In this document: one piece after another, positions 1 through 64,000 of the stretch
How positions within the stretch are numbered: the stretch's first letter is position 1
Layout: every line of letters begins with the position of its first letter
From: an uncultured Chloroflexia bacterium
GTDB taxonomy: Bacteria > Chloroflexota > Chloroflexia > Chloroflexales > Herpetosiphonaceae
DNA length: 64,000 nt
Direction of reading: 5' to 3'
NCBI GenBank assembly: GCA_963767035.1
Contig: CAVYBW010000001.1
Coordinates: 2,118,547 to 2,182,546 of the forward strand
Translations under genes and position numbers: made by a program
Notes under the pieces: model-generated
Told to the model about the DNA's origin: nothing
The model's database searches: none
The model's input: only the letters and a program-made list of their open reading frames with translations

Positions 1-191
1 TAACATCAGGGTAAATCTATGGAATCTGTCGCGAAAGAAACCTTCCCGATCTTCGCGTCCTTCATGCGCTTCGCGGTTCCAAAACCCTAGCCCCTGAACC
101 CTGACAACTAACCTATCAGCAAACAAAGGCGGTTGCAAGTAATTTGCAACCGCCTTTGACGATTAGGGGTTATGGCTGATCAAGCCAACGC

Positions 192-2021
192 TTATTCGAA
201 CGCTTCCCAGTGTTCTGGCGACCGCCACAAGCTCGAAAGAATCAGCTCGCGAATCGAGAGAAATTCTTTAGGCATGCGGTCGTAAAGTTTGATGAACAAT
301 TCTTCGTGCGAAAGAATTTCCTTATTCCAATCATCGCGGTCAATCGACATCAACTCGTGGAATTGCTCTTCGCTAAAGTTCAGGCCGCTCCAATCCAAAT
401 CTTGGTAACGTGGCATCCAGCCAATTGGGCTTTCGATGGCGACTGCTTGGCCGTGAGCACGTTCGACCACCCACTTGAGCACTCGCATATTTTCGCCAAA
501 ACCTGGCCACAGGAACTTGCCATTTTTATCCTTACGGAACCAGTTGACACTGAAGATCCGTGGTGGATTTGGAATCGTGCGCCCAAACTGCAACCAGTGG
601 TTGAAGTAGTCGGCCATATGGTAGCCCACGAATGGAAGCATTGCCATTGGGTCGCGACGCACTTCGCCAACTGCCGACATTGCTGCTGCCGTGGTTTCCG
701 AACCCATCGTTGCTGCTTGATAGACCCCATACGTCCAGTTGAACGCTTGGTAGACCAATGGCATCAACGTGCTACGGCGACCACCAAAGATAAACGCTTC
801 GATCGGCACACCTTGGGGGTCTTCCCAAGCTGGGTCGATACTTGGACATTGGCTGGCTGGGGCGGTAAAGCGGGCATTAGCGTGCGCAGCTTTGCGTCCA
901 CAGTCAGGAGTCCATTCTTGGCCCGTCCAGTCGATTGCCTTGGCTGGTGGGGTTTTGGTCATACCTTCCCACCAAATATCACCATCAGGCGTGAGGGCTA
1001 CGTTGGTAAAGATCGTATTTTTGCTCAGGGCAGCCATGGCATTTGGATTGGTTTCGTCGGATGTGCCAGGTGCTACGCCAAAGTAACCACTTTCTGGATT
1101 GATTGCATACAGTTTGCCATCTTTGCCAGGCTTGATCCAAGCAATATCATCGCCAACCGTGGTCACCTTCCAGCCATCCATTGCGGTTGGTGGAATCAGC
1201 ATTGCAAAGTTGGTTTTGCCACAAGCACTTGGGAAGGCAGCAGCCACATAGGTTTTTTCACCAACCGGCGATTCAACCCCAAGCACCAGCATATGTTCAG
1301 CCAACCAGCCTTCGTCGCGAGCCATGTTCGAGGCAATCCGCAAGGCGAAGCATTTCTTGCCAAGCAAGGCATTGCCACCATAACCACTGCCATACGACCA
1401 AATCGAGCGTTCTTCAGGAAAGTGCACAATATATTTTTCTTGTTCGTTACATGGCCACGAAACATCAGTTTGGCCTGGTTGGAGCGGCGCACCAACCGAG
1501 TGCAAACATGGAATAAAGTGACCATTATCGCCCAGCACAGCATACACTTCGCTGCTCATTCGGGTCATAATTTTCATATTGACTACAACGTATGGCGAGT
1601 CGGTCAATTCGACCCCAATGTGGGCAATTGGCGAGCCAAGTGGCCCCATGCTGAATGGCACAACATACATCGTGCGACCACGCATCGAGCCATCGAACAA
1701 GCCGGTCAGTTTTTCCTTCATTGCTTTAGGCTGCATCCAGTTATTAGTTGGGCCTGCATCGCCTTTGCTCAAACTACAAATATAGGTGCGATCCTCGACC
1801 CGCGCTACGTCTGAAGGATTTGAACGAGCCAAGAAGCTATTGGGGCGTTTTTCGGGATTCAATGGAATAAAGGTTCCAGACTCAACCAAGCGCCCACACA
1901 TCACTGCATATTCTTCGTCAGAACCATCACACCAATACACATCGTCGGGCTTGCACAAGGCAACCATTTCTTCGACCCAACGTTTGAGTTCTTCATTGCG
2001 TACATAGGCTGGTGCGTTCAT
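192..2021 (-). CDS. pckG: Phosphoenolpyruvate carboxykinase, GTP-dependent
   Basis: 609 aa full-length ORF. The whole protein reads as GTP-type PEPCK (PCK/Pck1 family), including the conserved Cys-containing loop and the kinase-1a/P-loop region. ATG at 2019-2021. Confidence 0.93.
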
Positions 2022-2039
2022 AATACTGATTCCTCCAAT

Positions 2040-2500
2040 GCTTCACGATGTCGGGTTTTCATTGAACCCCCTGCACGTCATCGCGAACCTGTCTATAGAA
2101 TACCAGCCAATACTGAAACTTAAGGAAAAACTTCACAACCTAACACAGAGGGATGACAACAAACGCTAAATTATGAAGGATGAAGGATGAATTATAAGGG
2201 AAGAAGGCTCTACGAAGAGCACGAAGAATGGTAACCGCGAAGCTCACCAAAGCCACGAAAGACGGGAAACGCGAAGGTTACTTTTTTTGCCACAGATTGC
2301 ACAGATTAGCTAGATTATGTTCCCAATAGCCTATAGCCTTGAGCCAATCGCCATACTTCCTCTGCGTTAAGAAATGACCCACGAAGGACACGAAAGGATG
2401 GTAACCTCGAAGCGCACGAAGATCGCGAAGACCGTAATTATCCTGCTTCCCGACTCCTGATCCCCAGCCCCTGACCTCCAATTGCGCTGTTCTATATTCT
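2040..2500. repeat. Mosaic intergenic repeat region (family C: cacgaag/cgcgaag/cttcgcg modules plus ccacagattgcacagatt module)
   Basis: Quasi-periodic cacgaag/cgcgaag at 2206-2280 and 2380-2440. The gccacagattgcacagatt module at 2290-2310 is the reverse complement of aatctgtgcaatctgtggc at 25861-25880. Related modules occur at 1-100, 3190-3300, 23960-24200, 25790-25980, 26710-26940, 30800-30845 and 42540-42880. Confidence 0.65.
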
Positions 2501-3092
2501 TAGGGTGTTGCGGTTGGCGTAAGGGTTGGAAGCACGGTTCCATCCACATCAAACCACTGGCGGGTTTCGAGATTGAACAATAGATGGGTAGTATTAGTGT
2601 ACAAATCCACAATTGGATAATCAACTGCATAAATTTTCATTGATCCTATGCGGGAAGGCGTATCATAATTTGCGCGTCCAGCATATAAAACCTGGATTCT
2701 GCCTTGCTGTGGATCAACACTCTGTGTACCAGTCTGAACAGCGACATTTCTACTTTCGCTAATCCAACAATTGCTTGGTATAAAATTGCGCCATGGCTCA
2801 CAAGAATTAGATAGCTCATCTGGGCGGATGGTTGGTGTTGGAGGGAAAGTAATACCTAGCACATAGGGCGTTGGCGATAGCGCAAGCTCGGTTGCAATGC
2901 TTGGGTATCAAACACAAATTTTTTCGCCAAGGTCGGGGTGAGTACAATGGCGGTAGCTGTATTGACGACAGCTCTTTGGCCACGTTGGCTAGCTGGTTGA
3001 ACTGCTGGCTGGGTACTAGTTCGGCCACAGGCGGCGAGTACCAGCACCAATCCAACACTTAGATTGATCGTTCGCTGAAGGGTACGCATCAA
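2500..3092 (-). CDS. Secreted lipoprotein of unknown function (apparent frameshift)
   Basis: N-terminus MMRTLQRTINLSVGLVLVLAACG is a lipoprotein signal peptide with lipobox Cys. Two overlapping ORFs (2856-3092 and 2500-2862) join in frame if the ccc run near 2866-2870 is cccc. Confidence 0.5.
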
Positions 3093-3364
3093 AAGTTACC
3101 TCAATCTCTCTGAAAAAGGCTTCGCTCGCTATCATTGCATACACGGCTAAACCTCTACAATGATACTAATGTGAAAGGAACCTGAGGTTATCAATGTTGA
3201 TCCACGAAGGGTTGAAACCGCGAAGGACGTTTTTGGCCACGAATTCCACTCGCACTTTATGCTCTAGGCTATATGTTCTATGTTCTTCATCCTTCTAACT
3301 TTTGATTTTATTTCGGTGCTATCATAGCAATCGGCTTTGTTTCAGAGGATTTGCCGTGAGTTCA

Positions 3365-4084
3365 ATGATTTTCTCCAACGTGATAACGGTGCTGCACGAA
3401 CCACAGCGCGAGGTCAATATTGGCTCAACGGTGCGGGCTTTGCTCAACACTGGTTTTCAACACCTGCGCTTAGTCCAACCAGTGGCCTACTCGGTCGAGC
3501 GGCTTGATGATATGGCCCATCGCAGTAGCCCGTTAGTTGAACAAATTGAAACCTATTCCAGCCTTGGCGAGGCATTAACCAATATTCCGTATGTGGTGGG
3601 GTTTAGTGGCCGCAGCCGTGGCAAACGTCGCGCTATTAGCTTGCCCGAATTTGCGCCAAGTTTAACCGCGTTGGCAGCTACAACACCCGTGGCCTTGGTG
3701 TTTGGCCGTGAAGATCGTGGGCTGGATAACGCTGCAATCGAGCAATGCAGCCAATTAATCAGCATTCCGGTTGATCCTAGCTATCCTTCGTTGAATTTGG
3801 CCGATGCTGTGCTGTTGGCCTTGTATACGCTGCGCGGCTTGGCAACTTCAGCCGAGCCATTACCTAACATCAATTTGGCCGACCAAGCAGCCCACGATTT
3901 ATTGCTCAATTTGCTCGATCAATTGTTGAGCAAGCTTAAATTTTCGCGCACTGCTGGCCAACAAGCGAGCGCTGTGCGCATGGTGCGCGACCTGCTGGCC
4001 CGCTCAACTCCAAGCCCTAGTGAAATCGCGCTGGTTACCGCCATGTGTCGCAAAATGCTAGCAGCCCTGAAGAATAATGAATGA
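3365..4084 (+). CDS. SpoU/TrmH-family RNA 2'-O-methyltransferase (TrmJ-like)
   Basis: Motifs VFGREDRGL and SLNLADAV match the SpoU methylase fold. The N-terminus MIFSNVITVLHEPQ...GSTVRAL resembles TrmJ. Upstream in-frame extension ignored. Confidence 0.7.
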   Translation: MIFSNVITVLHEPQREVNIGSTVRALLNTGFQHLRLVQPVAYSVERLDDMAHRSSPLVEQIETYSSLGEALTNIPYVVGFSGRSRGKRRAISLPEFAPSLTALAATTPVALVFGREDRGLDNAAIEQCSQLISIPVDPSYPSLNLADAVLLALYTLRGLATSAEPLPNINLADQAAHDLLLNLLDQLLSKLKFSRTAGQQASAVRMVRDLLARSTPSPSEIALVTAMCRKMLAALKNNE

Positions 4085-4096
4085 TTAGCTAGGTTC

Positions 4097-4143
4097 CCTC
4101 ACCCCAATCCCTCTCCCACTGACTGAACGCGGGCGAGGGGCGT
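4097..4143. repeat. Family A repeat, single copy
   Basis: ccctcaccccaatccctctcccactgactgaacgcgggcgaggggcg. Confidence 0.75.
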
Positions 4144-4235
4144 TTGATTCTGCATCAATCCCGACGTTTCTTGCAAAAAGCCGACAATTGCTCTACACTC
4201 ATTCGGCACGACGACTGCAATGAGGCACGCTGGTT

Positions 4236-6146
4236 ATGATCGACACAGACGCTCCAAGCGCGGCAATTTTCGCGATTCTGCAAAATGATAATGCTGTGGC
4301 GCAAGCACAGGAACTCCGCGCGTTTGGCGCAACCTGGCAAAGCCAAAACGCCGATCCACCAATGCTTACCAAGCTTGGCATCGAAGCCGCTACGCAAGCG
4401 CGGCTTGATCCCAGTGCGGTTGTGACCGATCTTTTGCTTGGTTACGCTGCGGCTCGCGAGGAGCAACGCACTCGCCATTGGCAAAATCACTTGATGCGCC
4501 GTGTGCAGCAGCTCGATGGCTTGCATCGAATTATTAGCGCCGCCAATTCAACCCTCGATATTGATGCCTCGCTGCAAACGGTGGTCGATACGGTCAGCGA
4601 TGTGATGCGGGTCGATGTTTGTTCGATTTATCTCTTCGATCAGCATCGGCGCATGCTGCGGTTGGTCGCGACCCGTGGCCTGAATCCCAAGGCAATTGGC
4701 ACGGTCGAGGTTGAAATTGGGGTGGGCGTAACTGGCTGGGCTGGCGAATTGGGCAAGCCGGTGGCGATTTTCGATGTGCGCAATGAGCCACGCTACCAGC
4801 TTGAGCCGCTGCTCGAAGAGTGGCAATTTCGCTCGCTTTTGGCAGTTCCAGTCATTTTATTTGCCAGCGAACGCCATCATATCGAAACACTCCAAGGCGT
4901 GATCACGGTGCAAAATCGTGATCCCCATGAATTTTCGCAAGAGCAAACCTCGTATCTCGAAGTGGTGGCGGGTGAAATTGCGCTCTCGATTGCCAATGCT
5001 CAAATGTATCAACAAACTGATGCCCGTTTGCACCAAAAAATCCGTGAATTAACCACCTTGCAGCGGGTAACGGCGGCTCTAGCATCGACTTTGGATGTTG
5101 ATAACTTGCTGCATTTGATTGTTGAGCAAGCTGTCAAAATTGCCGATGTTGATCGCACCGATATTTTCCAAGTCCGACCGAATAATAAAGTTAAAGTGCT
5201 GGCTTCGTATGGCCCTGGTCGCACATCCGGCGTAGAAGATATGATTGTGCAAGTGATTCGTGAGCATCGGGCGATTGCCGTGCCCAATGCCTACACCGAT
5301 GAACGTTGGTCGGGCGTGCAGGCGATTGCCTATCGCGAGGGCTTTCATTCATTGTTTGCCCTGCCGATGCGCACTGGCAATCGCATTATTGGGGCTTTGT
5401 GTTTTTATAGCTATGCGCCGCGCCATATTGAATATGAGCAAGTGCAATTGCTGACCACGTTTGCCGACGAAGGCGCAATCGCGATTGAAAATGCCCGCTT
5501 GTATGAAGAAACTCAGCGCAATCTGACGATCAAATCGACCTTGCTGCAAGAGATTCATCACCGTGTGCGAAACAATTTGCAAACGATCTCGGCCTTATTG
5601 CAAATGCAGGCGCGTCGTTTGAACGGTGAAACCAAGGGTCGGCAAGCGCTTGATGATAGTGTGCGCCGCATCCACGCGATTGCTGCAGTGCACAATTTAC
5701 TCAGCCACGATGGCGAAGGCCAAACTACAGTCCAAGATATTGCCAAGCAAATTGCCGAAAATATTCAGATGAGCCTGCCGACCGAAACGCCCGTCGAGTT
5801 TTTGATTACTGGCGATTCAGTTTCGGTTAATGCGCGGGCGGCCACTGTGCTGGCCATTGTGATCAACGAATTGGTGCATAATGCGATTGATCATGGCCTG
5901 AGCGCCGAGGGCGGCATTATTGGCATTGATGGCTGGATGGAAAATGAAGAGCAGGCTTGGGTGCAGGTGCGCGACGATGGCCCAATCCGGCCTGAGCCAA
6001 TCAAACGCCGCGTCAGCACTGGGCTTGGGCTTGGAATTATCGAAACCCTCGTCAACACCGACCTAGGTGGTAGCTTTGAGTTCAAACGCGAAACCGAATG
6101 GACGCGGGCATTAATCAAATTCGCCCCTGATGATTTAGATGATTGA
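4236..6146 (+). CDS. Sensor histidine kinase with tandem GAF domains (HisKA_2/HWE-type)
   Basis: Two GAF-like blocks, an H-box EIHHRVRNNLQTISALLQMQ typical of HisKA_2, and a C-terminal HATPase_c region (ELVHNAIDHG...GLGLGI). No response regulator is adjacent. Confidence 0.85.
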   Translation: MIDTDAPSAAIFAILQNDNAVAQAQELRAFGATWQSQNADPPMLTKLGIEAATQARLDPSAVVTDLLLGYAAAREEQRTRHWQNHLMRRVQQLDGLHRIISAANSTLDIDASLQTVVDTVSDVMRVDVCSIYLFDQHRRMLRLVATRGLNPKAIGTVEVEIGVGVTGWAGELGKPVAIFDVRNEPRYQLEPLLEEWQFRSLLAVPVILFASERHHIETLQGVITVQNRDPHEFSQEQTSYLEVVAGEIALSIANAQMYQQTDARLHQKIRELTTLQRVTAALASTLDVDNLLHLIVEQAVKIADVDRTDIFQVRPNNKVKVLASYGPGRTSGVEDMIVQVIREHRAIAVPNAYTDERWSGVQAIAYREGFHSLFALPMRTGNRIIGALCFYSYAPRHIEYEQVQLLTTFADEGAIAIENARLYEETQRNLTIKSTLLQEIHHRVRNNLQTISALLQMQARRLNGETKGRQALDDSVRRIHAIAAVHNLLSHDGEGQTTVQDIAKQIAENIQMSLPTETPVEFLITGDSVSVNARAATVLAIVINELVHNAIDHGLSAEGGIIGIDGWMENEEQAWVQVRDDGPIRPEPIKRRVSTGLGLGIIETLVNTDLGGSFEFKRETEWTRALIKFAPDDLDD

Positions 6147-6152
6147 GCCAGC

Positions 6153-7103
6153 ATGACCCAACTATCGTTAATTTGTACGGTTAAAAATGAAGCCGAGAGC
6201 ATTGCCGATTTGCTTGATTCGATGTTGGCCCAAAGTCGCCAGCCCGATGAAATTATCGTCAATGATTGTGGCTCGACTGATGCAACCGCTGCAATTGTGC
6301 AAAGTTATATTGAGCGTGGCGCACCAATTCGGCTGGTTCATGGTGGTTTTAATATCTCCTCTGGCCGCAATAATGCCATTTTGCATGCCCAAGGCCACTT
6401 AATTGCCTCGACCGATGCGGGCTTAGCGCTCGATCGCCAGTGGCTCGAACGAATTGTCGCACCACTGGAAGCCGATCAGGCTGATTTGGTGGCGGGGTTT
6501 TATCAAGCTGCGCCACGCAGCGATCTAGAAACCGCCATCGGCGCAACCAACTATCCACTAGCCGAAGAAGTTGATCCAAGCCAATTTTTGGCGGCGGGAC
6601 AATCGGTGGCGTTTCGCAAAATAGTGTGGAAGACCGTGGGCGGTTATCCCGAATGGCTCGACCATTGCGAAGATTTGGTGTTTGATCGGGCAGCAATTGC
6701 AGCGGGATTTCGCAGCACAGCAGTGCTTGAGGCCGTAGTACATTTTCAGCCGCGCTCCAATTTTCGGGCACTCTTTCGCCAATACTTCTTCTATGCTCGC
6801 GGCGATGGGGTTGCCAACCTCTGGCCGTTGCGTCACGCCATTCGCTATGCCACCTACCTTGGTTTGTTACTATTAATTGGCAGGTTGCCAAAGCATCCAT
6901 GGCTTGTGAGCTTATTAGGTTTCGGTATTGCTGGTTACACCCGCAAACCCTATCGGCGCTTGTGGCGCGCAACCAAAGGCTGGTCATGGTCACGTCGGAT
7001 CAAAGCCCTCAGTTTACCGCCATTAATTCGTGGAGTTGGCGATTTGGCGAAAATGATTGGCTACCCCATTGGCTGGCTCGTGCGTTTGGGCAAGCGAACA
7101 TAA
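6153..7103 (+). CDS. Family 2 glycosyltransferase
   Basis: N-terminal LSLICTVKNEAESIADLLDSMLAQ...DEIIVNDCGSTD is a GT2 (GT-A fold) signature with a DxD-like motif. Confidence 0.8.
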   Translation: MTQLSLICTVKNEAESIADLLDSMLAQSRQPDEIIVNDCGSTDATAAIVQSYIERGAPIRLVHGGFNISSGRNNAILHAQGHLIASTDAGLALDRQWLERIVAPLEADQADLVAGFYQAAPRSDLETAIGATNYPLAEEVDPSQFLAAGQSVAFRKIVWKTVGGYPEWLDHCEDLVFDRAAIAAGFRSTAVLEAVVHFQPRSNFRALFRQYFFYARGDGVANLWPLRHAIRYATYLGLLLLIGRLPKHPWLVSLLGFGIAGYTRKPYRRLWRATKGWSWSRRIKALSLPPLIRGVGDLAKMIGYPIGWLVRLGKRT

Positions 7104-7106
7104 TTG

Positions 7107-7247
7107 ATTCCCTCACTCCCAGCCCTCACCCACCGCACGCGGGCGAGGGGGAGCCAGCCCTAGTTTATCGATGCAATCATGCTAAACCACAATGTTAAAG
7201 CCCCGCTCCCACGGTGTGGGAGCGGATTGGAGTGAGGGAACGCACTC
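7107..7247. repeat. Family A palindromic repeat, inverted pair
   Basis: ccctcactcccagccctcaccc...gcgggcgaggggga and its reverse complement gggagcggattggagtgaggg. Confidence 0.75.
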
Positions 7248-7344
7248 AAAGCTATACGACCCAACAAATGGCCGATTGACAAGCCACAAGTACCTTTGAT
7301 AGCATCGAATTCTCTCAATTATTGAAGAAATAGGAGTGTTACTG

Positions 7345-8559
7345 ATGCGTTATCGTCGCGGGTTGGCTTGTTTATTAATTGGCTTAGTTGGCTGTAGCAG
7401 CGCCACAACTCCCACCAGCCAGCCAACGAGCAATGTGATTGCCAGTGAGCCAACCACCATTCCTGCGCCAACAATGGCCCCAACGATTGTCGCCACTACA
7501 GCACCAAGCCCAGCTGTAAACAGCGAATTACTGCCCCAGCCGTTATATGCTCTTTCATCACAACCCAATGGCGTGCAAATTATCCGCTTAGAAACCGATG
7601 GCACTACGCTCACGCCAATTACCAATGAGCCAAATGGGGTCTTTGATTATCATGTCAGCAACCTTGGGCAAATTGCCTACATCGCCAATAACGATCTGAT
7701 TTTGGTTGATGGCTTGGGCCAAAATCGCCAAATTTTGGTCGATGGACCAACCATCGATCCACAAGCAGATACCAATGTATTCCACCGTGATCAATTGAAT
7801 ACGCCACGCTGGTCGCCTGATGGCAGTTCGATTGCCTTTAGCTGGGGCGGTTTGCAAGTGCTCAATCTAATCACCAGCGAGCAAACGATGCTTTTGCCGC
7901 ACACGAGCAATGCAAACGCAGCGCTGGCCGATATTTACGATTATTCGGTGTTGTATAGCCCGAACAGTTGGTCGCCCAGTGGCAGCCAAATTTTGGCCAA
8001 TGCTGGTTTTGTGCCAGAAGGCGGAAATTTGGTGCTGTTTGATTTAGTAACATCGACACCATTGACGATAACTATTGATGGCAAGTACCCATGTTGCCAC
8101 GTTGGCTGGGAGCCAGATGGTAGTGCAATCAACGTCACGAATGAAACGTTTGGCATGTTCCCAACTGGCTGGTGGCACATCAACCCTAGCACTGGCGAAT
8201 CCAAGGCGCTGATTGATGGCGATAATGTCGAACCATTCGAGGCGGTGTCGAGCGTGTTCATGCAAGCTGATGGCAGTCACTTGGCATTTGTTGGCACAGT
8301 CAACAGCAGCGATCCGATGCAGATTTCGGCGCCATTGACCCTCAGCCAAATTGGGCTTGATGGCACGATTACGCCATTGCGCCAAGATACGCAAACCGTT
8401 GGCAGCGTGTTGTGGTCGCCAGATGGCAGCGGTGCAGTCATTGTGCCCTCGCTGATGGCCGAAACTCAACTCCAATGGATTCCGAGCAATGCTAGCGCAG
8501 TTGTCGATTTGGCCTTGAGCGGAGCCAATATGCAATGGGCCATCACGCTCGATCAGTAG
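7345..8559 (+). CDS. PD40/TolB-like beta-propeller lipoprotein
   Basis: Signal peptide with lipobox (LLIGLVGCSS), a Thr/Pro-rich linker, and repeated WSPDGS blocks characteristic of PD40 repeats. Confidence 0.7.
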   Translation: MRYRRGLACLLIGLVGCSSATTPTSQPTSNVIASEPTTIPAPTMAPTIVATTAPSPAVNSELLPQPLYALSSQPNGVQIIRLETDGTTLTPITNEPNGVFDYHVSNLGQIAYIANNDLILVDGLGQNRQILVDGPTIDPQADTNVFHRDQLNTPRWSPDGSSIAFSWGGLQVLNLITSEQTMLLPHTSNANAALADIYDYSVLYSPNSWSPSGSQILANAGFVPEGGNLVLFDLVTSTPLTITIDGKYPCCHVGWEPDGSAINVTNETFGMFPTGWWHINPSTGESKALIDGDNVEPFEAVSSVFMQADGSHLAFVGTVNSSDPMQISAPLTLSQIGLDGTITPLRQDTQTVGSVLWSPDGSGAVIVPSLMAETQLQWIPSNASAVVDLALSGANMQWAITLDQ

Positions 8560-8582
8560 AAATCCCCTCACCCCAGCCTTTT

Positions 8583-8807
8583 CAAGGGTAGGTTTTAAAT
8601 CAGTGTGGGTTGAAATACCGAGGGATTGTGTGATCCCCTCACCCCCAACCCCTCTCCCGTGGCGCGGGCGAGGGGCGTTAACACGACGGTTCTTTCGTCA
8701 TGTTGCGGTGAACAATGGCGGCTCCCCCTCGCCCGCGTTTTCGTGAGAGAGGGGGTCGGGGGGTGAGGGGACGTTTAACCACCACGCTGTATTAAAAACC
8801 TACCCTT
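8583..8807. repeat. Composite palindromic intergenic element (family A pair nested in outer inverted repeat)
   Basis: Outer IR caagggtaggtttt (8583-8596) / aaaacctacccttg (8794-8807). Inner inverted copies of cccctcacccccaacccctctccc...gcgggcgagggg are at 8635-8678 and 8723-8770. Confidence 0.8.
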
Positions 8808-8826
8808 GTACAGTAAAGGAATCTCG

Positions 8827-9045
8827 TTAATCATCCTCGCGGCGCTCGTTTGGATTCGGCTCGTCGAGTGGTAGTGGTGCTACTTGCAGCCCATCGCGAT
8901 CAACATACAGCGGTGGCGTTGGCATACCCCCATTTTCAAAGGCTGGGTTGACTGCAACCGGCGACACAACTGTAGCGTCGGATGCTTTGTCGCCAACATA
9001 GGTACGCTCAAATTCATCAGCATCTTTAAATAATGGCTCACTCAT
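8827..9045 (-). CDS. Small acidic hypothetical protein
   Basis: 72 aa ORF with a good RBS (aggag, 8 nt upstream). No recognisable domain. Confidence 0.45.
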   Translation of the reverse strand: MSEPLFKDADEFERTYVGDKASDATVVSPVAVNPAFENGGMPTPPLYVDRDGLQVAPLPLDEPNPNERREDD

Positions 9046-9170
9046 ACAAAACTCCTAACACCAATATCATTAGTAGATAACCCAAGCTATAGCAGAAAAT
9101 GCACCACGCCAGCATTTTTCGGCTATACTACCAAGTACCTATAATTGAGCTTCGCCAAAGGAGGCTCCTA

Positions 9171-9972
9171 ATGTATCGTCAACGGAATTCTGGCTGTATT
9201 AGTAGTTTGTTTTTTCTGCTCATCGGAGCACTTGGAATTATGGTTGTACTTTCGATCACTGGCCTATTTGACCCAATCGGCATGTGGTTTAACCAGCCAC
9301 AAACCATCAATAATGCCCAAGGCCCAGCGATTGTGCAGCAATTACGTGCTCGTAACGAGTGGATCACCTTTTCATATCAGGCCGATCAAGTGATCGAAGC
9401 GCGCAATGAGGGCAATTTCTTCCAAGAATTACTCTATGGCGATCGGATTCTGCTGCAAGCACGGGGCGAGGTAGCAGCAGGCATTGATATGAGCGAGTTA
9501 CGCGATGACCAAATTGTCATTGACGGTAATTCGATTAAAAATAACCTTGCCACCAGCTCGCATTATCTACTCGCGTTTGGATAATCAGGCCACCCGAGTA
9601 TATGATCGCGAACGCGGCTGGCTGAGTCGTGGTGATATCAACTTAGAAAGCAATGCTCGTAGCTTTGCCGAACAATCGATTATCACCAGTGCATGTGAAA
9701 ATGGCGTGCTTGATCGCGCCGCAGTCGAAGCTCAAAAAAATGTCAGCGATTTACTGTCGGCTGTCGATTATACCAACGTGACAGTCGTAGTGAGCAAAGT
9801 TGGCGATTGTGCTGGCAGTGCCAATCAAATGGCAACCCAACAACCAAATGCGCTTGAGCCAACTGCTCCAGCAAATGTACCGACCAATAGCACCGCTCAA
9901 CCGAGCGTCGCGCCAACGCCAACCAGCAGTGGCGGCAGTCTTTCCGGAACGGCTGTTCCAATTAAACCTTAA
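9171..9972 (+). CDS. DUF4230-family membrane protein (apparent frameshift)
   Basis: RBS ggagg then MYRQRNSG, an N-terminal TM helix, and a DUF4230-like core (ITLPPARII motif). The frame changes at the aaaaa run 9536-9540; deleting one A restores a continuous protein. It has a Pro/Thr-rich C-terminal tail. Confidence 0.6.
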
Positions 9973-10000
9973 AGTGATTTACACTAGAATTTGTGGAGCT

Positions 10001-11473
10001 ATGTTAGAACTTACTTTTGATGCTGATGCACGGGCTTTATATGCCTACTTTACCGATATTAACGAAGGCGATGATGCCAGCCAACTGGAAATTCCAGGGG
10101 TCTTTTTATTAGATGCCGCTGGCCAGATTGTTGGCGTGCAGTTGCAATTGGCTTCAGCACCGAAAAAGAGCTTTTTGCAATATGCCCAAGGCTTCGAGGA
10201 GCTACACTACAACGAAGAGACGCAGCAACTAACCTTGAGTTTTGGTCAGCACGACGTTGCTGCAACCGAGGAATTGCCCTACGAAGCGATTGTTGACCTC
10301 GACCGCAAAGGCCGAGCCTTAGGTCTCGAAATTCAAGCAATGATCGAGTTTGGTCTCAACGAGCGGCTTGAAGCACTCAACCCATGGTTGGTTGCTTTCG
10401 ACGAAGAGTCTGATGACGAGTTCGAAGACGCTGATGATGACGATCAAGCCGAAGATCAAGCCGCAGTTAAGTTTGAGGCTACGGCTGAGCAAGAGGCCGA
10501 GGATGAGGATGGTCCAGTCGTTCATCAACTACCAGTCAAACTCAACCCGAACTTGCCAAAACCGTTGCTCCCAACCGATCATGAAGTGCATAGCGGGTTT
10601 GTGGCATTGGTTGGCAAGCCCAACGTTGGCAAATCAACCTTGCTAAATGCCTACCTTGGCCAAAAAGTCTCGATTGTTTCGCCTAAACCGCAAACCACGC
10701 GCGTGCCAGTGCGCGGCATTCTCAACGGCCCCGATGCCCAGATTATTTTCGTGGATACACCAGGCATTCACAAACCACGGCATAAACTTGGTAATTTCAT
10801 GGTCGATGTGGCCAAACGGGCGGTGCCAAACGCCGATGTGATCTGCTTTATGGTTGATATCACCGTGCCACCCAACCGGATGGATCGCGAAATTGCCCAG
10901 ATGGTGCTGCTCTCACGCAAGCCCCATATTTTGGTGCTCAACAAAGTCGATGCTACCGACGAAGCCGATAAGCATCTGCAAGAGTATCGCGACCTCGCGC
11001 CATGGGAAATGGAAGTAGCGGTTTCAGCCCGCGATAAATTGGGCATGGAAACCCTGCTCGAAGAAATCGTCAAGCGCTTGCCACTCGGCCATCGGCTTTA
11101 CCCCGAAGATCAGCTTTCCGATGTTTCCGAGCGTACCTTGGTCGCCGAAATGATTCGCGAAAAAGTCATGCTCAATACCGAGGAGGAAATTCCCCATTCG
11201 ATCGCCGTCGAAGTTGAAGAATGGGAAGATCGCGGCAAAGTCGTTTATATTCGAGCCAATATTTCGGTCGAAAAAGACTCGCAAAAAGGCATCATCATTG
11301 GCGCTGGTGGCTCGATGCTGCGCAAAATTGGCGCAACTTCGCGCTTTGAAATCGAACGCTCACTTGGCCGCCAAATCTATCTCGACTTGTGGATCAAGGT
11401 GCGCGAGAATTGGCGCCAAAAACCCAATGAGCTACGTTGGCTGGGCTACGACGTAAAATTCTACAGGGATTAA
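10001..11473 (+). CDS. era: GTPase Era with N-terminal DUF2283-like domain and acidic linker
   Basis: The C-terminal 300 aa is a canonical Era: G1 GKPNVGKST, G2 T, G3 DTPG, G4 NKVD, and a KH domain. The N-terminal 60 aa MLELTFDADARALYAYFTD...GVFLLDAAGQIVGVQLQ matches the DUF2283 pattern, followed by a D/E-rich 70 aa linker. Confidence 0.9.
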   Translation: MLELTFDADARALYAYFTDINEGDDASQLEIPGVFLLDAAGQIVGVQLQLASAPKKSFLQYAQGFEELHYNEETQQLTLSFGQHDVAATEELPYEAIVDLDRKGRALGLEIQAMIEFGLNERLEALNPWLVAFDEESDDEFEDADDDDQAEDQAAVKFEATAEQEAEDEDGPVVHQLPVKLNPNLPKPLLPTDHEVHSGFVALVGKPNVGKSTLLNAYLGQKVSIVSPKPQTTRVPVRGILNGPDAQIIFVDTPGIHKPRHKLGNFMVDVAKRAVPNADVICFMVDITVPPNRMDREIAQMVLLSRKPHILVLNKVDATDEADKHLQEYRDLAPWEMEVAVSARDKLGMETLLEEIVKRLPLGHRLYPEDQLSDVSERTLVAEMIREKVMLNTEEEIPHSIAVEVEEWEDRGKVVYIRANISVEKDSQKGIIIGAGGSMLRKIGATSRFEIERSLGRQIYLDLWIKVRENWRQKPNELRWLGYDVKFYRD

Positions 11474-11503
11474 CCCCTATAGGCTAACCCTTTATGGACA
11501 AAT

Positions 11504-11540
11504 GGCGGGGGATAAGCATCCCCCGCTTGAGTGATTTTAT
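11504..11540 (+). terminator. Candidate terminator downstream of era
   Basis: gcggggga taagca tcccccgc stem-loop followed by ttgagtgatttt. Confidence 0.5.
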
Positions 11541-11575
11541 GCCATACTACAATGTATGGTATTTTTTTGTAGTCC

Positions 11576-14462
11576 ATGAGGCGGCCTATGCACGATGTTG
11601 AGCGAATCCGTCAGAAAATTATCAATTTACAAGCCCGCCGTGCCCAAGAAACCGATCAAGATCTGATCGAAGCCCTCGATCAAATGATTGGACAACATCA
11701 ACTTCAACTGAGCCAAATCGCCCAACAAGCTGCCGCTATTGCCGAACCATCGCCGCCCGCTGCCGCCCAAGGCCAAGTCTATGGATCAAGCGTCATGACC
11801 AATCTTGGCCATGTCTGGATCAATCAGGTGTTTAATGCGCCGCTGAGCACTGGCGAACGCACCGACCAATTGATTCTGCACTACTTGGCGCACATCCAAG
11901 GCAACGCCGATCGCTTGGTGTTGGGCACTGATGTGCAAGATAGCGATCAAGAGCGCATGTCGTTGCAGCGGGTGTTTACCATGCTGCAGGCTGATTTTTA
12001 TGGGCCAATTGCAGGCGATGCCCTGTTGCAATCGTTGCTGTTGGGTAGCCCGCAGCCCCGCCCGCAATTGCAAGATTCAATTCTCAAGGCGCTCAATCAA
12101 ATTCAGCATCAACGGGCAGTCATATTGGGCGTGCCTGGTGGTGGTAAAACGACAGTGGTTTCGTATTTGGCCTCGGCCCAAGCAGCGGCGCTACTCGACC
12201 CTGCCAAAGCTGAGTTTTTGCATAGCCAAGGCTGGATGCATACCAAACTTGTGCCAGTGCGCGTGCGGCTCAAGCATGTTCCAGCCGCCAGCCAACCCAG
12301 AGCAACAAACCGCCGATGCATTTTGGGAAGTCGTCACCGAGCTGCAATTAGCCGGACGCTTTGGTCAACGCTCAGTCAACAGCGATGTTGGCTTTCAACG
12401 GATCGAGGTCGAGCGCCAACAACGCTTGCAAGATGCAATTGAAGAACTATTGATCAATGGTAATGGCTTGTTGTTGCTCGATGGGCTTGATGAAGTTCAG
12501 CCCGAACATCTGGCCGCAGTCAAACGCTGTATTGAGCATGCGCACCGAATGTTTCACAAAAGCCGGATTATTGTCACCTGTCGGGTGTTTGATTATGAAC
12601 ATCCGCTGCCGCCGCCGTTTCCCTCGCGCCAACTCTACGATTGGCCGACGATTCAACTGATGCCGTTTGATCTCACGGCGCAGCATGTTTATATCACCAA
12701 TTATTATAGCGAATTGGGACGCTTGCATGCCTCGCACGCCGATATTGTGAGCATTCGCAAAAAGCATGCCAAACTCCATGCCGAATTGATGAAATCGGGG
12801 ATGTTGCATGAACTGACTCGCACACCGTTGCTCTTGGCGCTGACCGTGCATGTCAATATGGTGCATACCGATTTGCCTGAGAGCGAAGGTAAATTGCTCC
12901 ACATTTGTATTGACGAATTGCTCAAACGCCGCGCCCCTGAAGCGATCGCGGTTTCGCTCGAGGATCTCTACGATTTGGTGGCCTTGTTGGGCTATTATGC
13001 CCATAGCCAAGAGGAAGTTCAGGGCAAATCGTTGCTCAGTTTGCAACAAATTAATACCGTGGTGCAGCGCTATTATAGCGATCGCTTTCCGCATCCCAAT
13101 CAAATTCATATGCTGGCACAGGCCGTTGGCAATGCAACGTTGCGTTTAATCAATAGCAATGGCTTGTTGCAAGAGGCCAGCAACAATCAACAAGATAATC
13201 CGCATTATGATTTTGCCCATCGTTTGTTTCAGCAATTTTTGGCCGGCATGTATTTGCTCAACCAAGAGCGCCACGATGAATGTATCGAACGCTCTGGCAG
13301 CGAACATTGGCGAGTTTGCTTGCACTACATGGCCAACTTTGCGCCCTATATTCAAAAGCAAAGCTTTCTTTTTGGCGTGATTCAAGATCTACTTGGCGGC
13401 ATGCCCGATGAACAAGTGCAAGGCTCGCATTTACTCTTGGCAATTGGCAAAGCCAAAGTCGCCAGTGCTGGGCGACGCAATTTGTGGCAACAGGCAGTTA
13501 ATCATCTTAAAAATATTGGTGGGCTGAGTGGTAGCAGTCGCGGAGTACGACGTTGGGCACCACCACGGATTGCCTTCCCCACCCGATTGCGGGCAGCCTT
13601 GGTTTTGGGGGCAATTGGCGATACGCGCTTTATTGGCGAAGATGGCGCGTTAATTTCGCTCACAGAACGGGTTGTTTGCATCAATGCTGGAAGCGTTGAG
13701 ATTGAAGATCCCCATGCGCGCCCTCAAACCTACAGCGTTGAGCGCTTTTGGATGAGCCGCTACTTATTGACCAACCTTGAGTACAGCCAATTTATTGCCG
13801 CTCGCGGCTACTTGGACGATCAGTGGTGGCAACATGACGATGCCCGCCATTGGCGACGGGGCGACCCGTCGTGGTTGCATGGCTTGCCACCATGGGCGGC
13901 CCCACGACGCTTGCCCGATTTATGGCATAACGAACGCTTTAATCACCCAACTCAGCCGATTGTGGGCATCAATTGGTACGAGGCCAATGCCTTTTGTGCT
14001 TGGCTAACGCTGCAACTCCGACCACAACTTGATACGCTTGGCCACAATTTGGTGGTGCGCTTGCCCAGCGAAGCTGAATGGCAGTTGGCGGCGAGCCAAC
14101 AGAGTAATCGCGAATATCCATGGGGCGATGAATGGCGCAATGATCACGCCAACACCAGCGAAAGCGAGCTTGAGCAGCCAATCCCGGTTGGCATGTTCCC
14201 GTATGGCACGTGGAGCGATGGGCCGTTGGATTTAGCGGGCAATGTTTGCGAATGGACAAATAGCGTTAATCGTGATCCCGAGCTTGATCCCCAAACAACC
14301 CGCAATCGGCGACTGCAACACCGTGATTTGGTCGTAGCTGTGCGTGGTGGCTCGTGGTTTCACAATCGCTATTTTGCGCGTTGCCGTTCGCGGCTGCATC
14401 ATCGCCCGTTTAGCCATGGCCCCAACATTGGCGTGCGCTTGATTATCGGCAATGCTGAATAA
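11576..14462 (+). CDS. STAND NTPase: NACHT domain plus helical middle region plus C-terminal FGE-sulfatase (SUMF1/FGS) domain (apparent frameshift)
   Basis: Walker A ILGVPGGGKTT followed by PVRVRLK, then Walker B LLLLDGLDEV, are the NACHT hallmarks. The C-terminal 280 aa carries formylglycine-generating-enzyme-family motifs (GINWYEANAFCAWL, RLPSEAEWQLAA, YPWGDEW, NVCEWTNS, VRGGSWF, GFRL-like GVRLI). The frame switch falls at the ccc run 12296-12298. Confidence 0.85.
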
Positions 14463-14472
14463 GGAGATTAAT

Positions 14473-15084
14473 ATGCAACTTTCAATGTTAGAGCAAATGA
14501 GCACCCAAAGCCTGTATGATTTACGCGAGCAGCATCGCAAAAATTTAAATATTTTGGCGCAACAGGCTAGCCAATGGGGTGAAGGTAGCGTACCAGCAGA
14601 AACCCAAGCGCAAATCAGCCAAACCCAAGCCATGATCGAGCAGATTAATCTTGTGCTTGGGCAACGTGGCCATAGCAACCAAACCGACCCAGCCCGTGGC
14701 TCCTCGCTGCGCGATGTGCTTGAGCATTATCGCTATCAAGCCCCAGTTCACAATACTGGCACAGTTAATCTCACCAATAGTTCAGTTTATGGGGTGGTTA
14801 CTGGGGTCAATACTGGCACAATTACGCTCAATCAACAAACGGGGCAAGCAAGCTCAAGCCTGCAACAAGCAGCCCAAATGATTCAGCATTTGCTACCCAT
14901 GGCGCGTAGCCAACGTAGCCCGTTTCGCCATGCCCTGAGTGATGCCGAATTGACGATTGGCGATGCGCTCAAAGCCCAACGTAATGGCAGCGATCCGCAA
15001 CAGCTCGTGCAACAGGCGCGCGCTGATTTACAAGAGTTTGCCCAGTATCCAGAGATTAGTCAATTATTGGGGTTATTGCGCTAG
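14473..15084 (+). CDS. Small helical protein with central G/N/T-rich pseudo-repeat; candidate partner or effector of the upstream NACHT protein
   Basis: RBS aaggag 7 nt upstream of the ATG at 14473. It starts 11 nt after the NACHT gene's stop, so it is probably cotranscribed. It contains NTGTVNLTNSSVYGVVTGV / NTGTITLNQQTGQ pseudo-repeats. Confidence 0.6.
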   Translation: MQLSMLEQMSTQSLYDLREQHRKNLNILAQQASQWGEGSVPAETQAQISQTQAMIEQINLVLGQRGHSNQTDPARGSSLRDVLEHYRYQAPVHNTGTVNLTNSSVYGVVTGVNTGTITLNQQTGQASSSLQQAAQMIQHLLPMARSQRSPFRHALSDAELTIGDALKAQRNGSDPQQLVQQARADLQEFAQYPEISQLLGLLR

Positions 15085-15116
15085 TTAAGCGTATCGTGGG
15101 AAGGTGATGATTTAGT

Positions 15117-15190
15117 TTCGCCACCCTTCCGTCCCTCCGCCGGAGGGAAACGCAGGGGGTTTTTATCCCCCTGCACCCTCTAATATTAAG
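15117..15190. repeat. Family B intergenic element (tttcgccacccttccgtcc...caggggg...ccccctgcaccctctaatat)
   Basis: Shares its 5' block and internal G5/C5 hairpin with the copies at 24012-24075 and 45340-45410 (inverted). Confidence 0.65.
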
Positions 15191-15271
15191 CCAGCGGATT
15201 GTTTTACTGCTTGCTGGCACCAATAGTCGTGTGCTAATGCTAGCACGAATATATATTGAATCATCTTATCG

Positions 15272-15988
15272 CTATTGACCGCGATCCTCAAAGATAGCGG
15301 TGCGCACACCAGCCCAGCGTTCGCGGATCATGCCTGCGAGGGTGCGCAGACCCCAATGTTCGGCGCGTTTGATGCCAGTGCTAAACGCGGCGATATTATT
15401 GGCGCGGCAACTGGCCTGCGCTGATTCACGGAGAATTGGCGTGAGGAAGGCTTGCGCGCCACGATTAGCGGCCTCTTGCACTAGGGTTGGGGTAATTTGG
15501 TTGACAATCGCAACCTTACGGATCGATTGAACATTATTATCCCAGACCTCATCCACCCCGCCATACATATCCATCACCAACCGTCGCCATTCGGCAGGAG
15601 TTACAGGCTTGGGCAAATCGCCGACCATGCCCAATGGACGGCCACTTTTATCGGCCATGGGTGAGCGCCCGCGCAAACCTAACACCTCGGCCAAACGAGG
15701 CACAAAGCCAATCGTCAAGCGTTCGTCAAAGGGTGCGCCTGCATATAGCACCCCACGGGTTGGTGGCACCGTATCCCGATCAAGTTGTTGTGGCCGATGC
15801 AAAAAGATCGCATCAAGATCTTCGTGTTCGAGCCACGATGGCAACGTTGGCCATGGATCGAGCGCAAAGCCCATGCGGCGAATTGGTCGCACCGACGAAA
15901 TATAGATCGTACCCCGTTCTTCACTTGGAAAATACTCGGTCTCTAAAATCGTTTGCAAGAAGGTTGAAAGTTCAGCGAGGTTTGGCAT
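15272..15988 (-). CDS. Nif3-like (YqfO/YbgI family) protein
   Basis: The N-terminal LAELSTFLQTILE...ALDPW...DLDAIFLHRP pattern and overall length fit the short Nif3 family. The metal-binding His/Glu residues are not clearly conserved. Confidence 0.45.
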   Translation of the reverse strand: MPNLAELSTFLQTILETEYFPSEERGTIYISSVRPIRRMGFALDPWPTLPSWLEHEDLDAIFLHRPQQLDRDTVPPTRGVLYAGAPFDERLTIGFVPRLAEVLGLRGRSPMADKSGRPLGMVGDLPKPVTPAEWRRLVMDMYGGVDEVWDNNVQSIRKVAIVNQITPTLVQEAANRGAQAFLTPILRESAQASCRANNIAAFSTGIKRAEHWGLRTLAGMIRERWAGVRTAIFEDRGQ

Positions 15989-16063
15989 GATGCAGACTCC
16001 AAGTAACAACAAAAGGAAGCCCGGAGGGCTTCCCTTCCGTAATAGGGTTCCACGCTGGACAAA

Positions 16064-16423
16064 TTAGGCACGAATCAGGCTGGTATCTTTGTTCTTTTCG
16101 CCTTCATCGATCAACATAATTGGAATCCCGTCTTCAATCGGGTAGCGGTAGCCATTACGAGGATTGAGCAACCATTCTTTGCCATTTGAATCGCTGTACA
16201 ATTCAACTGGTTTTTTATCAACCGGGCATGCCAAAATTTCTAGCAGCTCAGGGCTGATTGAACGTTTAGTTGTGCTAGCACTTACAGCCGTGGTGTTTGA
16301 GCCTAAATTGCTGACAGGAGCCAACTCAAATGCTTGATCAGCCTTATATTGTTTATAAACCCGATAAACCAAGGCTCCTGCACCAGCGATGACAGCGAAG
16401 CGCAACAATTTACCAAATTTCAT
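16064..16423 (-). CDS. Trm112-like (DUF343) protein with N-terminal TM helix
   Basis: C-terminal ELLEILACPV...YPIEDGIPIMLIDE matches the Trm112/UPF0434 fold signature. Confidence 0.55.
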   Translation of the reverse strand: MKFGKLLRFAVIAGAGALVYRVYKQYKADQAFELAPVSNLGSNTTAVSASTTKRSISPELLEILACPVDKKPVELYSDSNGKEWLLNPRNGYRYPIEDGIPIMLIDEGEKNKDTSLIRA

Positions 16424-17090
16424 GGATTCCTCCTAGCAACACGCAGCGCATTCAACGCTTGCTGCGCGGTTTTCACAAATTGAATTATTTTAGTGAGATC
16501 TTTGATTCCAGCGGTTTCGATGCCGCTGCTGACATCAACGCCCCACGGGCCAACTGCTTGGATCGCTTGCGCCACATTGTTTGGTTCAAGCCCACCAGCC
16601 AATAATAATGGCGTTGTTTGGGCCAATTGCTGGGCTGCCGACCAATCGGCCAACACGCCAGCCCCGCCATATGAACCTGGCACATGGGCATCGACCACCA
16701 AGCGCAGGCGTTGATCGCGTTGGGCTATATCATACCATGCTTGCTCGCTATGGTGATTGGTTAACGCACAGCTTTAAGCATTGGTAGCTGAATTTCTTCG
16801 ATGATTGTTGGCGATTCATCGCCGCTAAGTTGGACCAGATCGAGGCCAACCTGCTGGGCAACTGCGTTAATCTTGGTTGCTGGTGCATTAACAAATACGC
16901 CCACCAACTGACAAGCTGTGCCGGTTGCACGTACAGCTTGAACAATTTCTGTGGCTAAAGCAGCTTCAATTTGGCGTTTGCTTGGCGCGAAGATCATGCC
17001 AATTAGGTCTGCGCCTGCCGAAGCCGCTGTAACAGCGGCTTCGACACTACCTACACCACAGATTTTTATGGCCTGCTGACCCCAACTCAC
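16420..17090 (-). CDS. trpF: Phosphoribosylanthranilate isomerase (apparent frameshift)
   Basis: N-terminal half KICGVGSVEAAVTAASAGADLIGMIF...GLDLVQLSGDE and C-terminal half PLLLAGGLEPNNVAQAI...GVDVSSGIE are in different frames. They join within 16760-16775. Confidence 0.8.
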
Positions 17091-19393
17091 GCGTCGTCTC
17101 CGCTTTCGCTGGCAGTGACTTTTTTGCGGCGGCGTGGTTGTTTGGCTGGCTCGGCTGGAGCGGGAGCTTCAGCAACTGGTTCGGCCTTTTTACGGCGGCT
17201 GGTTTTCTTTGGTTTTTCTTCAACGACTTCGACTGGCTCAGCCGCTTTGCGCTTGCCGCCACGTTTTTTGGGTTTTTCAGCAACTGGTTCAGCCACCGCT
17301 TCAACCACAGTTTCAGTTACTGGCTGGCTGATCACTTCGGCTGGCTCGGTTACAGCGTCGCTGACTGGTTCGCTAGCACTGCCAGCAGCAATTGCTTCGG
17401 CAACACTCAACGGCACAATCGATTTACGCCGACGGCTTGGTTTGCGTGGTTTGATCGCTGCTGAAGGAGCGGTGCCCACTGGCGCTTCATAATCGATTGG
17501 CTCAGCAAACGAATAATCGGCATCGCTATCGAGCAATGGTTGCTCGTCGAAGCTTTCGGGCAAGGTCACTTCATCGATTGGCGCGGTATAGTCATCCTCG
17601 ATGGCAATCGTTTGACCGCCGATCATTGCTGGCAACAAACGTGGCTCGTCATCAACCAGATCAGGCAAGTTTGGACCATCATCAAAGCCGGCAATATCGC
17701 TTGCATCGAAGGCTACTCCGACACCATCATGCTGTTCAGGATTGAGCACCAGGCGATAATGGGCTTTGGCTCCGCGATTTGAGCGTTGCACTTTGCCTTC
17801 ATTAATTGCTTGCTTGATCAATTCCTTCAAGGCATTATTGGTCAGTTCAAGCTCAGCGGTATTGCGCATTTCACGCAGATCATTGAAGATGTCGGCGAAC
17901 GGCACTGGCTCGCTGTAGACACCCATCACTTGATAGAACAATTGCCATTCGCGCTCGCCAAAGCTAAAGCCTTCGGGCAGCGCTGGTACCAAGACCGTTT
18001 CACCCAAATCTTCGGGCAAACTATCGGCGGTTGGCTGTTCAGGGCGGCTGCTACCACGGCGGCGGCGGCGACGACCATTGCGATCGCCTCGTTCGCTGCT
18101 GCTGGCGGCTTCTTCGCCCTCACTCATTTCCATTGGCTCATCGGCGATACCGATGGTTTCGATCGTAATTGGCGCAATTGCTTCGGCCTGCAATTCAAGC
18201 TCTTGTTCAAGCTCGCGTTCGGCTTCAACCGAAGGCAAATCTTCAGCGAATTGCGAAAGCTTGTAGGGATCTTCATCGGGCAAGAACACTTCATTGACCG
18301 TGCCGCTAGTGAAGATCTGAATCTTGCCAAGTCGTTCGGCTTCGCGCACGAAATCGGTAAACTTGGTGAACGGCTTGCCCTGAACATCGCGATAGCGACT
18401 TTCCTTGAAGTTGGGCATTAGCTCTTTCATCAAGACTTTGAGCGAGCCAAATGAGGTGACATAGCCACGTTTGCGGGCTAGGTGCAGAGCCTCAACCAGC
18501 TTATCGTAGATTGCTGCATCGGGATTGCTTGGTGACGTTGCCGCAACTGGCGTGGTACTTGGCGCTGGCCGCACCACAATTTCGGGTGCTTTGTCGGCGG
18601 GCTTTTCAGTCCGTGGTTCGGCGGGCTTTTCAACGCGCGAATCAAGCCGCTCCAACTGTGGCTCAGCATGCTTTTCTGGGCGTTCGCGTTCGCGGCGACG
18701 TTCATCGCGGCCATTGCGCTCGCTGCGGTCGCTACGATCAGGACGTTCGGTGCGTTCTGGGCGCTCGCTACGTTCTGGGCGTTCAGCCCGATCGTTACGC
18801 TCAACCCGTTCTGGGCGTTCAACCCGCTCGAAGGTTTTTTCTGGACGCTCGTTGCGCTCGGTGCGTTCGTTATTGCGACGACCACCCATTGGGCGAATAT
18901 CAACAATTTGTTCGTAGAACAAAAATTCGTCGGCACTTTGGGCAAGGTGGCTTGAGGCAGCCCCGCCAATGCCAACGATAATTACATCTTTACCTTCTTG
19001 GCGCACGCAATTAACCAAGGCGATAAAATCGCGGTCGCCAGTGATAAAGATATAGGCACCGATGTTGGTACGGGTGTAAAGCGTGCGCATGGCATCAATA
19101 CACATGTGCATATCAACACTATTTTTGATCGGACGGCCCATGCGGCCTTCGTCCTTATCGTAATAGTAGGTTGGCACATACATCGGCTCGATATTATTGG
19201 CAAATAAAGCGCTCGTAATGCGTGGGTAACGATACCAGTCGGCGTAAGCGCGAGCGACTACAACACGGCCATAGTCTTCGCAGCGTTCCATCAAGGCTTC
19301 GAAATTAGGGGTAGCGTCGAATTTCTCTCGAACTGAAACATAAATGTTCTCGAAGTCGATAAAAACCGCAACATCCTGCTTGGGTTTGTTCAT
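17087..19393 (-). CDS. NYN-domain ribonuclease-like protein with two OST-HTH/LOTUS domains, ERPER tandem repeats and Lys-rich tail
   Basis: N-terminal VAVFIDFENI...YIFITGDRDF is the NYN (LabA-like PIN) domain. Two segments (AIYDKLVEALHLARKRGYVTSFGSLKVLMK... and WQLFYQVMGVYSEPVPFADIFNDL...) look like OST-HTH domains. Between them are about 14 ER(P/N/S)ER repeats. Confidence 0.8.
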   Translation of the reverse strand: MNKPKQDVAVFIDFENIYVSVREKFDATPNFEALMERCEDYGRVVVARAYADWYRYPRITSALFANNIEPMYVPTYYYDKDEGRMGRPIKNSVDMHMCIDAMRTLYTRTNIGAYIFITGDRDFIALVNCVRQEGKDVIIVGIGGAASSHLAQSADEFLFYEQIVDIRPMGGRRNNERTERNERPEKTFERVERPERVERNDRAERPERSERPERTERPDRSDRSERNGRDERRRERERPEKHAEPQLERLDSRVEKPAEPRTEKPADKAPEIVVRPAPSTTPVAATSPSNPDAAIYDKLVEALHLARKRGYVTSFGSLKVLMKELMPNFKESRYRDVQGKPFTKFTDFVREAERLGKIQIFTSGTVNEVFLPDEDPYKLSQFAEDLPSVEAERELEQELELQAEAIAPITIETIGIADEPMEMSEGEEAASSSERGDRNGRRRRRRGSSRPEQPTADSLPEDLGETVLVPALPEGFSFGEREWQLFYQVMGVYSEPVPFADIFNDLREMRNTAELELTNNALKELIKQAINEGKVQRSNRGAKAHYRLVLNPEQHDGVGVAFDASDIAGFDDGPNLPDLVDDEPRLLPAMIGGQTIAIEDDYTAPIDEVTLPESFDEQPLLDSDADYSFAEPIDYEAPVGTAPSAAIKPRKPSRRRKSIVPLSVAEAIAAGSASEPVSDAVTEPAEVISQPVTETVVEAVAEPVAEKPKKRGGKRKAAEPVEVVEEKPKKTSRRKKAEPVAEAPAPAEPAKQPRRRKKVTASESGDDA
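18640..18900 (-). repeat. In-frame tandem repeats encoding ER(P/S/N)ER units in the NYN/OST-HTH gene
   Basis: Repeated cgttctgggcgttc / gaacg(c)ccaga blocks on the plus strand. Confidence 0.8.
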
Positions 19394-19740
19394 AGGGATT
19401 CCAATGTGCTCCTGGGTAGTTCCTTTGTTTAGGGCATGCCATTAAGTTCTGGCGAGTGATCGAGTACGGTCACCCATTACCACCGAAAACTACCAACAAT
19501 TAGGCAAATACAATTTGACAAGTGACGACATCAAACCAGTTGGAATGATGTATTGCGTGGGCGGCATCGCCTCTCATGGGATACTCAACGCCGCTAGTAT
19601 ACCATATCATCGCAGTGTGTATAGTCCTGAATTTGGGCGCAAGCGGTCAAGACCTAAGGGCCGAGGATCATGATCGTTAGTTAACCACGATGGTGGCTAT
19701 TGAATATATGTAATAGTCCATTGGATTGGCAACCGTGTTC

Positions 19741-19842
19741 CCTCACCCCCAACCCCTCTCCCACTGAACGCGGGCGAGGGGAGCGTTGGCCCCGTGGTTC
19801 CCCATCGTTGGCGGGAGCGAGGGGGTGAGGGGCAAGCCGTAG
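19741..19842. repeat. Family A repeat, inverted pair
   Basis: ccctcacccccaacccctctcccactgaacgcgggcgaggggagcg ... gggagcgagggggtgagggg. Confidence 0.8.
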
Positions 19843-20073
19843 TTAACGTGATGGAGCATTACAACTATTAGCTATAGAATTGAGGATCATGGTCATACCA
19901 ACCCCGCCCTCGATAGCCGATAGCCTGAAGCCGCTAGCCAATTTGTTAAAGCCTAGCCCATGATCACTGGCTCCTGAATCCTTGGAAACGTTTGACGCAC
20001 ATGCCATGGGTAGGTAGAATGATCTACGCTAGGCGAAATCGATTCGTCAGGCTCAAGGAGTAGAGTAATTTGT

Positions 20074-21007
20074 ATGCAACAGCCCTATAAAGTAGCGCAA
20101 CCGCAATTATCAAAAATGCCCAAATATTTGTTTCTGACCATGCGCCCCAAGCAGTGGGTCAAGAATATTTTTGTGTTTGCAGGCTTAATTTTTGCCAACG
20201 ATATGCTCTTGACCAACCCACAGAGCTTAGTACGGGTACTCGCAACCTTTGGCTTGTGGTGTTTAATCGCTAGCTCAATTTATTTAATTAACGATCTGGT
20301 CGATGTTGAAAAGGATCGCGATCATCCTAAAAAGCGTTATCGCCCGTTGGCTAGCGGCCATCTGGCCCCAAGCAGCGCGATTATCGCGACGTTGATCTTT
20401 TTGGGGATTGGCTTGCCCTTGGCCTACATGCTAAGCCGTGGGGTGGCAATTATTCTGGCTGTGTATGTGGTGATGCAATTAGCCTATTCATTTCGGCTCA
20501 AGCATGTGGTGATTCTCGATGTGTTTATCATTGCCGCAGGCTTTGTGTTTCGCACGGTCTCAGGGGCAGTGGTTTTACGAATTGATATTTCGCCATGGTC
20601 GTTAAATTTGTACAGGGCTGTTATCGCTGTTTTTGGCGCTCGCCAAACGCCGCCACGAGTTAGTTTTGCTCGAAAGTGGCGCGGGCAGCCATCGCCGCGT
20701 GCTCGAAGAATACTCAACCGAGCTGCTGCAAGAGATGATTTCGCTGATTACCGCCAGCACCTTGATTGCCTATATTTTGTATACGCTCAACCCAACAAAT
20801 CCCCATGTGCCAACCAGTCCTTTCCCGCTGATGTTAATCACCGTGCCATTTGTAATCTATGGAATTTTCCGCTACCTGTATTTGGTTTATAAAAAAGATG
20901 AAGGTGGCAGCCCAGAAGAATTATTGCTTAAAGATTTGCCAATGTTAGCCGATATTGTGCTTTGGGGCATAACGGTTGTGGCAATTATGTATATCTTTCG
21001 CCAATAG
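20074..21007 (+). CDS. UbiA-family decaprenyl-phosphate phosphoribosyltransferase-like (apparent frameshift)
   Basis: RPKQWVKNIFVFAGLIFA and NDLVDVEKDRDHPKKRYRPLASG are UbiA superfamily motifs of the DPPR-synthase type. The frame shifts at aaa 20604-20606; deleting one A gives ...SPWSLICTGLLSLFLALAKRRHE.... Confidence 0.65.
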
Positions 21008-21010
21008 GAG

Positions 21011-21481
21011 TTGGTTATGCAAACACCTCGTTCACCGTGGTTGGATCGCCTGTTTCGCCTTGCAAACCTCGCGATTATTCCAGGTTGGCTGCTGATGATC
21101 GGCGCACCACGTTCACGCTGGACACAACGGGTGATCAACGATGATCGCTTTTTTATTGGGATGGGCGGTCTCTACGCAGCCATGTTGGGTGGTGCAATTG
21201 CCGAAAATAGTGGCAATGGCTTTAGTTTTGGCGCAATGCTCAATCCAACCCTCGATTCAATTGGCAAACTGTTTCAAGAGGGCGGCCCCAAAGGCACCTT
21301 TGCTGGCTGGACGCATTATTTGGTCTTTGATTTCTTCGTTGGGCGGGCAATTTTACGCGATGCTCAAGAGAAACAGATTCCACACTGGTTGGTTGTGCCA
21401 GCTCTGATTTGTACCTTGATGAGCGGCCCGTTGGGCTTAGCCTACTATCAAGTGCTATTACGCCTACGAGGTGTAGCGTGA
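21011..21481 (+). CDS. DUF4281-like small membrane protein
   Basis: Four predicted TM helices, with a length and pattern typical of the ABA4-like/DUF4281 family. Weak call. Confidence 0.4.
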   Translation: MVMQTPRSPWLDRLFRLANLAIIPGWLLMIGAPRSRWTQRVINDDRFFIGMGGLYAAMLGGAIAENSGNGFSFGAMLNPTLDSIGKLFQEGGPKGTFAGWTHYLVFDFFVGRAILRDAQEKQIPHWLVVPALICTLMSGPLGLAYYQVLLRLRGVA

Positions 21482-21984
21482 ACGAACGCCCAACCCGCCG
21501 CACTCCACTGATTCGCATGTCGGATATTGTCTTGCCCGGACAGACCAATAACCATGGCACAATGTTTGGTGGTGAAGTGCTGGCGATGATGGACCGCGCA
21601 GCAGCGATTGCCGCGATTCGTTTTTGCCGCCAACAAGTCGTCACTGCTTCGACCGAACGCATTGATTTTCGCACGCCAATTCATCATGGCGATTTGGTTG
21701 ATATGCTGGCGAAGGTGATTTATACAGGCACAACCTCGCTGATTGTACGGATCGATGCCTGGGCCGAAGACCCAATTTCGGGCGAGCGGCGCTGGTGTAC
21801 GACCGGCTTTTATTCGATGGTTTCGGTCGGGATTGATGGTCGACCAACCGCGATTCCGCGTTTGCTGGTCGAAACGCAAACCGAGCAAGCCGATTGGGAG
21901 CATGGAGCCAAAATCAAAGCCATGATTAGCGAACGGCTTAAATCCAATGATGCGCCAATTCCCGCCGATCCACTAACCTTCTAA
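21478..21984 (+). CDS. Acyl-CoA thioesterase (hotdog fold, YciA-like)
   Basis: LPGQTNNHGTMFGGEVLAMMDRAAA is a hotdog-fold thioesterase motif. GTG start overlaps the upstream stop. Confidence 0.7.
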   Translation: MNERPTRRTPLIRMSDIVLPGQTNNHGTMFGGEVLAMMDRAAAIAAIRFCRQQVVTASTERIDFRTPIHHGDLVDMLAKVIYTGTTSLIVRIDAWAEDPISGERRWCTTGFYSMVSVGIDGRPTAIPRLLVETQTEQADWEHGAKIKAMISERLKSNDAPIPADPLTF

Positions 21985-21998
21985 TGCAATGGTTTGGC

Positions 21999-22034
21999 AA
22001 ACGTGTTGGGCTGCTTGCTCAACACGTTTTTTTG
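21999..22034 (+). terminator. Rho-independent terminator
   Basis: Perfect 10 bp stem aaacgtgttg / caacacgttt with an 11 nt loop, followed by ttttttt. Confidence 0.75.
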
Positions 22035-22050
22035 ATCAATGAGGTGAATT

Positions 22051-23031
22051 ATGCAAGCAATTGTGTTTGATCACGCTGGCGATGCTGAGGTTTTACACTT
22101 GGCCGAGGTTGCCGATTTACAACCGCAAGCTGGCGAATTGTTGATTCGGGTGCATGCGACCGCCGTCAATCGTGCCGATATTTTACAACGCCGTGGCATG
22201 TATCCGCCACCAGCGGGCGCTTCGGAGATTTCAGGGCTAGAAATTGCCGGCGAAGTGATCGGCCATGGCGCAGGAGTTACAGCGCCAGCGCTTGGCACGC
22301 GGATTTGTGCCTTATTGCCAGGTGGTGGTTATGCCCAGCAAGTCGTTATTCCGGCTAAGCTGGCTATGCCGATTCCGGCGAATCTCAGCTACGAACAGGC
22401 CGCGGCAATTCCCGAAGTCTGGATGACCGCTTATGACAACTTGTTTAATTGGGGTCGTTTGAGCGCTGGCGAACGCTTGTTGGTGCATGGTGGTAGTTCA
22501 GGCATTGGCACGTCGGCGATTCAACTAGCCCGTTGGCGCGGCGCTGAAGTCTTAATCACGGCAGGCTCGGAGCAAAAAATTGAGCGTTGCTGCGAACTAG
22601 GCGCATTTGCCGGGATCAATTATCGCAGCGAAAACTGGCCCGAACGGGTGCAAACTCTGACCGACCAGCAAGGCGTTGATGTGGTGTTGGATATGCTGGG
22701 AGCCAGCTATTTCAAGGATAACTTGGCTAGCCTGCGGGTTGGCGGACGCTTGGTGATTATTGCAACCATGGGCGGAGTGCAAACTGAGCTTGATCTGCGC
22801 ACGCTCATGCTCAAACGCTTGACGGTCTGTGGCACGACGCTGCGCGCCCGCCCGATTGCCGCCAAAGCCGCATTGACCCAACAAATGCTTCAGGATGTAT
22901 TGCCAGGCTTTGCCGACGGCAGATTTCAGCCAGTGATTGAAGCAGTATTTGATTTAGCTGAAGCCAGCGCTGCCCATCGTTTGCTTGAATCGAGTCAACA
23001 TGTGGGCAAAATCGTGCTGCGTGTAGCGTAA
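22051..23031 (+). CDS. qor: NADPH:quinone oxidoreductase (MDR/zeta-crystallin family)
   Basis: Full-length MDR fold with the Rossmann motif GGSSGIGTSAIQLA. Confidence 0.85.
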   Translation: MQAIVFDHAGDAEVLHLAEVADLQPQAGELLIRVHATAVNRADILQRRGMYPPPAGASEISGLEIAGEVIGHGAGVTAPALGTRICALLPGGGYAQQVVIPAKLAMPIPANLSYEQAAAIPEVWMTAYDNLFNWGRLSAGERLLVHGGSSGIGTSAIQLARWRGAEVLITAGSEQKIERCCELGAFAGINYRSENWPERVQTLTDQQGVDVVLDMLGASYFKDNLASLRVGGRLVIIATMGGVQTELDLRTLMLKRLTVCGTTLRARPIAAKAALTQQMLQDVLPGFADGRFQPVIEAVFDLAEASAAHRLLESSQHVGKIVLRVA

Positions 23032-23112
23032 AAGCACTAAGAGCAAAGAACATAGGCTAAAGTCTGAAGGATGAAAACAGATAGGTCATAACCAAACTTT
23101 AGGTTCTTTGCT

Positions 23113-23823
23113 CTAGCCGTTTGGCATGGCTTGATGGGGAAACACTTTAACCGCCGATCCTTTGGCTAGCACCAGCGAATAGGGCGTTTCGTTGGCTAGC
23201 CAAGCCCATTGCGGGCCGTAGATCGCGCCCCAATCGAGGTGCAGTTGATAATGTTCCACGGGATACACATCCCACTCGGGGTGCTCAACCCGATAGACAA
23301 TTGGCTTGCCATTGCGCCTGCGTCCAAAGCCCCATTCATGCTCTTTGAAAAAGTGTTCGGTGCTCGCAGCATCAGGGTGATAGAGCTGTTTGCTGGCGAT
23401 CAGTTTGACCAAATGAGTTTGGCCTTGCCAATATAAATTGTGCTCAACCGTAATTTGGTTGGCACTGTGTTGGGTGTGGCTCTGCAATGGCGCAGCAACA
23501 TATGGCTCGTTATAAATTAGGTTTGCCAAGCTAGCAACCAGCCATTGGGGCACAATTTCGCGCACAAACACTACGCCACGTTGTTGGCCGTGCCGCACAT
23601 AAAAGCGCAAATTCATCTCGGCAAAATTGCGAAAGCCAGGCCATGGCACACCTAGCACTTTGGTTTGCAGAAAATCAAACACGACCAAGCTAACAAAAGC
23701 CGAGCCATCACGCCGATCAAGCTCCAAGCCAGTTGGCAAATAGGGTTGCAATAGCTGATCAGGCACGGCATACGAGATCAAGCCCAGATTGGCCCATTGC
23801 GCCGATAAAAACGCGATCGTCAT
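23113..23823 (-). CDS. DUF2071-family protein
   Basis: Length and conserved Trp/Pro pattern resemble DUF2071 (YqjF-like). Weak. Confidence 0.4.
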   Translation of the reverse strand: MTIAFLSAQWANLGLISYAVPDQLLQPYLPTGLELDRRDGSAFVSLVVFDFLQTKVLGVPWPGFRNFAEMNLRFYVRHGQQRGVVFVREIVPQWLVASLANLIYNEPYVAAPLQSHTQHSANQITVEHNLYWQGQTHLVKLIASKQLYHPDAASTEHFFKEHEWGFGRRRNGKPIVYRVEHPEWDVYPVEHYQLHLDWGAIYGPQWAWLANETPYSLVLAKGSAVKVFPHQAMPNG

Positions 23824-23888
23824 GCTTGCTCCTTTGGAATAATCGAGGCTCACTTGGTCTTTTGGGTTGATGTGTTTACAGTGCTTTT

Positions 23889-23928
23889 CCTCACCCCAAC
23901 CCCTCTCCCACAACACGGGCGAAGGGCT
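23889..23928. repeat. Family A repeat, single copy
   Basis: cctcaccccaacccctctcccacaacacgggcgaagggc. Confidence 0.7.
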
Positions 23929-24011
23929 TAAGGCATGGGATTGACATCAATTTAATTTCCTAACCTTCGCGATCTTCGCGTGTTTCGCGGTTGCCCATTG
24001 CTGATCCTTGT

Positions 24012-24075
24012 AACCTCATTTCGCCACCCTTCCGTCCACGCAGAGGGTTTTCATGCCCCTGCACTCCCTAATATG
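24012..24075. repeat. Family B intergenic element
   Basis: tttcgccacccttccgtccacgcagagggttttcatgcccctgcactccctaatatgca. Confidence 0.65.
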
Positions 24076-24258
24076 CATGCTGTGGATTGTTGTAATGCTA
24101 CTCCACATCCTTCGTGTGCTTCGCATGCTTCGCAATTCCGCTTCGCTGATCCCTATCCCCTAGACACTGGCACCTCGTTTGTGTCCTTCGTGGATCAAAA
24201 ACGGTTGCACGTCTGCTATACTGAGACCAATGGTTCTCTAGCTTCGGTAGGCCAATTG

Positions 24259-25428
24259 ATGCAACCTGCAAGCCTCAGTATCGTGACCCCAACCCCGCTC
24301 TACCCAGCCCATGCTGGCGCGAAAACCCATAGTTTGAATGCTTTGCGCCAATTAAGTCACTATTATACCGTCGATAGTTATTGTTTAACCAAGCAACCTG
24401 AACTGGTCGATTGGGGGCCGTTGCCGCAATGGTGCCGCGATCTGCGGGCCTTTACGCCAACCAAGCCTGCACGGCGGAGCATCGATCCGCCTGCTGTTGA
24501 TTTGGAATTTTCGCAGCCTATGCTGGATTATTTGCAGCAACGCTGGTTACAGGCGACACCCAATTTGCTGCAACTTGAAGGCACGACGATGGCTCAATAT
24601 GCGCCATTTGCCCGTCGTTTGGGCGTGCAAGCAATCGTTTGTACCGTGCATCAAGTTGGGTTTGTGGCGCAATGGCGACGCTTCCAACGCGAAAAAAGCT
24701 GGCCACTGCGGGCACGCCGCTTGGCTGGATTGCTGAGTTTGTGGCTGTACGAGCAACGTGCGTTGCGCCATTGTGATTTGCTGGTTACGTTGAGCGAGCC
24801 TGATCAACGAACTTTGGCGCGTTGGCAGCCCAAACTTAACGTGGTAACCGTGCCATCAGGCGTTGATTTAGCTGAATGGCCGTTGTGTCGCCAGCCTCAA
24901 GCGCCGCAGCAAGTGCTGTTTGTGGGCAACTATTTTCATCCACCGAATGTTGAAGGAGCGTTGTGGTTGGCGCGTGAGGTTTGGCCGTTGGTTCAAACCC
25001 AAATGCCTGAGGCCCGTTTGATGCTGGCTGGGCGCAGCCCCACCCCCGAGATTCAACAACTGGCAAGTGCTACAATTCAAGTACCAGGCACCGTCGCTGA
25101 TTTGCGCGAAATCTATCGCCAAAGTCGCGTGGTAGCAGCGCCAATTTTTTGGGGCAGTGGCGTGCGAATCAAGATTTTAGAGGGCTTGGCGGCTGGTTTG
25201 CCCTTGGTAACAACCGCCCTTGCTGCTGAAGGCTTGCCACTCAAACACGAACAGCATGCGCTCTTTGCCGAAACGCCGCAAACATTTGCCGCCGCGCTTG
25301 TACGCATTTTGCAAGCGCCAGCGTTGGGTGCACAACTTGGCGATGCAGGCCGAAAACTAATCGCCGATCAGTATGATTGGCAAGCGATTGGTCAACAGTT
25401 ACACCAACAGTATCAGGCCTTACTTTAA
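24259..25428 (+). CDS. Family 4 (group 1) glycosyltransferase
   Basis: C-terminal GT-B motif VAAPIFWGSGVRIKILEGLAAGLPLVTT. The listed ORF extends upstream across repeat elements, so the start was moved to Met 24259. Confidence 0.75.
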   Translation: MQPASLSIVTPTPLYPAHAGAKTHSLNALRQLSHYYTVDSYCLTKQPELVDWGPLPQWCRDLRAFTPTKPARRSIDPPAVDLEFSQPMLDYLQQRWLQATPNLLQLEGTTMAQYAPFARRLGVQAIVCTVHQVGFVAQWRRFQREKSWPLRARRLAGLLSLWLYEQRALRHCDLLVTLSEPDQRTLARWQPKLNVVTVPSGVDLAEWPLCRQPQAPQQVLFVGNYFHPPNVEGALWLAREVWPLVQTQMPEARLMLAGRSPTPEIQQLASATIQVPGTVADLREIYRQSRVVAAPIFWGSGVRIKILEGLAAGLPLVTTALAAEGLPLKHEQHALFAETPQTFAAALVRILQAPALGAQLGDAGRKLIADQYDWQAIGQQLHQQYQALL

Positions 25429-25442
25429 CCAGGAGTTTGCAG

Positions 25443-25784
25443 ATGGAAATGGATCATGTGGCAATTGTTGTCAATAATATTGCCGAATCAAGCGCTTGGT
25501 ATGTTGAGCAATGTGGAGCCCAAATATTGTATGCTGATGCTACGTGGGCTTTTTTGCGGATTGGCCAAGGCAAGTTAGCCTTGGTTATGGCCCATCAACA
25601 CCCGCCGCATGTGGCAGTACGCGTTGATGAAAGCCAGTTAAATGCCCTCGCGGCTCAGCATAATCAGCCAATTGATCGCCATCGTGATGGCACCAAAGGC
25701 TTTTATCTGCCTGATCCCAATGGCAATGTGCTCGAAGTTATTTGTTATCCACCAGCAGAAACGGTTTACACCAAGGATAACTGA
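25443..25784 (+). CDS. VOC/glyoxalase-family protein
   Basis: MEMDHVAIVVNNIAESSAWY is typical of the glyoxalase/bleomycin-resistance fold. Confidence 0.65.
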   Translation: MEMDHVAIVVNNIAESSAWYVEQCGAQILYADATWAFLRIGQGKLALVMAHQHPPHVAVRVDESQLNALAAQHNQPIDRHRDGTKGFYLPDPNGNVLEVICYPPAETVYTKDN

Positions 25785-25990
25785 TAAAATCACAAGCGGG
25801 ATGAGGGGCGAGTGGTCAGGGGTCAGGTATGAGGAAAACCTATAGCCCAACAGAATCGAATCTCAATAATCTGTGCAATCTGTGGCTAAAATATTGATCA
25901 TTCGTGCAATTCGTGGCTAACAACTGAACCTTCGCGGTTTCAGGCCTTTGTGGTGATTGTAGTAGTTCATGAATCAAAATTACAAGGAGC

Positions 25991-26710
25991 ATGATGACTG
26001 ATTTTGCTGATGAAAACGTTGATCGCCAACTACTTGATGCAATTCGTGGGCGCGCCTCAATGGAAGATATTGCCAAACTGCGCGGCCCTGAGGTCAATAC
26101 ACCTGCGGCGGCAATTGAGGCCTTGAAACAGGGCAACGAGCGCTTTTTTAGCGGCGAAACCCAACGCACGGTGGTCAGTGTTAATCAACGGCGCTCCCAA
26201 ATTATTAGTCAAACCCCGTTTGCCGTGATTCTCGGCTGCTCGGATAGCCGCGTACCTCCACAGATGATTTTCGACCGCAATCTGGGCGATTTGTTTGTGG
26301 TACGGGTTGCAGGCCAAATTGTTGACCAAGCCACCCAAGGCAGCATCGAATATGCGATCTCACATCTTAAGTGCAAATTGATTGTGGTGATGGGCCATGA
26401 AGGCTGTGGTGCAGTCAAAGCGGCGCTTGCCAGCGATGAGCAAATTGCCAAAGAATCGGCCAATATTCGCTACCTAATTGATCAAATTCGACCTGTGTGT
26501 CAGCGGCTGCCAGCAATTCGCGATGAGAAAGCCCGCATGCGCGAGGCCGTAACCCAGCATGTGCGCTCGCAAGTAGCGCTGTTGAGCCAAAATCCGGTTG
26601 TCCAAGCAGGTGAAGCTATCGGTACAATTGCGGTAATTGGCGCCTATTATGAGATTGGTAGCGGCGCTGTCGATTTCTTTATCACCCCCGAAGAACTAGC
26701 CTTTGATTAG
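25991..26710 (+). CDS. Beta-class carbonic anhydrase
   Basis: CSDSRV and HEGCGAV zinc-ligand motifs are present. Confidence 0.85.
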   Translation: MMTDFADENVDRQLLDAIRGRASMEDIAKLRGPEVNTPAAAIEALKQGNERFFSGETQRTVVSVNQRRSQIISQTPFAVILGCSDSRVPPQMIFDRNLGDLFVVRVAGQIVDQATQGSIEYAISHLKCKLIVVMGHEGCGAVKAALASDEQIAKESANIRYLIDQIRPVCQRLPAIRDEKARMREAVTQHVRSQVALLSQNPVVQAGEAIGTIAVIGAYYEIGSGAVDFFITPEELAFD

Positions 26711-26942
26711 TGAAATAGGGATCAGGAATCAGGGGTCAGGGGCTAGTTGGCTTTTGAAACCACAAAGAACGCCAAGCACACGAAGGTATTTTTAGCCACA
26801 GACTTACCTGAGTAGTATGCGCTATGCTCTTCTGGCCCCTGTTCCCTGATCCCTCGCCCCTGCCCCCTAACTTGCACAATGCAGTGCTATCCGTAATAAT
26901 GCAACTTTCAAGCTACTCCGATGATGGAAGGATACCTCGGCT

Positions 26943-27827
26943 ATGCCTTCGCCTGTGCCCGATGGACATGTTCGCGGCGCGTTGCTGCCAATTGGCGGCG
27001 CAATGGATTTGCAGCGCAGACGGTTAATTTTATTACGTTTTTTTGAGCTTGCAGGCGGCGCTAATGCCCGCATCGTGGTCATTCCCACTGCCTCGGAATT
27101 GCCTGATGGTGGCCGTGAATACCTTGAGGTATTTGGCAAGTTGGGCGTTGCGAGCGTCGATCTCCTGCCAGTCCGCGAACGGATCAATGCCAATGATCCC
27201 AAGGCGATTGAAATTATTGCCCAAGCCACTGGTATTTTCATGACCGGCGGCAATCAATTGAAACTCACGGCTGTGCTTGGTGGCACACCAGTTGCCACTG
27301 CTATTCGGCGAGCTAACGCGCGGGGGGTTCCGGTGGCGGGCACCAGTGCAGGTGCGTCGGCGATGAGTGCGCATATGATTGCGTATGGAGCCAAAGGGCT
27401 TGTACCACGCTATGGCATGGTGCAGTTTGGCCCAGGGCTTGGTCTAACCAATCGCGTCGTGCTTGATCAACACTTTGGCGCACGCCATCGGCTTGGGCGT
27501 TTAATCGCGGCGGTTAGCTTTAATCCGTATCTGATTGGCTTGGGCCTTGATGAAAACACTGCCGCTGAGATCGATGATGATCATCTGATGCAGGTGATTG
27601 GCGAAGGCTCGGTAACGGTGGTTGATGGCGCTGGGATTACCTATAGCAATATTCACCAGCTTAAAGTTGGCCAAAAAGAGGCTATCGTAGGCGTGAAATT
27701 GCATGTGCTGACCCGTGGCTGGTCATATGATTTGATCAAGCGTGAGGTCATTCCGCCAGTGGTTATGCCGCCGTTACCAGTTGCCCCACGGCTTGAGCAA
27801 CCATCAGACGATACGGACATTGCCTAG
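26943..27827 (+). CDS. cphB: Cyanophycinase (peptidase S51)
   Basis: The protein is CphB-like throughout: IVVIPTAS, GIFMTGGNQ, GTSAGAS (catalytic Ser). Confidence 0.85.
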   Translation: MPSPVPDGHVRGALLPIGGAMDLQRRRLILLRFFELAGGANARIVVIPTASELPDGGREYLEVFGKLGVASVDLLPVRERINANDPKAIEIIAQATGIFMTGGNQLKLTAVLGGTPVATAIRRANARGVPVAGTSAGASAMSAHMIAYGAKGLVPRYGMVQFGPGLGLTNRVVLDQHFGARHRLGRLIAAVSFNPYLIGLGLDENTAAEIDDDHLMQVIGEGSVTVVDGAGITYSNIHQLKVGQKEAIVGVKLHVLTRGWSYDLIKREVIPPVVMPPLPVAPRLEQPSDDTDIA

Positions 27828-27832
27828 TTCTT

Positions 27833-27859
27833 GGCGCGTTCGCTGCTCATGGTACAATA
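27833..27859 (+). promoter_or_regulatory. Candidate sigma70-type promoter with extended -10 upstream of cphA
   Basis: ttggcg, 15 bp spacer, tggtacaat (TGn-TACAAT). An imperfect hairpin ggcgcaacgt/acgctgcgcc follows, in the 5' leader. Confidence 0.35.
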
Positions 27860-27952
27860 CGGCGCAACGTGGTTCAACGCTGCGCCACCCACTTTCCAAA
27901 ATTCCCCAAAAATTTAGCCTACCCATTGCCACTATTCTGTGGAGGTTTCCCG

Positions 27953-30638
27953 ATGAAAATTCTCGACACGCGCGTCTATCGTGGGCCTAATTATTGGTTG
28001 TATAAGCCAGCAATCAACATGACGATTGATCTCGAAGAACTTGAGGCTTATCCAACCGATTTGTTGGGTGATTTTGTTGATCGGTTGTTGGCGCTCGTGC
28101 CAAGTCTCGATGATCATCATTGTTCGTTGGGGCGACCAGGTGGCTTTGTGGAGCGGCTGCGCGATGGCACATGGCTTGGCCATGTGATGGAGCACTTGGC
28201 CTTAGAGTTGCAGTGTTTGGCCGGAACCTATGTGACCCAAGGTAAAACCCGTGGCGCTGACAAAACTGGCCAATATTTCGTTATTTTCCAGTATGGCCAA
28301 GAGGATGTCGGCATCGAGGCAGCCAACTTGGCGCTGCGTTTGATTCAATTTTTGCTGCCTGAAGAATTGCCCTCAGCCATGCCCGCCGAACAACGTGCCA
28401 CCTTCGACCTGGTGCGCGAGAAGGAAGATTTGGCACGCATGGCGGTGCGCTTGGCCTTTGGCCCTTCGACCGCTTCGTTGGTCAAAGCTGCCGAGGAGCG
28501 TGGGATTCCATGGTTGCGCTTGAACGAACATTCGTTGGTTCAATTTGGCCATGGCAAATATCAAAAACGCATTCAAGCCACAATCACCTCGCAAACCAGC
28601 CATATTGGGGTTGAAATTGCCCAAGATAAGCAATTGACCAATAAATTGCTTGAGGATGCTGGTTTGCCTGTGCCTCGCCAGCGGGTGGTGCGTTCGGCTG
28701 AGGGCGCTGTCCAAGCCGCTCGTCGCTTACGCTATCCTTTGGTAGTCAAGCCCTTAGATGCCTCGCATGGTCGCGGCATTTCAATTGGCCTCACTACTGA
28801 GGCCGAAGTTGAGGTGGCCTTTGCCCAAGCTCAAGAGCATCGCTCATATGTGATTGTTGAAGAATTAGTGCCCGGCAGCGATCATCGGGTCTTGGTGATC
28901 AATGGCGAGGTAGTTGCAGTCTCAGAGCGTGTGCCAGGCCATGTGGTTGGCGATGGCCAACGCACGGTCGCCGAATTGGTCGAAATCGTCAATAGCGATC
29001 CACGGCGTGGAGTCGGGCCACGAAAATGTCTTGACCAGACTTGAGATTGATCATCAAGCTGAGCGCTGTATGGAAAAAGCTGGCGTAACCTTGGAAACAG
29101 TGCTCGATGCTGGCCAATTGCTCTATCTGCGCTCAACTGGTAACCTCTCAACTGGTGGCACAGCGATCGATCGCACCGATATGATTCACTATGAAAATGC
29201 CCAGATCGCAATTCGCGCCGCCAAAATTGTGGGCTTGGATGTGGCAGGGATCGACTTTATCATTCCTGATATTAGCCGTCCGGTTAGTGAAGTTGGCGGC
29301 GGAATTGTTGAAATTAATGCAGCGCCAGGCTTTCGCATGCACGTTGCCCCATCCGAGGGCACGCCACGCGATGCTGCTGGACCAGTCATCGATATGCTGT
29401 TTCCCGCTGGCACACCCAGCCGGATTCCCTTGGCAGCATTAACTGGCACCAACGGCAAAACCACTACCGCGCGGATGACCGCGCATATTCTCAAAATGGC
29501 GGGCTACCACGTTGGCATGACCAGCACCGATGGGATTTATATCGATGGCGAGCGGGTGCTGCGCGGCGATATGACAGGGCCGAAATCAGCACGCATGGTG
29601 CTACGCGATCCAACAGTTGATGCAGCGGTGCTCGAAACAGCACGCGGCGGGATTTTGCGCGAAGGTTTGGGCTATGATGAAGTTGATGTCGGAGCAATTC
29701 TCAACATCAGCGCCGATCACCTTGGCCTGCGCGGCATTGACACACTTGAAGAAATGGCCAAAGTTAAATCGCTGATCATCGAAGTAATTAAGCGTGATGG
29801 TTGGGCTGTTTTGAATGCCGATGATCCGCTGGTAGTCAAAATGATCAAACGCACGCGTGCTAAGCCCTTCTACTTCAGTTTCGACCCAGCCAATTCGTTG
29901 GTGCGCGAACAAGTGCAAAATGGTGGACGGGCAATTGTGGTCGAAAAAGGTGTCAATGGCGATATGGTGACGCTCTATGACAAGGGTCGGCATATTCCGC
30001 TCTTGTGGACGCACTTAATTCCAGCGACCTTGGAAGGCCGAGCTAAATTCAATATTGCCAATGCGATGGCGGCGGCGGCAATGGCCTATAGTTTGGGCAT
30101 TAGCATCGAAAATATTCGCCAAGGCTTGCGTACTTTCACAACTTCGTTCTACCAAACCCCAGGCCGCCTGAATGTCTTTGATGAACATCCGTTCCGCGTT
30201 ATTTTGGATTATGGCCATAATCCGGCGGCGGTTGGTAATTTGGTCGATGTGGTACGGCAATTGCCACGCGAAGGCAAAGCGATCTGTGTGATCTCCGTGC
30301 CCGGCGATCGGCGCGAGGTCGATGCCCGTGAGATTGGGCGTTTGCTTGGCTCAGGAGTATTCGATCAGATCATTATCAAAGAAGATACCAGCTTGCGTGG
30401 ACGCAAAGAGGGCGAAATGCCTGGCTACATTCGAGAGGGCTTAATCGAGGCTGGATTTGATGAAAGCAATATTCGCTACAATCGCCAAGAGCGCGAGGCC
30501 ATTGCCATGGCCTTGGATTCAGCCCAGCGCGGCGATTTGCTGATGATATTTGCCGATGAACCAACCGATGCCTGGAAACAGATCATCTATTGGGGCAAGC
30601 CCCGCGATGCTCAAAACAAAGTTGGTCGGGTAATTTAG
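27953..30638 (+). CDS. cphA: Cyanophycin synthetase (apparent frameshift)
   Basis: N-terminal MKILDTRVYRGPNYW is the CphA signature, followed by ATP-grasp and Mur-ligase-like halves. RBS ggagg. The frame shifts at ggg 29015-29017; deleting one G gives ...DPRRGVGHENVLTRLEID.... Confidence 0.9.
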
Positions 30639-30671
30639 GTCGTAGGGAGTGCTATAAGTTAAGTGGATTGT

Positions 30672-30804
30672 CCCCTCACCCCCAAGCCCCCTCGCCCACT
30701 GCATACGGGCGAGGGGGAGCCGACCATTTCTTACCACGATTCATGGCAAAACCACCAACTTACGCCCCTCGCCCGCGCCACGGGAGAGGGGTTGGGGTGA
30801 GGGC
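30672..30804. repeat. Family A repeat, inverted pair
   Basis: cccctcacccccaagccccctcgcccactgcatacgggcgagggggagc ... cccctcgcccgcgccacgggagaggggttggggtgaggg. Confidence 0.8.
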
Positions 30805-30843
30805 ATCTCAACCACCTGGCCCCTGATCCCTATGTTCTATGCT

Positions 30844-32580
30844 CTACGTTCTTTTCTGCTCTTTTTTTGGCTCCACTCGCAGAGTTTGCTCGGCGGTATA
30901 GCGCACCAAGCCGGGCGGACCGCCTTTGATTTTGCGCACATGTTTGCGCAAGGCAATATCGACCTCAACTGCGCCATCGTTGCGGGCCGATGAATAGTAG
31001 GCGGCCAGTTGGGCGGCTTGCTCAAGCGTGCGCGGTGGCACGTTGGCCGCTTGCATGCGAATGATCACATGACCGCCAGTGCGTTCGCGCACATGCAACC
31101 AATAATCCTCAGGCTGACCAAGTTTGAAGGTCACTTCATCATTTTGATCAGCGGTACGCCCCACGAAAATCGTCCAGCCATCGGGCGAAATCACCCGCAA
31201 TGGGCCACGGCCAACACTCGAATTGGGCTTGCTTTTGGCTTTACCAATCGTTTGGCGCAACCAACCACCAGCAATCAATTCGCGTTCAAATTGCTCGATT
31301 TCAGCGAAGCTTTCGGCCAAACTCAGTAGATCGTTGGTTTGCTGGAGATATTCGGCTTGGGCTTCGGTTTGCTCCAAAAGCTGTGGTACATCTTCTAAAG
31401 CTCCTTTGGCCTTGTCGTACTCGCGAAAACGGGCTTGAGCGTTCTCTACCGCAGACAATTTTGGATCAAGCGTGATTACGCCTTGATCGAGCAATAATTC
31501 GCTTTGACCAGGCTTGATTGCATAGATATAGCCAAAAATCATCTCGCCTTCCCAGCGCAAACGCTCAAGCTGCTCGACCCGCGCCAATTGGGTGCGCAAT
31601 TGGTCGGCTTTGGTTTTGATTCGGCGTTGAGCTTCGGAAACCCGTTCGAGCAAGGCCTCACGGCGTTGCGCATGGGCCGTCACTTGATCAAGCTCGGCAA
31701 ACGCTGTCGCCAACGCTTCATTCATACTCGCGAATACTTCAGTTTGCGCTTGGTGCTGCAACTGAAAGGCCGCGATGCCTATTGGCCTGCCTTCGGCGTT
31801 GCGGGCCAAGGTTGGCTCAATTGTCGTAAGGCTGGTCAGGTCGCGCAAAACCTGGGCGATGCGCTCAAAATCAAGCTCAGGTGTTAGCTCGATAGTGGCT
31901 ACGCCTGTTGCCCGCCAAGCAATTTCGCGGCCAGTTTGCGGTGCAACCCCGCTATATTCAGTCACCAAGGCTTTGGCCAAATCACCGCCTAAGGCTGATA
32001 GCTCGGCGGCAGTTGCCGTGCGCGGGTCACGCTTGCCTTGGCTGGGCGGCGCTTCGTAGATGCCGCGCGGCATGATCGGGCGCTGTGAGCGTTGCGGGTT
32101 ATAGTGACGGATGCTTTCCAAGACCAAGCCATTATCATCAACCAGAATAATATTTGATGAATGGCCGATAATTTCTAGTACCAACTCACTATAACGCGGC
32201 GTAAGCATCACCTCATCGTCGTCATCCTCATCAGGCTCTAGTTCCTTGCGAGGAATTGGCATCTTGGCTATACTGAGCGAAATAACCCGTTCCAATGGCG
32301 CAGATTCGATCTTCGTTATTCGTCCGCCACGAACATATTTGCGTAACAATAACAATAAAGGCGAATCGGCATTGGGATCACGGGTTAGTTTGGTTGGCAC
32401 GGTATGCATCCGGGCAAATTTCGCATTGGCTGAAAGTAATAATTGATGGCGCTGGCCATCGACATAGACTTCAAAGCCCACGCTATCGGGATTCGGCAAA
32501 ACAACTTGTTGAATTTTGCCACCAACCAAGATTTGTAATTCAGCGACGATCGCTGCAACAACGAGCGCATCAATGTGCAT
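30844..32580 (-). CDS. NFACT-family ribosome quality control protein (RqcH/FbpA-like)
   Basis: N-terminal MHIDALVVAAIVAEL... NFACT-N domain, coiled coils, and a C-terminal NFACT-R/DUF814 region (GGHVIIR). Confidence 0.75.
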   Translation of the reverse strand: MHIDALVVAAIVAELQILVGGKIQQVVLPNPDSVGFEVYVDGQRHQLLLSANAKFARMHTVPTKLTRDPNADSPLLLLLRKYVRGGRITKIESAPLERVISLSIAKMPIPRKELEPDEDDDDEVMLTPRYSELVLEIIGHSSNIILVDDNGLVLESIRHYNPQRSQRPIMPRGIYEAPPSQGKRDPRTATAAELSALGGDLAKALVTEYSGVAPQTGREIAWRATGVATIELTPELDFERIAQVLRDLTSLTTIEPTLARNAEGRPIGIAAFQLQHQAQTEVFASMNEALATAFAELDQVTAHAQRREALLERVSEAQRRIKTKADQLRTQLARVEQLERLRWEGEMIFGYIYAIKPGQSELLLDQGVITLDPKLSAVENAQARFREYDKAKGALEDVPQLLEQTEAQAEYLQQTNDLLSLAESFAEIEQFERELIAGGWLRQTIGKAKSKPNSSVGRGPLRVISPDGWTIFVGRTADQNDEVTFKLGQPEDYWLHVRERTGGHVIIRMQAANVPPRTLEQAAQLAAYYSSARNDGAVEVDIALRKHVRKIKGGPPGLVRYTAEQTLRVEPKKEQKRT

Positions 32581-32668
32581 AGACGATTCTCCTTCAATGG
32601 CTCAATCGTACTCAAGCATTGACAGAACGTCAATAATTCAGTTCACAACCCTTATATTAGGAGGCATT

Positions 32669-33301
32669 GTGTCACACCCAGAACTCAACCCGATTTTGCA
32701 CAACCAAGCTCCTGTGCCGCTGTTCGTAATTATTTCAGGCCCATCAGGGGTTGGCAAAGATACGGTGTTGATGCGAATGCGCGAATTTGGTATGCCCTTT
32801 CATTTTGTGGTCACCACCACCAGCCGCGGTCAACGGCCTGGCGAATTAGAGGGCTTTGATTATAATTTTATTTCCAAAGCCGAGTTTGAGACCATGATCG
32901 CCAATAACGACCTGTTGGAGCATGCGGTGGTCTATGGCGAATACAAGGGAATTCCCAAATCGCAGGTGCGCGATGCGCTTGCTAGCGGCAAAGATGTGAT
33001 TTTGCGGATCGACGTGCAGGGTGCTGCGACTATGCGCAAATTAGTGCCCGATGCGGTGTTGATTTTCATTGTGCCACCTTCGAGCGCCGAATTGGCCAAC
33101 CGCCTACGCCTACGCCGCACCGAATCGGCAGAGGGCTTAGAGCAACGCATGGCCCTCGCCGAAGAAGAAATGGGCCGCGTCGATGAATTCGATTATGTGG
33201 TAATGAACCCCGAATCGCGGCCCGACGAAGCTGCGAGTATGATTCAAGCCATTATTCGGGCTGAAAAATCGCGTATTCGCCCGCGCCGAATTAACCTCTA
33301 A
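32669..33301 (+). CDS. gmk: Guanylate kinase
   Basis: P-loop ISGPSGVGKDT, then TTTSRGQRPGELEGFDYNF. GTG start with RBS aggagg. Confidence 0.9.
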   Translation: MSHPELNPILHNQAPVPLFVIISGPSGVGKDTVLMRMREFGMPFHFVVTTTSRGQRPGELEGFDYNFISKAEFETMIANNDLLEHAVVYGEYKGIPKSQVRDALASGKDVILRIDVQGAATMRKLVPDAVLIFIVPPSSAELANRLRLRRTESAEGLEQRMALAEEEMGRVDEFDYVVMNPESRPDEAASMIQAIIRAEKSRIRPRRINL

Positions 33302-33474
33302 CTCCACAAATGGGCTTAATTGGCAAGGTATGGCTGGTTAAGCCCATTTCCTCAGCGTTTATTCATCAAACCAATACTTTCGTGCAAACCAAAAAACCTC
33401 TATAATACTTATTAATCTATGCTCCAGCGCAGGGTTGCATTGGAGTGTCTGTGTGGCTCCGAGGATTGAACAAC

Positions 33475-34320
33475 ATGACCACTGCATTGGTTACCGCCTC
33501 TACATCGAGTTTGCCAATGGAGCTTATTCAGCGCTATGGCATTGAATTAATTCCATTTACGATTCAATTTGTCGATGGCAATCTCCGCGAAAGCGAAGAT
33601 GTCTCGCTTGCTGAATTTTATCGCCGTTTAGTGCATGAAGATGTGATTCCAACAACTGCGCCTTCATCGGCAGGCCAGTTTATTAATTATTTTCGGCAAC
33701 ACCAAGCCGATGACATTATTATGATTCATGTTGGGTCGATGCTGAGCCAAAGCTATGCCAACGCCATGCAAGCCGCCTCACGGGTGCAAGGCCGCATGGT
33801 CTACAACATCGATTCGCGCCAATTTGCGCTTGGTACCGGTTTGTTGGTGCTCGAAGCTGCCGAAGCCTTGGCCAGTGGGGCAAGCGCCGCGGCAATTGTT
33901 TCGCAAATCGAGCATCAAATTCCCAATATTTTAACGATCGCCTCGCTGCAAACTGTGCGCTATTTGCGGCTCAGTGGTCGCTTGGGCCGCATCGGCGCAA
34001 TGGCGGCCTCGCTCTTGGGCATCTACCCAATTTTGGGCCTCGACCGCAAAGGCCAAGCCGAAATGGTTGGGCGCGCTCGCTCGCGAGCCGATTCACTGAC
34101 CATGATGATTCAACAAGCAAAAGAGTTTGTGGGCAGCGCCAAAATTCGGCGCATGGGCATTTTGCACACCAACGTTCAAGCCGAAGCCGAAGTCTTTGCC
34201 CAACAGGTTTCCGAGCATTTTCCAGGCATCCCGTTGTTAATTTCCGATGCCGGCCCAGTTTTGGCCGTCCATGGCGGGCCGGGCGCGTTGGGTATTTCGG
34301 TATTGCGAGAAGAAGCCTAA
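33475..34320 (+). CDS. DegV-family fatty-acid-binding protein
   Basis: The DegV fold is recognisable through the whole length (TTAPSSAGQF, IHVGSMLSQSY). Confidence 0.85.
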   Translation: MTTALVTASTSSLPMELIQRYGIELIPFTIQFVDGNLRESEDVSLAEFYRRLVHEDVIPTTAPSSAGQFINYFRQHQADDIIMIHVGSMLSQSYANAMQAASRVQGRMVYNIDSRQFALGTGLLVLEAAEALASGASAAAIVSQIEHQIPNILTIASLQTVRYLRLSGRLGRIGAMAASLLGIYPILGLDRKGQAEMVGRARSRADSLTMMIQQAKEFVGSAKIRRMGILHTNVQAEAEVFAQQVSEHFPGIPLLISDAGPVLAVHGGPGALGISVLREEA

Positions 34321-34323
34321 GTT

Positions 34324-35208
34324 ATGCATTTGTTTCGTCGCGTTCCCAGCATTCACGATTTGGCGATGCGGCCACTAGTTGAGAGCGATCTCGCACCGCT
34401 GATGGGTTTGCTTGAGCAAACACCATGGGCTTCGCTTTCGATTCCCCACGATGAGTTTCGCTTAACGATTAATGATCAGCTGAGTATTGTGTTGGAATAC
34501 AACGGCAAATTGTGGGGCTGCGTGCTGATGGGCTTTGCAGTTGGTCCAATTGCTTGGATTCGAGCACTGATTGTGCATCATTCGTTGCGCCCAGCCGAGG
34601 CAGTGAGCCAATTTTTACAGGCCGCCGAAGGCTACGTCAAAGCTCGCGGCGTTGAGCGCTTGTTGCTTATGAGCGATGAGCGCGATGCCAGCTGGCTCCT
34701 GCCATGGGTGCTGCACGAGGGCTATCAGCCCCAACTTGATGTGGTGGGCTACGAAAAACGCGCAATGCAGATTCCAGCTTGGGGCAATACCGGGGCTTGG
34801 ATTCGCCCAGCAACCACCGACGACGTGCCCATGATTGCCACAATCGATGCGGCGGCCTTTGCCGACGAATGGGTCAAAAATAGTACGATCTTGGCAGGCG
34901 TTTTTCCGGTTGCGCCCTTCTATATTGTGGCCGAACTCAACCAAACGATTGTTGGCTATGCCTTTGCCACCGTGCACCATGGCGGCATGATGGCGCATTT
35001 GGTGCGGATTGCGGTTGATCCACGGTTGCAAGGCCAAGGCATTGGGGTGCGGCTTTTGGCCGAATTGGTCGATTGGTGTAGTTTAAATGGCGTGCAATTG
35101 CTCTCGCTGAATACCCAAAATACCAACCAACATGCCCAACGGCTGTATGAGTGGTTTGGGTTTATGCGCAATGGCGAACGCCAAACCGTGTTAGTCAAAA
35201 ACTTGTAG
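34324..35208 (+). CDS. GNAT-family acetyltransferase (two-domain)
   Basis: C-terminal motif [17 protein letters not shown]...RLYEWFGF. Confidence 0.65.
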
Positions 35209-35239
35209 AACCTGCTCATTTTTCGGGAGGATCTTAGAA

Positions 35240-36223
35240 GTGAAACATGTGCAAGAGATAGCTCATCGCGTAGCTGCGAATGTCGAAAAAGTGATTATCG
35301 GCAAGCGCGCTGCGGTAGATTTAACCCTAATTGCCTTGCTTTGTCGCGGGCATGTGCTGCTCGAAGATGTGCCAGGCGTTGGCAAAACCACCCTTGCCAA
35401 GACAATTGCCCGCAGCATCGGCTGTAGTTTCAAGCGCATTCAGTTCACCCCCGACCTGTTGCCAACCGATGTGAGCGGGGTTTCGATTTACAATCAAAAG
35501 TCGGGCGAATTTGAGTTTCGGCCAGGGCCAATTATTGCCAACTTAGTGCTGGCCGATGAAATTAATCGTGCCACACCCAAAACCCAATCGGCATTGCTCG
35601 AAAGCATGGAAGAAGGCCAATTGACGGTCGATGGCATTACCCGCCTATTGCCGCAGCCATTTATTGTGCTGGCCACCCAAAACCCCATTGAATACGAAGG
35701 TACCTTTCCGCTGCCTGAAGCGCAACTCGATCGCTTTTTGCTGCGGATTACGCTAGGCTATCCTGCCAAGGCCGATGAATTGGCGATTTTGGAAAGCCAA
35801 CGCAAATCACATCCGATCGATGCGCTTGAGCAAGTGGTAACGCTCGAAGAATTGCAACATATGCAATCTGAGATTCGCGATGTCTATGTTGATGAGCAGA
35901 TCAAAGAATATATTGTGGCGATTACCACTGCAACCCGCAACAATAGCGATGTCTATCTTGGCGCTAGCCCACGTGGCTCGTTGGCACTCTATCGCACCTC
36001 ACAAGCCTTGGCGGCCTTGCAAGGTCGCGATTATGTCATCCCCGATGATATTAAGTTGCTGGTCAAGCCGGTTTTGGCTCACCGCATGATCATCAGCCCA
36101 GCCGCACGGATTCGCAACATCCATGCTGATGAATTGATCCAGCAAATTTTGAGCCAAGTGCCAGTACCAGGTGCACGCGCTGGGCGACGATATGAGCGGC
36201 AGCATCCAGCAGTTGCGCAATAG
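35240..36223 (+). CDS. MoxR-like AAA+ ATPase
   Basis: Walker [14 protein letters not shown], Walker B LADEINRA, and sensor motifs. Typical size (327 aa). Confidence 0.9.
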
Positions 36224-36232
36224 GGGCAGCAT

Positions 36233-37492
36233 ATGCGGGCATTAGGCATTTTGAGCTTGGCCGTGGTGCTGTTTCTGACCGGCCTTTCGAGTAATATTCC
36301 CTTCTTTTACTACTTGACCTATACCCTGCTTGGGTTGTTGGTGATTGCCTATGCCTGGGCTTGGAGCAATCTCGAAGGGCTGGAGATCGAGCGCGAATCG
36401 AGCACCACCCGCGCCCAAGTTGGCGAAACTGTGCGCGAACGGATCACAATTTACAATACATGGCCGTTGCCTAAACTCTGGGTTGAAGTGCGCGATCACT
36501 CGGATTTACCATCGCATGGATCGGGCTTTGTGAGCTATATTCCTGGCCGCGAAAAACGTCGCTGGATGGTACGCACGCCCTGTACTTTGCGCGGCAAATG
36601 GCGTTTGGGGCCAGTTTCAGTCCGCAGCGGCGACCCCTTTGGCATCTTCCAACTGCATAAAATGGTCGATCTGACCCATGATTTATTGGTCTATCCAGCG
36701 ACCGTCGATTTGCCCAAATTTGAGCTACCAACCGCCGAGTTAATTGGCGGCCAAGATGTGCGTTCGCGGACGTTTCACGTTACGCCGAATGTTTCAACCG
36801 TGCGGCAATATGTGCCAGGCGATAGTTTCAACCGCATTCACTGGCGTTCGACGGCCCGAACTGGCGCGTTGATGGTCAAGGAATTTGAGCTTGATCCTTC
36901 GGCGGATGTTTGGATCATCTTGGATATGGAAGAACGCTTTCACCATGGCCAGCCCGATGCAGCGATTCCAGCGATTATCAAAACTCTGCAAGGCAAGATT
37001 GCTATTCCCAATACCACCGAGGAATATAGCATCACTTTGGCGGCTTCGTTGGCGCGGCATTTGTTGCGGCTCAATCGCAGCGTGGGCTTGCTGACCTATG
37101 GCGCACAGCGTGAAATTATTCTGCCTGAGCGCGAAGCTCGCCAACTTTACAAAATTTTAGAGCCATTGGCGATGTTGCATGCAACAAGTAACACTTCGTT
37201 GGCTGAATTATTAGCCGCCGAAAGCCAGCGTTTTGGCCGCAACGCTTCGTTATTGATCATCACAGCGGCGCTTGATGAACGCTGGGTTGCTGCCGTGCAA
37301 CGCTTGGTCTATCGCGGCGCACGAGCTTCGATTATGTTTCTCGATGGCAAATCGTTTGGCGGCTGGCGCGACCCTGAGCCAACCTTTGTACGGCTCGCCG
37401 AGCTGCGCGTGCCAGTTTATCGTATTCATGCTGGCGATGGCTTAGATCGCGCCTTGGCCGAGCCAGCAATTCGTGCAATGGGCCGGAGTTAA
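36233..37492 (+). CDS. DUF58-family protein (MoxR-associated, vWA-like)
   Basis: Two N-terminal TM helices and the DUF58 core motif DSFNRIHWRSTARTGALMVKEFE. Located immediately 3' of MoxR. Confidence 0.8.
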   Translation: MRALGILSLAVVLFLTGLSSNIPFFYYLTYTLLGLLVIAYAWAWSNLEGLEIERESSTTRAQVGETVRERITIYNTWPLPKLWVEVRDHSDLPSHGSGFVSYIPGREKRRWMVRTPCTLRGKWRLGPVSVRSGDPFGIFQLHKMVDLTHDLLVYPATVDLPKFELPTAELIGGQDVRSRTFHVTPNVSTVRQYVPGDSFNRIHWRSTARTGALMVKEFELDPSADVWIILDMEERFHHGQPDAAIPAIIKTLQGKIAIPNTTEEYSITLAASLARHLLRLNRSVGLLTYGAQREIILPEREARQLYKILEPLAMLHATSNTSLAELLAAESQRFGRNASLLIITAALDERWVAAVQRLVYRGARASIMFLDGKSFGGWRDPEPTFVRLAELRVPVYRIHAGDGLDRALAEPAIRAMGRS

Positions 37493-37494
37493 CC

Positions 37495-38175
37495 ATGACA
37501 CAACCCCAAACGCCAGTTGAATTACGCCCAGCTAATGCCAACGATTTAGCAATTTTGGGCGAACTGTTGCTCGATTTGTACGATGCTGAATTGCCAAATT
37601 CGTTGCGTGGAGCCGATAGCCAACGCCAAGCGTTATTGCGCTATACCTTGCATGCCAATAATTTTGCTGGGGTGCGGGGGCGCTATCTAGCGCTCAATCA
37701 AGCAGGCGAAGTGATCGGCATGGCTGGGATTCAATTTCCCAACGAGCCAGCCCCCGATCGCATCCCGCGTGGCACGTTGAATATGGCTGTACAACTGCTG
37801 GGCTTGAAACACACCTTGCATCTTTTGAGCACAGTCGCGGCCTCAATGCTCATGCCACCGCCCAAATTCGACCCCAACTACGCCTATGTTCATGGCATTG
37901 TGGTGCGATCGCAGCAACGTGGGCAAGGCTATGGCGGAGCGATTATGCAAGCAGTTGAGCAGCAATTAGTTGCCCGCAAGGTTGCTGGTGCCCAACTACA
38001 AGTGATTGTTGATAACCAGCAAGCAGCTAAATTATATGAACGCTTGGGCTATCGCACGGTCTATCGTTCGCCCAAATGGCTCGATCGCGTGACGATTGCG
38101 AATATTTTGATGCAAAAACCGTTGGCAGATCAGATCATAAGGACTAGCCCTATCGAAAATCTCTACAAAGAGTAG
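37495..38175 (+). CDS. GNAT-family N-acetyltransferase
   Basis: Motif A QRGQGYGGAIMQAV...AKLYERLGY. Confidence 0.65.
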   Translation: MTQPQTPVELRPANANDLAILGELLLDLYDAELPNSLRGADSQRQALLRYTLHANNFAGVRGRYLALNQAGEVIGMAGIQFPNEPAPDRIPRGTLNMAVQLLGLKHTLHLLSTVAASMLMPPPKFDPNYAYVHGIVVRSQQRGQGYGGAIMQAVEQQLVARKVAGAQLQVIVDNQQAAKLYERLGYRTVYRSPKWLDRVTIANILMQKPLADQIIRTSPIENLYKE

Positions 38176-38184
38176 GAGAAAATT

Positions 38185-38949
38185 ATGCCTATATCTGATG
38201 ATGAACGCCCAATACAAATTACAATTACAGACTACAAACAACCAGATTTATTTAATATACAACGCTTAATGTGTCCTCATTGTGGCTTAATTTTCGATTT
38301 TCAGTTTCCATTGGATGATGAACCATTAGGATGGCCTAGTTTATCTGACGAACCTTATTATTCCGAAACATATTTTGATGATTTAGGAAATCCTTATGAG
38401 ATTATCGAAAAAACTCCTAATATTACTAAAAACTGTAGAAGATGCGGTCTGGAGATAAAAGAAGATACTCTTATATTAATTAATATTTCCAAATTAATAA
38501 ATTTTGATGATATTAGAACAATAATAAAAGATGGCGAAGGAGAAAATTTAGAGTTAAAATTACAAATGATAGAAAAAATAAAATTAGCAAAAATCATAGG
38601 ATCATTTGCGAATAAAAGAGGGGGAACGATTATCATTGGAGTAGATGATAAAAGTAGAGAAATCGAAGGGATAGAGAACCTATCGAATCATACTCAAAAA
38701 GAAACAATTATAGCTGAAGTAAAAAATGCCCAATCAAATATACAACCACAACCACAATATCACCTGAATTTTATTGAAGATAATAACAAAATAATTTTAG
38801 TTATCACCATACCTGTTTCAAGATACATATGTTATGTACGAGGAAAAGTTCCAATAAGAGAAGGTCATTCTTCGGAATCGACAAATGATCCAGCCAAAAT
38901 AGCTAATTTAAGGGAGTATCGCAAACAAACTTATAATTTTGATGAATAA
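38185..38949 (+). CDS. Zn-ribbon plus AlbA_2 (Schlafen-like 'putative DNA-binding', PF04326-type) domain protein
   Basis: CPHCG...CRRCG zinc-ribbon pairs in the N-terminal 100 aa. Then GENLELK...SFANKRGGTIIIGVDDKSREIEGI...KIILVITIPVS...YVRGKVPIREGHSSE, matching the AlbA_2 core. The coding DNA is about 30% GC against about 50% genome background. Confidence 0.75.
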   Translation: MPISDDERPIQITITDYKQPDLFNIQRLMCPHCGLIFDFQFPLDDEPLGWPSLSDEPYYSETYFDDLGNPYEIIEKTPNITKNCRRCGLEIKEDTLILINISKLINFDDIRTIIKDGEGENLELKLQMIEKIKLAKIIGSFANKRGGTIIIGVDDKSREIEGIENLSNHTQKETIIAEVKNAQSNIQPQPQYHLNFIEDNNKIILVITIPVSRYICYVRGKVPIREGHSSESTNDPAKIANLREYRKQTYNFDE

Positions 38950-38972
38950 ATAATTCGAGAAAGAGGTCGAGA

Positions 38973-39728
38973 ATGTATGAAGTTGCCCATGCACGCCCGC
39001 AACGGCTACGAATTCCGGTGGTTACATGGATTTATTGGATTGGCGTGCATATTCCAGCGCTGCTGTTGTATGCCCTAGTAACACCTTACTTTTACCAAGA
39101 TTATCCAGATGGTGGCGAATTATTTATTTTCGGCTTGATGATTGGACTCACATTAATCGCCATTGGTAGCATGAGTTATGGACAGGCTTGGATCTTAAGA
39201 CGGACAATCGATCCAAATTTATTCAAGCCATGGTTTAGAGCAACGCTTGGAGCATATTGTGTAATGAGTATTGCAAAATATATGCTGAGCATCGATTATC
39301 TACTCTTTTCAATGTTTCGCAATCCTGGTACGCACAACTCCCTCGTCCAATGGCTGCGACCACAATTAATCTCTATTACCATCACATGTTTGGTGCTTAG
39401 CAGCATTCAAGCCTTTCTATTACGTAAAGCTGGCTATCGAATGCTGCATTGGGTGCCAATAATGTTGGTTAGTTGGCTAACTGCTTCGCTAACAATCGCC
39501 TCGTTTAACATTTTGCTCTCTGAGGCTCTATCTGGAACAACGGCGATTGTGATGGGTTGCGCCAGTGTGCTCAATGGTTTGGGGCTTTTTCTGATTCAAC
39601 CTAAAGGAACTAATTTAGGCTCAATAACCTTCGTGTGCTTCGCGTTCTTCGTGGTTATAAACCCAGCGCTCAATTGCTACACTTCGACCACCGTGGATCA
39701 ATCGCTGATCCACGGTGGATTTAATTAA
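38973..39728 (+). CDS. Multi-pass membrane protein (6-7 TM), unknown function
   Basis: Hydrophobic helices throughout, reduced GC. The last 100 nt contain cttcgtg/cttcgcg repeat motifs and a palindrome, so the true C-terminus is uncertain. Confidence 0.45.
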   Translation: MYEVAHARPQRLRIPVVTWIYWIGVHIPALLLYALVTPYFYQDYPDGGELFIFGLMIGLTLIAIGSMSYGQAWILRRTIDPNLFKPWFRATLGAYCVMSIAKYMLSIDYLLFSMFRNPGTHNSLVQWLRPQLISITITCLVLSSIQAFLLRKAGYRMLHWVPIMLVSWLTASLTIASFNILLSEALSGTTAIVMGCASVLNGLGLFLIQPKGTNLGSITFVCFAFFVVINPALNCYTSTTVDQSLIHGGFN

Positions 39729-39729
39729 A

Positions 39730-40278
39730 TTAGGCTGACCAGCCCCAGCCAACCCCATCGGGTTTAGCCTCGGCATTGGGCATGGTGCGAGTCAAACGCC
39801 AAACTTGACGCGTGGTTGGGTCAGTAATTTGAAAAAGAGCTTGGGTTTCGGTTTGGTCAATCAACAAAAATTCGAGGTTTAAATTCGAAGGTGGGGTAGT
39901 GAGCAGCTGCTCAATTGCTTGGATGTAGCGTTGGGGCTGGTGGGTAAAAAGCTCATCGCCTTCGCCAAAACCTACGCTGAGCGCCTTCTGATCAAGCTCC
40001 AGCATAATCGCACTATTCAGCATGTCGGCGATTTCATGGGCGCTACTTTCTTCGCGATTGGTGCGAATACACACATATTCGGCCAAAGCGACCGGTTCAC
40101 CATGATCTTCAATTGAGTGCAATGGAAACGTAGCCAAGGGGAAGCCAAGCTGATCGGGGTGGAGCAGTTCTGATACGGCAGTACATGGTTGCGAATCCGT
40201 CGCCGCAATCACCAACCAGTGGTCGCGGGTTGGATGATGTAACAACATCCGGCGTTCCATAAAGACTCCTCTACGCAT
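39730..40278 (-). CDS. Hypothetical protein
   Basis: 182 aa ORF with normal GC and no recognised domain. Confidence 0.35.
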   Translation of the reverse strand: MRRGVFMERRMLLHHPTRDHWLVIAATDSQPCTAVSELLHPDQLGFPLATFPLHSIEDHGEPVALAEYVCIRTNREESSAHEIADMLNSAIMLELDQKALSVGFGEGDELFTHQPQRYIQAIEQLLTTPPSNLNLEFLLIDQTETQALFQITDPTTRQVWRLTRTMPNAEAKPDGVGWGWSA

Positions 40279-40512
40279 CGTTGAGAAAGGAGAATCAAAG
40301 TATAATGGATGTTTCTCGCAATGCGTACTATAGTATAACCCAAGTTATAAAAATAATTAATATATCGTTATGTATATAGATCGATAGATTAAAATCATTT
40401 CAGTTTTACCGAATGCTGATACCTCTGCAAGATTTGATATACAAGCACTGGATGTGCTTAGCAAGAATTGGCGCTTAACTAAAAATAACGTGCAATTACA
40501 CGTTATTTTTAG

Positions 40513-41416
40513 AAGCATATGGCCTTATTTAATTATTGAGCTACTACATCGCGCCGCAAACTAATCATTTCGTGTGCTAAACTAAAGCCAACTCGTTCGT
40601 ATAAACCACGGGCAGTTGGATTATCTTCATCAACCACTAATTCGAGTTCTTGAATTGCTGGCACGCTAAAGATCATGCTAAACAATGCTGCATAATCTTG
40701 GTTGCAATTCCACGGCCACGTGCAGCAGGCGCAACGCCCACAAATTCAATCCCTGCTTCGGCAAATTCTGGTTGTCGTTCAGTATGAATATAGCCAAGTA
40801 ATTGCTCGCCGTCACGCATAATAAATACTTGCCGGTCAGCATTTATGCGCTCAAGAATTTCGCTACCACTGTAGTAGGTTTTTGGAAATAATTGATCATG
40901 TAATTCACAGAACGCTGCGTGTAATTCAGCTGGCAATACTTCAACATCACCAGCAGTTACATGGTCTGTTAATTGTGAACGTTTGTAACTTAGGATTGCA
41001 TGGGTTTTGCGCTGATAAAATTGCTGGCGTGCCGCCCAATCGCGCACAAATTGGTTTTGCACATTGCAAAACATATCAATCATGGTGACGTGTGGCTTAA
41101 GCTCTGGCAGCAATTCGGCAAATAAGGCATCGGCAAGCGCAAAGCGCTCAGCACCCAAGGCAATTGGTCCCCACAAAAAAGCGCGGCCAGTATCCGAAAT
41201 TTGCTCCAAACCAATCAAGCCTTGGAATTGTTGATCATCAGTTGCCAAAGCAAATTGTTGCTCGATCGGAGATTCAAGCTCACGCCATGTTTGGGCAATT
41301 TGGTCGGCATGCGGGCCAGCAAACCCCAAGTGTGTGCTAGGATCATGCTGAAATTGGGCCATAAACGCGGCGGCTTGGTCAATTTGGGCTGGTTGCATAC
41401 GGCTAATCGTTGACAT
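40513..41416 (-). CDS. GNAT-family acetyltransferase with N-terminal extension (apparent frameshift)
   Basis: Motif A VGVAPAARGRGIATKIM in ORF 40673-41416. The GNAT C-terminus ...ARGLYERVGF continues in another frame down to 40513. The junction is at the aaa run 40680-40682 (ttt on the coding strand). Confidence 0.6.
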
Positions 41417-41466
41417 CTATCTACCTCACAGAACGCTATTTGGTACTAGGCTATTTTGTTGGTATC

Positions 41467-42534
41467 ATGGATTTAATAAATCAATCGTGCGATGGATTGG
41501 AGCGTACAGCGGTGGGAGCATGGAACATCATCGGAAATGAGTGGGCGGTCGAATTATTACGTTTGGCAATTGCCCGTAATTCAGCCAGCCATGCCTATTT
41601 GCTCACCGGTTTGCCCAACATTGGCAAGGCGACCTTGGCATTGCGCATGGCTCAAGCGCTCAATTGCGAGCGCAACGATGGTGATGCGTGCGGCACATGT
41701 CGAGCTTGCAAGCGCATCGCCAAGAACAACTACCCCGATGTGCGGATTGTTGGCCTAGCCGAACAGGCAGCCCAGCAAAAAGCCAGCGAAAGCATCAAAA
41801 CCCGTTTGGGCATCGACACCGTGCGCGAATGGCAAGCTGATATTGCCCTGCGACCTTACGAAGGCCGACGGCGGGTGTTTATTATGCACGACGCTGAAAC
41901 CATGACCGAACAAGCCGCCAATGCGTTGCTCAAAACGCTTGAAGAACCACCACCATTTGCCACATTAATTTTGGTTGCAAATAGTGCTGGCGATTTATTG
42001 CCGACGATCACGTCGCGCTGCCATGTGCTAAAATTGCGCCCAGTACCCCGCCAACAAGTTACCCAAGCCTTAATTGAACATTGGCAAATTGCTCCCGCCG
42101 ATGCGGCGATTGTAGCTGCGTGGAGTGCAGGCCGAATTGGTTGGGCCGCGACCGTGGCGCAATCGCCCGATTTATTGCAAGCTCGCGTCGAACAACTAGA
42201 GAGTTTGATCGAGTTACCAAGCAAGCCGTTGGTTGAGCGCTTCAAATGGGCCGAAGGATGGAGCAAAGCCAATCGCGAGCGCGACGAACTGTTTGCAATG
42301 CTCGAATTATGGCAGGTGTGGTGGCGTGATGTGCTGTTGACTGCCGCTGGCACGCAGCAAGGTCTGGTTAATATTGATCGGGCTGAGGATTTGCAGGCCT
42401 TGGCGCGTTTGCCATTGCCAGCGATTCATAAAACGCTCAAAGGCATCACTGACGCAGCAACCCAAATTCGCGAGAATGTTAGCCCACAGTTGGCCCTCGA
42501 AGGCGTATTGCTCAATTTGGCGGGGGCGAAGTAG
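41467..42534 (+). CDS. holB: DNA polymerase III delta' subunit
   Basis: AAA+ clamp-loader motifs HAYLLTGLPNIGKATLA, Zn-module CERNDGDACGTCRAC, RVFIMHDAETMT, LKTLEEPP. Confidence 0.85.
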   Translation: MDLINQSCDGLERTAVGAWNIIGNEWAVELLRLAIARNSASHAYLLTGLPNIGKATLALRMAQALNCERNDGDACGTCRACKRIAKNNYPDVRIVGLAEQAAQQKASESIKTRLGIDTVREWQADIALRPYEGRRRVFIMHDAETMTEQAANALLKTLEEPPPFATLILVANSAGDLLPTITSRCHVLKLRPVPRQQVTQALIEHWQIAPADAAIVAAWSAGRIGWAATVAQSPDLLQARVEQLESLIELPSKPLVERFKWAEGWSKANRERDELFAMLELWQVWWRDVLLTAAGTQQGLVNIDRAEDLQALARLPLPAIHKTLKGITDAATQIRENVSPQLALEGVLLNLAGAK

Positions 42535-42653
42535 GGGTTAGGCATCAGAGGTCAGGGAACAGATGGCAGTAGCAAGTTTATCCACGAAGGACACGAAAGG
42601 GAGAAGGCTATGGGCTAGCTGGAATGGTTGATTGGATTGGCAAGGATGGCATT

Positions 42654-42685
42654 CCCTCACCCCCGGCCCCTCGCCCACTGCACGA
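42654..42685. repeat. Family A repeat, truncated copy
   Basis: ccctcacccccggcccctcgcccactgcacg. Confidence 0.6.
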
Positions 42686-42868
42686 GTTAATTCTGGTGGT
42701 TCTCCCACGCCTTGTGGTGAATCGAGACGCTGCGTTAATGCTCAGTTTCTACTAGCCATGCTTGCTCTGCACCTCTGCGTTAAATTTTGACTTTTGCTTT
42801 CTGCCTTCTTCTCTCTCTGCGCCTCTGCGTTAAAACCTCAGTCCCCGCTCCTATGCTCTATGTTCTGA

Positions 42869-43900
42869 TCAGGGAACCCGCGTCATCCCGCCGATATCAC
42901 CTGGCTCCTCGATTAAAACTGGTGGATTGCCCGCCAAATCCATCTGCCAGAGACCAGAGAACGTCCAAATATACAGCAGCGAGCCATCGAGTACGATGCG
43001 TGGATCTTCGAAGATCTCGCTATTGACGGCTTTACCTTGGCTAGTTGCCAGATCGACCGACCAAACTTGCCAACCCAAGCCGTGAGCAGCGGCTGGCTTA
43101 ACAAACCAATCGCGCCAACTTGGCTGGCGTTGGCCAATCGTTAATGGGCTGGCAGCAATATAAATCGTTTTGCCATCTGCCGACCAAATTGGTGCTTCTA
43201 AGGCACTAACTAAGCTGGGTTGATCGAACAACACCCGTTCTTGCTTGGTTTGTAAATCGTAAAGATAGAGTGTGGGATAAATGCCATCGCGGGTGCGCAC
43301 AAACGCCATTTGGCGGCCATCAGGCGAAATCGATGGAAAGGTTGCGCTCAGCACGAGCGTTTGTTGCGAAGCGCTAGCAACATCAATCGCGACGATTGAG
43401 CTACTCGATTGCAAAAAGACCCCATCGTTATCAAAGCGCAAGGTTTGGTAGACCCCATACAAGGTTTTGCCATCAGGCGACCAGGTTGGGGTATCGAGTG
43501 AATCGTAAATTTGCTGACCATCACGTTTGCCAGCAGCGGGCACAAACAACGATTTGCTCGCTCCGCCAGTGACCGAAATTTGATTGGCACGATTAACCGG
43601 CACCACAAATGGCTGCTCGGCGCTCGGGGTTGGCACAGGCGGGCGATACGAATAGACCACGCTTTTGCCATCGGGGGCAATACTAGGGAAGGTTGAATAG
43701 GCATTGGGCGCTTCGTTGGTTAATTGCGTCCACTGTTTAGCAGGCAAATCGAAACGCCACAAATCCCCACCGCGCGAGATAATCAGCGAAATAGGGCCAA
43801 GGTTCGGGGCAACAGGCGCTGGCGGCATAGCCGTCGACGAACTAGCTGCCCCGCAACTTGCCATGAGAATACAAATAAGAACATAAATCATGAATCGCAT
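42869..43900 (-). CDS. PD40/TolB-like beta-propeller lipoprotein
   Basis: Lipoprotein signal (LICILMASCG) and repeated SPDG/WSADGK PD40 blocks. Confidence 0.7.
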   Translation of the reverse strand: MRFMIYVLICILMASCGAASSSTAMPPAPVAPNLGPISLIISRGGDLWRFDLPAKQWTQLTNEAPNAYSTFPSIAPDGKSVVYSYRPPVPTPSAEQPFVVPVNRANQISVTGGASKSLFVPAAGKRDGQQIYDSLDTPTWSPDGKTLYGVYQTLRFDNDGVFLQSSSSIVAIDVASASQQTLVLSATFPSISPDGRQMAFVRTRDGIYPTLYLYDLQTKQERVLFDQPSLVSALEAPIWSADGKTIYIAASPLTIGQRQPSWRDWFVKPAAAHGLGWQVWSVDLATSQGKAVNSEIFEDPRIVLDGSLLYIWTFSGLWQMDLAGNPPVLIEEPGDIGGMTRVP

Positions 43901-43903
43901 GAA

Positions 43904-45052
43904 TTATCGCTCGCGGAGATACAGCGCTATATCGGTACTATGATTATTTTGCGGATCGATATAGGCCTTCGGAATAAAACCAACGCGCTCGAAACCTGCT
44001 TGCTCGTAGGCCGCAGGCAATGCCGGATGATCAAGTGGCACATGCCCAAGCAACTGGTTGGCAAAATGGTTCGATGGTAATTGGCGCAGCATTTCATTCA
44101 ATAAAATCGAAGCTTGATCCATATGCCCTGCTGCGAGATAACAATCGACCAAAAGCTGATGCTGCTGGTAGTAGGGGTTTGGCCATGGATAGACCGGCGG
44201 CATAATACTGCCCCAGCCAACAATCGCCCCGCTGGCTGCCGTCAGACCAGTTAATACCGCCACATCGCCTTCTTGCTGCTCGAACGCCGGAAAGAAATCT
44301 TCGGCCCCGATATTGGCATCACCCAGCATTTGCAGCCCATAATGGCGCACAATCCGATTATCAGGCGCATTGAACAACGATAATAACAACGGCACATCGG
44401 CCCGATCCGATGATCGCATAAAGACTGCCGTGCTGGGGGCAAACAAATGCTTGAGAAAGTTTTCGGGCGAATCGCCGTCGCTAATCCGCCAGGCAATCCG
44501 ATTGCCCGAGCGGCTACTTTCGCTCTCATTAATCGTCACAAAATGATACTGCTCATAGAACGACATGGCACTATCATTATGTTCAGTGCTAATAATCAGC
44601 GCTTGCCCGCCACTGGCCTCAAAATCATTAATCGCCAACTTCAATAACTTATTAGCCAAGCCACGGCGACGATAGGGCTCAGCCGTATAAACCCGATGAA
44701 TCGAACCCAATTGTGGACAGAACTTTGAACGACACAGCAGCATAGCGCTAACAGGCCGTCCCTGCACTTGGGCCAAATACCAAACATCTTGGCTAAAGCG
44801 CAGCCCAACAAGGCGTAGGTGCATATCGAATGACCAACGCCATGCCACCGCCGGATCTTCACCCCATCGGTGATAAAGCTCCTCAAGTGGTTGGGCAAAT
44901 TCAGAAGCAAGCGGTTGGATGCGCGAGAGGACTGCCTCAGTTCCTGCACCCAGAGCAATCCGCGCAACTTCTTCGTACATCAGCGACCCTCCAAGCTCGA
45001 TAGCTCGTGTGTAGTAGGTCGCATCATACTCTAGGCCTCGCTGCTTGTCCAC
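43904..45052 (-). CDS. GNAT-family acetyltransferase (tandem GNAT folds)
   Basis: RRRGLANKLLKLAINDFE...FYEQYHF motif A, with a second GNAT-like half. Confidence 0.6.
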   Translation of the reverse strand: MDKQRGLEYDATYYTRAIELGGSLMYEEVARIALGAGTEAVLSRIQPLASEFAQPLEELYHRWGEDPAVAWRWSFDMHLRLVGLRFSQDVWYLAQVQGRPVSAMLLCRSKFCPQLGSIHRVYTAEPYRRRGLANKLLKLAINDFEASGGQALIISTEHNDSAMSFYEQYHFVTINESESSRSGNRIAWRISDGDSPENFLKHLFAPSTAVFMRSSDRADVPLLLSLFNAPDNRIVRHYGLQMLGDANIGAEDFFPAFEQQEGDVAVLTGLTAASGAIVGWGSIMPPVYPWPNPYYQQHQLLVDCYLAAGHMDQASILLNEMLRQLPSNHFANQLLGHVPLDHPALPAAYEQAGFERVGFIPKAYIDPQNNHSTDIALYLRER

Positions 45053-45096
45053 TACAGCCCATAGCGTAGGGTTAATTAAGGACTGTGGTGAAACGT

Positions 45097-45515
45097 TCCC
45101 TCACCCCCCAGCCCCCTCTCCCACTGAACGCGGGCGAGGTGGAGTATCTGTGCATTACCGACCCATCATGGAAAAACCACGCAGTTAAAGCCCCTCGTAT
45201 GTAGCATGGGCGAGGGGCAGCATCTGTGCAGTGGGAGAGAAGGGCTTCCACGGGTTGGTTTTAAAGATTCCGACGCTGCGAACCACGCCATGGCCGGTTT
45301 ATCAGCAGACGCTTGCTGACCAATAAACGTCCTTGAGGGGGTGCAGGAGGATTAAGGCACCCTGCGTCTCCTGCCTTGAGGCGGGACGGAAGGGTGGTGA
45401 AACCGATCCATGCCGATAGCCAATGATTCGAAACCTACAAAACCCTACCCTTGTAAAGTGAAGCCCTTCGCCTGCGCCACGGGAGCGGGGTTGGGGGTGA
45501 GGGGGTGTTAAAACC
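45097..45515. repeat. Large mosaic repeat cluster (families A and B plus the aaaaccctacccttgta module)
   Basis: A direct family A copy at 45097-45140, partial copies near 45190-45245, an inverted family A copy at 45460-45510, an inverted family B copy at 45340-45410, and the aaaaccctacccttgta module at 45440-45460, which is also seen at 8794-8810. Confidence 0.75.
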
Positions 45516-45712
45516 TACTCATTTAGTAGTTACGGGAACTTATTTCAATCACTGACGTTATTCCTGCATAGGCATATGCGGTTTATTTGATATGCCTTGC
45601 AGTTAATCACTGGTTTGGGTGGAGTGCGAGAGGAATTTGGTTGATCATGGTCGACACCAGGCGCAGATTCTTCACGCAGTATTCGGGACATACTGCCTTT
45701 GGAGGTACCTAG

Positions 45713-47650
45713 TGGTTCATCGTTTTCTTCGTTGTAGCCTGCTCCTTGCACTTATCGTTGGAGCCATCGCCAACCATCACGCCACTCCGCTGGCCGCCCA
45801 AAATTCGCAGCCTAGCCCCAGCCAATTAGCTATTACTGGCCAACTCGGCGGTGATAGCTCCACCATGGTCGTTGCCGATACCTCGGCCTATGTTGGCATC
45901 GGGCCACGGGTTGTAACCTATGATCTGAGTAATCCTAATCAACCACGTTTGGGCAACCAAAGCGCGCTCTTGCCAGCCACCGTCCAAGATTTGGCACTTG
46001 GCGAGGGCTATTTGTACGCTGCTTTGGGCTATGGCCGCGAGCATGGCTTAGCAACTTTTTCATTAGCCACGCCATTGACCCCAACCTTGGTGAGCTTTTA
46101 TCCGCTCGAATTATCAGCAATGGCCGTCTTCAGCTATCAAAACTATGTCTATGTCCAAGTTGATGATGGCTTGAAGGTGTTTGATCTGAGCAATCCCAGC
46201 CAACCACAGCTGGTCAATCATATTAACCAATATGGCATCGCCAATGTCACGATTCAAGGCGATCATGCGATTTTTAAATGTGCAATCATGGCTTTCTGGC
46301 TTCGATAGTCTCAACATCGTCGATTTGAGCAGCCCAATGACACCAACACTCAAAGGCTCAATCACGCTGGGCGATATTTTAGATGTTGAAATTGCTGGCG
46401 ATTATGCTTATGTCAATACCCAAATGGGCTTGCGCATCGTTGATATAACAGATGGCGGCAACCCAAGCATTATCAGCCAAACCGACGATGTTGTGGGCCT
46501 GCAATTGGTAGTAAACGACACTACCCTAGCCACGATTGGCCTCGATTATGCCTTGCATACGTGGGATATTACCAATCCACTCACGCCAACCGAAATTGCC
46601 GCTAGCAGCGAAACTATTCTAGGCTGGCCGACAGCGCTGATTGCCAACCAAAATATTGGCTATGTTTTGACCCTTTCTGGCCAAATCAGCGTTTTCGATT
46701 GGAGCAACCGTCAAGATCCCAATGGCCTTGGCGTTACCGAAACCCCTGGTTGCAAAGAAAATGTGGCCTTGCAAGTTGTCGGCGATTATGCCTATGTCGC
46801 CGATTGGGGTCGCGGCTTGTGTATCGTCGATTTGAGCAATCCAAGCCAGCCAACGGTGGTTGGTCGGTTTGACCTCACAACCGATCGCAATGCGGTCAGC
46901 GATATCGCAGTCCAAGGCTCATTGGTGTATATGGTCGATTGGAGCCATGGCATTTATGTGATCGATGTCAGCGACCCAACCGCACCAAGCCAAGTTAGTT
47001 TCTTTGCAACCGCTGGCTTTCCAGCATCAATCGCGGTCAATGGCCCAATGGTCTATGTCGGTGAGTCAATCAACGACCAAGGCGTTGGGGGCAGTGTGCG
47101 GATTTTTGATCTGAGCGATTTGGATAATCCGGTTGAGCACAGCCAGTTCTACACCAGCAAAGTTGCTCAACTCGCCGTGGTCGATCAAACGCTGTATGTC
47201 GCTGATAACGAAGGCGGCCTGCGAATTCTCGATGTCAGCAACCCTGACAATATTCAAATGCTCGGCCAATATGCCGATACATGGTTTGCGATGGATTTGG
47301 CAATTCAAGATCACTATGTCTACTTGGCGACCACCGCTGGTTTAGAAATTGTCGATGTCAGCGACTCGACCCAGCCAACACCTGTAGGCCGCTTGGGTAG
47401 CACAATGGTTGATGGCGTAGTTGTTGCAGGCGATAGCGCCTATATTGGCGTCGATGCTGGCATTCAACAGATCGACATCAGCCAGCCAAGCACACCGCAA
47501 ACGGTTGCGACAATCCTGCTGGCCCGCGATTCATGGATTCTTCCAGCGCTGCATGAGCAGCAAATTGTGGCTTTGAGTTATCATGGTGGTGGCATGTTCG
47601 TGATTAACGCACACTATCAAGTATTTTTGCCTGCAATAACCAAAAACTAA
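45713..47650 (+). CDS. LVIVD-repeat beta-propeller protein, secreted (apparent frameshift)
   Basis: Signal peptide, then many LVIVD repeat units (YAYVADWGRGLCIVDLSNPSQP, LYVADNEGGLRILDVSNPDN, etc.). The frame shift is at ttttt/aaa 46271-46278. Confidence 0.75.
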
Positions 47651-47664
47651 ATTAAGCCTCGAAT

Positions 47665-47722
47665 AAACAGCTGCTGGTGCGCAATCTGCTATGGTTGGGG
47701 CCAGCAGCTGTTTATTTTAAGC
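47665..47722 (+). terminator. Rho-independent terminator
   Basis: aaacagctgctgg ... ccagcagctgttt stem (13 bp) followed by atttt. Confidence 0.55.
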
Positions 47723-47915
47723 ATTGGGCACAAAATTTGCTTATTTTGATTAAAGCTATGTTATAATGGCCCAAAGGTGCCGTTAGGAGGCACTACCACT
47801 GTGAAGAACCTCGTCGCTTGATGCACGTATTATCGTTCGGATGTCCGCTGTACTCCCGATCATTCAAGCTTGCACTGACGACCCCAACAGTAGAACCACG
47901 ACCTGTGGAGTAATA

Positions 47916-50324
47916 ATGGAACGTTTACATAAGTTTTTGGCGCGGGCCGGCGTAGATTCACGTCGGGCTTGCGAAGATTTGATGTTGGCTGGACGCGTAT
48001 CGGTTAATGGGCGCGTTCAACGCGAATTAGGGACCCAGATCGACCCCGATAAAGATGACATTCGAGTTGATGGCGAACAAATTACACCTCCAACCGAGCT
48101 TCATTACGTCTTATTGAACAAACCAAGCAGTGTCATGACCACCCTGAGTGACCCTGAAGGCCGCCAAACAGTCGCCGATTTGGTCAAAGCGCACAATCGT
48201 TTATTTCCCGTAGGTCGGCTCGATTACGATAGCGAAGGGCTATTGTTGATGACCGATGATGGTGACCTGACGTTTCGGCTGACCCATCCATCGTTTGAAG
48301 TGGAAAAAGAATACCAGGCCTTGTTAAATCAAGCACCATCAGTTGAGCAATTGCGCGAGTGGCGCAATGGGGTTGAGCTTGACGATGGCAAAACTGCTCC
48401 CGCTTGGATCGAAATGTTGAATGAAACACCCGATGGTACATGGGTTCGGGTGGTTATTCACGAAGGTCGCAATCGTCAAATTCGGCGAGTTGCCGAAGCA
48501 CTCGGTTTAGAAGTTCGGCGCTTGATCCGCCTACGCGAAGGCCCACTAACTTTAGGCGAATTACAGCCAGGCCAATGGCGCGCATTAACCCCAACCGAAA
48601 TTGATCGCTTGCGCATGCACGGCAAACAAAGCAAAGCTTGGACACCAGTACGCCCACAAGAAAACGCTGAAGGTGGCAAACAGCGCCGCCAAGTTCGGCG
48701 AATTGATCGGTCTGGACAGTTGGTAGAACGTCGGGCTGATGTTGAACCGCGCTTACAACGAGCGCCTCACTTTACTTCACAGGAAAATACAATGTCATTT
48801 GAAGATTTCTCAATCGAAGAAGAACGCTCCAACCCTGATCGCCCAAGCCGTCGCCCAGAACCCCGCCGCGAAGGTGGATTCAGCGACCGCGGCCCCCGCC
48901 GTGAAGGTGGCAGCCCTAGCGACCGTGGTCCTCGCCGTGAAGGTGGATTCAGCGACCGCGGCCCCCGCCGCGAAGGTGGATTTAGCGACCGTGGTCCTCG
49001 CCGTGAAGGTGGCGACGCTGACCGTGGTCCTCGCCGCGAAGGTGGATTTAGCGACCGTGGTCCTCGCCGTGAAGGTGGCGATTTCGCTGACCGTGGTCCC
49101 CGCCGCGAAGGTGGATTTAGCGACCGTGGTCCTCGCCGTGAAGGTGGCGACGCTGACCGTGGCCCCCGCCGTGAAGGTGGATTTAGCGACCGTGGTCCTC
49201 GCCGCGAAGGTGGCGATTTCGCTGACCGTGGTCCTCGCCGCGAAGGTGGATTTAGCGACCGTGGTCCTCGCCGCGAAGGTGGCGATTTCGCTGACCGTGG
49301 TCCTCGCCGTGAAGGCGGCGGCTTCGGCGAACGCGGCCCACGCCGTGAAGGTGGCGATTTTGGCGACCGTGGTCCTCGCCGTGAAGGCGGCGGCTTCGGC
49401 GAACGCGGCCCTCGTCGTGAAAGTGGCGGCGGCTTCGGCGAACGCGGCCCTCGTCGTGAAGGTGGCGATTTTGGCGACCGTGGTCCTCGCCGTGAAGGCG
49501 GCGGCTTCGGCGAACGCGGCCCGCGCCGTGAAGGTGGCGGCTTCAGCGAACGTGGCCCTCGTCGTGAAGGCGGCGGTGGTTTTGGCGAACGCGGCCCACG
49601 CCGTGAAGGTGGCGGTGGTGGCTTCGGCGAACGTGGCCCTCGTCGTGAAGGCGGCGGTGGTTTTGGCGAACGCGGCCCACGCCGTGAAGGTGGCGGTGGT
49701 GGCTTCGGCGAACGTGGCCCTCGTCGTGAAGGCGGCGGTGGTTTTGGCGAACGCGGCCCACGCCGTGAAGGTGGCGGTGGTGGCTTCGGCGAACGTGGCC
49801 CTCGTCGTGAAGGCGGCGGTGGTTTTGGCGAACGCGGCCCACGCCGTGAAGGCGGCGGTGGTTTCACGAACCGACCTCCTCGTCGCGATGCAAGCGGCTT
49901 TGACCGCACCAACCGACGCGAAGAATTTTTTGACGATCGACCACGTGGCGAGCGTGGCCTAGCGCTTGATCGTGCGCATCGTGGTGATGACCGCCCCAAA
50001 AATACCTTTGGTGGTGGCCGTCGATCAAATAATCAAGGCTCGTTTGACCGTCGTGGCTTTGATAACCGTGGCCGTGATGACCGTCGTGGCTTTGATAATC
50101 GTGGCCGTGATGACCGTCGTGGCTTCGACGATCGCTCGGCACCACGTCGCGATCAAGCACCACGCGACAGAATTGCCGATCGTGGGCCAATTGTGGCTCG
50201 CAATAACCCAGCGCCAACGCCGGCACCAACGCCAGCACCAAGCGCTGATCAATCAGGGCAACCAGCCCGCCGTATGCGCGTGGTTCGGCGCTTGAAAAAG
50301 GCAGGCGGTGATGAACAAGCTTAA
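47916..50324 (+). CDS. rluB: 23S rRNA pseudouridine synthase (RsuA/RluB family) with about 530 aa Arg/Gly-rich tandem-repeat C-terminal tail
   Basis: S4 domain ([29 protein letters not shown]), catalytic motif [28 protein letters not shown]. This is followed by 46 units of GPRREGG(G)(F)(S/A/G)(D/E)R. Confidence 0.85.
48838..49875 (+). repeat. In-frame tandem repeat array (period 33-42 bp, 46 units) inside rluB
   Basis: Repeats of cgtggtcctcgccgtgaaggtgga tttagcgac and variants. Unit length grows 5' to 3' (33, 36, 39, 42 bp) by added ggc/ggt Gly codons. Confidence 0.9.
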
Positions 50325-50568
50325 ACAGGCCTATCTCCAATTAGCAGTTGAACGTGATCGTACCCGCCGCCAAGCCGAGCGCTATGCCCATGAATCGCAG
50401 CGTTGGATTGAACGGATCGCCTTAGCCAAACGCTGTGGCGAATCTGAACTAGCAAGCCAAGCGCGAGAACGAGCATTGCAAACCGCGCAAGCCGAAATTC
50501 GGCTCCGTGGCGAATTAGCTCGGCAGGAAGTCCTGGTTGATCAACTGGTAGCAAGCCTGCACGCTTAA
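50308..50568 (+). CDS. Small coiled-coil protein (PspA/IM30-like fragment?)
   Basis: 86 aa, entirely helical, Arg/Glu/Ala-rich. Overlaps the rluB stop. Weak. Confidence 0.3.
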
Positions 50569-50722
50569 TTCATCAATCATTCAATCCCGCAAACACTGCT
50601 TGAGCTTCAAGCAGTGTTTGGCATTTAACAAACTATGCTAAAATCGAGCCAGCATTTAGCCTTCTTAGAGGAAGGAGCAGTCTATCCGACGCTTAACATG
50701 GTCTGCGCCATATTGGTGGCCA

Positions 50723-52237
50723 TTGCTCTTTTTCGCTATCGCCATGGCTGGTGGCAGTTTATGGCTGGTCAACCCAGAGGATTTCTGGTGGCATCTCAAA
50801 ATTGGTGATCTGATTCGTGAAACTGGAACTATCCCTGAGCTTGGGCTATTTTCGGCAACCCAAGCCAATACGCCATTTTTCTATCAAAGCTGGCTGGCCG
50901 AAGTAGTGTTCTCTTGGACATATCAGCTTGGCGGATTAGTTGCCATCTTGCAATTGCGCAATCTCTTACTCATCGCCACCTACGGATTATTACTTTGGCA
51001 TAGCCTACGCCGAACCCAAGGCAATGGTCGGGCCGTCATGCTTGGCTTAATATTTATGGTGATCGTAGCATTCAACAATTGGAATGTACGGCCACAGATG
51101 TTTTCGTGGTTGCTTTTTGCCGCAACCTTTGTGATTGTCAGTGAAGTTGCGACCGAACGCTGGTCGACCAAAGCTTTATGGCTCCTGCCAATCATCGAAA
51201 TAGCCTGGGTTAACCTGCATGGCGCGTTCACGCTTGGGCCGATTATTGTCGGCGCAGCAGCAGTTGGTGCAATTATCGATCGGCGCCGCGATCATCCTGA
51301 AGCACCGATCTACCCAACTATGCGCGCGCTCTGGCTTGCCTTGGCCGCAATGCTTGCAGCAACCTTGGTCAATCCCCGTGGCTGGGGCGTTTTGGTGTAT
51401 GTGTGGAAACTTTTAACCGACCCATCGAGCCAAGAATTAATTAGTGAATGGTCTTCGCCGTTATCGACCCTCGGGAACCCAGTTTCTCAGCTCTTGCTTG
51501 CGGTAGTCTTTATTGCGGTGATTATGCTCTTGGTGGTTTGGAAAAAAATGCGCAGTGCAGATCTGTTGATCATCGCAACAATGATTGGATTAACATTAAC
51601 TGGCATTCGCTATCAACTGTGGTTTGGCATGGCAGCAGGCCCAATTATTGCCGAAGCATTGGTGCGGCGCGGACGATTGAAATTGATCAAGCGCAATCCC
51701 GCTGCGCCCAAGGCAATTGCATTTTTGACCCTCGCGATCCTTGGGCTTGGCCTGCTGGTTCAGCCCATTGTTCGGATTTGGCTGCCGTTGCCTGAGGCAT
51801 TGAATGGCGCAAGCGGTGATTTGCAGCATGCCGAATTAGCCACGGCAGCAACGCCAATTCAAGCAGTAGCCTTTCTCCAAGCCAATCCACCCCGCCAAGC
51901 CTACTATCATGAAATGCGCTATAGCAGCTACTTGATCTGGAAGGCTGGCGAGCAGTTGCCGGTGTTTGTCGATACACGGGTTGAGTTGTACCCAATTGCC
52001 CAATGGAATGAATATAAGTGCATTATGGCAGGCAATGATTGGGAACGCCTCTTAGCCAAATATACCATGCATACAATTATTGTTGATCGCGAAATAGGCA
52101 AAGATCTGATCAGCGTAGTCCAAGCTAATGCCGCTTGGCAAGAGGTGTATGCTGATCAACAAACGCTTATTTTCGAGCGCGATGCCCAAGCAGCCCAGCC
52201 AATTAGCACAAACATTTCGTGCCCTGCAACCAATTAG
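50723..52237 (+). CDS. Polytopic membrane protein, GT-C-like glycosyltransferase candidate
   Basis: About 11 TM helices in the first 350 aa, then a soluble C-terminal domain. Architecture resembles GT-C fold lipid-linked-sugar transferases. Confidence 0.45.
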   Translation: MLFFAIAMAGGSLWLVNPEDFWWHLKIGDLIRETGTIPELGLFSATQANTPFFYQSWLAEVVFSWTYQLGGLVAILQLRNLLLIATYGLLLWHSLRRTQGNGRAVMLGLIFMVIVAFNNWNVRPQMFSWLLFAATFVIVSEVATERWSTKALWLLPIIEIAWVNLHGAFTLGPIIVGAAAVGAIIDRRRDHPEAPIYPTMRALWLALAAMLAATLVNPRGWGVLVYVWKLLTDPSSQELISEWSSPLSTLGNPVSQLLLAVVFIAVIMLLVVWKKMRSADLLIIATMIGLTLTGIRYQLWFGMAAGPIIAEALVRRGRLKLIKRNPAAPKAIAFLTLAILGLGLLVQPIVRIWLPLPEALNGASGDLQHAELATAATPIQAVAFLQANPPRQAYYHEMRYSSYLIWKAGEQLPVFVDTRVELYPIAQWNEYKCIMAGNDWERLLAKYTMHTIIVDREIGKDLISVVQANAAWQEVYADQQTLIFERDAQAAQPISTNISCPATN

Positions 52238-52251
52238 TATAAGGAATTCGC

Positions 52252-52536
52252 ATGCAGTCGTTTGATCAGCCACCAAGCTCGCCCAACCGTGCCAATTTAA
52301 GCCCTGAAGAACGCAAACTTCGGCGTTCGATTGCGTTGGCAATGCTTTTTTCGCCAACAATGTGTGTGCTGCCATTATTGGCTTTTATTGCACGCCAAAG
52401 TAGTTATAGCGCAGTGATTTGGGCCATCTGGTTGCTGATCACAATTGCCTTAGTGACAGTTATTTGGCGGGCCGCCAGTGGGCTTCGCAAAATTGCCGAA
52501 CAACGCATGCAAAACGAATCCTCATCCAATCTTTAA
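52252..52536 (+). CDS. Small membrane protein
   Basis: 94 aa with two TM helices; RBS aagga. Confidence 0.4.
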   Translation: MQSFDQPPSSPNRANLSPEERKLRRSIALAMLFSPTMCVLPLLAFIARQSSYSAVIWAIWLLITIALVTVIWRAASGLRKIAEQRMQNESSSNL

Positions 52537-52608
52537 ACAAAGCCTGCATCTACTACGCTTCGTTTCAACGAATAGAGGTCGATGCAGTTTTCTTTGTAGC
52601 AAGGATGG

Positions 52609-53169
52609 GTGTGTATGCTTGGACAACGGGTCGAACGCAGTTTGCTGGTCGTCGATGAAACTGATCAGCAGGTGGATTTGGTGCAACGCTATCAGCAACG
52701 CTCAATTTTGTTGATGTTGATGCGCCATGTTGGTTGTGGCCTGTGCCGCCAACAACTGTATCGTTTACGCGATTATCAACAGCGCTTTCAAAATGCCGAT
52801 TGCGAAATTGCGGTGATTACGATGGGCGATGCCACCATGGCCAAAGGTTTTCGCCAACTCAACCAACTGCCATTTGCCGTTTATTCCGACCCCAAACAAC
52901 AAATCTACGAAGCCTTTGAAATTGGCCAAGCCTCGCTCTGGACGGTCGCTGGGCCGCATGTTTTAGCTCGCCAAATGCTGCTGGCCTTCAAAGGCATTCC
53001 TTCATCGGTCAACCTAGCTGCCGAATCGATTCGCCGCCTCGGTGGCATTGTGCTGCTCAATCCCCAAGCCGAAATTGCGTTTCATCATGTGGCCAACCCA
53101 ATCTATCGTTACCCGGCATGGGAAGAAGTATTGAACCTTTTGGAACACCCGCAACAACGCGCTGCCTAA
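52609..53169 (+). CDS. Thioredoxin-fold redox protein (AhpC/TSA_2 / peroxiredoxin-like), copy 1
   Basis: HVGCGLCR CxxC motif in a thioredoxin-like context; about 45% identical to the next gene. Confidence 0.6.
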   Translation: MCMLGQRVERSLLVVDETDQQVDLVQRYQQRSILLMLMRHVGCGLCRQQLYRLRDYQQRFQNADCEIAVITMGDATMAKGFRQLNQLPFAVYSDPKQQIYEAFEIGQASLWTVAGPHVLARQMLLAFKGIPSSVNLAAESIRRLGGIVLLNPQAEIAFHHVANPIYRYPAWEEVLNLLEHPQQRAA

Positions 53170-53242
53170 ACTGGATACATCCTTTTACTGCCACTTTCAC
53201 GTAGCATAGAGTAGTGAATATGTGGAGCGATTGGATCTGATT

Positions 53243-53785
53243 ATGACAGCAGTAGCAACGAATCCAATGACCGATTTATGGGTCTTGAATGAAGCAAATG
53301 AACGGGTAGAGTTTGAAAGTCTCTGGCACGAAAAGCCAGCTTTGATCTTTTTTATGCGCAATATTGGCTGTGGTATTTGCCGCCAAACCTTATTGAAGCT
53401 GCGCGATCATGCTGAAGAATTCAAAAACGCTGGTTGGCAGATTACGGTGATCATGATGGGCAATGCCGAGCTGGTTTCGCGCTTCCGTTCGATGTACAAT
53501 ATTCCCTTCCCAATTTATGTTGACCAGAGCTTACAAGTCTACGATTATTTTGATATTGTTGAGGGATCATGGCTGGAAGTGCTCTCGCCGCAGGTGCTAA
53601 TTCGCCAAGCCCGGCTATTAGTCGGCGGTATGGAGTTGCTGAATGGCGCTGGCTCGATGCGGCGGCTTGGCGGCACGGTCGCAATCAATCAAGCAGGCAA
53701 AGTGGTCTATCATCATGTGGCCAACCCAATTTATCGATATCCCGAGTGGTCAAGCGTGTTGCAAACCTTACAACAAGCAAGCTAA
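53243..53785 (+). CDS. Thioredoxin-fold redox protein (AhpC/TSA_2 / peroxiredoxin-like), copy 2 (tandem paralog)
   Basis: NIGCGICR CxxC motif and the shared C-terminal block YHHVANPIYRYPEW. Confidence 0.6.
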   Translation: MTAVATNPMTDLWVLNEANERVEFESLWHEKPALIFFMRNIGCGICRQTLLKLRDHAEEFKNAGWQITVIMMGNAELVSRFRSMYNIPFPIYVDQSLQVYDYFDIVEGSWLEVLSPQVLIRQARLLVGGMELLNGAGSMRRLGGTVAINQAGKVVYHHVANPIYRYPEWSSVLQTLQQAS

Positions 53786-54565
53786 AGCCAAACCAAGCCA
53801 TAGCTTAGCAATCCAGGTTGTTGTTGTAAACCAAGCTTTTGGGCCAGCCGATACGAGGCCAGATTTTTGCTCGAACATTCCCAATGTACCTGCAAGCCAC
53901 GCTGACGGCATGCTGCGAATCATGGCGGTTGCCAAGTGATAGCCCAAACCTTGCTTTTGATAGGCTTCCACGGTTTCGATTCCTAAACCACAGCCTTGGG
54001 AGCTTAAATATTCAGCCGTACACCAAGCGACAATTGTTTGCTCAACACAGATTGCCAAACCTAAGCCGTTGGTTAAAAAACGCTCAAGGCTCGGCCACAT
54101 CCAGCTAATTTCTTGAATAATTGGCTGCGCACTTGGCTGTTGCAATAATTCAGCATCAAGCTGTTGGAGCCGAAATTGGCTTGCCAATGGGGTATTTGCA
54201 AGCGCTTGGGCTTGATCGATAAAAAAATAGCTGCTGCTGGGCTGAGCTTGGTAGGGATTGAGCAAGTGGTTCAATTCAAGCTGGCTATTACGTAGCAAAC
54301 GCAGCTTAATCACCTGACGAGCAGGCATAGCTGGAACGACGGTTTGCAGCCAATGCTGGTTAAATTCAGCCTGATCGAGCGTTCGATCACTCGCCAAATA
54401 CAACACATTGTTGGCTTGATCCCAACAACTACTCCAGGTAGCGGCCTGCCAATAGCAACCTTGCGAATTGCCAGCCGCAAGCGCAGCATACACCAAGCCA
54501 AATTGGGGATCACGCGGAAAACGACGATCGTTGGCAAGTTCGGCTAAGGGTCGTTGGTCAATCAT
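53768..54565 (-). CDS. GNAT-like acetyltransferase
   Basis: C-terminal motif A QGCGLGIETVEAYQKQGLGYHLATAMI. Confidence 0.5.
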   Translation of the reverse strand: MIDQRPLAELANDRRFPRDPQFGLVYAALAAGNSQGCYWQAATWSSCWDQANNVLYLASDRTLDQAEFNQHWLQTVVPAMPARQVIKLRLLRNSQLELNHLLNPYQAQPSSSYFFIDQAQALANTPLASQFRLQQLDAELLQQPSAQPIIQEISWMWPSLERFLTNGLGLAICVEQTIVAWCTAEYLSSQGCGLGIETVEAYQKQGLGYHLATAMIRSMPSAWLAGTLGMFEQKSGLVSAGPKAWFTTTTWIAKLWLGLALACLL

Positions 54566-54710
54566 CGCAGCCTCATCTCTATTGATTAACCCTTAGCTTA
54601 CCACCATTATTGGGTTTGCCATCATGCAGCTGCTGAAATTGAGCCCAATCAGGTTAAATGCCAACGTGGCCTCGATCGCTCAAGGCCACGATTAAACGCA
54701 CACTCCTCGC

Positions 54711-55511
54711 TTATTGGACAACCGCTTGGCTAGCCAAGGCCTTGGTTTCGACCCAGTTCAAGGCATAATCGGCCACTTCTTGCCAATTGGGTTGGCCCAC
54801 AATAAAATGATTGCGCCCAGCAAATTGCTTGAAATCGGTTAGTGATGGGCTGTGGCGATATTTGCGATAGTTACTGTAGTTCAGCGAAGCCGGAATAATA
54901 TGGTCAATTTCGCCAGCAATCAACAGTAGCGGAGCATGCGCAGCCTTGAAATCAACCCGACTCACACTGGTCAACGATTGGCGCAGGTTTTTTAGTGATT
55001 CAGGCACAACGTGGGTTTGATAAATCGCTTGTTGCTCGGCTAAAGCCATGCCATTGACAAACGTATATTGAAAATGCTCAAACGGCATACTATAGGGCTT
55101 GCTGGTTGAGCGAAATGGATTCAGCATTGGCAAGGACGATTTGATAAACGACCACTTAGTGCTGATCACGCCCTGTGGTGGAGCTGAATCAATCGCCACA
55201 CCAGCACTAATTAATTGGCGACTCGCCAAAATTTGGGTAATCAGGCCGCCCATTGAATGGCCAATTGCAATCGGCTTTTCGGGCAAGCTCTGAATAAAGT
55301 TGACATGAAAATCGATACTTTCACGCAAATCGTGCTGCGCCAGCGCAGGATCGTTGGCTCGTTGCTGCAATTCAGCCACCGTTTGATCACGGCCTGGCCA
55401 AGCTGGCGTTAGGACCGTATAACCCTTGGCTTGATAATGTTCGACCCACGGCTGCCACGAGTGCTTGGAAACAAATAAACCGTGAATTAAGACAATCGTT
55501 GTATTTGGCAT
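54711..55511 (-). CDS. Alpha/beta-fold hydrolase
   Basis: IVLIHGLFVS...GHSMGG nucleophile elbow. Confidence 0.8.
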   Translation of the reverse strand: MPNTTIVLIHGLFVSKHSWQPWVEHYQAKGYTVLTPAWPGRDQTVAELQQRANDPALAQHDLRESIDFHVNFIQSLPEKPIAIGHSMGGLITQILASRQLISAGVAIDSAPPQGVISTKWSFIKSSLPMLNPFRSTSKPYSMPFEHFQYTFVNGMALAEQQAIYQTHVVPESLKNLRQSLTSVSRVDFKAAHAPLLLIAGEIDHIIPASLNYSNYRKYRHSPSLTDFKQFAGRNHFIVGQPNWQEVADYALNWVETKALASQAVVQ

Positions 55512-55610
55512 GAGAATCCATCCATTTCTATACGGCGACGTTGGTCGCGGCGAGTTATCTGAAGGGATTCTAGCCGAGCATCAAGGGACAAAATGTCCTT
55601 TGGCGTTATG

Positions 55611-56552
55611 TTAGTTGCTATGATTAAGGCCAAGTGGCAGGCCAATTTCGGCATAAATCGCTTGGCTTTCGGCGTTGGCGGGCAAAAACGCCACAATTTG
55701 CGGAAAATCAAACTGAAAATAGCCTGCCGACATCAGCAATGGGCGCAACCATGCGCGCTTGGGCGTAGGCTTGGTATGCGGAATCAACGCTTCGAGCACA
55801 ATCGTTGGTGATTCGAGGCCCATATTCGGTGTGACCAGCGGTTTATCTAAGCTGACCGTCGGCCAGTGGCTAGCAAATTCGGGCAATTGCAGCAATGTAG
55901 CAACCAATTGCTGATACCATGGCTCATATTGACAGAGCAAATTGGCCTGTTTAAAGCCATAAATCGTTTTGCGCAGCATATGCTGCCACGAAGCCCGATT
56001 TTGAATTAACTGCGGATATAAGGGTAACGCCGGATTGCACAACAAACCCAACACATTCAATTGGCTTGGATCAATCGCCGCCAGCATTTCGGGCGTAACC
56101 CCAAACAGATTCAGCAAATGCTGATTAAAATAATGCATCTGCCAATCGCGATTGATCACAAAGGCCGGCATGCTCAGCTGTTGCACAATCTCAATCGTAA
56201 TCTCGAGAATTGGCGTAAGTGTAGTGCCAGTCAGATAAGGCATTATCGGCGCGCTATCGGCAGCGATCAGTAAGCGATTGCGCTCCTCAATCGTGCAATT
56301 CAGATAATCGGCAATATCCATCACCACCTCGCGGCGTGGCGGGCGGGTAATCCGGCCTTTGCGCATCTGCTTATAACTGCTATAAACCATGTCTTCAAGT
56401 TCAGTGCGATTCCAAGCCCGTGGCCCCCAAGGATCGTCAAGTTGCCAACGGTTTTGCGGCACATGGCCTTGCTGGCGACGGGTCAATAATTCCTCAACCA
56501 CTCCCACAAAATCCAGACAATCGGCATGCACCAGCTGTTGCCCAAGCGCCAT
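55611..56552 (-). CDS. MmyB-like transcriptional regulator (XRE-type HTH plus ligand-binding domain)
   Basis: RBS aaggag. N-terminal ...TRPPRREVVMDIADYLNCTIEERNRLLIAAD fits the MmyB HTH-to-linker pattern. The C-terminal domain is of MmyB-like size. Confidence 0.5.
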   Translation of the reverse strand: MALGQQLVHADCLDFVGVVEELLTRRQQGHVPQNRWQLDDPWGPRAWNRTELEDMVYSSYKQMRKGRITRPPRREVVMDIADYLNCTIEERNRLLIAADSAPIMPYLTGTTLTPILEITIEIVQQLSMPAFVINRDWQMHYFNQHLLNLFGVTPEMLAAIDPSQLNVLGLLCNPALPLYPQLIQNRASWQHMLRKTIYGFKQANLLCQYEPWYQQLVATLLQLPEFASHWPTVSLDKPLVTPNMGLESPTIVLEALIPHTKPTPKRAWLRPLLMSAGYFQFDFPQIVAFLPANAESQAIYAEIGLPLGLNHSN

Positions 56553-56635
56553 AAAAACTCCTTTTAATCGCAACTTGTCAAGTTGAATCAAGTGCAGTAT
56601 ACTTCATTTAAACGTTTAAATAGATGAGGCCAACG

Positions 56636-57568
56636 ATGGCAACGATCAAGGATGTTGCGCAATTAGCAGGGGTTTCCGTTGCCACGGTGTCGTATGTCTT
56701 GAATGACAGCGTTCCGGTCAGCGAAGCCACGCGCAACAAAGTGCTCGTTGCAGTTGCCAAGCTCGGCTATCAACCCCATCGTCAAGGCCGCAATCTCCAA
56801 CGTCAACGCACCTTAACCATTGGCGTGCTCTTGCCACAAGCGAATCTCTTATGTGAACTTGATTTAGCAACATGGCTGCTCGAAGCCACCAACGCCGCTA
56901 CCAGTGCGGGCTATAGCCTCTTGCTCCAACCCGCCGATAGTCAAGCCCGTGGTGATTTAGCCGATGGCTGGATTAGCTTTGGTACGCCGCTTGACCCACA
57001 GTTGCCCCAAATTTGGGCGCTTGCCCCCCCGTTTGATCAACCAGCCGTTTTGTGTGACGCAGCCTTTGCAGCGCAACGGGCGGTTGAAACTTTGACCCAC
57101 TCGGGGATGCGGCGGATTGGCCTCATTACGTTGCCACGCAGCATTCCAGGCTCGGCCCGTTGGTATCTTGGCTATCGGCGTGCGCTACGGCGGGCAGGCA
57201 TCAACTTTGATCCTGCATTGGTCGTCGAGCCAGCCAATAATCGCTTTCACGATGGCGTAGCAGCGTATGAAGCGCTTGCCGCCAGCGAAAACGATTATGA
57301 TGGCTTGATCGTGTGTGGCAACCAACTGGCAACCGGGGTTGTGATGGTCGATCACGCCAAAGTGCCAGTGATTGTCAGTCATAGCAGTACCCAGCGCGGA
57401 ATTTCGGGCTTTCGTTGGCCAACCGAACTATGGGCACACACCTTGGTGCGAAAACTCCTACAACAGCTTGACACAACAGCCATAGCTCATCGCACATGGC
57501 TTAACCCAAGCTTAGTGATTGGTTCATTAGGTTTCAAGGAGGATCTAGATGGCTTCAATTACGTTTGA
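56636..57568 (+). CDS. LacI-family transcriptional regulator
   Basis: [26 protein letters not shown] plus a periplasmic-binding-protein-like sugar-binding domain. Confidence 0.9.
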
Positions 57569-58652
57569 TCACGTTGATAAAGTCTTTGGCGATGTTCATG
57601 TACTCAAAGATCTCAACATCGATATTCCCGACCAAGAATTTTTGGTGCTGGTTGGCCCTTCAGGCTGTGGTAAATCAACCGCGTTGCGCTGTTTGGCTGG
57701 CCTCGAAGAAATCACCGGCGGTCAAATTATGATCGGGGATCGCGTGGTCAACAACGTTGCGCCCAAAGATCGTGATATCGCCATGGTGTTTCAAAGCTAT
57801 GCCTTGTATCCTCACATGACCGTGTTTGATAACATGGCCTTCGGCTTGAAGTTGCGCAAAGTTCCCAAGCCCGAAATCAAGCGCCGGGTCGAAGAAGCTG
57901 CCGAAATGATGGGCATTGGCCACTTGCTTGATCGAAAGCCACGCCAGCTTTCCGGTGGTCAACGCCAACGGGTAGCCTTGGGCCGAGCGATCGTGCGCGA
58001 CCCAGCGGTCTTCTTGATGGACGAACCACTCTCGAACTTGGATGCCAAGTTGCGGGTGCAAACACGGGCCGAAATCAGCAAATTGCACCAACGGCTCAAA
58101 ACCACCTTCATCTACGTGACCCACGACCAAACCGAAGCCATGACCATGGGTTCGCGGATTGCGGTTATGCGTGATGGCTTGTTGCAACAACTTGATAGCC
58201 CACAAACCTTGTATGATCATCCGGTCAACAAATTTGTGGCTGGCTTCATTGGCTCGCCTTCTATGAACTTTGTCAAAGGCACCTTGACCAAGGGCGATGG
58301 CCGCTTGTTCTTCGATGCTGGCAGCTTCTCAGTGCCAATTCCCAACAGCCGCCGCACCCATATCGAATCGTATGTTGGCAAAGAAGTTGAGCTTGGCGTG
58401 CGCCCAGAAGACGTTCACGATGCAGCGCTCTTGCCACCAGGCATTAACGGCGATGCGATCGTTGAAACCACCGTCGATGTGACCGAACCAATGGGTAGCG
58501 AAATCTACGCCTACCTGCAAAGCGGTCAACACTCAATCATCGGGCGCTTCGACCCACGAACCTCAGCCCGCCCAGGCCAGCCAATTCGCGCAGTCTATGA
58601 TATGGAAAAAATGCATATCTTCGACATCGCCACCGAAAAAGCTTTGGTCTAA
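57549..58652 (+). CDS. ABC transporter ATP-binding protein, sugar-import type (MalK/UgpC/MsmX-like)
   Basis: Walker [10 protein letters not shown], signature [10 protein letters not shown], Walker [12 protein letters not shown], and a C-terminal TOBE-like regulatory domain. No permease or SBP genes are adjacent. Confidence 0.9.
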
Positions 58653-58675
58653 GCAAGGCTATTCACAGTATAATA

Positions 58676-58713
58676 ACAAAGACGTAGGTAATTCCTACGT
58701 CTTTGTTAGGTTT
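58676..58713 (+). terminator. Candidate rho-independent terminator
   Basis: acaaagacgtagg / cctacgtctttgt, 13 bp stem with a 5 nt loop, followed by a weak T-tract (taggttt). Confidence 0.5.
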
Positions 58714-58719
58714 AACGGA

Positions 58720-59379
58720 ATGAGATCTATGCCAAACCCAGCCTTCGTGGCGGCACTCCAAGCCCAACTTGCCAATATCCAGCACGATAATGAAGTTCGT
58801 TCGAGGCTTTTGCCAACCCTCAGCAATGGTAAACACAGCCGTAATTTATTGCCCCCTGATAACATTCAACCACGCCATGGCGCAGTCCTAGCGTTGCTGT
58901 ATCCCCAATTTGGCCAATTATTTGTGCCATTAACCGTGCGCAGCGGCAATTTGCGCAGCCACACTGGCGAAATCTCGCTGCCTGGCGGCTCGATTGACCC
59001 AAGCGATGATAGCCCAGAGGCCGCCGCCTTGCGCGAAGCCCACGAAGAAATTGGCTTGCAATCGCCCAAACTCACAATTATCGGGCGGCTTAGCGATTTG
59101 TATGTGCCAGTCAGCAATTTTCTGATCACGCCGATTGTGGCATGGCTTGATCATACGCCTGATTTGCAACCAAACCCTAGTGAGGTTGCCGATGTGCTGC
59201 ATCTGCCATTGCAGCAGCTTTGGGCCATTGATGCCGTGCAAACCGAGCAACGAATGATTCGTGGCGTAAGCCTACAAGTGCCACACTATCCGTATGGCGA
59301 GCACAAAATTTGGGGCGCAACCTCAATTATTTTGGCTCAATTGGCTTTACGGGTGCAAGCTGCGCTCGACCAAGCCTAA
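58720..59379 (+). CDS. Nudix hydrolase (CoA pyrophosphatase-like)
   Basis: Nudix box LPGGSID...AALREAHEEIGL. Confidence 0.75.
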   Translation: MRSMPNPAFVAALQAQLANIQHDNEVRSRLLPTLSNGKHSRNLLPPDNIQPRHGAVLALLYPQFGQLFVPLTVRSGNLRSHTGEISLPGGSIDPSDDSPEAAALREAHEEIGLQSPKLTIIGRLSDLYVPVSNFLITPIVAWLDHTPDLQPNPSEVADVLHLPLQQLWAIDAVQTEQRMIRGVSLQVPHYPYGEHKIWGATSIILAQLALRVQAALDQA

Positions 59380-59426
59380 ACCATTTAGGGTATACTAGCG
59401 GCTGATTCCTTAGCCTAAGTGAGCCA

Positions 59427-60464
59427 ATGAAACGGATTCTTGTTTGTACAGCTCAAGTGCCTTTTGCTCGTGGTGGAGCCGAATTGCTGGCCGAAGGTTT
59501 ATTGCAAGCCCTACGCCACGCTGGCCACGAGGCCGATTTGGTGGCCTTGCCTTTCAGCCGCACCCCGCATCGTGAGTTGCTGAATAGTGCCTTGGCTTGG
59601 CGCATGCTCGATCTCAGTCAGGTCGAAGATCGTCCAGTTGATCAAGTGATCTGTACCAAATTCCCGTCGTATGCCGTAGCTCACCCCAAAAAAGTGGTTT
59701 GGTTGGTGCATCAGCATCGCCAACTCTACGATTGGCGTGGCACCAGTTGGAGCGATTGGGGCAGCCAAGTTGATGATGATCAATTAGCCCGCAGCCTGAC
59801 TCGGCTTGATCAACATGCCTTGGCCGAAGCCAAACGCCGTTTTAGCATCTCCAAGATTGTGAGCCAGCGCTTGCAACGCTTCAATGGCCTCGCTAGCACC
59901 CCGCTCTATCCACCCTCGATTTATAGCGGGCGTTTACGCCAAGGCCGCTATGACCCCTACATTTTGAGCATTTCGCGGCTTGATCCTGCTAAACGGCTGG
60001 ATTTATTGCTGCATGCGCTGACCTACACCGAGCAACCAGTCAAGGCAATTATTGGCGGGCGAGGCCCAGCCATGGCCGAACTGCAAGCACTAGCCAAGCA
60101 ACTTGGGCTGGAAACACGGGTTGAGTTTCGTGGCTGGATGGACGATCAAACATTAATTGATTTGTATGCCGATGCCCGCGCAGTATTTTATGCCCCAATC
60201 GATGAGGATTTTGGCTTTGCGACGATCGAGGCGCTTGAAGCAGCCAAACCCGTATTGACCGCCCAAGATTCGGGCACAGTTTTAGAATTTATTCACGATG
60301 GCAAGACCGGCTTTGTTGCCCCAGCCGAACCACGGGCCATGGCTGCCCGGCTTGATGCGCTTTGGCAATCGCCCGATTTGGCAGCCAAACTTGGCAGCAA
60401 CGGCCCAGCGATGGTGGCCAATATTCGCTGGGAGCATGTCGTCAAGCAGTTAGTTTTAGATTAA
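59427..60464 (+). CDS. Family 4 (group 1) glycosyltransferase
   Basis: N-terminal ILVCTAQVPFARGGAE and C-terminal GT-B motif FGFATIEALEAAKPVL. Confidence 0.8.
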   Translation: MKRILVCTAQVPFARGGAELLAEGLLQALRHAGHEADLVALPFSRTPHRELLNSALAWRMLDLSQVEDRPVDQVICTKFPSYAVAHPKKVVWLVHQHRQLYDWRGTSWSDWGSQVDDDQLARSLTRLDQHALAEAKRRFSISKIVSQRLQRFNGLASTPLYPPSIYSGRLRQGRYDPYILSISRLDPAKRLDLLLHALTYTEQPVKAIIGGRGPAMAELQALAKQLGLETRVEFRGWMDDQTLIDLYADARAVFYAPIDEDFGFATIEALEAAKPVLTAQDSGTVLEFIHDGKTGFVAPAEPRAMAARLDALWQSPDLAAKLGSNGPAMVANIRWEHVVKQLVLD

Positions 60465-60465
60465 T

Positions 60466-61486
60466 ACGTCTGATGTGAGTTATCACGAACGTATTCCTTG
60501 ACAAAAAACGACGGAAGTCCCACGATGGAAGTGCTTACCCACCATCAGAAGGAGTTCCGTCGATGTCCAGTATACCATTGTCTGATGTGATGACCATCCT
60601 CTATGTCCTCGTTGATGATTGGTATCAAGCGTCACCGCATGCCACCAGCGCACCAGTACCCGGTCCGGCTCCGGCACTGACCCCAAGCGAGGTGCTCACC
60701 ATTCTGTTGGCGATGGATGTGGTTCCCTTTCCCAGCGAACGGAGCTTCTTAGGCTTTCTGCGGGCGACCCATGGCGATTTATTCCCGACCTTGCCGCATC
60801 AAAGCCAATTTAATCGCCATGCGCGCCGGCTGTGCGGCTTGCTCGAACCCCTCCGGCGGTCGTGGCTCGCTGCATGGGCAACGGTCGCATGCCCACAGGT
60901 CATTCTCGATACCAAACCCATTCCCGTTGTCGGCTATCGCCGGTCGAAACGCCGGAGTGATTTCGCGGGGAGTGCGAGCTATGGGTATTGTGCGAGCCGC
61001 AACCTGCACTATTTTGGCTACAAACTGGTCATGCTCACCACCCTCGACGGCATTCCGGTCGCCTATGACCTCGTGCCAGCCCATACCGACGAACGGGCCG
61101 CTGCCGACGAAATTCTTGACCAGATCACCAATGCCGATGTCTGGTCGGATAAAGGGTTTCTTGGTGAACAGTGGCACCACGATGTCCGCGCCACCACCAA
61201 GAATCGCATCTGGACGGCCAAGCGTCGCAATCAGCCAGCCAATCCGGTGGTGTTTGATCGGCTGCTCGGTTCGATCCGCGAACGAATCGAAGGAACCTTT
61301 CATGAACTGCAAAACACCGGACGGAATGTCGAGCGCTTGTTGGCCAAAACGGTGGAAGGATTGGCGACCCGCATTGCGAGCAAGGTGACGCATCTCGTCG
61401 TCAAAGCCGTATTGCGGGCGCGATTTGGGATCGATGTCCTCACCTTTACGGTTATCAACGATGCCTAACTCACATCAGGCGTTTAA
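60466..61486 (+). mobile_element. IS982-family insertion sequence (about 1.0 kb) with 16 bp terminal inverted repeats
   Basis: IRL acgtctgatgtgagtt (60466-60481) and IRR aactcacatcaggcgt (61470-61485) match 15/16. Flanking ttaat on both sides is a possible target-site duplication. It encodes a single transposase. Confidence 0.75.
60563..61468 (+). CDS. IS982-family DDE transposase
   Basis: DTKPIPVVGYRRSKRR...YGYCASRNLHYFGYKLVMLTTLDGIPVAYDLVPAHTDE...DKGFLGE...ERIEGTFHELQN matches the IS982 transposase pattern. 301 aa. Confidence 0.8.
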   Translation: MSSIPLSDVMTILYVLVDDWYQASPHATSAPVPGPAPALTPSEVLTILLAMDVVPFPSERSFLGFLRATHGDLFPTLPHQSQFNRHARRLCGLLEPLRRSWLAAWATVACPQVILDTKPIPVVGYRRSKRRSDFAGSASYGYCASRNLHYFGYKLVMLTTLDGIPVAYDLVPAHTDERAAADEILDQITNADVWSDKGFLGEQWHHDVRATTKNRIWTAKRRNQPANPVVFDRLLGSIRERIEGTFHELQNTGRNVERLLAKTVEGLATRIASKVTHLVVKAVLRARFGIDVLTFTVINDA

Positions 61487-62644
61487 TTATTCTTTGTAGG
61501 TGCGGCCTTTCCATGTCACCCCGCGCCCTGACCAAATGCGCCAAGCCGCCTCTGCCGCCAGCAACATATAGCACACAATCCCCAACGGGAAAAGCAAGGC
61601 ATGGCGGCGCGATAAGCCATATAATTGCTGCATAAAACGGCCCCAACTCCAGAATGCAAGACTATTCAGCAGCAACGCCATGCCACTCAACAACAGTTTT
61701 GGCCAGAATGTCCAGCGCCGTAGCCAAGCCCAAAGGCTCAGCAATCCTAGTCCGAATGGCACAACTCCAACCAAAATCTGACGCATCCCAGCCCACGAAG
61801 AACGCACGCCGCCATTGCGCAAGCCAGCAATCGCATTTTTGACCAAGCCCTCGCGGACTTCGCTGCCGTTGGTATACATTCGCACCCGCAGCAACTCGCC
61901 AGCATAGACTGCTCGCATTACTCCGCCGCTGCGCACAATCGATTGCGCTAACTCAACATCCTCAAGCACCCGATCGCGTACCGCCGCATGGCCGCCAGCC
62001 CGCAGGTAGGCACTGCGCCGTATCAAAATAAACTGACCATTGGCCAAAACCACGCCTGAGCCAGGTGTATTCACTTTGCTTACCGGATAGGCCGCCTGAA
62101 TAATTGAGAAAAACGCTGGCAACAGGGTTTTCTCCCAAAAGCTGCCAAGCTCAGAAAAGGGCAAAAATGTCAGCAAATCAAGCTTTTCGGCTTCGGCATA
62201 GGCTAAGGCTTGGGTTAACATCTCAGGTTGGGGCTTGGTATCGGCATCAAGAAATAATAACCATTCGCTGGTGCTAGCCTCAGCCAATTGCCAACAAGCC
62301 CAGCACTTTCCCGTCCAACCATCTGGCAAAGGTTGGCCTTGCAGCAAATACACCCGTTGATCCTGCACCGCAACATCGGCTACAATCGCAGCCGTGCCAT
62401 CAGTCGAATGATCATCAAGAATGGTCAATTGCCAATCACTGCGGGTTTGCTGTTGCATGCCATGCAACACATGGCCAATATTGTGGGCTTCATTGCGGGC
62501 AGGCACCAACACATCAACCTGCGATAATGGTTCGATGCTTGGGCGGGGCTGAATCGTGGGAATTTGCTTGAGCAACAGGGCATCACGTACTACTAAAATC
62601 AACGAGGCTAGCCCTAAAAGCAGCCCAATCACAACAGGAAGCAT
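61487..62644 (-). CDS. Membrane-anchored family 2 glycosyltransferase
   Basis: N-terminal TM, then VDVLVPARNEAHNIGHVL...LDDHSTDGT...LFLDADT GT2 motifs, with C-terminal TM helices. Confidence 0.8.
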   Translation of the reverse strand: MLPVVIGLLLGLASLILVVRDALLLKQIPTIQPRPSIEPLSQVDVLVPARNEAHNIGHVLHGMQQQTRSDWQLTILDDHSTDGTAAIVADVAVQDQRVYLLQGQPLPDGWTGKCWACWQLAEASTSEWLLFLDADTKPQPEMLTQALAYAEAEKLDLLTFLPFSELGSFWEKTLLPAFFSIIQAAYPVSKVNTPGSGVVLANGQFILIRRSAYLRAGGHAAVRDRVLEDVELAQSIVRSGGVMRAVYAGELLRVRMYTNGSEVREGLVKNAIAGLRNGGVRSSWAGMRQILVGVVPFGLGLLSLWAWLRRWTFWPKLLLSGMALLLNSLAFWSWGRFMQQLYGLSRRHALLFPLGIVCYMLLAAEAAWRIWSGRGVTWKGRTYKE

Positions 62645-62650
62645 AGCTTA

Positions 62651-64000
62651 ATGAATCCTCAAACTGCAAAACAATCGTCTCACTATATCACGCAGCCGCC
62701 GCTCCAATGGATGGATCAAGCGCTGCCATGGCTGATCGTTAGTTTATTATTGCCAATCTATTGGCTGATGAGCAGCCCCACGATTAGCACGGCCTATGGC
62801 AGCAGCGATAGTGGCGAATTAGCAACCGCACTTTGGTTGGGCGCAGTGCCCCATCCGCCCGGTTCGCCGACCTACTTACTGCTTGGGCAAGTAGCGCTCC
62901 ACTGGTTTGGTGGCGAGCCATCCCAACGTTTAGCCTGGTTGAGCGCGATCGTCACCGCGCTGAGCGCAGGCGTGGTTGGCGCAAGCGTTGGATTAAGCGC
63001 CAGCGAACAACCCCGCTCAGTTCGCTGGAGCGTCATGCTAGCAGCAGGCTTAGGCTTTGGCCTAAGCCAACGCATCTGGCAACAAGCCTTGGTTGTCGAA
63101 GTCTATGCCTTGGCGAATCTTTTTCAGGTGTTATTGCTCTGGCTGAGCCTACGCTGGCAACGTTGGCAACACTCAAGCAGCCTCGCGGCGCTTGGCTTGG
63201 TATTTGGCCTCGGTTTAGGCGTGCAACTGCCAGTCGCATCATGGCTGGTTGGCTTTGGCTTGCTCTGGTTCAATGCCAAATTGCCAATTAAATGGCCGCA
63301 GATTGGGCTATTTTTGCTGCTGTTTGGGCTTGGCGTGAGTAGCTATTTGGTGTTGGTTTGGCGTGGCACTGTAGTTCCACAAGCAAGTTGGGGCGATTGG
63401 AGCAGCTTCGCTGGCGCAATTGACCATATCAGCGCTAGCGAATATCGCTATTTAGTTGGCGCAGTGCCACTTGGCGAGCAACTTCAACGCCTCATTTTAG
63501 CTTGTCGCGATTTACTAGCAAGCTATTGGTGGATCATCGGCCCACTTTTAATTGGCTGTGGCTGGCAAAAAATCACTGTTGCGCAACGCTGGATGCTGAT
63601 TGGCTGGGCTGGCGTTACACTGCTTTGGTCGATCAGTTATGGCGGCGCTGATGCCCAAGTCTATCTCTTGCCAATCCATGGCTTGGCTGGTTGGTTGCTT
63701 GGAATGGGAGTGGTTTGGCTGACACGTTATGCCAAGTTAGCCCGTTGGCTTTGGCTAGCACCAGTATTAATCGTGGTTGGGTTGCCGTTGGGCTGGCAAT
63801 ATTCGTTGCGTGGCCAAACCCAAAGCCGTGATCAAGCGATTCAATTGCTACAACAGCAACCAACCAATGGTCAATTGCTCAGCAACGACGATCAAACAAC
63901 ATTTAGCGCGTGGTATGCGCAATCGGTATTGGGCATACGGCCTGATGTGCAGATTATTGATCAGCGCCTACAACAACAGTTGTGGTATCAGCGACGGGAA
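62651..64000 (+). CDS. DUF2723-family polytopic membrane protein (GT-C-like, TMEM260-type), 3'-partial
   Basis: Open frame from ATG 62651 with no stop before the window end. It is not in the ORF track because it has no stop. N-terminal GAVPHPPGSPTYLLLGQ matches the DUF2723 signature, and it has many TM helices. Confidence 0.7.
   Translation, partial: MNPQTAKQSSHYITQPPLQWMDQALPWLIVSLLLPIYWLMSSPTISTAYGSSDSGELATALWLGAVPHPPGSPTYLLLGQVALHWFGGEPSQRLAWLSAIVTALSAGVVGASVGLSASEQPRSVRWSVMLAAGLGFGLSQRIWQQALVVEVYALANLFQVLLLWLSLRWQRWQHSSSLAALGLVFGLGLGVQLPVASWLVGFGLLWFNAKLPIKWPQIGLFLLLFGLGVSSYLVLVWRGTVVPQASWGDWSSFAGAIDHISASEYRYLVGAVPLGEQLQRLILACRDLLASYWWIIGPLLIGCGWQKITVAQRWMLIGWAGVTLLWSISYGGADAQVYLLPIHGLAGWLLGMGVVWLTRYAKLARWLWLAPVLIVVGLPLGWQYSLRGQTQSRDQAIQLLQQQPTNGQLLSNDDQTTFSAWYAQSVLGIRPDVQIIDQRLQQQLWYQRRE

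Follow-up and report, generated by a model that had tools for sequence, protein, structure and literature searches.

Nine frameshifted genes in a Herpetosiphon assembly are probably residual consensus indel errors

Consensus errors described in published assemblies are typically isolated 1-bp indels that split conserved genes and are found by comparison with close relatives. Their insertions lie partly outside homopolymers, and they occur at a rate on the order of 10^-4 per base. In nanopore consensus sequence, methylation motifs are the foremost source of error and homopolymers the second (Wick et al. 2019, PMC6591954). Both short and long homopolymers are hit, insertions are also seen where there is no run, and nanopore assemblies err mostly towards deletions (PMC12007338). 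Many genes with one or a few lesions are also found in genomes with young pseudogenes, such as that of Sodalis glossinidius (PMC3091646), which otherwise looks normal and contains IS elements.

The stretch of DNA analysed here, a window of 64,000 nt, shares features with each of these systems. Its lesions resemble published consensus errors in being isolated, in splitting conserved genes, in lying partly outside homopolymers and in their rate. Unlike those errors, they are dominated by insertions, spare long homopolymers and include one 10-bp lesion. Four of the nine lie near the palindromic tetranucleotide CATG, which would recall the methylation-motif errors of Wick et al. if CATG is methylated in this organism; the published errors, however, are at Dcm sites. 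In published work, 4-mer- and motif-linked errors are mostly substitutions, whereas the lesions here are indels. The window resembles Sodalis in its many genes with a single lesion, its normal appearance and the presence of an IS element, but the nonsense mutations, larger deletions, gene-internal IS elements and relaxed constraint of young-pseudogene genomes are absent from it. In contrast to host-restricted or bottlenecked bacteria, the Herpetosiphon relatives are free-living and lack such lesions.

Nine disrupted genes and a non-coding leader

The source of the window is a species of Herpetosiphon (Chloroflexota) whose DNA is ~87% identical to that of sequenced species. In a protein collection, its intact proteins lie on one unannotated contig of 3,688,802 bp, from NCBI and ENA. 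A scan of GTDB species representatives returned five other Herpetosiphon species, with Era identity of 91–93%, and no same-species comparator. Protein cluster members are at most ~98–99% identical and all come from other species, with no second genome of the window's species among them, and a search of JGI metagenomes with a pattern across the cphA lesion, with or without the indel, gave no match. We placed each lesion by DNA alignment with two to five Herpetosiphon relatives, and scanned the same regions of seven relatives (five named species and two other assemblies) as a control.

The initial annotation described eight genes interrupted by single-base indels in homopolymer runs. All eight are split over two frames, with Pfam matches that run on across the pieces, and repair of one lesion restores a family-typical protein, with full-length matches to DUF4230, PRAI, UbiA and Acetyltransf_1. 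The lesion is a single-base indel in seven of them; that in the lipoprotein gene is a 10-bp deletion. At every site the orthologues are unshifted. Together with a ninth gene, this makes nine frameshifted genes among ~54, or about one in six (Table 1).

Table 1. Features with lesions in the window, with the lesions as placed by alignment
Feature	Position	Strand	Lesion
Lipoprotein gene (lipobox LAAC)	2500–3089	-	10-bp deletion between 2900 and 2901
DUF4230 gene	9099–9972	+	Extra A, 9536–9540 (A5; A4 or AACA in five relatives)
P-loop NTPase and FGE-sulfatase-domain gene ("NACHT")	11576–14462	+	Extra base within 12279–12283 (TT or CC pair)
trpF (phosphoribosylanthranilate isomerase)	16420–17090	-	One base lost, 16762–16764 (AAA to AA)
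Decaprenyl-phosphate phosphoribosyltransferase (DPPR synthase, UbiA family)	20074–21007	+	Extra A, 20604–20606 (GA to AAA)
cphA (cyanophycin synthetase)	27953–30638	+	Extra G, 29015–29017 (GG in relatives, GGG here)
GNAT acetyltransferase (294 aa in relatives)	40533–41416	-	One base lost, 40673/40674 (CC to C)
LVIVD-repeat beta-propeller protein (645 aa in relatives)	45712–47650	+	Extra base, 46269–46270
GNAT_acetyltran-family gene	53782–54565	-	Extra base, 53918–53920
Non-coding leader	47891	+	Window-only 1-bp deletion (AA to A)

Four lesions, those in the DUF4230 gene, trpF, the DPPR synthase gene and cphA, lie where they were originally placed. The two pieces of the DUF4230 product match positions 1–66 and 64–148 of the Pfam profile, and the repaired product matches 1–148. 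For trpF, the plus strand reads TTAACG in the window and TTAAACG in four relatives; the pieces match PRAI at 1–99 and 124–192, and the repaired protein at 2–192. The DPPR synthase site reads GTTAAATTTG in the window and GTT-GATTTG in four relatives. Over its C-terminal 133 aa, this enzyme is 96–100% identical to relatives, and the repaired protein matches UbiA at 5–237 and passes the NCBIfam cut-offs. In cphA, the insertion is the sole indel across 2685 nt; Pfam finds the N-terminal and ATP-grasp domains in the first piece and the RimK and Mur ligase domains in the second.

Alignment with relatives moves the other four lesions. Those in the NTPase/FGE, GNAT and LVIVD genes lie 1–17 nt from the sites first proposed, in contexts of 1–2 nt. 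The CCC at 12296–12298 in the NTPase/FGE gene and the AAA at 40680–40682 in the GNAT gene, which had been taken as the damaged runs, are also present in relatives, and the T5 run in the LVIVD gene is equally long in relatives (the site reads GCGATTTTT in the window and GC-ATTTTT in relatives). The most parsimonious placement of the LVIVD insertion is an extra G at 46270. The GNAT site reads GATCATG on the plus strand of the window and ATCCATG in three relatives, and the repaired protein matches Acetyltransf_1 at 4–116. The name "NACHT" does not hold for the NTPase/FGE gene, for which Pfam gives a weak AAA_22 match and a strong FGE-sulfatase domain. In the lipoprotein gene, the stretch at 2866–2870 is identical in H. 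llansteffanensis, where the gene is intact; at the deletion, relatives carry a sequence like TTCTCGCTAC, with CTT..CTT microhomology on its flanks.

The ninth frameshift, in the GNAT_acetyltran-family gene, had gone unnoticed. The true C-terminal 45 aa, 93% identical to relatives, are encoded in a different frame, but the shifted ORF remains open as far as 53768 and the gene therefore looks intact. Thus, checks of ORF length overlook a frameshift if the shifted frame stays open. The single-base deletion at 47891 lies in a leader of ~160 nt in which three species otherwise barely differ, and is probably an error of the same kind outside a gene. Across the whole window, no known RNA family reached its gathering score; a sub-threshold match to narK lies near the conserved leader (E=0.28, 17.8 bits, gathering score 43.2).

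Several other candidate frameshifts were rejected. The ORF pairs 21011/21409, 23980/25377, 57549/58597 and 9505/9800 each consist of two distinct genes, whose domains are complete. The candidate at 14452 comes from an indel in a spacer, and the gene at 14477–15084 is intact; frame changes near 32645, 45707, 47826 and 56564 precede start codons. Apparent frameshift gaps in L013 are compound in-frame gaps within a repeat. Genes at 23.1–26.7 kb are intact when compared with L056, and those at 21.0–23.9 kb have full-length Pfam matches.

Sequence context of the lesions

The lesion pattern appears to differ from the classic long-homopolymer pattern to which it had been attributed. The runs involved are 1–5 nt long, only one of 141 coding runs of at least 5 nt carries a lesion, and homopolymer compression was not seen, the run-length spectrum of the window being that of its relatives. 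What stands of the proposed location in homopolymer runs is a modest enrichment for short runs (sum-of-run-length test, P=0.02 under the most parsimonious placements), and two insertions lie outside any run. The criterion of a nearby 3-nt run, used to place the lesions initially, is undiscriminating because the zone in which two ORFs overlap nearly always holds one. Among the single-base lesions, six of eight are insertions, opposite to the usual nanopore tendency towards deletions; this direction and the sparing of long homopolymers speak against error.

CATG lies within 3 nt of four of the nine sites (family-wise P ~0.04), and three of the four share ATCATG. This marginal association may reflect a motif-linked error signature. 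Substitutions near CATG showed no significant anomaly (P=0.064).

Sequencing error or gene decay

Nine coding frameshifts in the window compare with no genuine frameshift in the seven relatives over the same regions. Each disrupted gene has exactly one lesion, and the spectrum consists of eight single-base indels and the 10-bp deletion. The halves of the disrupted genes are mostly ~80–100% identical to relatives at the protein level; the exceptions, at 66–72%, are the L010 lipoprotein match and the C-terminal piece of the GNAT acetyltransferase. Lesions fall at 24–84% of gene length (mean 0.49), with no trend towards the 3ʹ end. No in-frame stop created by substitution was found in any of the genes compared, and the lesioned genes of the window show none of the marks of genuine pseudogenes, namely nonsense codons, gene-internal IS elements or decay after a first lesion. 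An IS element in the window is lineage-specific and intergenic.

We measured constraint from window-specific substitutions, counted only at codons on which the relatives agree. In intact genes, 1442 of these changes are synonymous and 161 non-synonymous (pN/pS 0.032). Downstream of the frameshifts there are 306 synonymous and 44 non-synonymous changes (pN/pS 0.039; Fisher P=0.18 relative to intact genes), where neutrality predicts ~1117 non-synonymous changes. Neutral evolution accounts for ~0.8% of the terminal branch, and for ~2.2% at the upper 95% bound. Hence, the lesions are either younger than ~2% of the window's branch or not real; the test bounds their age, and is compatible with a very recent genome-wide relaxation.

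Together, these independent but indirect tests suggest, with a probability of about 80%, that the nine lesions are residual consensus indel errors of the assembly. The lesions are private to the window, consist only of indels, leave constraint unrelaxed and are evenly placed, and they lie on a 3.69-Mb unannotated contig. The assembly is highly contiguous, and this, with the missing annotation, indicates that the source platform was probably long-read. We infer that they are errors and did not arise by very recent mutation, in agreement with the initial reading of artefacts, except that the 10-bp deletion may be real.

There is a lesser but appreciable probability that the single-base indels are errors while the 10-bp deletion is genuine and inactivates a dispensable, fast-evolving lipoprotein gene with paralogues. 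A deletion of this length is atypical for consensus errors, and a 10-bp loss flanked by CTT..CTT is typical of real slippage deletions. The gene is also the least conserved of the nine (76–84% nucleotide identity), H. llansteffanensis has a tandem paralogue, and in strain NSE202 the gene is only a 110-aa ORF. However, both flanks of the deletion still translate close to the relatives' sequence, the gene has too few informative codons for a measure of constraint, and long-read assemblers and polishers occasionally lose several bases.

We consider it improbable that most or all lesions are real and record a recent burst of inactivation, caused by a mutator or by relaxed selection after a bottleneck or change of lifestyle, so that about one-sixth of the genes are very young pseudogenes. 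Replication slippage would equally be expected to give the modest enrichment for short runs, a 10-bp deletion with 3-bp microhomology fits real mutation, a lineage-specific IS element has inserted close by, and an age below ~2% of the terminal branch agrees with the pN/pS values. Yet 9 of ~54 genes would have been hit exactly once each, without nonsense codons, gene-internal IS elements or relaxed constraint, and in mid-gene in the biosynthetic genes trpF and cphA and that for DPPR synthase. Bacterial indel mutation is usually biased to deletion, contrary to the excess of insertions here. The five sister species, all free-living, have no such lesions, and the prior for consensus indels in an unannotated contig of this size is high. 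If the indels were real, a free-living predatory Herpetosiphon would very recently have inactivated about one-sixth of its genes almost purely by 1-bp indels, which we regard as slightly less probable still. The inactivated genes would include trpF, cphA and that for a cell-envelope prenyl-phosphoribosyl transferase, a sign either that a mutator episode had recently taken place or that genome reduction had only just begun in Chloroflexota. Programmed ribosomal frameshifting, transcriptional slippage or phase variation has nothing in its favour but short runs at some sites, and can practically be dismissed given unshifted orthologues in up to five species at every site, a longest run of 5 nt, no shared slippery heptamer, shifts of both +1 and -1 in nine unrelated genes, and the 10-bp deletion.

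What is the significance of residual consensus errors in this genome? The consensus of a long-read Herpetosiphon assembly would keep small indel errors at ~1.6 per 10 kb. Each would shift the frame of its gene, leading gene callers to split the gene in two or, where the shifted frame stays open, to call a wrong C-terminus. Annotation of the assembly would consequently miss or mis-call ~15–20% of genes, including those for cyanophycin synthetase, trpF and DPPR synthase. Should the CATG association extend over the whole genome, it would represent a motif-linked error mode worth correcting. The finding is a practical one, for annotation, rather than a biological novelty. Interpretation of apparent pseudogenes and pathway gaps in this assembly should wait until it has been polished. 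In the organism itself the nine genes are most probably intact, and they should be read through at the nine sites.

Split genes and their lesions

All eight genes that the initial annotation had described as interrupted are divided into two open reading frames (ORFs). Pfam matches continue from the first ORF into the next, and translated searches using the ORFs of Herpetosiphon relatives switch frame at each site. As had been proposed, a single repair per gene restores family-typical proteins: with one lesion repaired in each, the Pfam profiles are matched over positions 1-148 of 148 for DUF4230, 2-192 of 193 for PRAI (trpF), 5-237 of 250 for UbiA (DPPR synthase) and 4-116 of 116 for Acetyltransf_1 (GNAT). 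Furthermore, the repaired UbiA-family protein scores above two NCBIfam equivalog cut-offs for decaprenyl-phosphate phosphoribosyltransferase, and the repaired cyanophycin synthetase (cphA) matches intact 894-aa proteins of H. aurantiacus, H. gulosus and Chloroflexota MAGs with 95-96% identity. The label “NACHT” for one gene has no Pfam support; the protein instead combines a P-loop NTPase with an FGE-sulfatase domain at its C-terminus (NTPase/FGE).

We placed the lesions by DNA alignment against the relatives (Table). Four of the eight sites proposed earlier were correct, three (NTPase/FGE, GNAT and LVIVD) were displaced by 1-17 nt, and the lipoprotein gene carries a lesion of another type. 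A GNAT_acetyltran-family gene adds a ninth frameshift; it appears intact because the shifted ORF is open as far as 53768. Its final 45 residues lie in a different frame, in which they are 93% identical to the relatives, and repair extends Pfam coverage from profile positions 115-207 to 115-236. The claim of broken genes is therefore borne out in part, with nine genes rather than eight and with half of its details right.

Several other suspect ORF overlaps proved to be distinct genes or to reflect changes ahead of start codons. Four window-only indels in spacers near ribosome binding sites could be natural intergenic variation or additional consensus errors.

Lesions and other features of the window
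Feature	Position	Description	Site in initial annotation
Lipoprotein	2900/2901	10-bp deletion flanked by CTT..CTT; codons for V-A-x-S lost	2866-2870, incorrect; identical in H. llansteffanensis, where the gene is intact
DUF4230	9536-9540	A4 to A5	correct
NTPase/FGE	12279-12283	extra base, TT or CC pair	CCC 12296-12298, incorrect; conserved in relatives
trpF	16762-16764	AAA to AA	correct
DPPR synthase	20604-20606	one extra A (AAA in window, GA in relatives)	correct
cphA	29015-29017	GG to GGG; sole indel in 2685 nt	correct
GNAT	40673/40674	CC to C	AAA 40680-40682, incorrect; conserved in relatives
LVIVD	46270	GCGATTTTT in window, GC-ATTTTT in relatives; extra base therefore most parsimoniously G	incorrect; T5 run equally long in relatives
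GNAT_acetyltran	53782-54565, minus	one extra base at 53918-53920	
Window-only indels	7342, 9993, 45708, 56563	1 bp, immediately upstream of start codons	
Low-G+C segment	38100-40300	39% G+C	
Schlafen/AlbA_2-domain ORF	38185-38949	inside low-G+C segment	
Leader	47760-47925	~160 nt, non-coding, upstream of S4/RluA-type pseudouridine synthase gene (ATG 47916); 1-bp deletion private to window at 47891	
Pseudouridine synthase tail	48864-49865	long, C-terminal, Arg/Gly-rich; 61% G+C	
IS element	60466-61482	~1 kb; 17-nt terminal inverted repeats; DDE_Tnp_1 transposase ORF 60563-61468	
“tRNA-Gly(GCC)”	63197-63288	92-nt ARAGORN call; overlaps ORF 62833-63291	

The window and its relatives

Syntenic DNA (handles of the aligned pieces in brackets) was available from H. 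aurantiacus DSM 785 (L001, L014), strain NSE202 (L010), H. llansteffanensis (L011, L055), H. giganteus (L012, L054), H. geysericola (L013), a JGI MAG (L007) and a Logan contig (L056); all pieces pooled, it covers ~58 of the 64 kb. Nucleotide identity is ~74-92% by segment and ~83-88% across long collinear blocks, a level that indicates a further Herpetosiphon species. A second sequence of this species was not found among GTDB species representatives, protein-cluster members or, for the stretch spanning the cphA site, JGI metagenomes.

Overall G+C is 51%. The Schlafen/AlbA_2-domain ORF is absent from the corresponding place in H. aurantiacus, so this segment was possibly acquired horizontally. 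The IS element occupies the exact junction of two convergent glycosyltransferase genes, which directly adjoin one another in H. giganteus and H. llansteffanensis. Since Rfam places no tRNA there at the gathering score, the tRNA-Gly call is probably false. Apart from the deletion at 47891, the pseudouridine synthase leader is almost invariant across three species, with flanks only ~84% identical. No Rfam family matches it, and shuffled sequence is predicted to fold equally well. The tail of the same protein consists of 36-, 69- and 81-nt tandem repeats whose copy number varies between species, and the protein has 827 aa in the window versus 767 and 792 aa in relatives.

Sequence context of the lesions

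Judged by comparison with the relatives, the number of frameshifts exceeds chance. No genuine coding frameshift was found when each relative was scanned as target by the same procedure; the hits were mirrors of the window's own shifts or compound in-frame gaps.

Are the indels a feature of homopolymers, as first proposed? About 48% of coding bases sit in runs of at least 2 nt, so an arbitrary indel is often “in a run”. When each lesion is placed most parsimoniously, a sum-of-run-length test puts the lesions in runs weakly above chance (P = 0.02). However, two insertions lie outside any run, only one of the 141 coding runs of at least 5 nt carries a lesion, and the run-length spectrum equals that of the relatives.

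Four of the nine frameshift sites (12279-12283, 40673, 46269-46270 and 53918-53920) lie within 3 nt of a CATG, three of them sharing ATCATG; at a fifth site (20604) the distance is 7 nt. CATG ranks first of 136 tetranucleotides near lesions, with a family-wise P of ~0.04 for a pattern noticed post hoc. Substitutions close to CATG show no significant anomaly. This proximity could stem from errors linked to the motif or from chance, and is a lead rather than a result.

Origin of the lesions

An assembly artefact is the best explanation (probability about 0.8). The preference of the initial annotation for artefact over pseudogenes is thus supported in part, though not by way of a long-homopolymer signature. 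We counted window-specific substitutions in codons identical across all relatives. Intact genes have 1442 synonymous and 161 non-synonymous changes (pN/pS 0.032); downstream of the frameshifts, in the repaired frame, there are 306 and 44 (pN/pS 0.039; Fisher P = 0.18 versus intact genes), whereas ~1117 non-synonymous changes would be expected under neutrality. The unconstrained share of the window's own branch would thus be ~2% at most, which bounds the age of the lesions; they may still exist in the DNA. They affect 9 of ~54 genes, one each, at points between 24% and 84% along the gene (mean 0.49).

The intact proteins of the window map, in a protein collection, to one contig of 3,688,802 bp of NCBI and ENA origin, and this unannotated 3.69-Mb source contig points to a long-read assembly. 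In such assemblies, indel errors fragment genes, including short-run errors and insertions outside runs (PMC12007338), and nanopore consensus errors cluster at methylation motifs, then homopolymers (PMC6591954). With insertions making up six of the eight single-base lesions, what we see differs from the usual nanopore bias. The label “classic homopolymer” should be dropped.

If selection had been relaxed across the genome very recently, the picture would be similar, except that the nonsense codons are missing: no compared gene has a stop codon made by substitution. The 10-bp lipoprotein deletion, between its CTT..CTT flanks, could well be real, although this is the less likely reading.

There is no new biological feature here. 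Gene calls should be read through the lesion sites, and pseudogene calls in this assembly should be distrusted until the reads are checked.

Follow-up and report, generated by a model that had tools for sequence, protein, structure and literature searches.

The window analysed here, a stretch of 64,000 nucleotides from an uncultured Chloroflexia bacterium of the Herpetosiphonaceae, contains an operon that is conserved in Herpetosiphon, GNAT-MoxR-DUF58-GNAT, and a slot of variable content behind it. Upstream of the slot, the conserved part of the operon ends with GNAT226 (37495..38175, plus strand), which was identified by Pfam and shows 89-91% amino acid identity across Herpetosiphon. It is followed on the plus strand by a gene for a 254-aa zinc-ribbon-Schlafen protein of putative pSlfn type (38185..38949), recognised from its ORF, Pfam PF04326, its composition and an AlphaFold model, and then by a gene for a multi-pass membrane protein (38973..39728), which is Herpetosiphon-specific according to the distribution of its homologues. 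Next comes orf182 on the minus strand (39730..40278), a core Herpetosiphon gene with a GC content of 51.5% and no family match, and upstream of orf182 lies a core AT-rich intergenic region (40279..40532, GC 31.5%). A preliminary description of this DNA treated 38185-40510 as one islet flanked by GNAT genes, and it omitted orf182 from that interval. GNAT226 indeed adjoins the Schlafen gene directly, but the second GNAT gene is located beyond orf182 and is frameshifted.

Windowed composition revealed that GC drops from about 52% to 27-34% across 38100-39000. The Schlafen gene has a GC content of 29.8% and a GC3 of 18.0%, while GC3 is 52-59% in the neighbouring genes, and no other 765-bp stretch of the 64 kb is as low in GC (mean over all such stretches 51.4%, sd 4.1%; the gene is about 5 SD from this mean). 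The abrupt fall from about 50% to about 30% noted previously was thus seen again, and GC also stays under the background through 39728, as the membrane gene is moderately AT-rich (GC 43.9%, GC3 44%). The gene at 38185-38949 is strongly foreign in composition, and the idea of foreign cargo holds for this first gene, which is both compositionally foreign and accessory. Genes of the same family are poorer in GC than their surroundings at 9 of 10 loci. It is an oddity of the Schlafen gene that its GC has not ameliorated despite a dS of about 0.8 between alleles.

The Schlafen protein consists of two parts. The N-terminal part is a four-Cys zinc-ribbon module (residues 17-105, 38233..38499, plus strand), supported by family conservation. 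It has two zinc knuckles, C30-x2-C33 (38272-38283) and C84-x2-C87 (38434-38445), with a variable insert (residues 51-83) between them. Among 15 family members, C30, C33, C84, C87, M29, G34, F37, D38, G49, W50 and R86 are invariant. No Pfam family matched the module above threshold, and zinc-ribbon families gave sub-threshold matches only. The module is a putative sensor or regulator. The second part is a Schlafen/AlbA_2 nuclease domain (residues 118-232, 38536..38880), supported by Pfam, a PDB profile search and conservation. Pfam SLFN_AlbA_2 (PF04326) matched residues 118-232 at profile positions 1-116 of 118 with an E value of 2.3e-17 and 64 bits, compared with a cut-off of 25.3 bits, and the protein ends 22 aa past this domain. 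The order of two CxxC pairs followed by an AlbA_2 core is therefore as described before. The catalytic motif is E118-x4-E123-x-K125 (E118-GENL-E123-L-K125, 38536-38559), in which E118 and E/D123 are each conserved in 15 of 15 family members and K125 in 12 of 15. G152-V-D-D155 (38638-38649), which lies where mammalian Schlafens have their third acidic residue, is not conserved across the 15 members. The PDB profile search matched the C-lobe of SLFN5/14/12/8/11 (E 1.5e-9 to 1e-4). An AlphaFold (AF2) model built from the 15-sequence alignment had a pLDDT of about 85-95 over residues 110-250, and the zinc-ribbon domain was modelled poorly (pLDDT 30-70). In Foldseek against the PDB, the top 33 matches were all SLFN5/11/12/13/14, SAMD9, DIP2311 or a RecG-like N-terminal domain. 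A Schlafen fold is thus predicted for the protein, and its Ex4ExK catalytic motif is intact. PF04326 was the sole Pfam match of the protein; no PF13749, HTH or HATPase domain was found, so that Pfam does not place it in an ordinary HTH regulator family. An exact-sequence look-up of the protein returned no identical record.

An alignment of eight Herpetosiphon loci located the left junction and the leader of the insertion at 38125..38184 (plus strand). Homology to genomes without the Schlafen gene stops at about 38124, within the last codons of GNAT226, and GNAT226 therefore ends in a private tail of 16 aa. Within the leader is a ribosome-binding site, AGGAG, at 38174-38178, and the leader form ...AAATGAGTAGGAG...ATG is common to the alleles. 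The gap between GNAT226 and the Schlafen gene is 9 nt, that between the Schlafen gene and the membrane gene is 23 nt, and terminator prediction found none between 38101 and 39688. This arrangement makes co-transcription of the Schlafen gene with the host operon probable. A 13-bp perfect hairpin lies between the convergent membrane gene and orf182 (39688..39718) and is conserved in all lineages. This hairpin forms the right-hand boundary of the variable slot and is likely the terminator of a GNAT-MoxR-DUF58-GNAT-(Slfn)-TM transcription unit. The slot is empty in some genomes and holds a membrane-protein paralogue or the Schlafen gene in others. The Schlafen gene is patchy over three Herpetosiphon clades, and most Herpetosiphon species keep the operon at 90-99% identity yet do not have this gene. 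The slot after GNAT226 is thus a small variable hotspot at the 3' end of the operon. As for features of an integrative island, there is no mobility gene in or beside the 0.8-kb insert, and the sole tRNA found is at 63197. The only flanking repeat of the insert is a 15-nt imperfect match; this direct repeat is absent in other alleles and is therefore not an att site.

The neighbours of the Schlafen gene to the right are resident features that are separate from it. Homologues of the membrane protein are confined to Herpetosiphon, with 45-81% identity. The protein is usually about 218 aa long; it has 251 aa here because a deletion took out its stop, and it reads through from about 39609 into the terminator. 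It was previously described as having 6-7 transmembrane segments, and a hydropathy scan indeed gave six, the sixth of which is within the read-through tail peculiar to this genome. It had no match in Pfam, NCBIfam or PADLOC, and neither it nor orf182 had a convincing match across Pfam, NCBIfam, PHROGs and PADLOC. The amino acid identity of orf182 is 86-88% in L002, L003, L005 and L010, and the spacer at 40279-40532 has a mean column identity of 86% among genomes without the Schlafen gene. Within the spacer is a perfect hairpin of an A-tract and a T-tract (arms 40481-40492 and 40499-40510), whose stem is extendable to 13 bp. The preliminary description had reported both the AT-rich spacer and a perfect 12-bp hairpin; both were found, but the loop has 6 nt (CAATTA), not 5. 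This hairpin sits just past the stop of the minus-strand GNAT gene, and across genomes without the Schlafen gene its stem is kept and its loop is variable. An Rfam search of 37900-40700 gave no match. As orf182, the spacer and the hairpin are kept in Herpetosiphon genomes without the AlbA_2 gene, they do not belong to an islet.

It had also been proposed that the two plus-strand genes form a defence or addiction cassette, with the AlbA_2 protein as nucleic-acid sensor and the multi-pass membrane protein as effector. The genes are adjacent, co-oriented and 23 nt apart, both are below the core GC, and H. gulosus has this pair too. Small single-pass membrane proteins also follow two distant homologues, although these proteins are mutually unrelated. 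However, each gene occurs without the other. At least seven lineages carry the membrane gene but no Schlafen gene (H. geysericola, H. aurantiacus, H. llansteffanensis, sp. NSE202 and three Logan contigs), and L002 and L032 conversely have the Schlafen gene but no membrane gene. Synteny in related genomes bore out that the Schlafen gene is patchy or absent, but the membrane gene, orf182 and the spacer remain where it is missing. Furthermore, the membrane family is restricted to Herpetosiphon while the Schlafen family extends further, homologues outside Herpetosiphon have unrelated neighbours and no multi-pass partner, and no defence model matched the membrane protein. The independent distribution of both genes largely refutes the cassette, which we regard as very improbable, and the membrane gene is a fast-evolving resident, not a partner of the Schlafen gene.

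Comparison of the Herpetosiphon alleles revealed how the Schlafen gene evolves. Three alleles are intact and retain all zinc ligands and catalytic residues. The allele in L032 is decayed; its start codon is lost and it has a frameshift. Among intact alleles, dN/dS is 0.27-0.38 at a dS of about 0.7-0.9, showing that purifying selection acts on them. This dS resembles that of the flanking genes, and dN/dS exceeds theirs 3-30 times. Among these alleles, conservation is highest in the zinc-ribbon core, and divergence is greater in the nuclease domain. Allele alignments also revealed a second oddity of the gene, a block of nearly no synonymous divergence at codons 17-50 (38233..38334, plus strand), in which 3 of 30 degenerate codons with an invariant amino acid are variable, compared with 54 of 88 elsewhere (Fisher p = 6e-7). 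RNA folding of the block gave no stable structure (z = +1.4), and an explanation by RNA structure is therefore unsupported.

The zinc-ribbon-Schlafen sub-family comprises about 15 clusters at 90% identity, mostly from Chloroflexota and metagenomes. In three independent neighbourhoods outside Herpetosiphon, distant homologues adjoin a type I R-M system, integrases and Prim-Pol; for example, P0167 adjoins HsdM/S/R and P0166 adjoins an integrase. This agrees with the earlier statement that the AlbA_2/Schlafen type recurs in conflict systems. A HEPN-like partner upstream of distant homologues was considered and rejected; both candidates have R-x4-H, with no BLASTP similarity and no Pfam match. In the window, no defence gene was found within about 10 kb on either side (PADLOC, ORFs of at least 130 aa), and Pfam assigned housekeeping families there. 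PADLOC gave only a weak domain-level match for the Schlafen gene (PDC-S50, E 5e-6) and none for the membrane gene. A scan of viral contigs for the family found nothing and a BFVD search returned eukaryotic-virus Schlafens only; therefore, there is no evidence that the gene is phage-borne.

The preliminary description regarded the system as of a type not catalogued, which is out of date. Prokaryotic Schlafens (pSlfn) were described in 2026 as single-gene anti-phage tRNases that are sensor-fused and phage-activated (Perez Taboada et al., Nat Microbiol 2026, PMC13056530). They are defined by PF04326 plus Ex4(E/D)xK, and the survey listed 55 classes and 558 unannotated clusters; about 70% of pSlfn genes are near defence genes, and the other 30% or so are not and possibly have non-immune roles (PMC13056530). 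An Enterococcus Schlafen has also been published (PMC13552941). The protein in the window has a full-length PF04326 domain of more than 100 aa, the Ex4(E/D)xK motif, a predicted Schlafen fold and a fused accessory domain. Like RorSlfn5 and EcoSlfn7, it is encoded by a single gene and its accessory domain is not a nuclease; the gene is likewise accessory and patchily distributed, and some of its relatives are located near defence or mobility genes. Proximity to known defence genes (within 10 kb), a feature that is not strictly defining, was not seen at this locus, and the gene is in a housekeeping operon, not in a defence island. In contrast to the tested pSlfn systems, against which this comparison is drawn and which carry a C-terminal Ig-like domain or DUF262, it carries at its N-terminus a split zinc ribbon with four Cys, which spans about 100 aa and has no Pfam family. 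The stronger conservation of the zinc-ribbon core than of the nuclease domain among the Herpetosiphon alleles is opposite to the pattern reported for pSlfn5 (PMC13056530).

Other relatives differ more. The fold and E-x4-E-x-K match the C-lobe of the mammalian SLFN5/11/12/13/14 core and the SAMD9 tRNase domain, but there is one AlbA_2 lobe instead of a pseudo-dimer of N-lobe and C-lobe, no helicase or linker domain, and only about 13-23% sequence identity. A zinc-binding element is part of the mammalian Schlafen core too, as an internal finger rather than an N-terminal ribbon. CbCash is a small single-lobe Schlafen tRNase of Chloroflexi with E-x4-D that forms dimers and higher oligomers (PMC13462974). 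The window protein resembles it in its size, single lobe, E-x4-(E/D) motif and Chloroflexi origin, but the match to CbCash, with an E value of 0.55, is marginal and confined to the Schlafen part. Among the scanned ORFs near the gene, none matched a Cas or other defence family. Cash proteins are characterised by a cA4-binding Csx15 domain and a type III CRISPR neighbourhood. With no Csx15/cA4-sensing domain and no cas gene among these ORFs, an identity as CRISPR-associated Schlafen (Cash) was rejected. The AlbA_2 fold is also common to proteins with HATPase_c_4 (and HTH), such as DIP2311 (PDB 3lmm), which was the top Foldseek match. The homologue in H. gulosus is labelled 'ATP-binding protein' by NCBI, and such an architecture is also annotated as 'RecG-like'. 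This 'regulator' architecture was rejected as well, PF13749 and HTH being missing from the window protein.

On balance, we moderately favour the reading that 38185-38949 encodes a stand-alone pSlfn-type nuclease, a single-gene accessory insertion in the variable slot with a putative defence function. The protein may oligomerise by analogy with other single-domain Schlafens. The nuclease would be inactive at first, and a phage protein or nucleic acid would be sensed by the zinc-ribbon module with the variable insert. The activated nuclease would then cleave tRNA, and possibly other RNA, and tRNA cleavage would halt translation and limit phage yield.

Somewhat unlikely, in our view, is a non-immune role as an RNA- or DNA-binding protein or RNase, a regulator or RNA-processing factor tied to the MoxR-DUF58-GNAT module. 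The location inside a housekeeping operon with probable co-transcription, the lack of defence genes within 10 kb and an allele dS consistent with long residence are all in line with it, as are the wide annotation of AlbA_2 as DNA-binding and the roughly 30% of pSlfn genes without defence neighbours (PMC13056530). However, most of the Herpetosiphon species with this operon do not have the gene, and the gene is decayed in L032; it is therefore dispensable. Homologues elsewhere do not have MoxR, DUF58 or GNAT neighbours, the catalytic motif is kept with no HTH or HATPase domain, and the composition is extremely foreign. The decay in L032 and the raised dN/dS would also fit a selfish remnant, namely a gene for a toxin-like nuclease that arrived by recombination, brings no present benefit and is in the course of being lost, and both of its window neighbours are damaged (the deleted stop of the membrane gene and the GNAT frameshift). 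Three alleles are nevertheless intact after a dS of about 0.7-0.9 at a dN/dS of about 0.3, with zinc ligands and catalytic residues all kept, and we regard such a remnant as unlikely. Quite unlikely is a further reading, in which the Schlafen gene has long been a polymorphic immune gene in Herpetosiphon and predates the split of the three clades, with GC3 held at about 18% against about 55% in the host, with functional rare codons and a functional 100-nt block, and with the split zinc ribbon serving Schlafen effectors as a class of phage sensor that has not been described before. If this were true, translation of the tRNase mRNA might, for example, be controlled by the supply of tRNA or by an element at the nucleotide level.

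Current concepts are unchanged by this Schlafen gene. As a putative pSlfn-type nuclease, it extends the bacterial Schlafen nucleases recognised only recently by a compact sub-family (254 aa) with a fused zinc ribbon, found mainly in Chloroflexota. Its small size makes it a candidate for work on the way in which a minimal sensor may control a Schlafen RNase. The slot is a clean natural one-gene hotspot in a housekeeping operon, where a nuclease gene, membrane paralogues or nothing alternate between sister species. It bears on how defence genes may persist outside defence islands and why such genes stay AT-rich.

The AT-rich region corresponds to a single gene, the Schlafen gene (38185-38949, plus strand), which encodes a 254-aa protein with a zinc ribbon and an SLFN_AlbA_2 domain. 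The compositional drop noted in the preliminary description is real: measured in 300-bp windows, GC declines between 38100 and 39000 from about 52% to 27-34%. GC is 29.8% and GC3 18.0% in the Schlafen gene, compared with a GC3 of 52-59% in adjacent genes, and no other 765-bp window of the 64 kb has a GC as low (mean over windows 51.4%, sd 4.1%). The membrane gene that follows (38973-39728, plus strand) is moderately low (GC 43.9%, GC3 44%), orf182 (39730-40278, minus strand) has 51.5%, and the spacer (40279-40532) has 31.5%. A foreign islet of 2.3 kb (38185-40510) had been proposed, in which orf182 lies unmentioned; it shrinks to one gene. Homology with genomes having an empty site ends at about 38124, in the last codons of GNAT226 (37495-38175, plus strand), and restarts directly after the Schlafen stop codon. 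Therefore, the insert is about 0.8 kb long and consists of a single gene, which carries its own Shine-Dalgarno sequence. No integrase, nearby tRNA or consistent flanking repeat was found at the insert.

The spacer and its hairpin, which had been counted as part of the islet, do not belong to it. The segment 40260-40560, the region upstream of orf182, can be aligned to genomes lacking the Schlafen gene, with column identity averaging 86%, the hairpin stem kept and the loop variable. The perfect hairpin of 12-13 bp (40481-40492 / 40499-40510) is present just past the stop of a minus-strand GNAT gene; its stem was described correctly, and its loop is 6 nt, one longer than first given. Rfam gave no matches in the spacer and hairpin region. 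About 105 nt 5' of orf182 (40279-40384) appeared by eye to be more conserved in Herpetosiphon than the adjoining coding DNA; they include a palindrome, TATAAC-CCAA-GTTATA, also without an Rfam match, which is possibly an operator or leader. Compared with three other Herpetosiphon genomes, the downstream GNAT gene (40533-41416, minus strand) has a 1-nt deletion near 40674 (ATGG to AT-G). The deletion frameshifts the last ~47 residues; the gene is a pseudogene unless the deletion is a sequencing error.

The window belongs to a Herpetosiphon genome (Chloroflexota), and the proteins flanking the insert share 89-99% identity with their counterparts in H. geysericola, H. giganteus, H. llansteffanensis, H. 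aurantiacus, H. gulosus and Herpetosiphon sp. NSE202. Across Herpetosiphon, the genes GNAT294-MoxR-DUF58-GNAT226 form a conserved operon. A variable slot comes next, and beyond it lie a hairpin, also conserved, and orf182 in convergent orientation. The interval between GNAT226 and orf182 holds the Schlafen gene and the membrane gene in the window and in H. gulosus, the membrane gene only in H. geysericola and H. aurantiacus, a 193-196 aa membrane-protein paralogue plus the membrane gene in H. llansteffanensis, sp. NSE202 and three Logan contigs, and the Schlafen gene only in two comparison loci, L002 and L032. The paralogues filling the Schlafen slot (L005 11994-12575, L010 11935-12525, L012 5385-5966 and L014 2805-3395; 23-28% identity to the membrane protein) are also low in GC (35-45%). 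At L002 (~1810-1900), a 23-nt direct repeat, GCATCTCGACAACAGAATAATCA, lies at the Schlafen 3' end, with a second copy ~40 nt downstream, at the junction lacking the membrane gene; this may be a rearrangement scar. The H. giganteus contig stops 120 nt past the left junction (L004 11890-12008), which resembles that of L002, and its slot may contain repetitive or mobile DNA.

The membrane protein family is restricted to Herpetosiphon, belongs to no family in Pfam, NCBIfam, PHROGs or PADLOC, and is fast-evolving (45-81% identity, dN/dS ~0.22). In the window, around 39600-39728, the membrane gene has lost its normal stop and ~90 nt of downstream spacer to a deletion. The gene runs into the shared hairpin (39688-39718), a likely terminator, and its product has 251 aa and not the usual ~218. 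This read-through explains the additional hydrophobic segment at the C-terminus.

In a neighbour-joining tree of the flanks, each of three Herpetosiphon clades includes one Schlafen-bearing lineage and lineages without the gene. The dS between Schlafen alleles (0.72-0.92) is near that of the flanking genes (0.51-0.80), and their dN/dS is 0.27-0.38 versus 0.01-0.10 in the flanks. This pattern fits a long stay at the locus, during which the gene was repeatedly lost or replaced, and a constraint that is relaxed yet real. Despite a dS of 0.7-0.9, GC3 is 17-20% in all alleles (window 38185-38949; L001 10001-10795; L002 1062-1844), with no sign of amelioration toward the host GC3 of ~55%. A fourth allele at the same locus (L032 1040-1840, Logan SRR26329190) is a pseudogene, because its start codon is changed from ATG to ATA and it has a 2-nt deletion. 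Codons 17-50 (38233-38334) vary synonymously in 3 of 30 informative codons, versus 54 of 88 elsewhere (p = 6e-7). These ~100 nt, which encode the first zinc knuckle, are almost identical DNA in four alleles; the core flanks of these alleles show differences of 9-14%. No stable RNA fold was found there, and gene conversion or a nucleotide-level element are candidate explanations.

The AlbA_2/Schlafen-like domain recognized earlier was confirmed. SLFN_AlbA_2 (PF04326) at residues 118-232 is the sole clear Pfam match (E 2.3e-17), with HATPase_c_4 and HTH domains absent. A profile of three Herpetosiphon alleles matches the C-lobe of SLFN5, SLFN14, SLFN12, SLFN8 and SLFN11 structures (E 1.5e-9 to 1e-4). 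An AlphaFold model built on an alignment of 15 family members has a pLDDT of ~85-95 over residues 110-250, and all 33 significant Foldseek matches in the PDB are Schlafen, SAMD9-tRNase, DIP2311 or RecG-like AlbA_2 domains. The domain starts with E118-GENL-E123-L-K125, an instance of Ex4(E/D)xK, the defining active-site motif in human SLFN11 and in prokaryotic Schlafens (PMC13056530). E118 and an acidic residue (E or D) at position 123 occur in 15/15 members and K125 in 12/15; the GVDD position, where the mammalian site has a further acidic residue, is not conserved among them. The N-terminal part (residues 17-105) contains C30-x2-C33 and C84-x2-C87; both pairs are invariant in the family, as are M29, G34, F37, D38, G49, W50 and R86. 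Here the AlphaFold model is of low quality, and assorted zinc-ribbon families match below threshold only.

Searching 1.84 billion cluster representatives yielded ~10 full-length relatives of the same architecture (213-248 aa) and thousands of proteins sharing the Schlafen domain only, usually C-terminal behind other domains. A word-indexed search with the family profile gave ~15 clusters at 90% identity, mostly from metagenomes and one from an Anaerolineales MAG; no relatives were found on viral contigs. Among the distant homologues, P0167 (Anaerolineales, many contigs) comes directly after HsdM-HsdS-HsdR in an element with Prim-Pol and a tyrosine integrase, P0166 adjoins an integrase, and P0164 adjoins a family-B DNA polymerase. 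The integrative element of the Anaerolineales homologue (L015 1186-7117 and 10378-13948), with its complete type I R-M system (HsdM/S/R), Prim-Pol and tyrosine integrase, recurs in many metagenome contigs. The genes immediately 5' of two distant homologues (L015 7128-7883, L021 3182-3709) each encode an R-x4-H (HEPN-like) motif, with neither BLASTP similarity to each other nor a Pfam match. In 9 of 10 loci, GC is lower in the family gene than in the DNA around it.

The two genes side by side in the window had been interpreted as a cassette of a sensor and a membrane effector. This reading is highly improbable, as each gene occurs without the other across Herpetosiphon lineages, and outside the genus the genes 3' of Schlafen homologues are unrelated (one soluble protein of 238 aa, and two small single-pass proteins that differ from each other). 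Given this independent distribution and these unrelated neighbours, the membrane protein is not a partner of the Schlafen protein; both are independent residents of one hotspot.

Work from 2025-2026 presented prokaryotic Schlafens (pSlfn) as widespread anti-phage effectors encoded by single genes; their defining features are PF04326 and Ex4(E/D)xK, and they are joined to a variety of putative sensors. A phage tail-assembly chaperone switches on RorSlfn5, which cleaves tRNA anticodon arms, and ~30% of pSlfn genes have no defence neighbours (PMC13056530). Cash proteins are cA4-activated Schlafen tRNases, active as dimers and filaments (PMC13462974), and an Enterococcus Schlafen is likewise anti-phage (PMC13552941). 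The Herpetosiphon protein agrees with pSlfns in sequence, motif, fold and fusion, and departs from them only in the statistical defence neighbourhood, in its own genome. It differs in that its accessory module is an N-terminal split zinc ribbon, and in that conservation among Herpetosiphon alleles is highest in the core of this ribbon and not in the nuclease domain. Among the papers covered by our literature search, none ties a zinc ribbon to Herpetosiphon or to a protein of this architecture. The surroundings of the Schlafen gene in the window contrast with those of the distant homologues: PADLOC models gave no match to the larger ORFs up to 10 kb away on either side, where Pfam identified cyanophycin synthetase, NFACT, guanylate kinase, DegV, GNATs, MoxR/DUF58, DNA polymerase III delta' subunit, PD40 and LVIVD proteins, and pseudouridine synthase. 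A non-immune role is conceivable and rather unlikely. That the gene is a decaying selfish remnant is improbable; one allele is a pseudogene, and the others show relaxed but real constraint. The Schlafen gene probably encodes a stand-alone, pSlfn-type, putatively zinc-ribbon-gated RNase acting in phage defence. Bacterial Schlafens are already known as a class, and the Herpetosiphon protein adds a new member to it.
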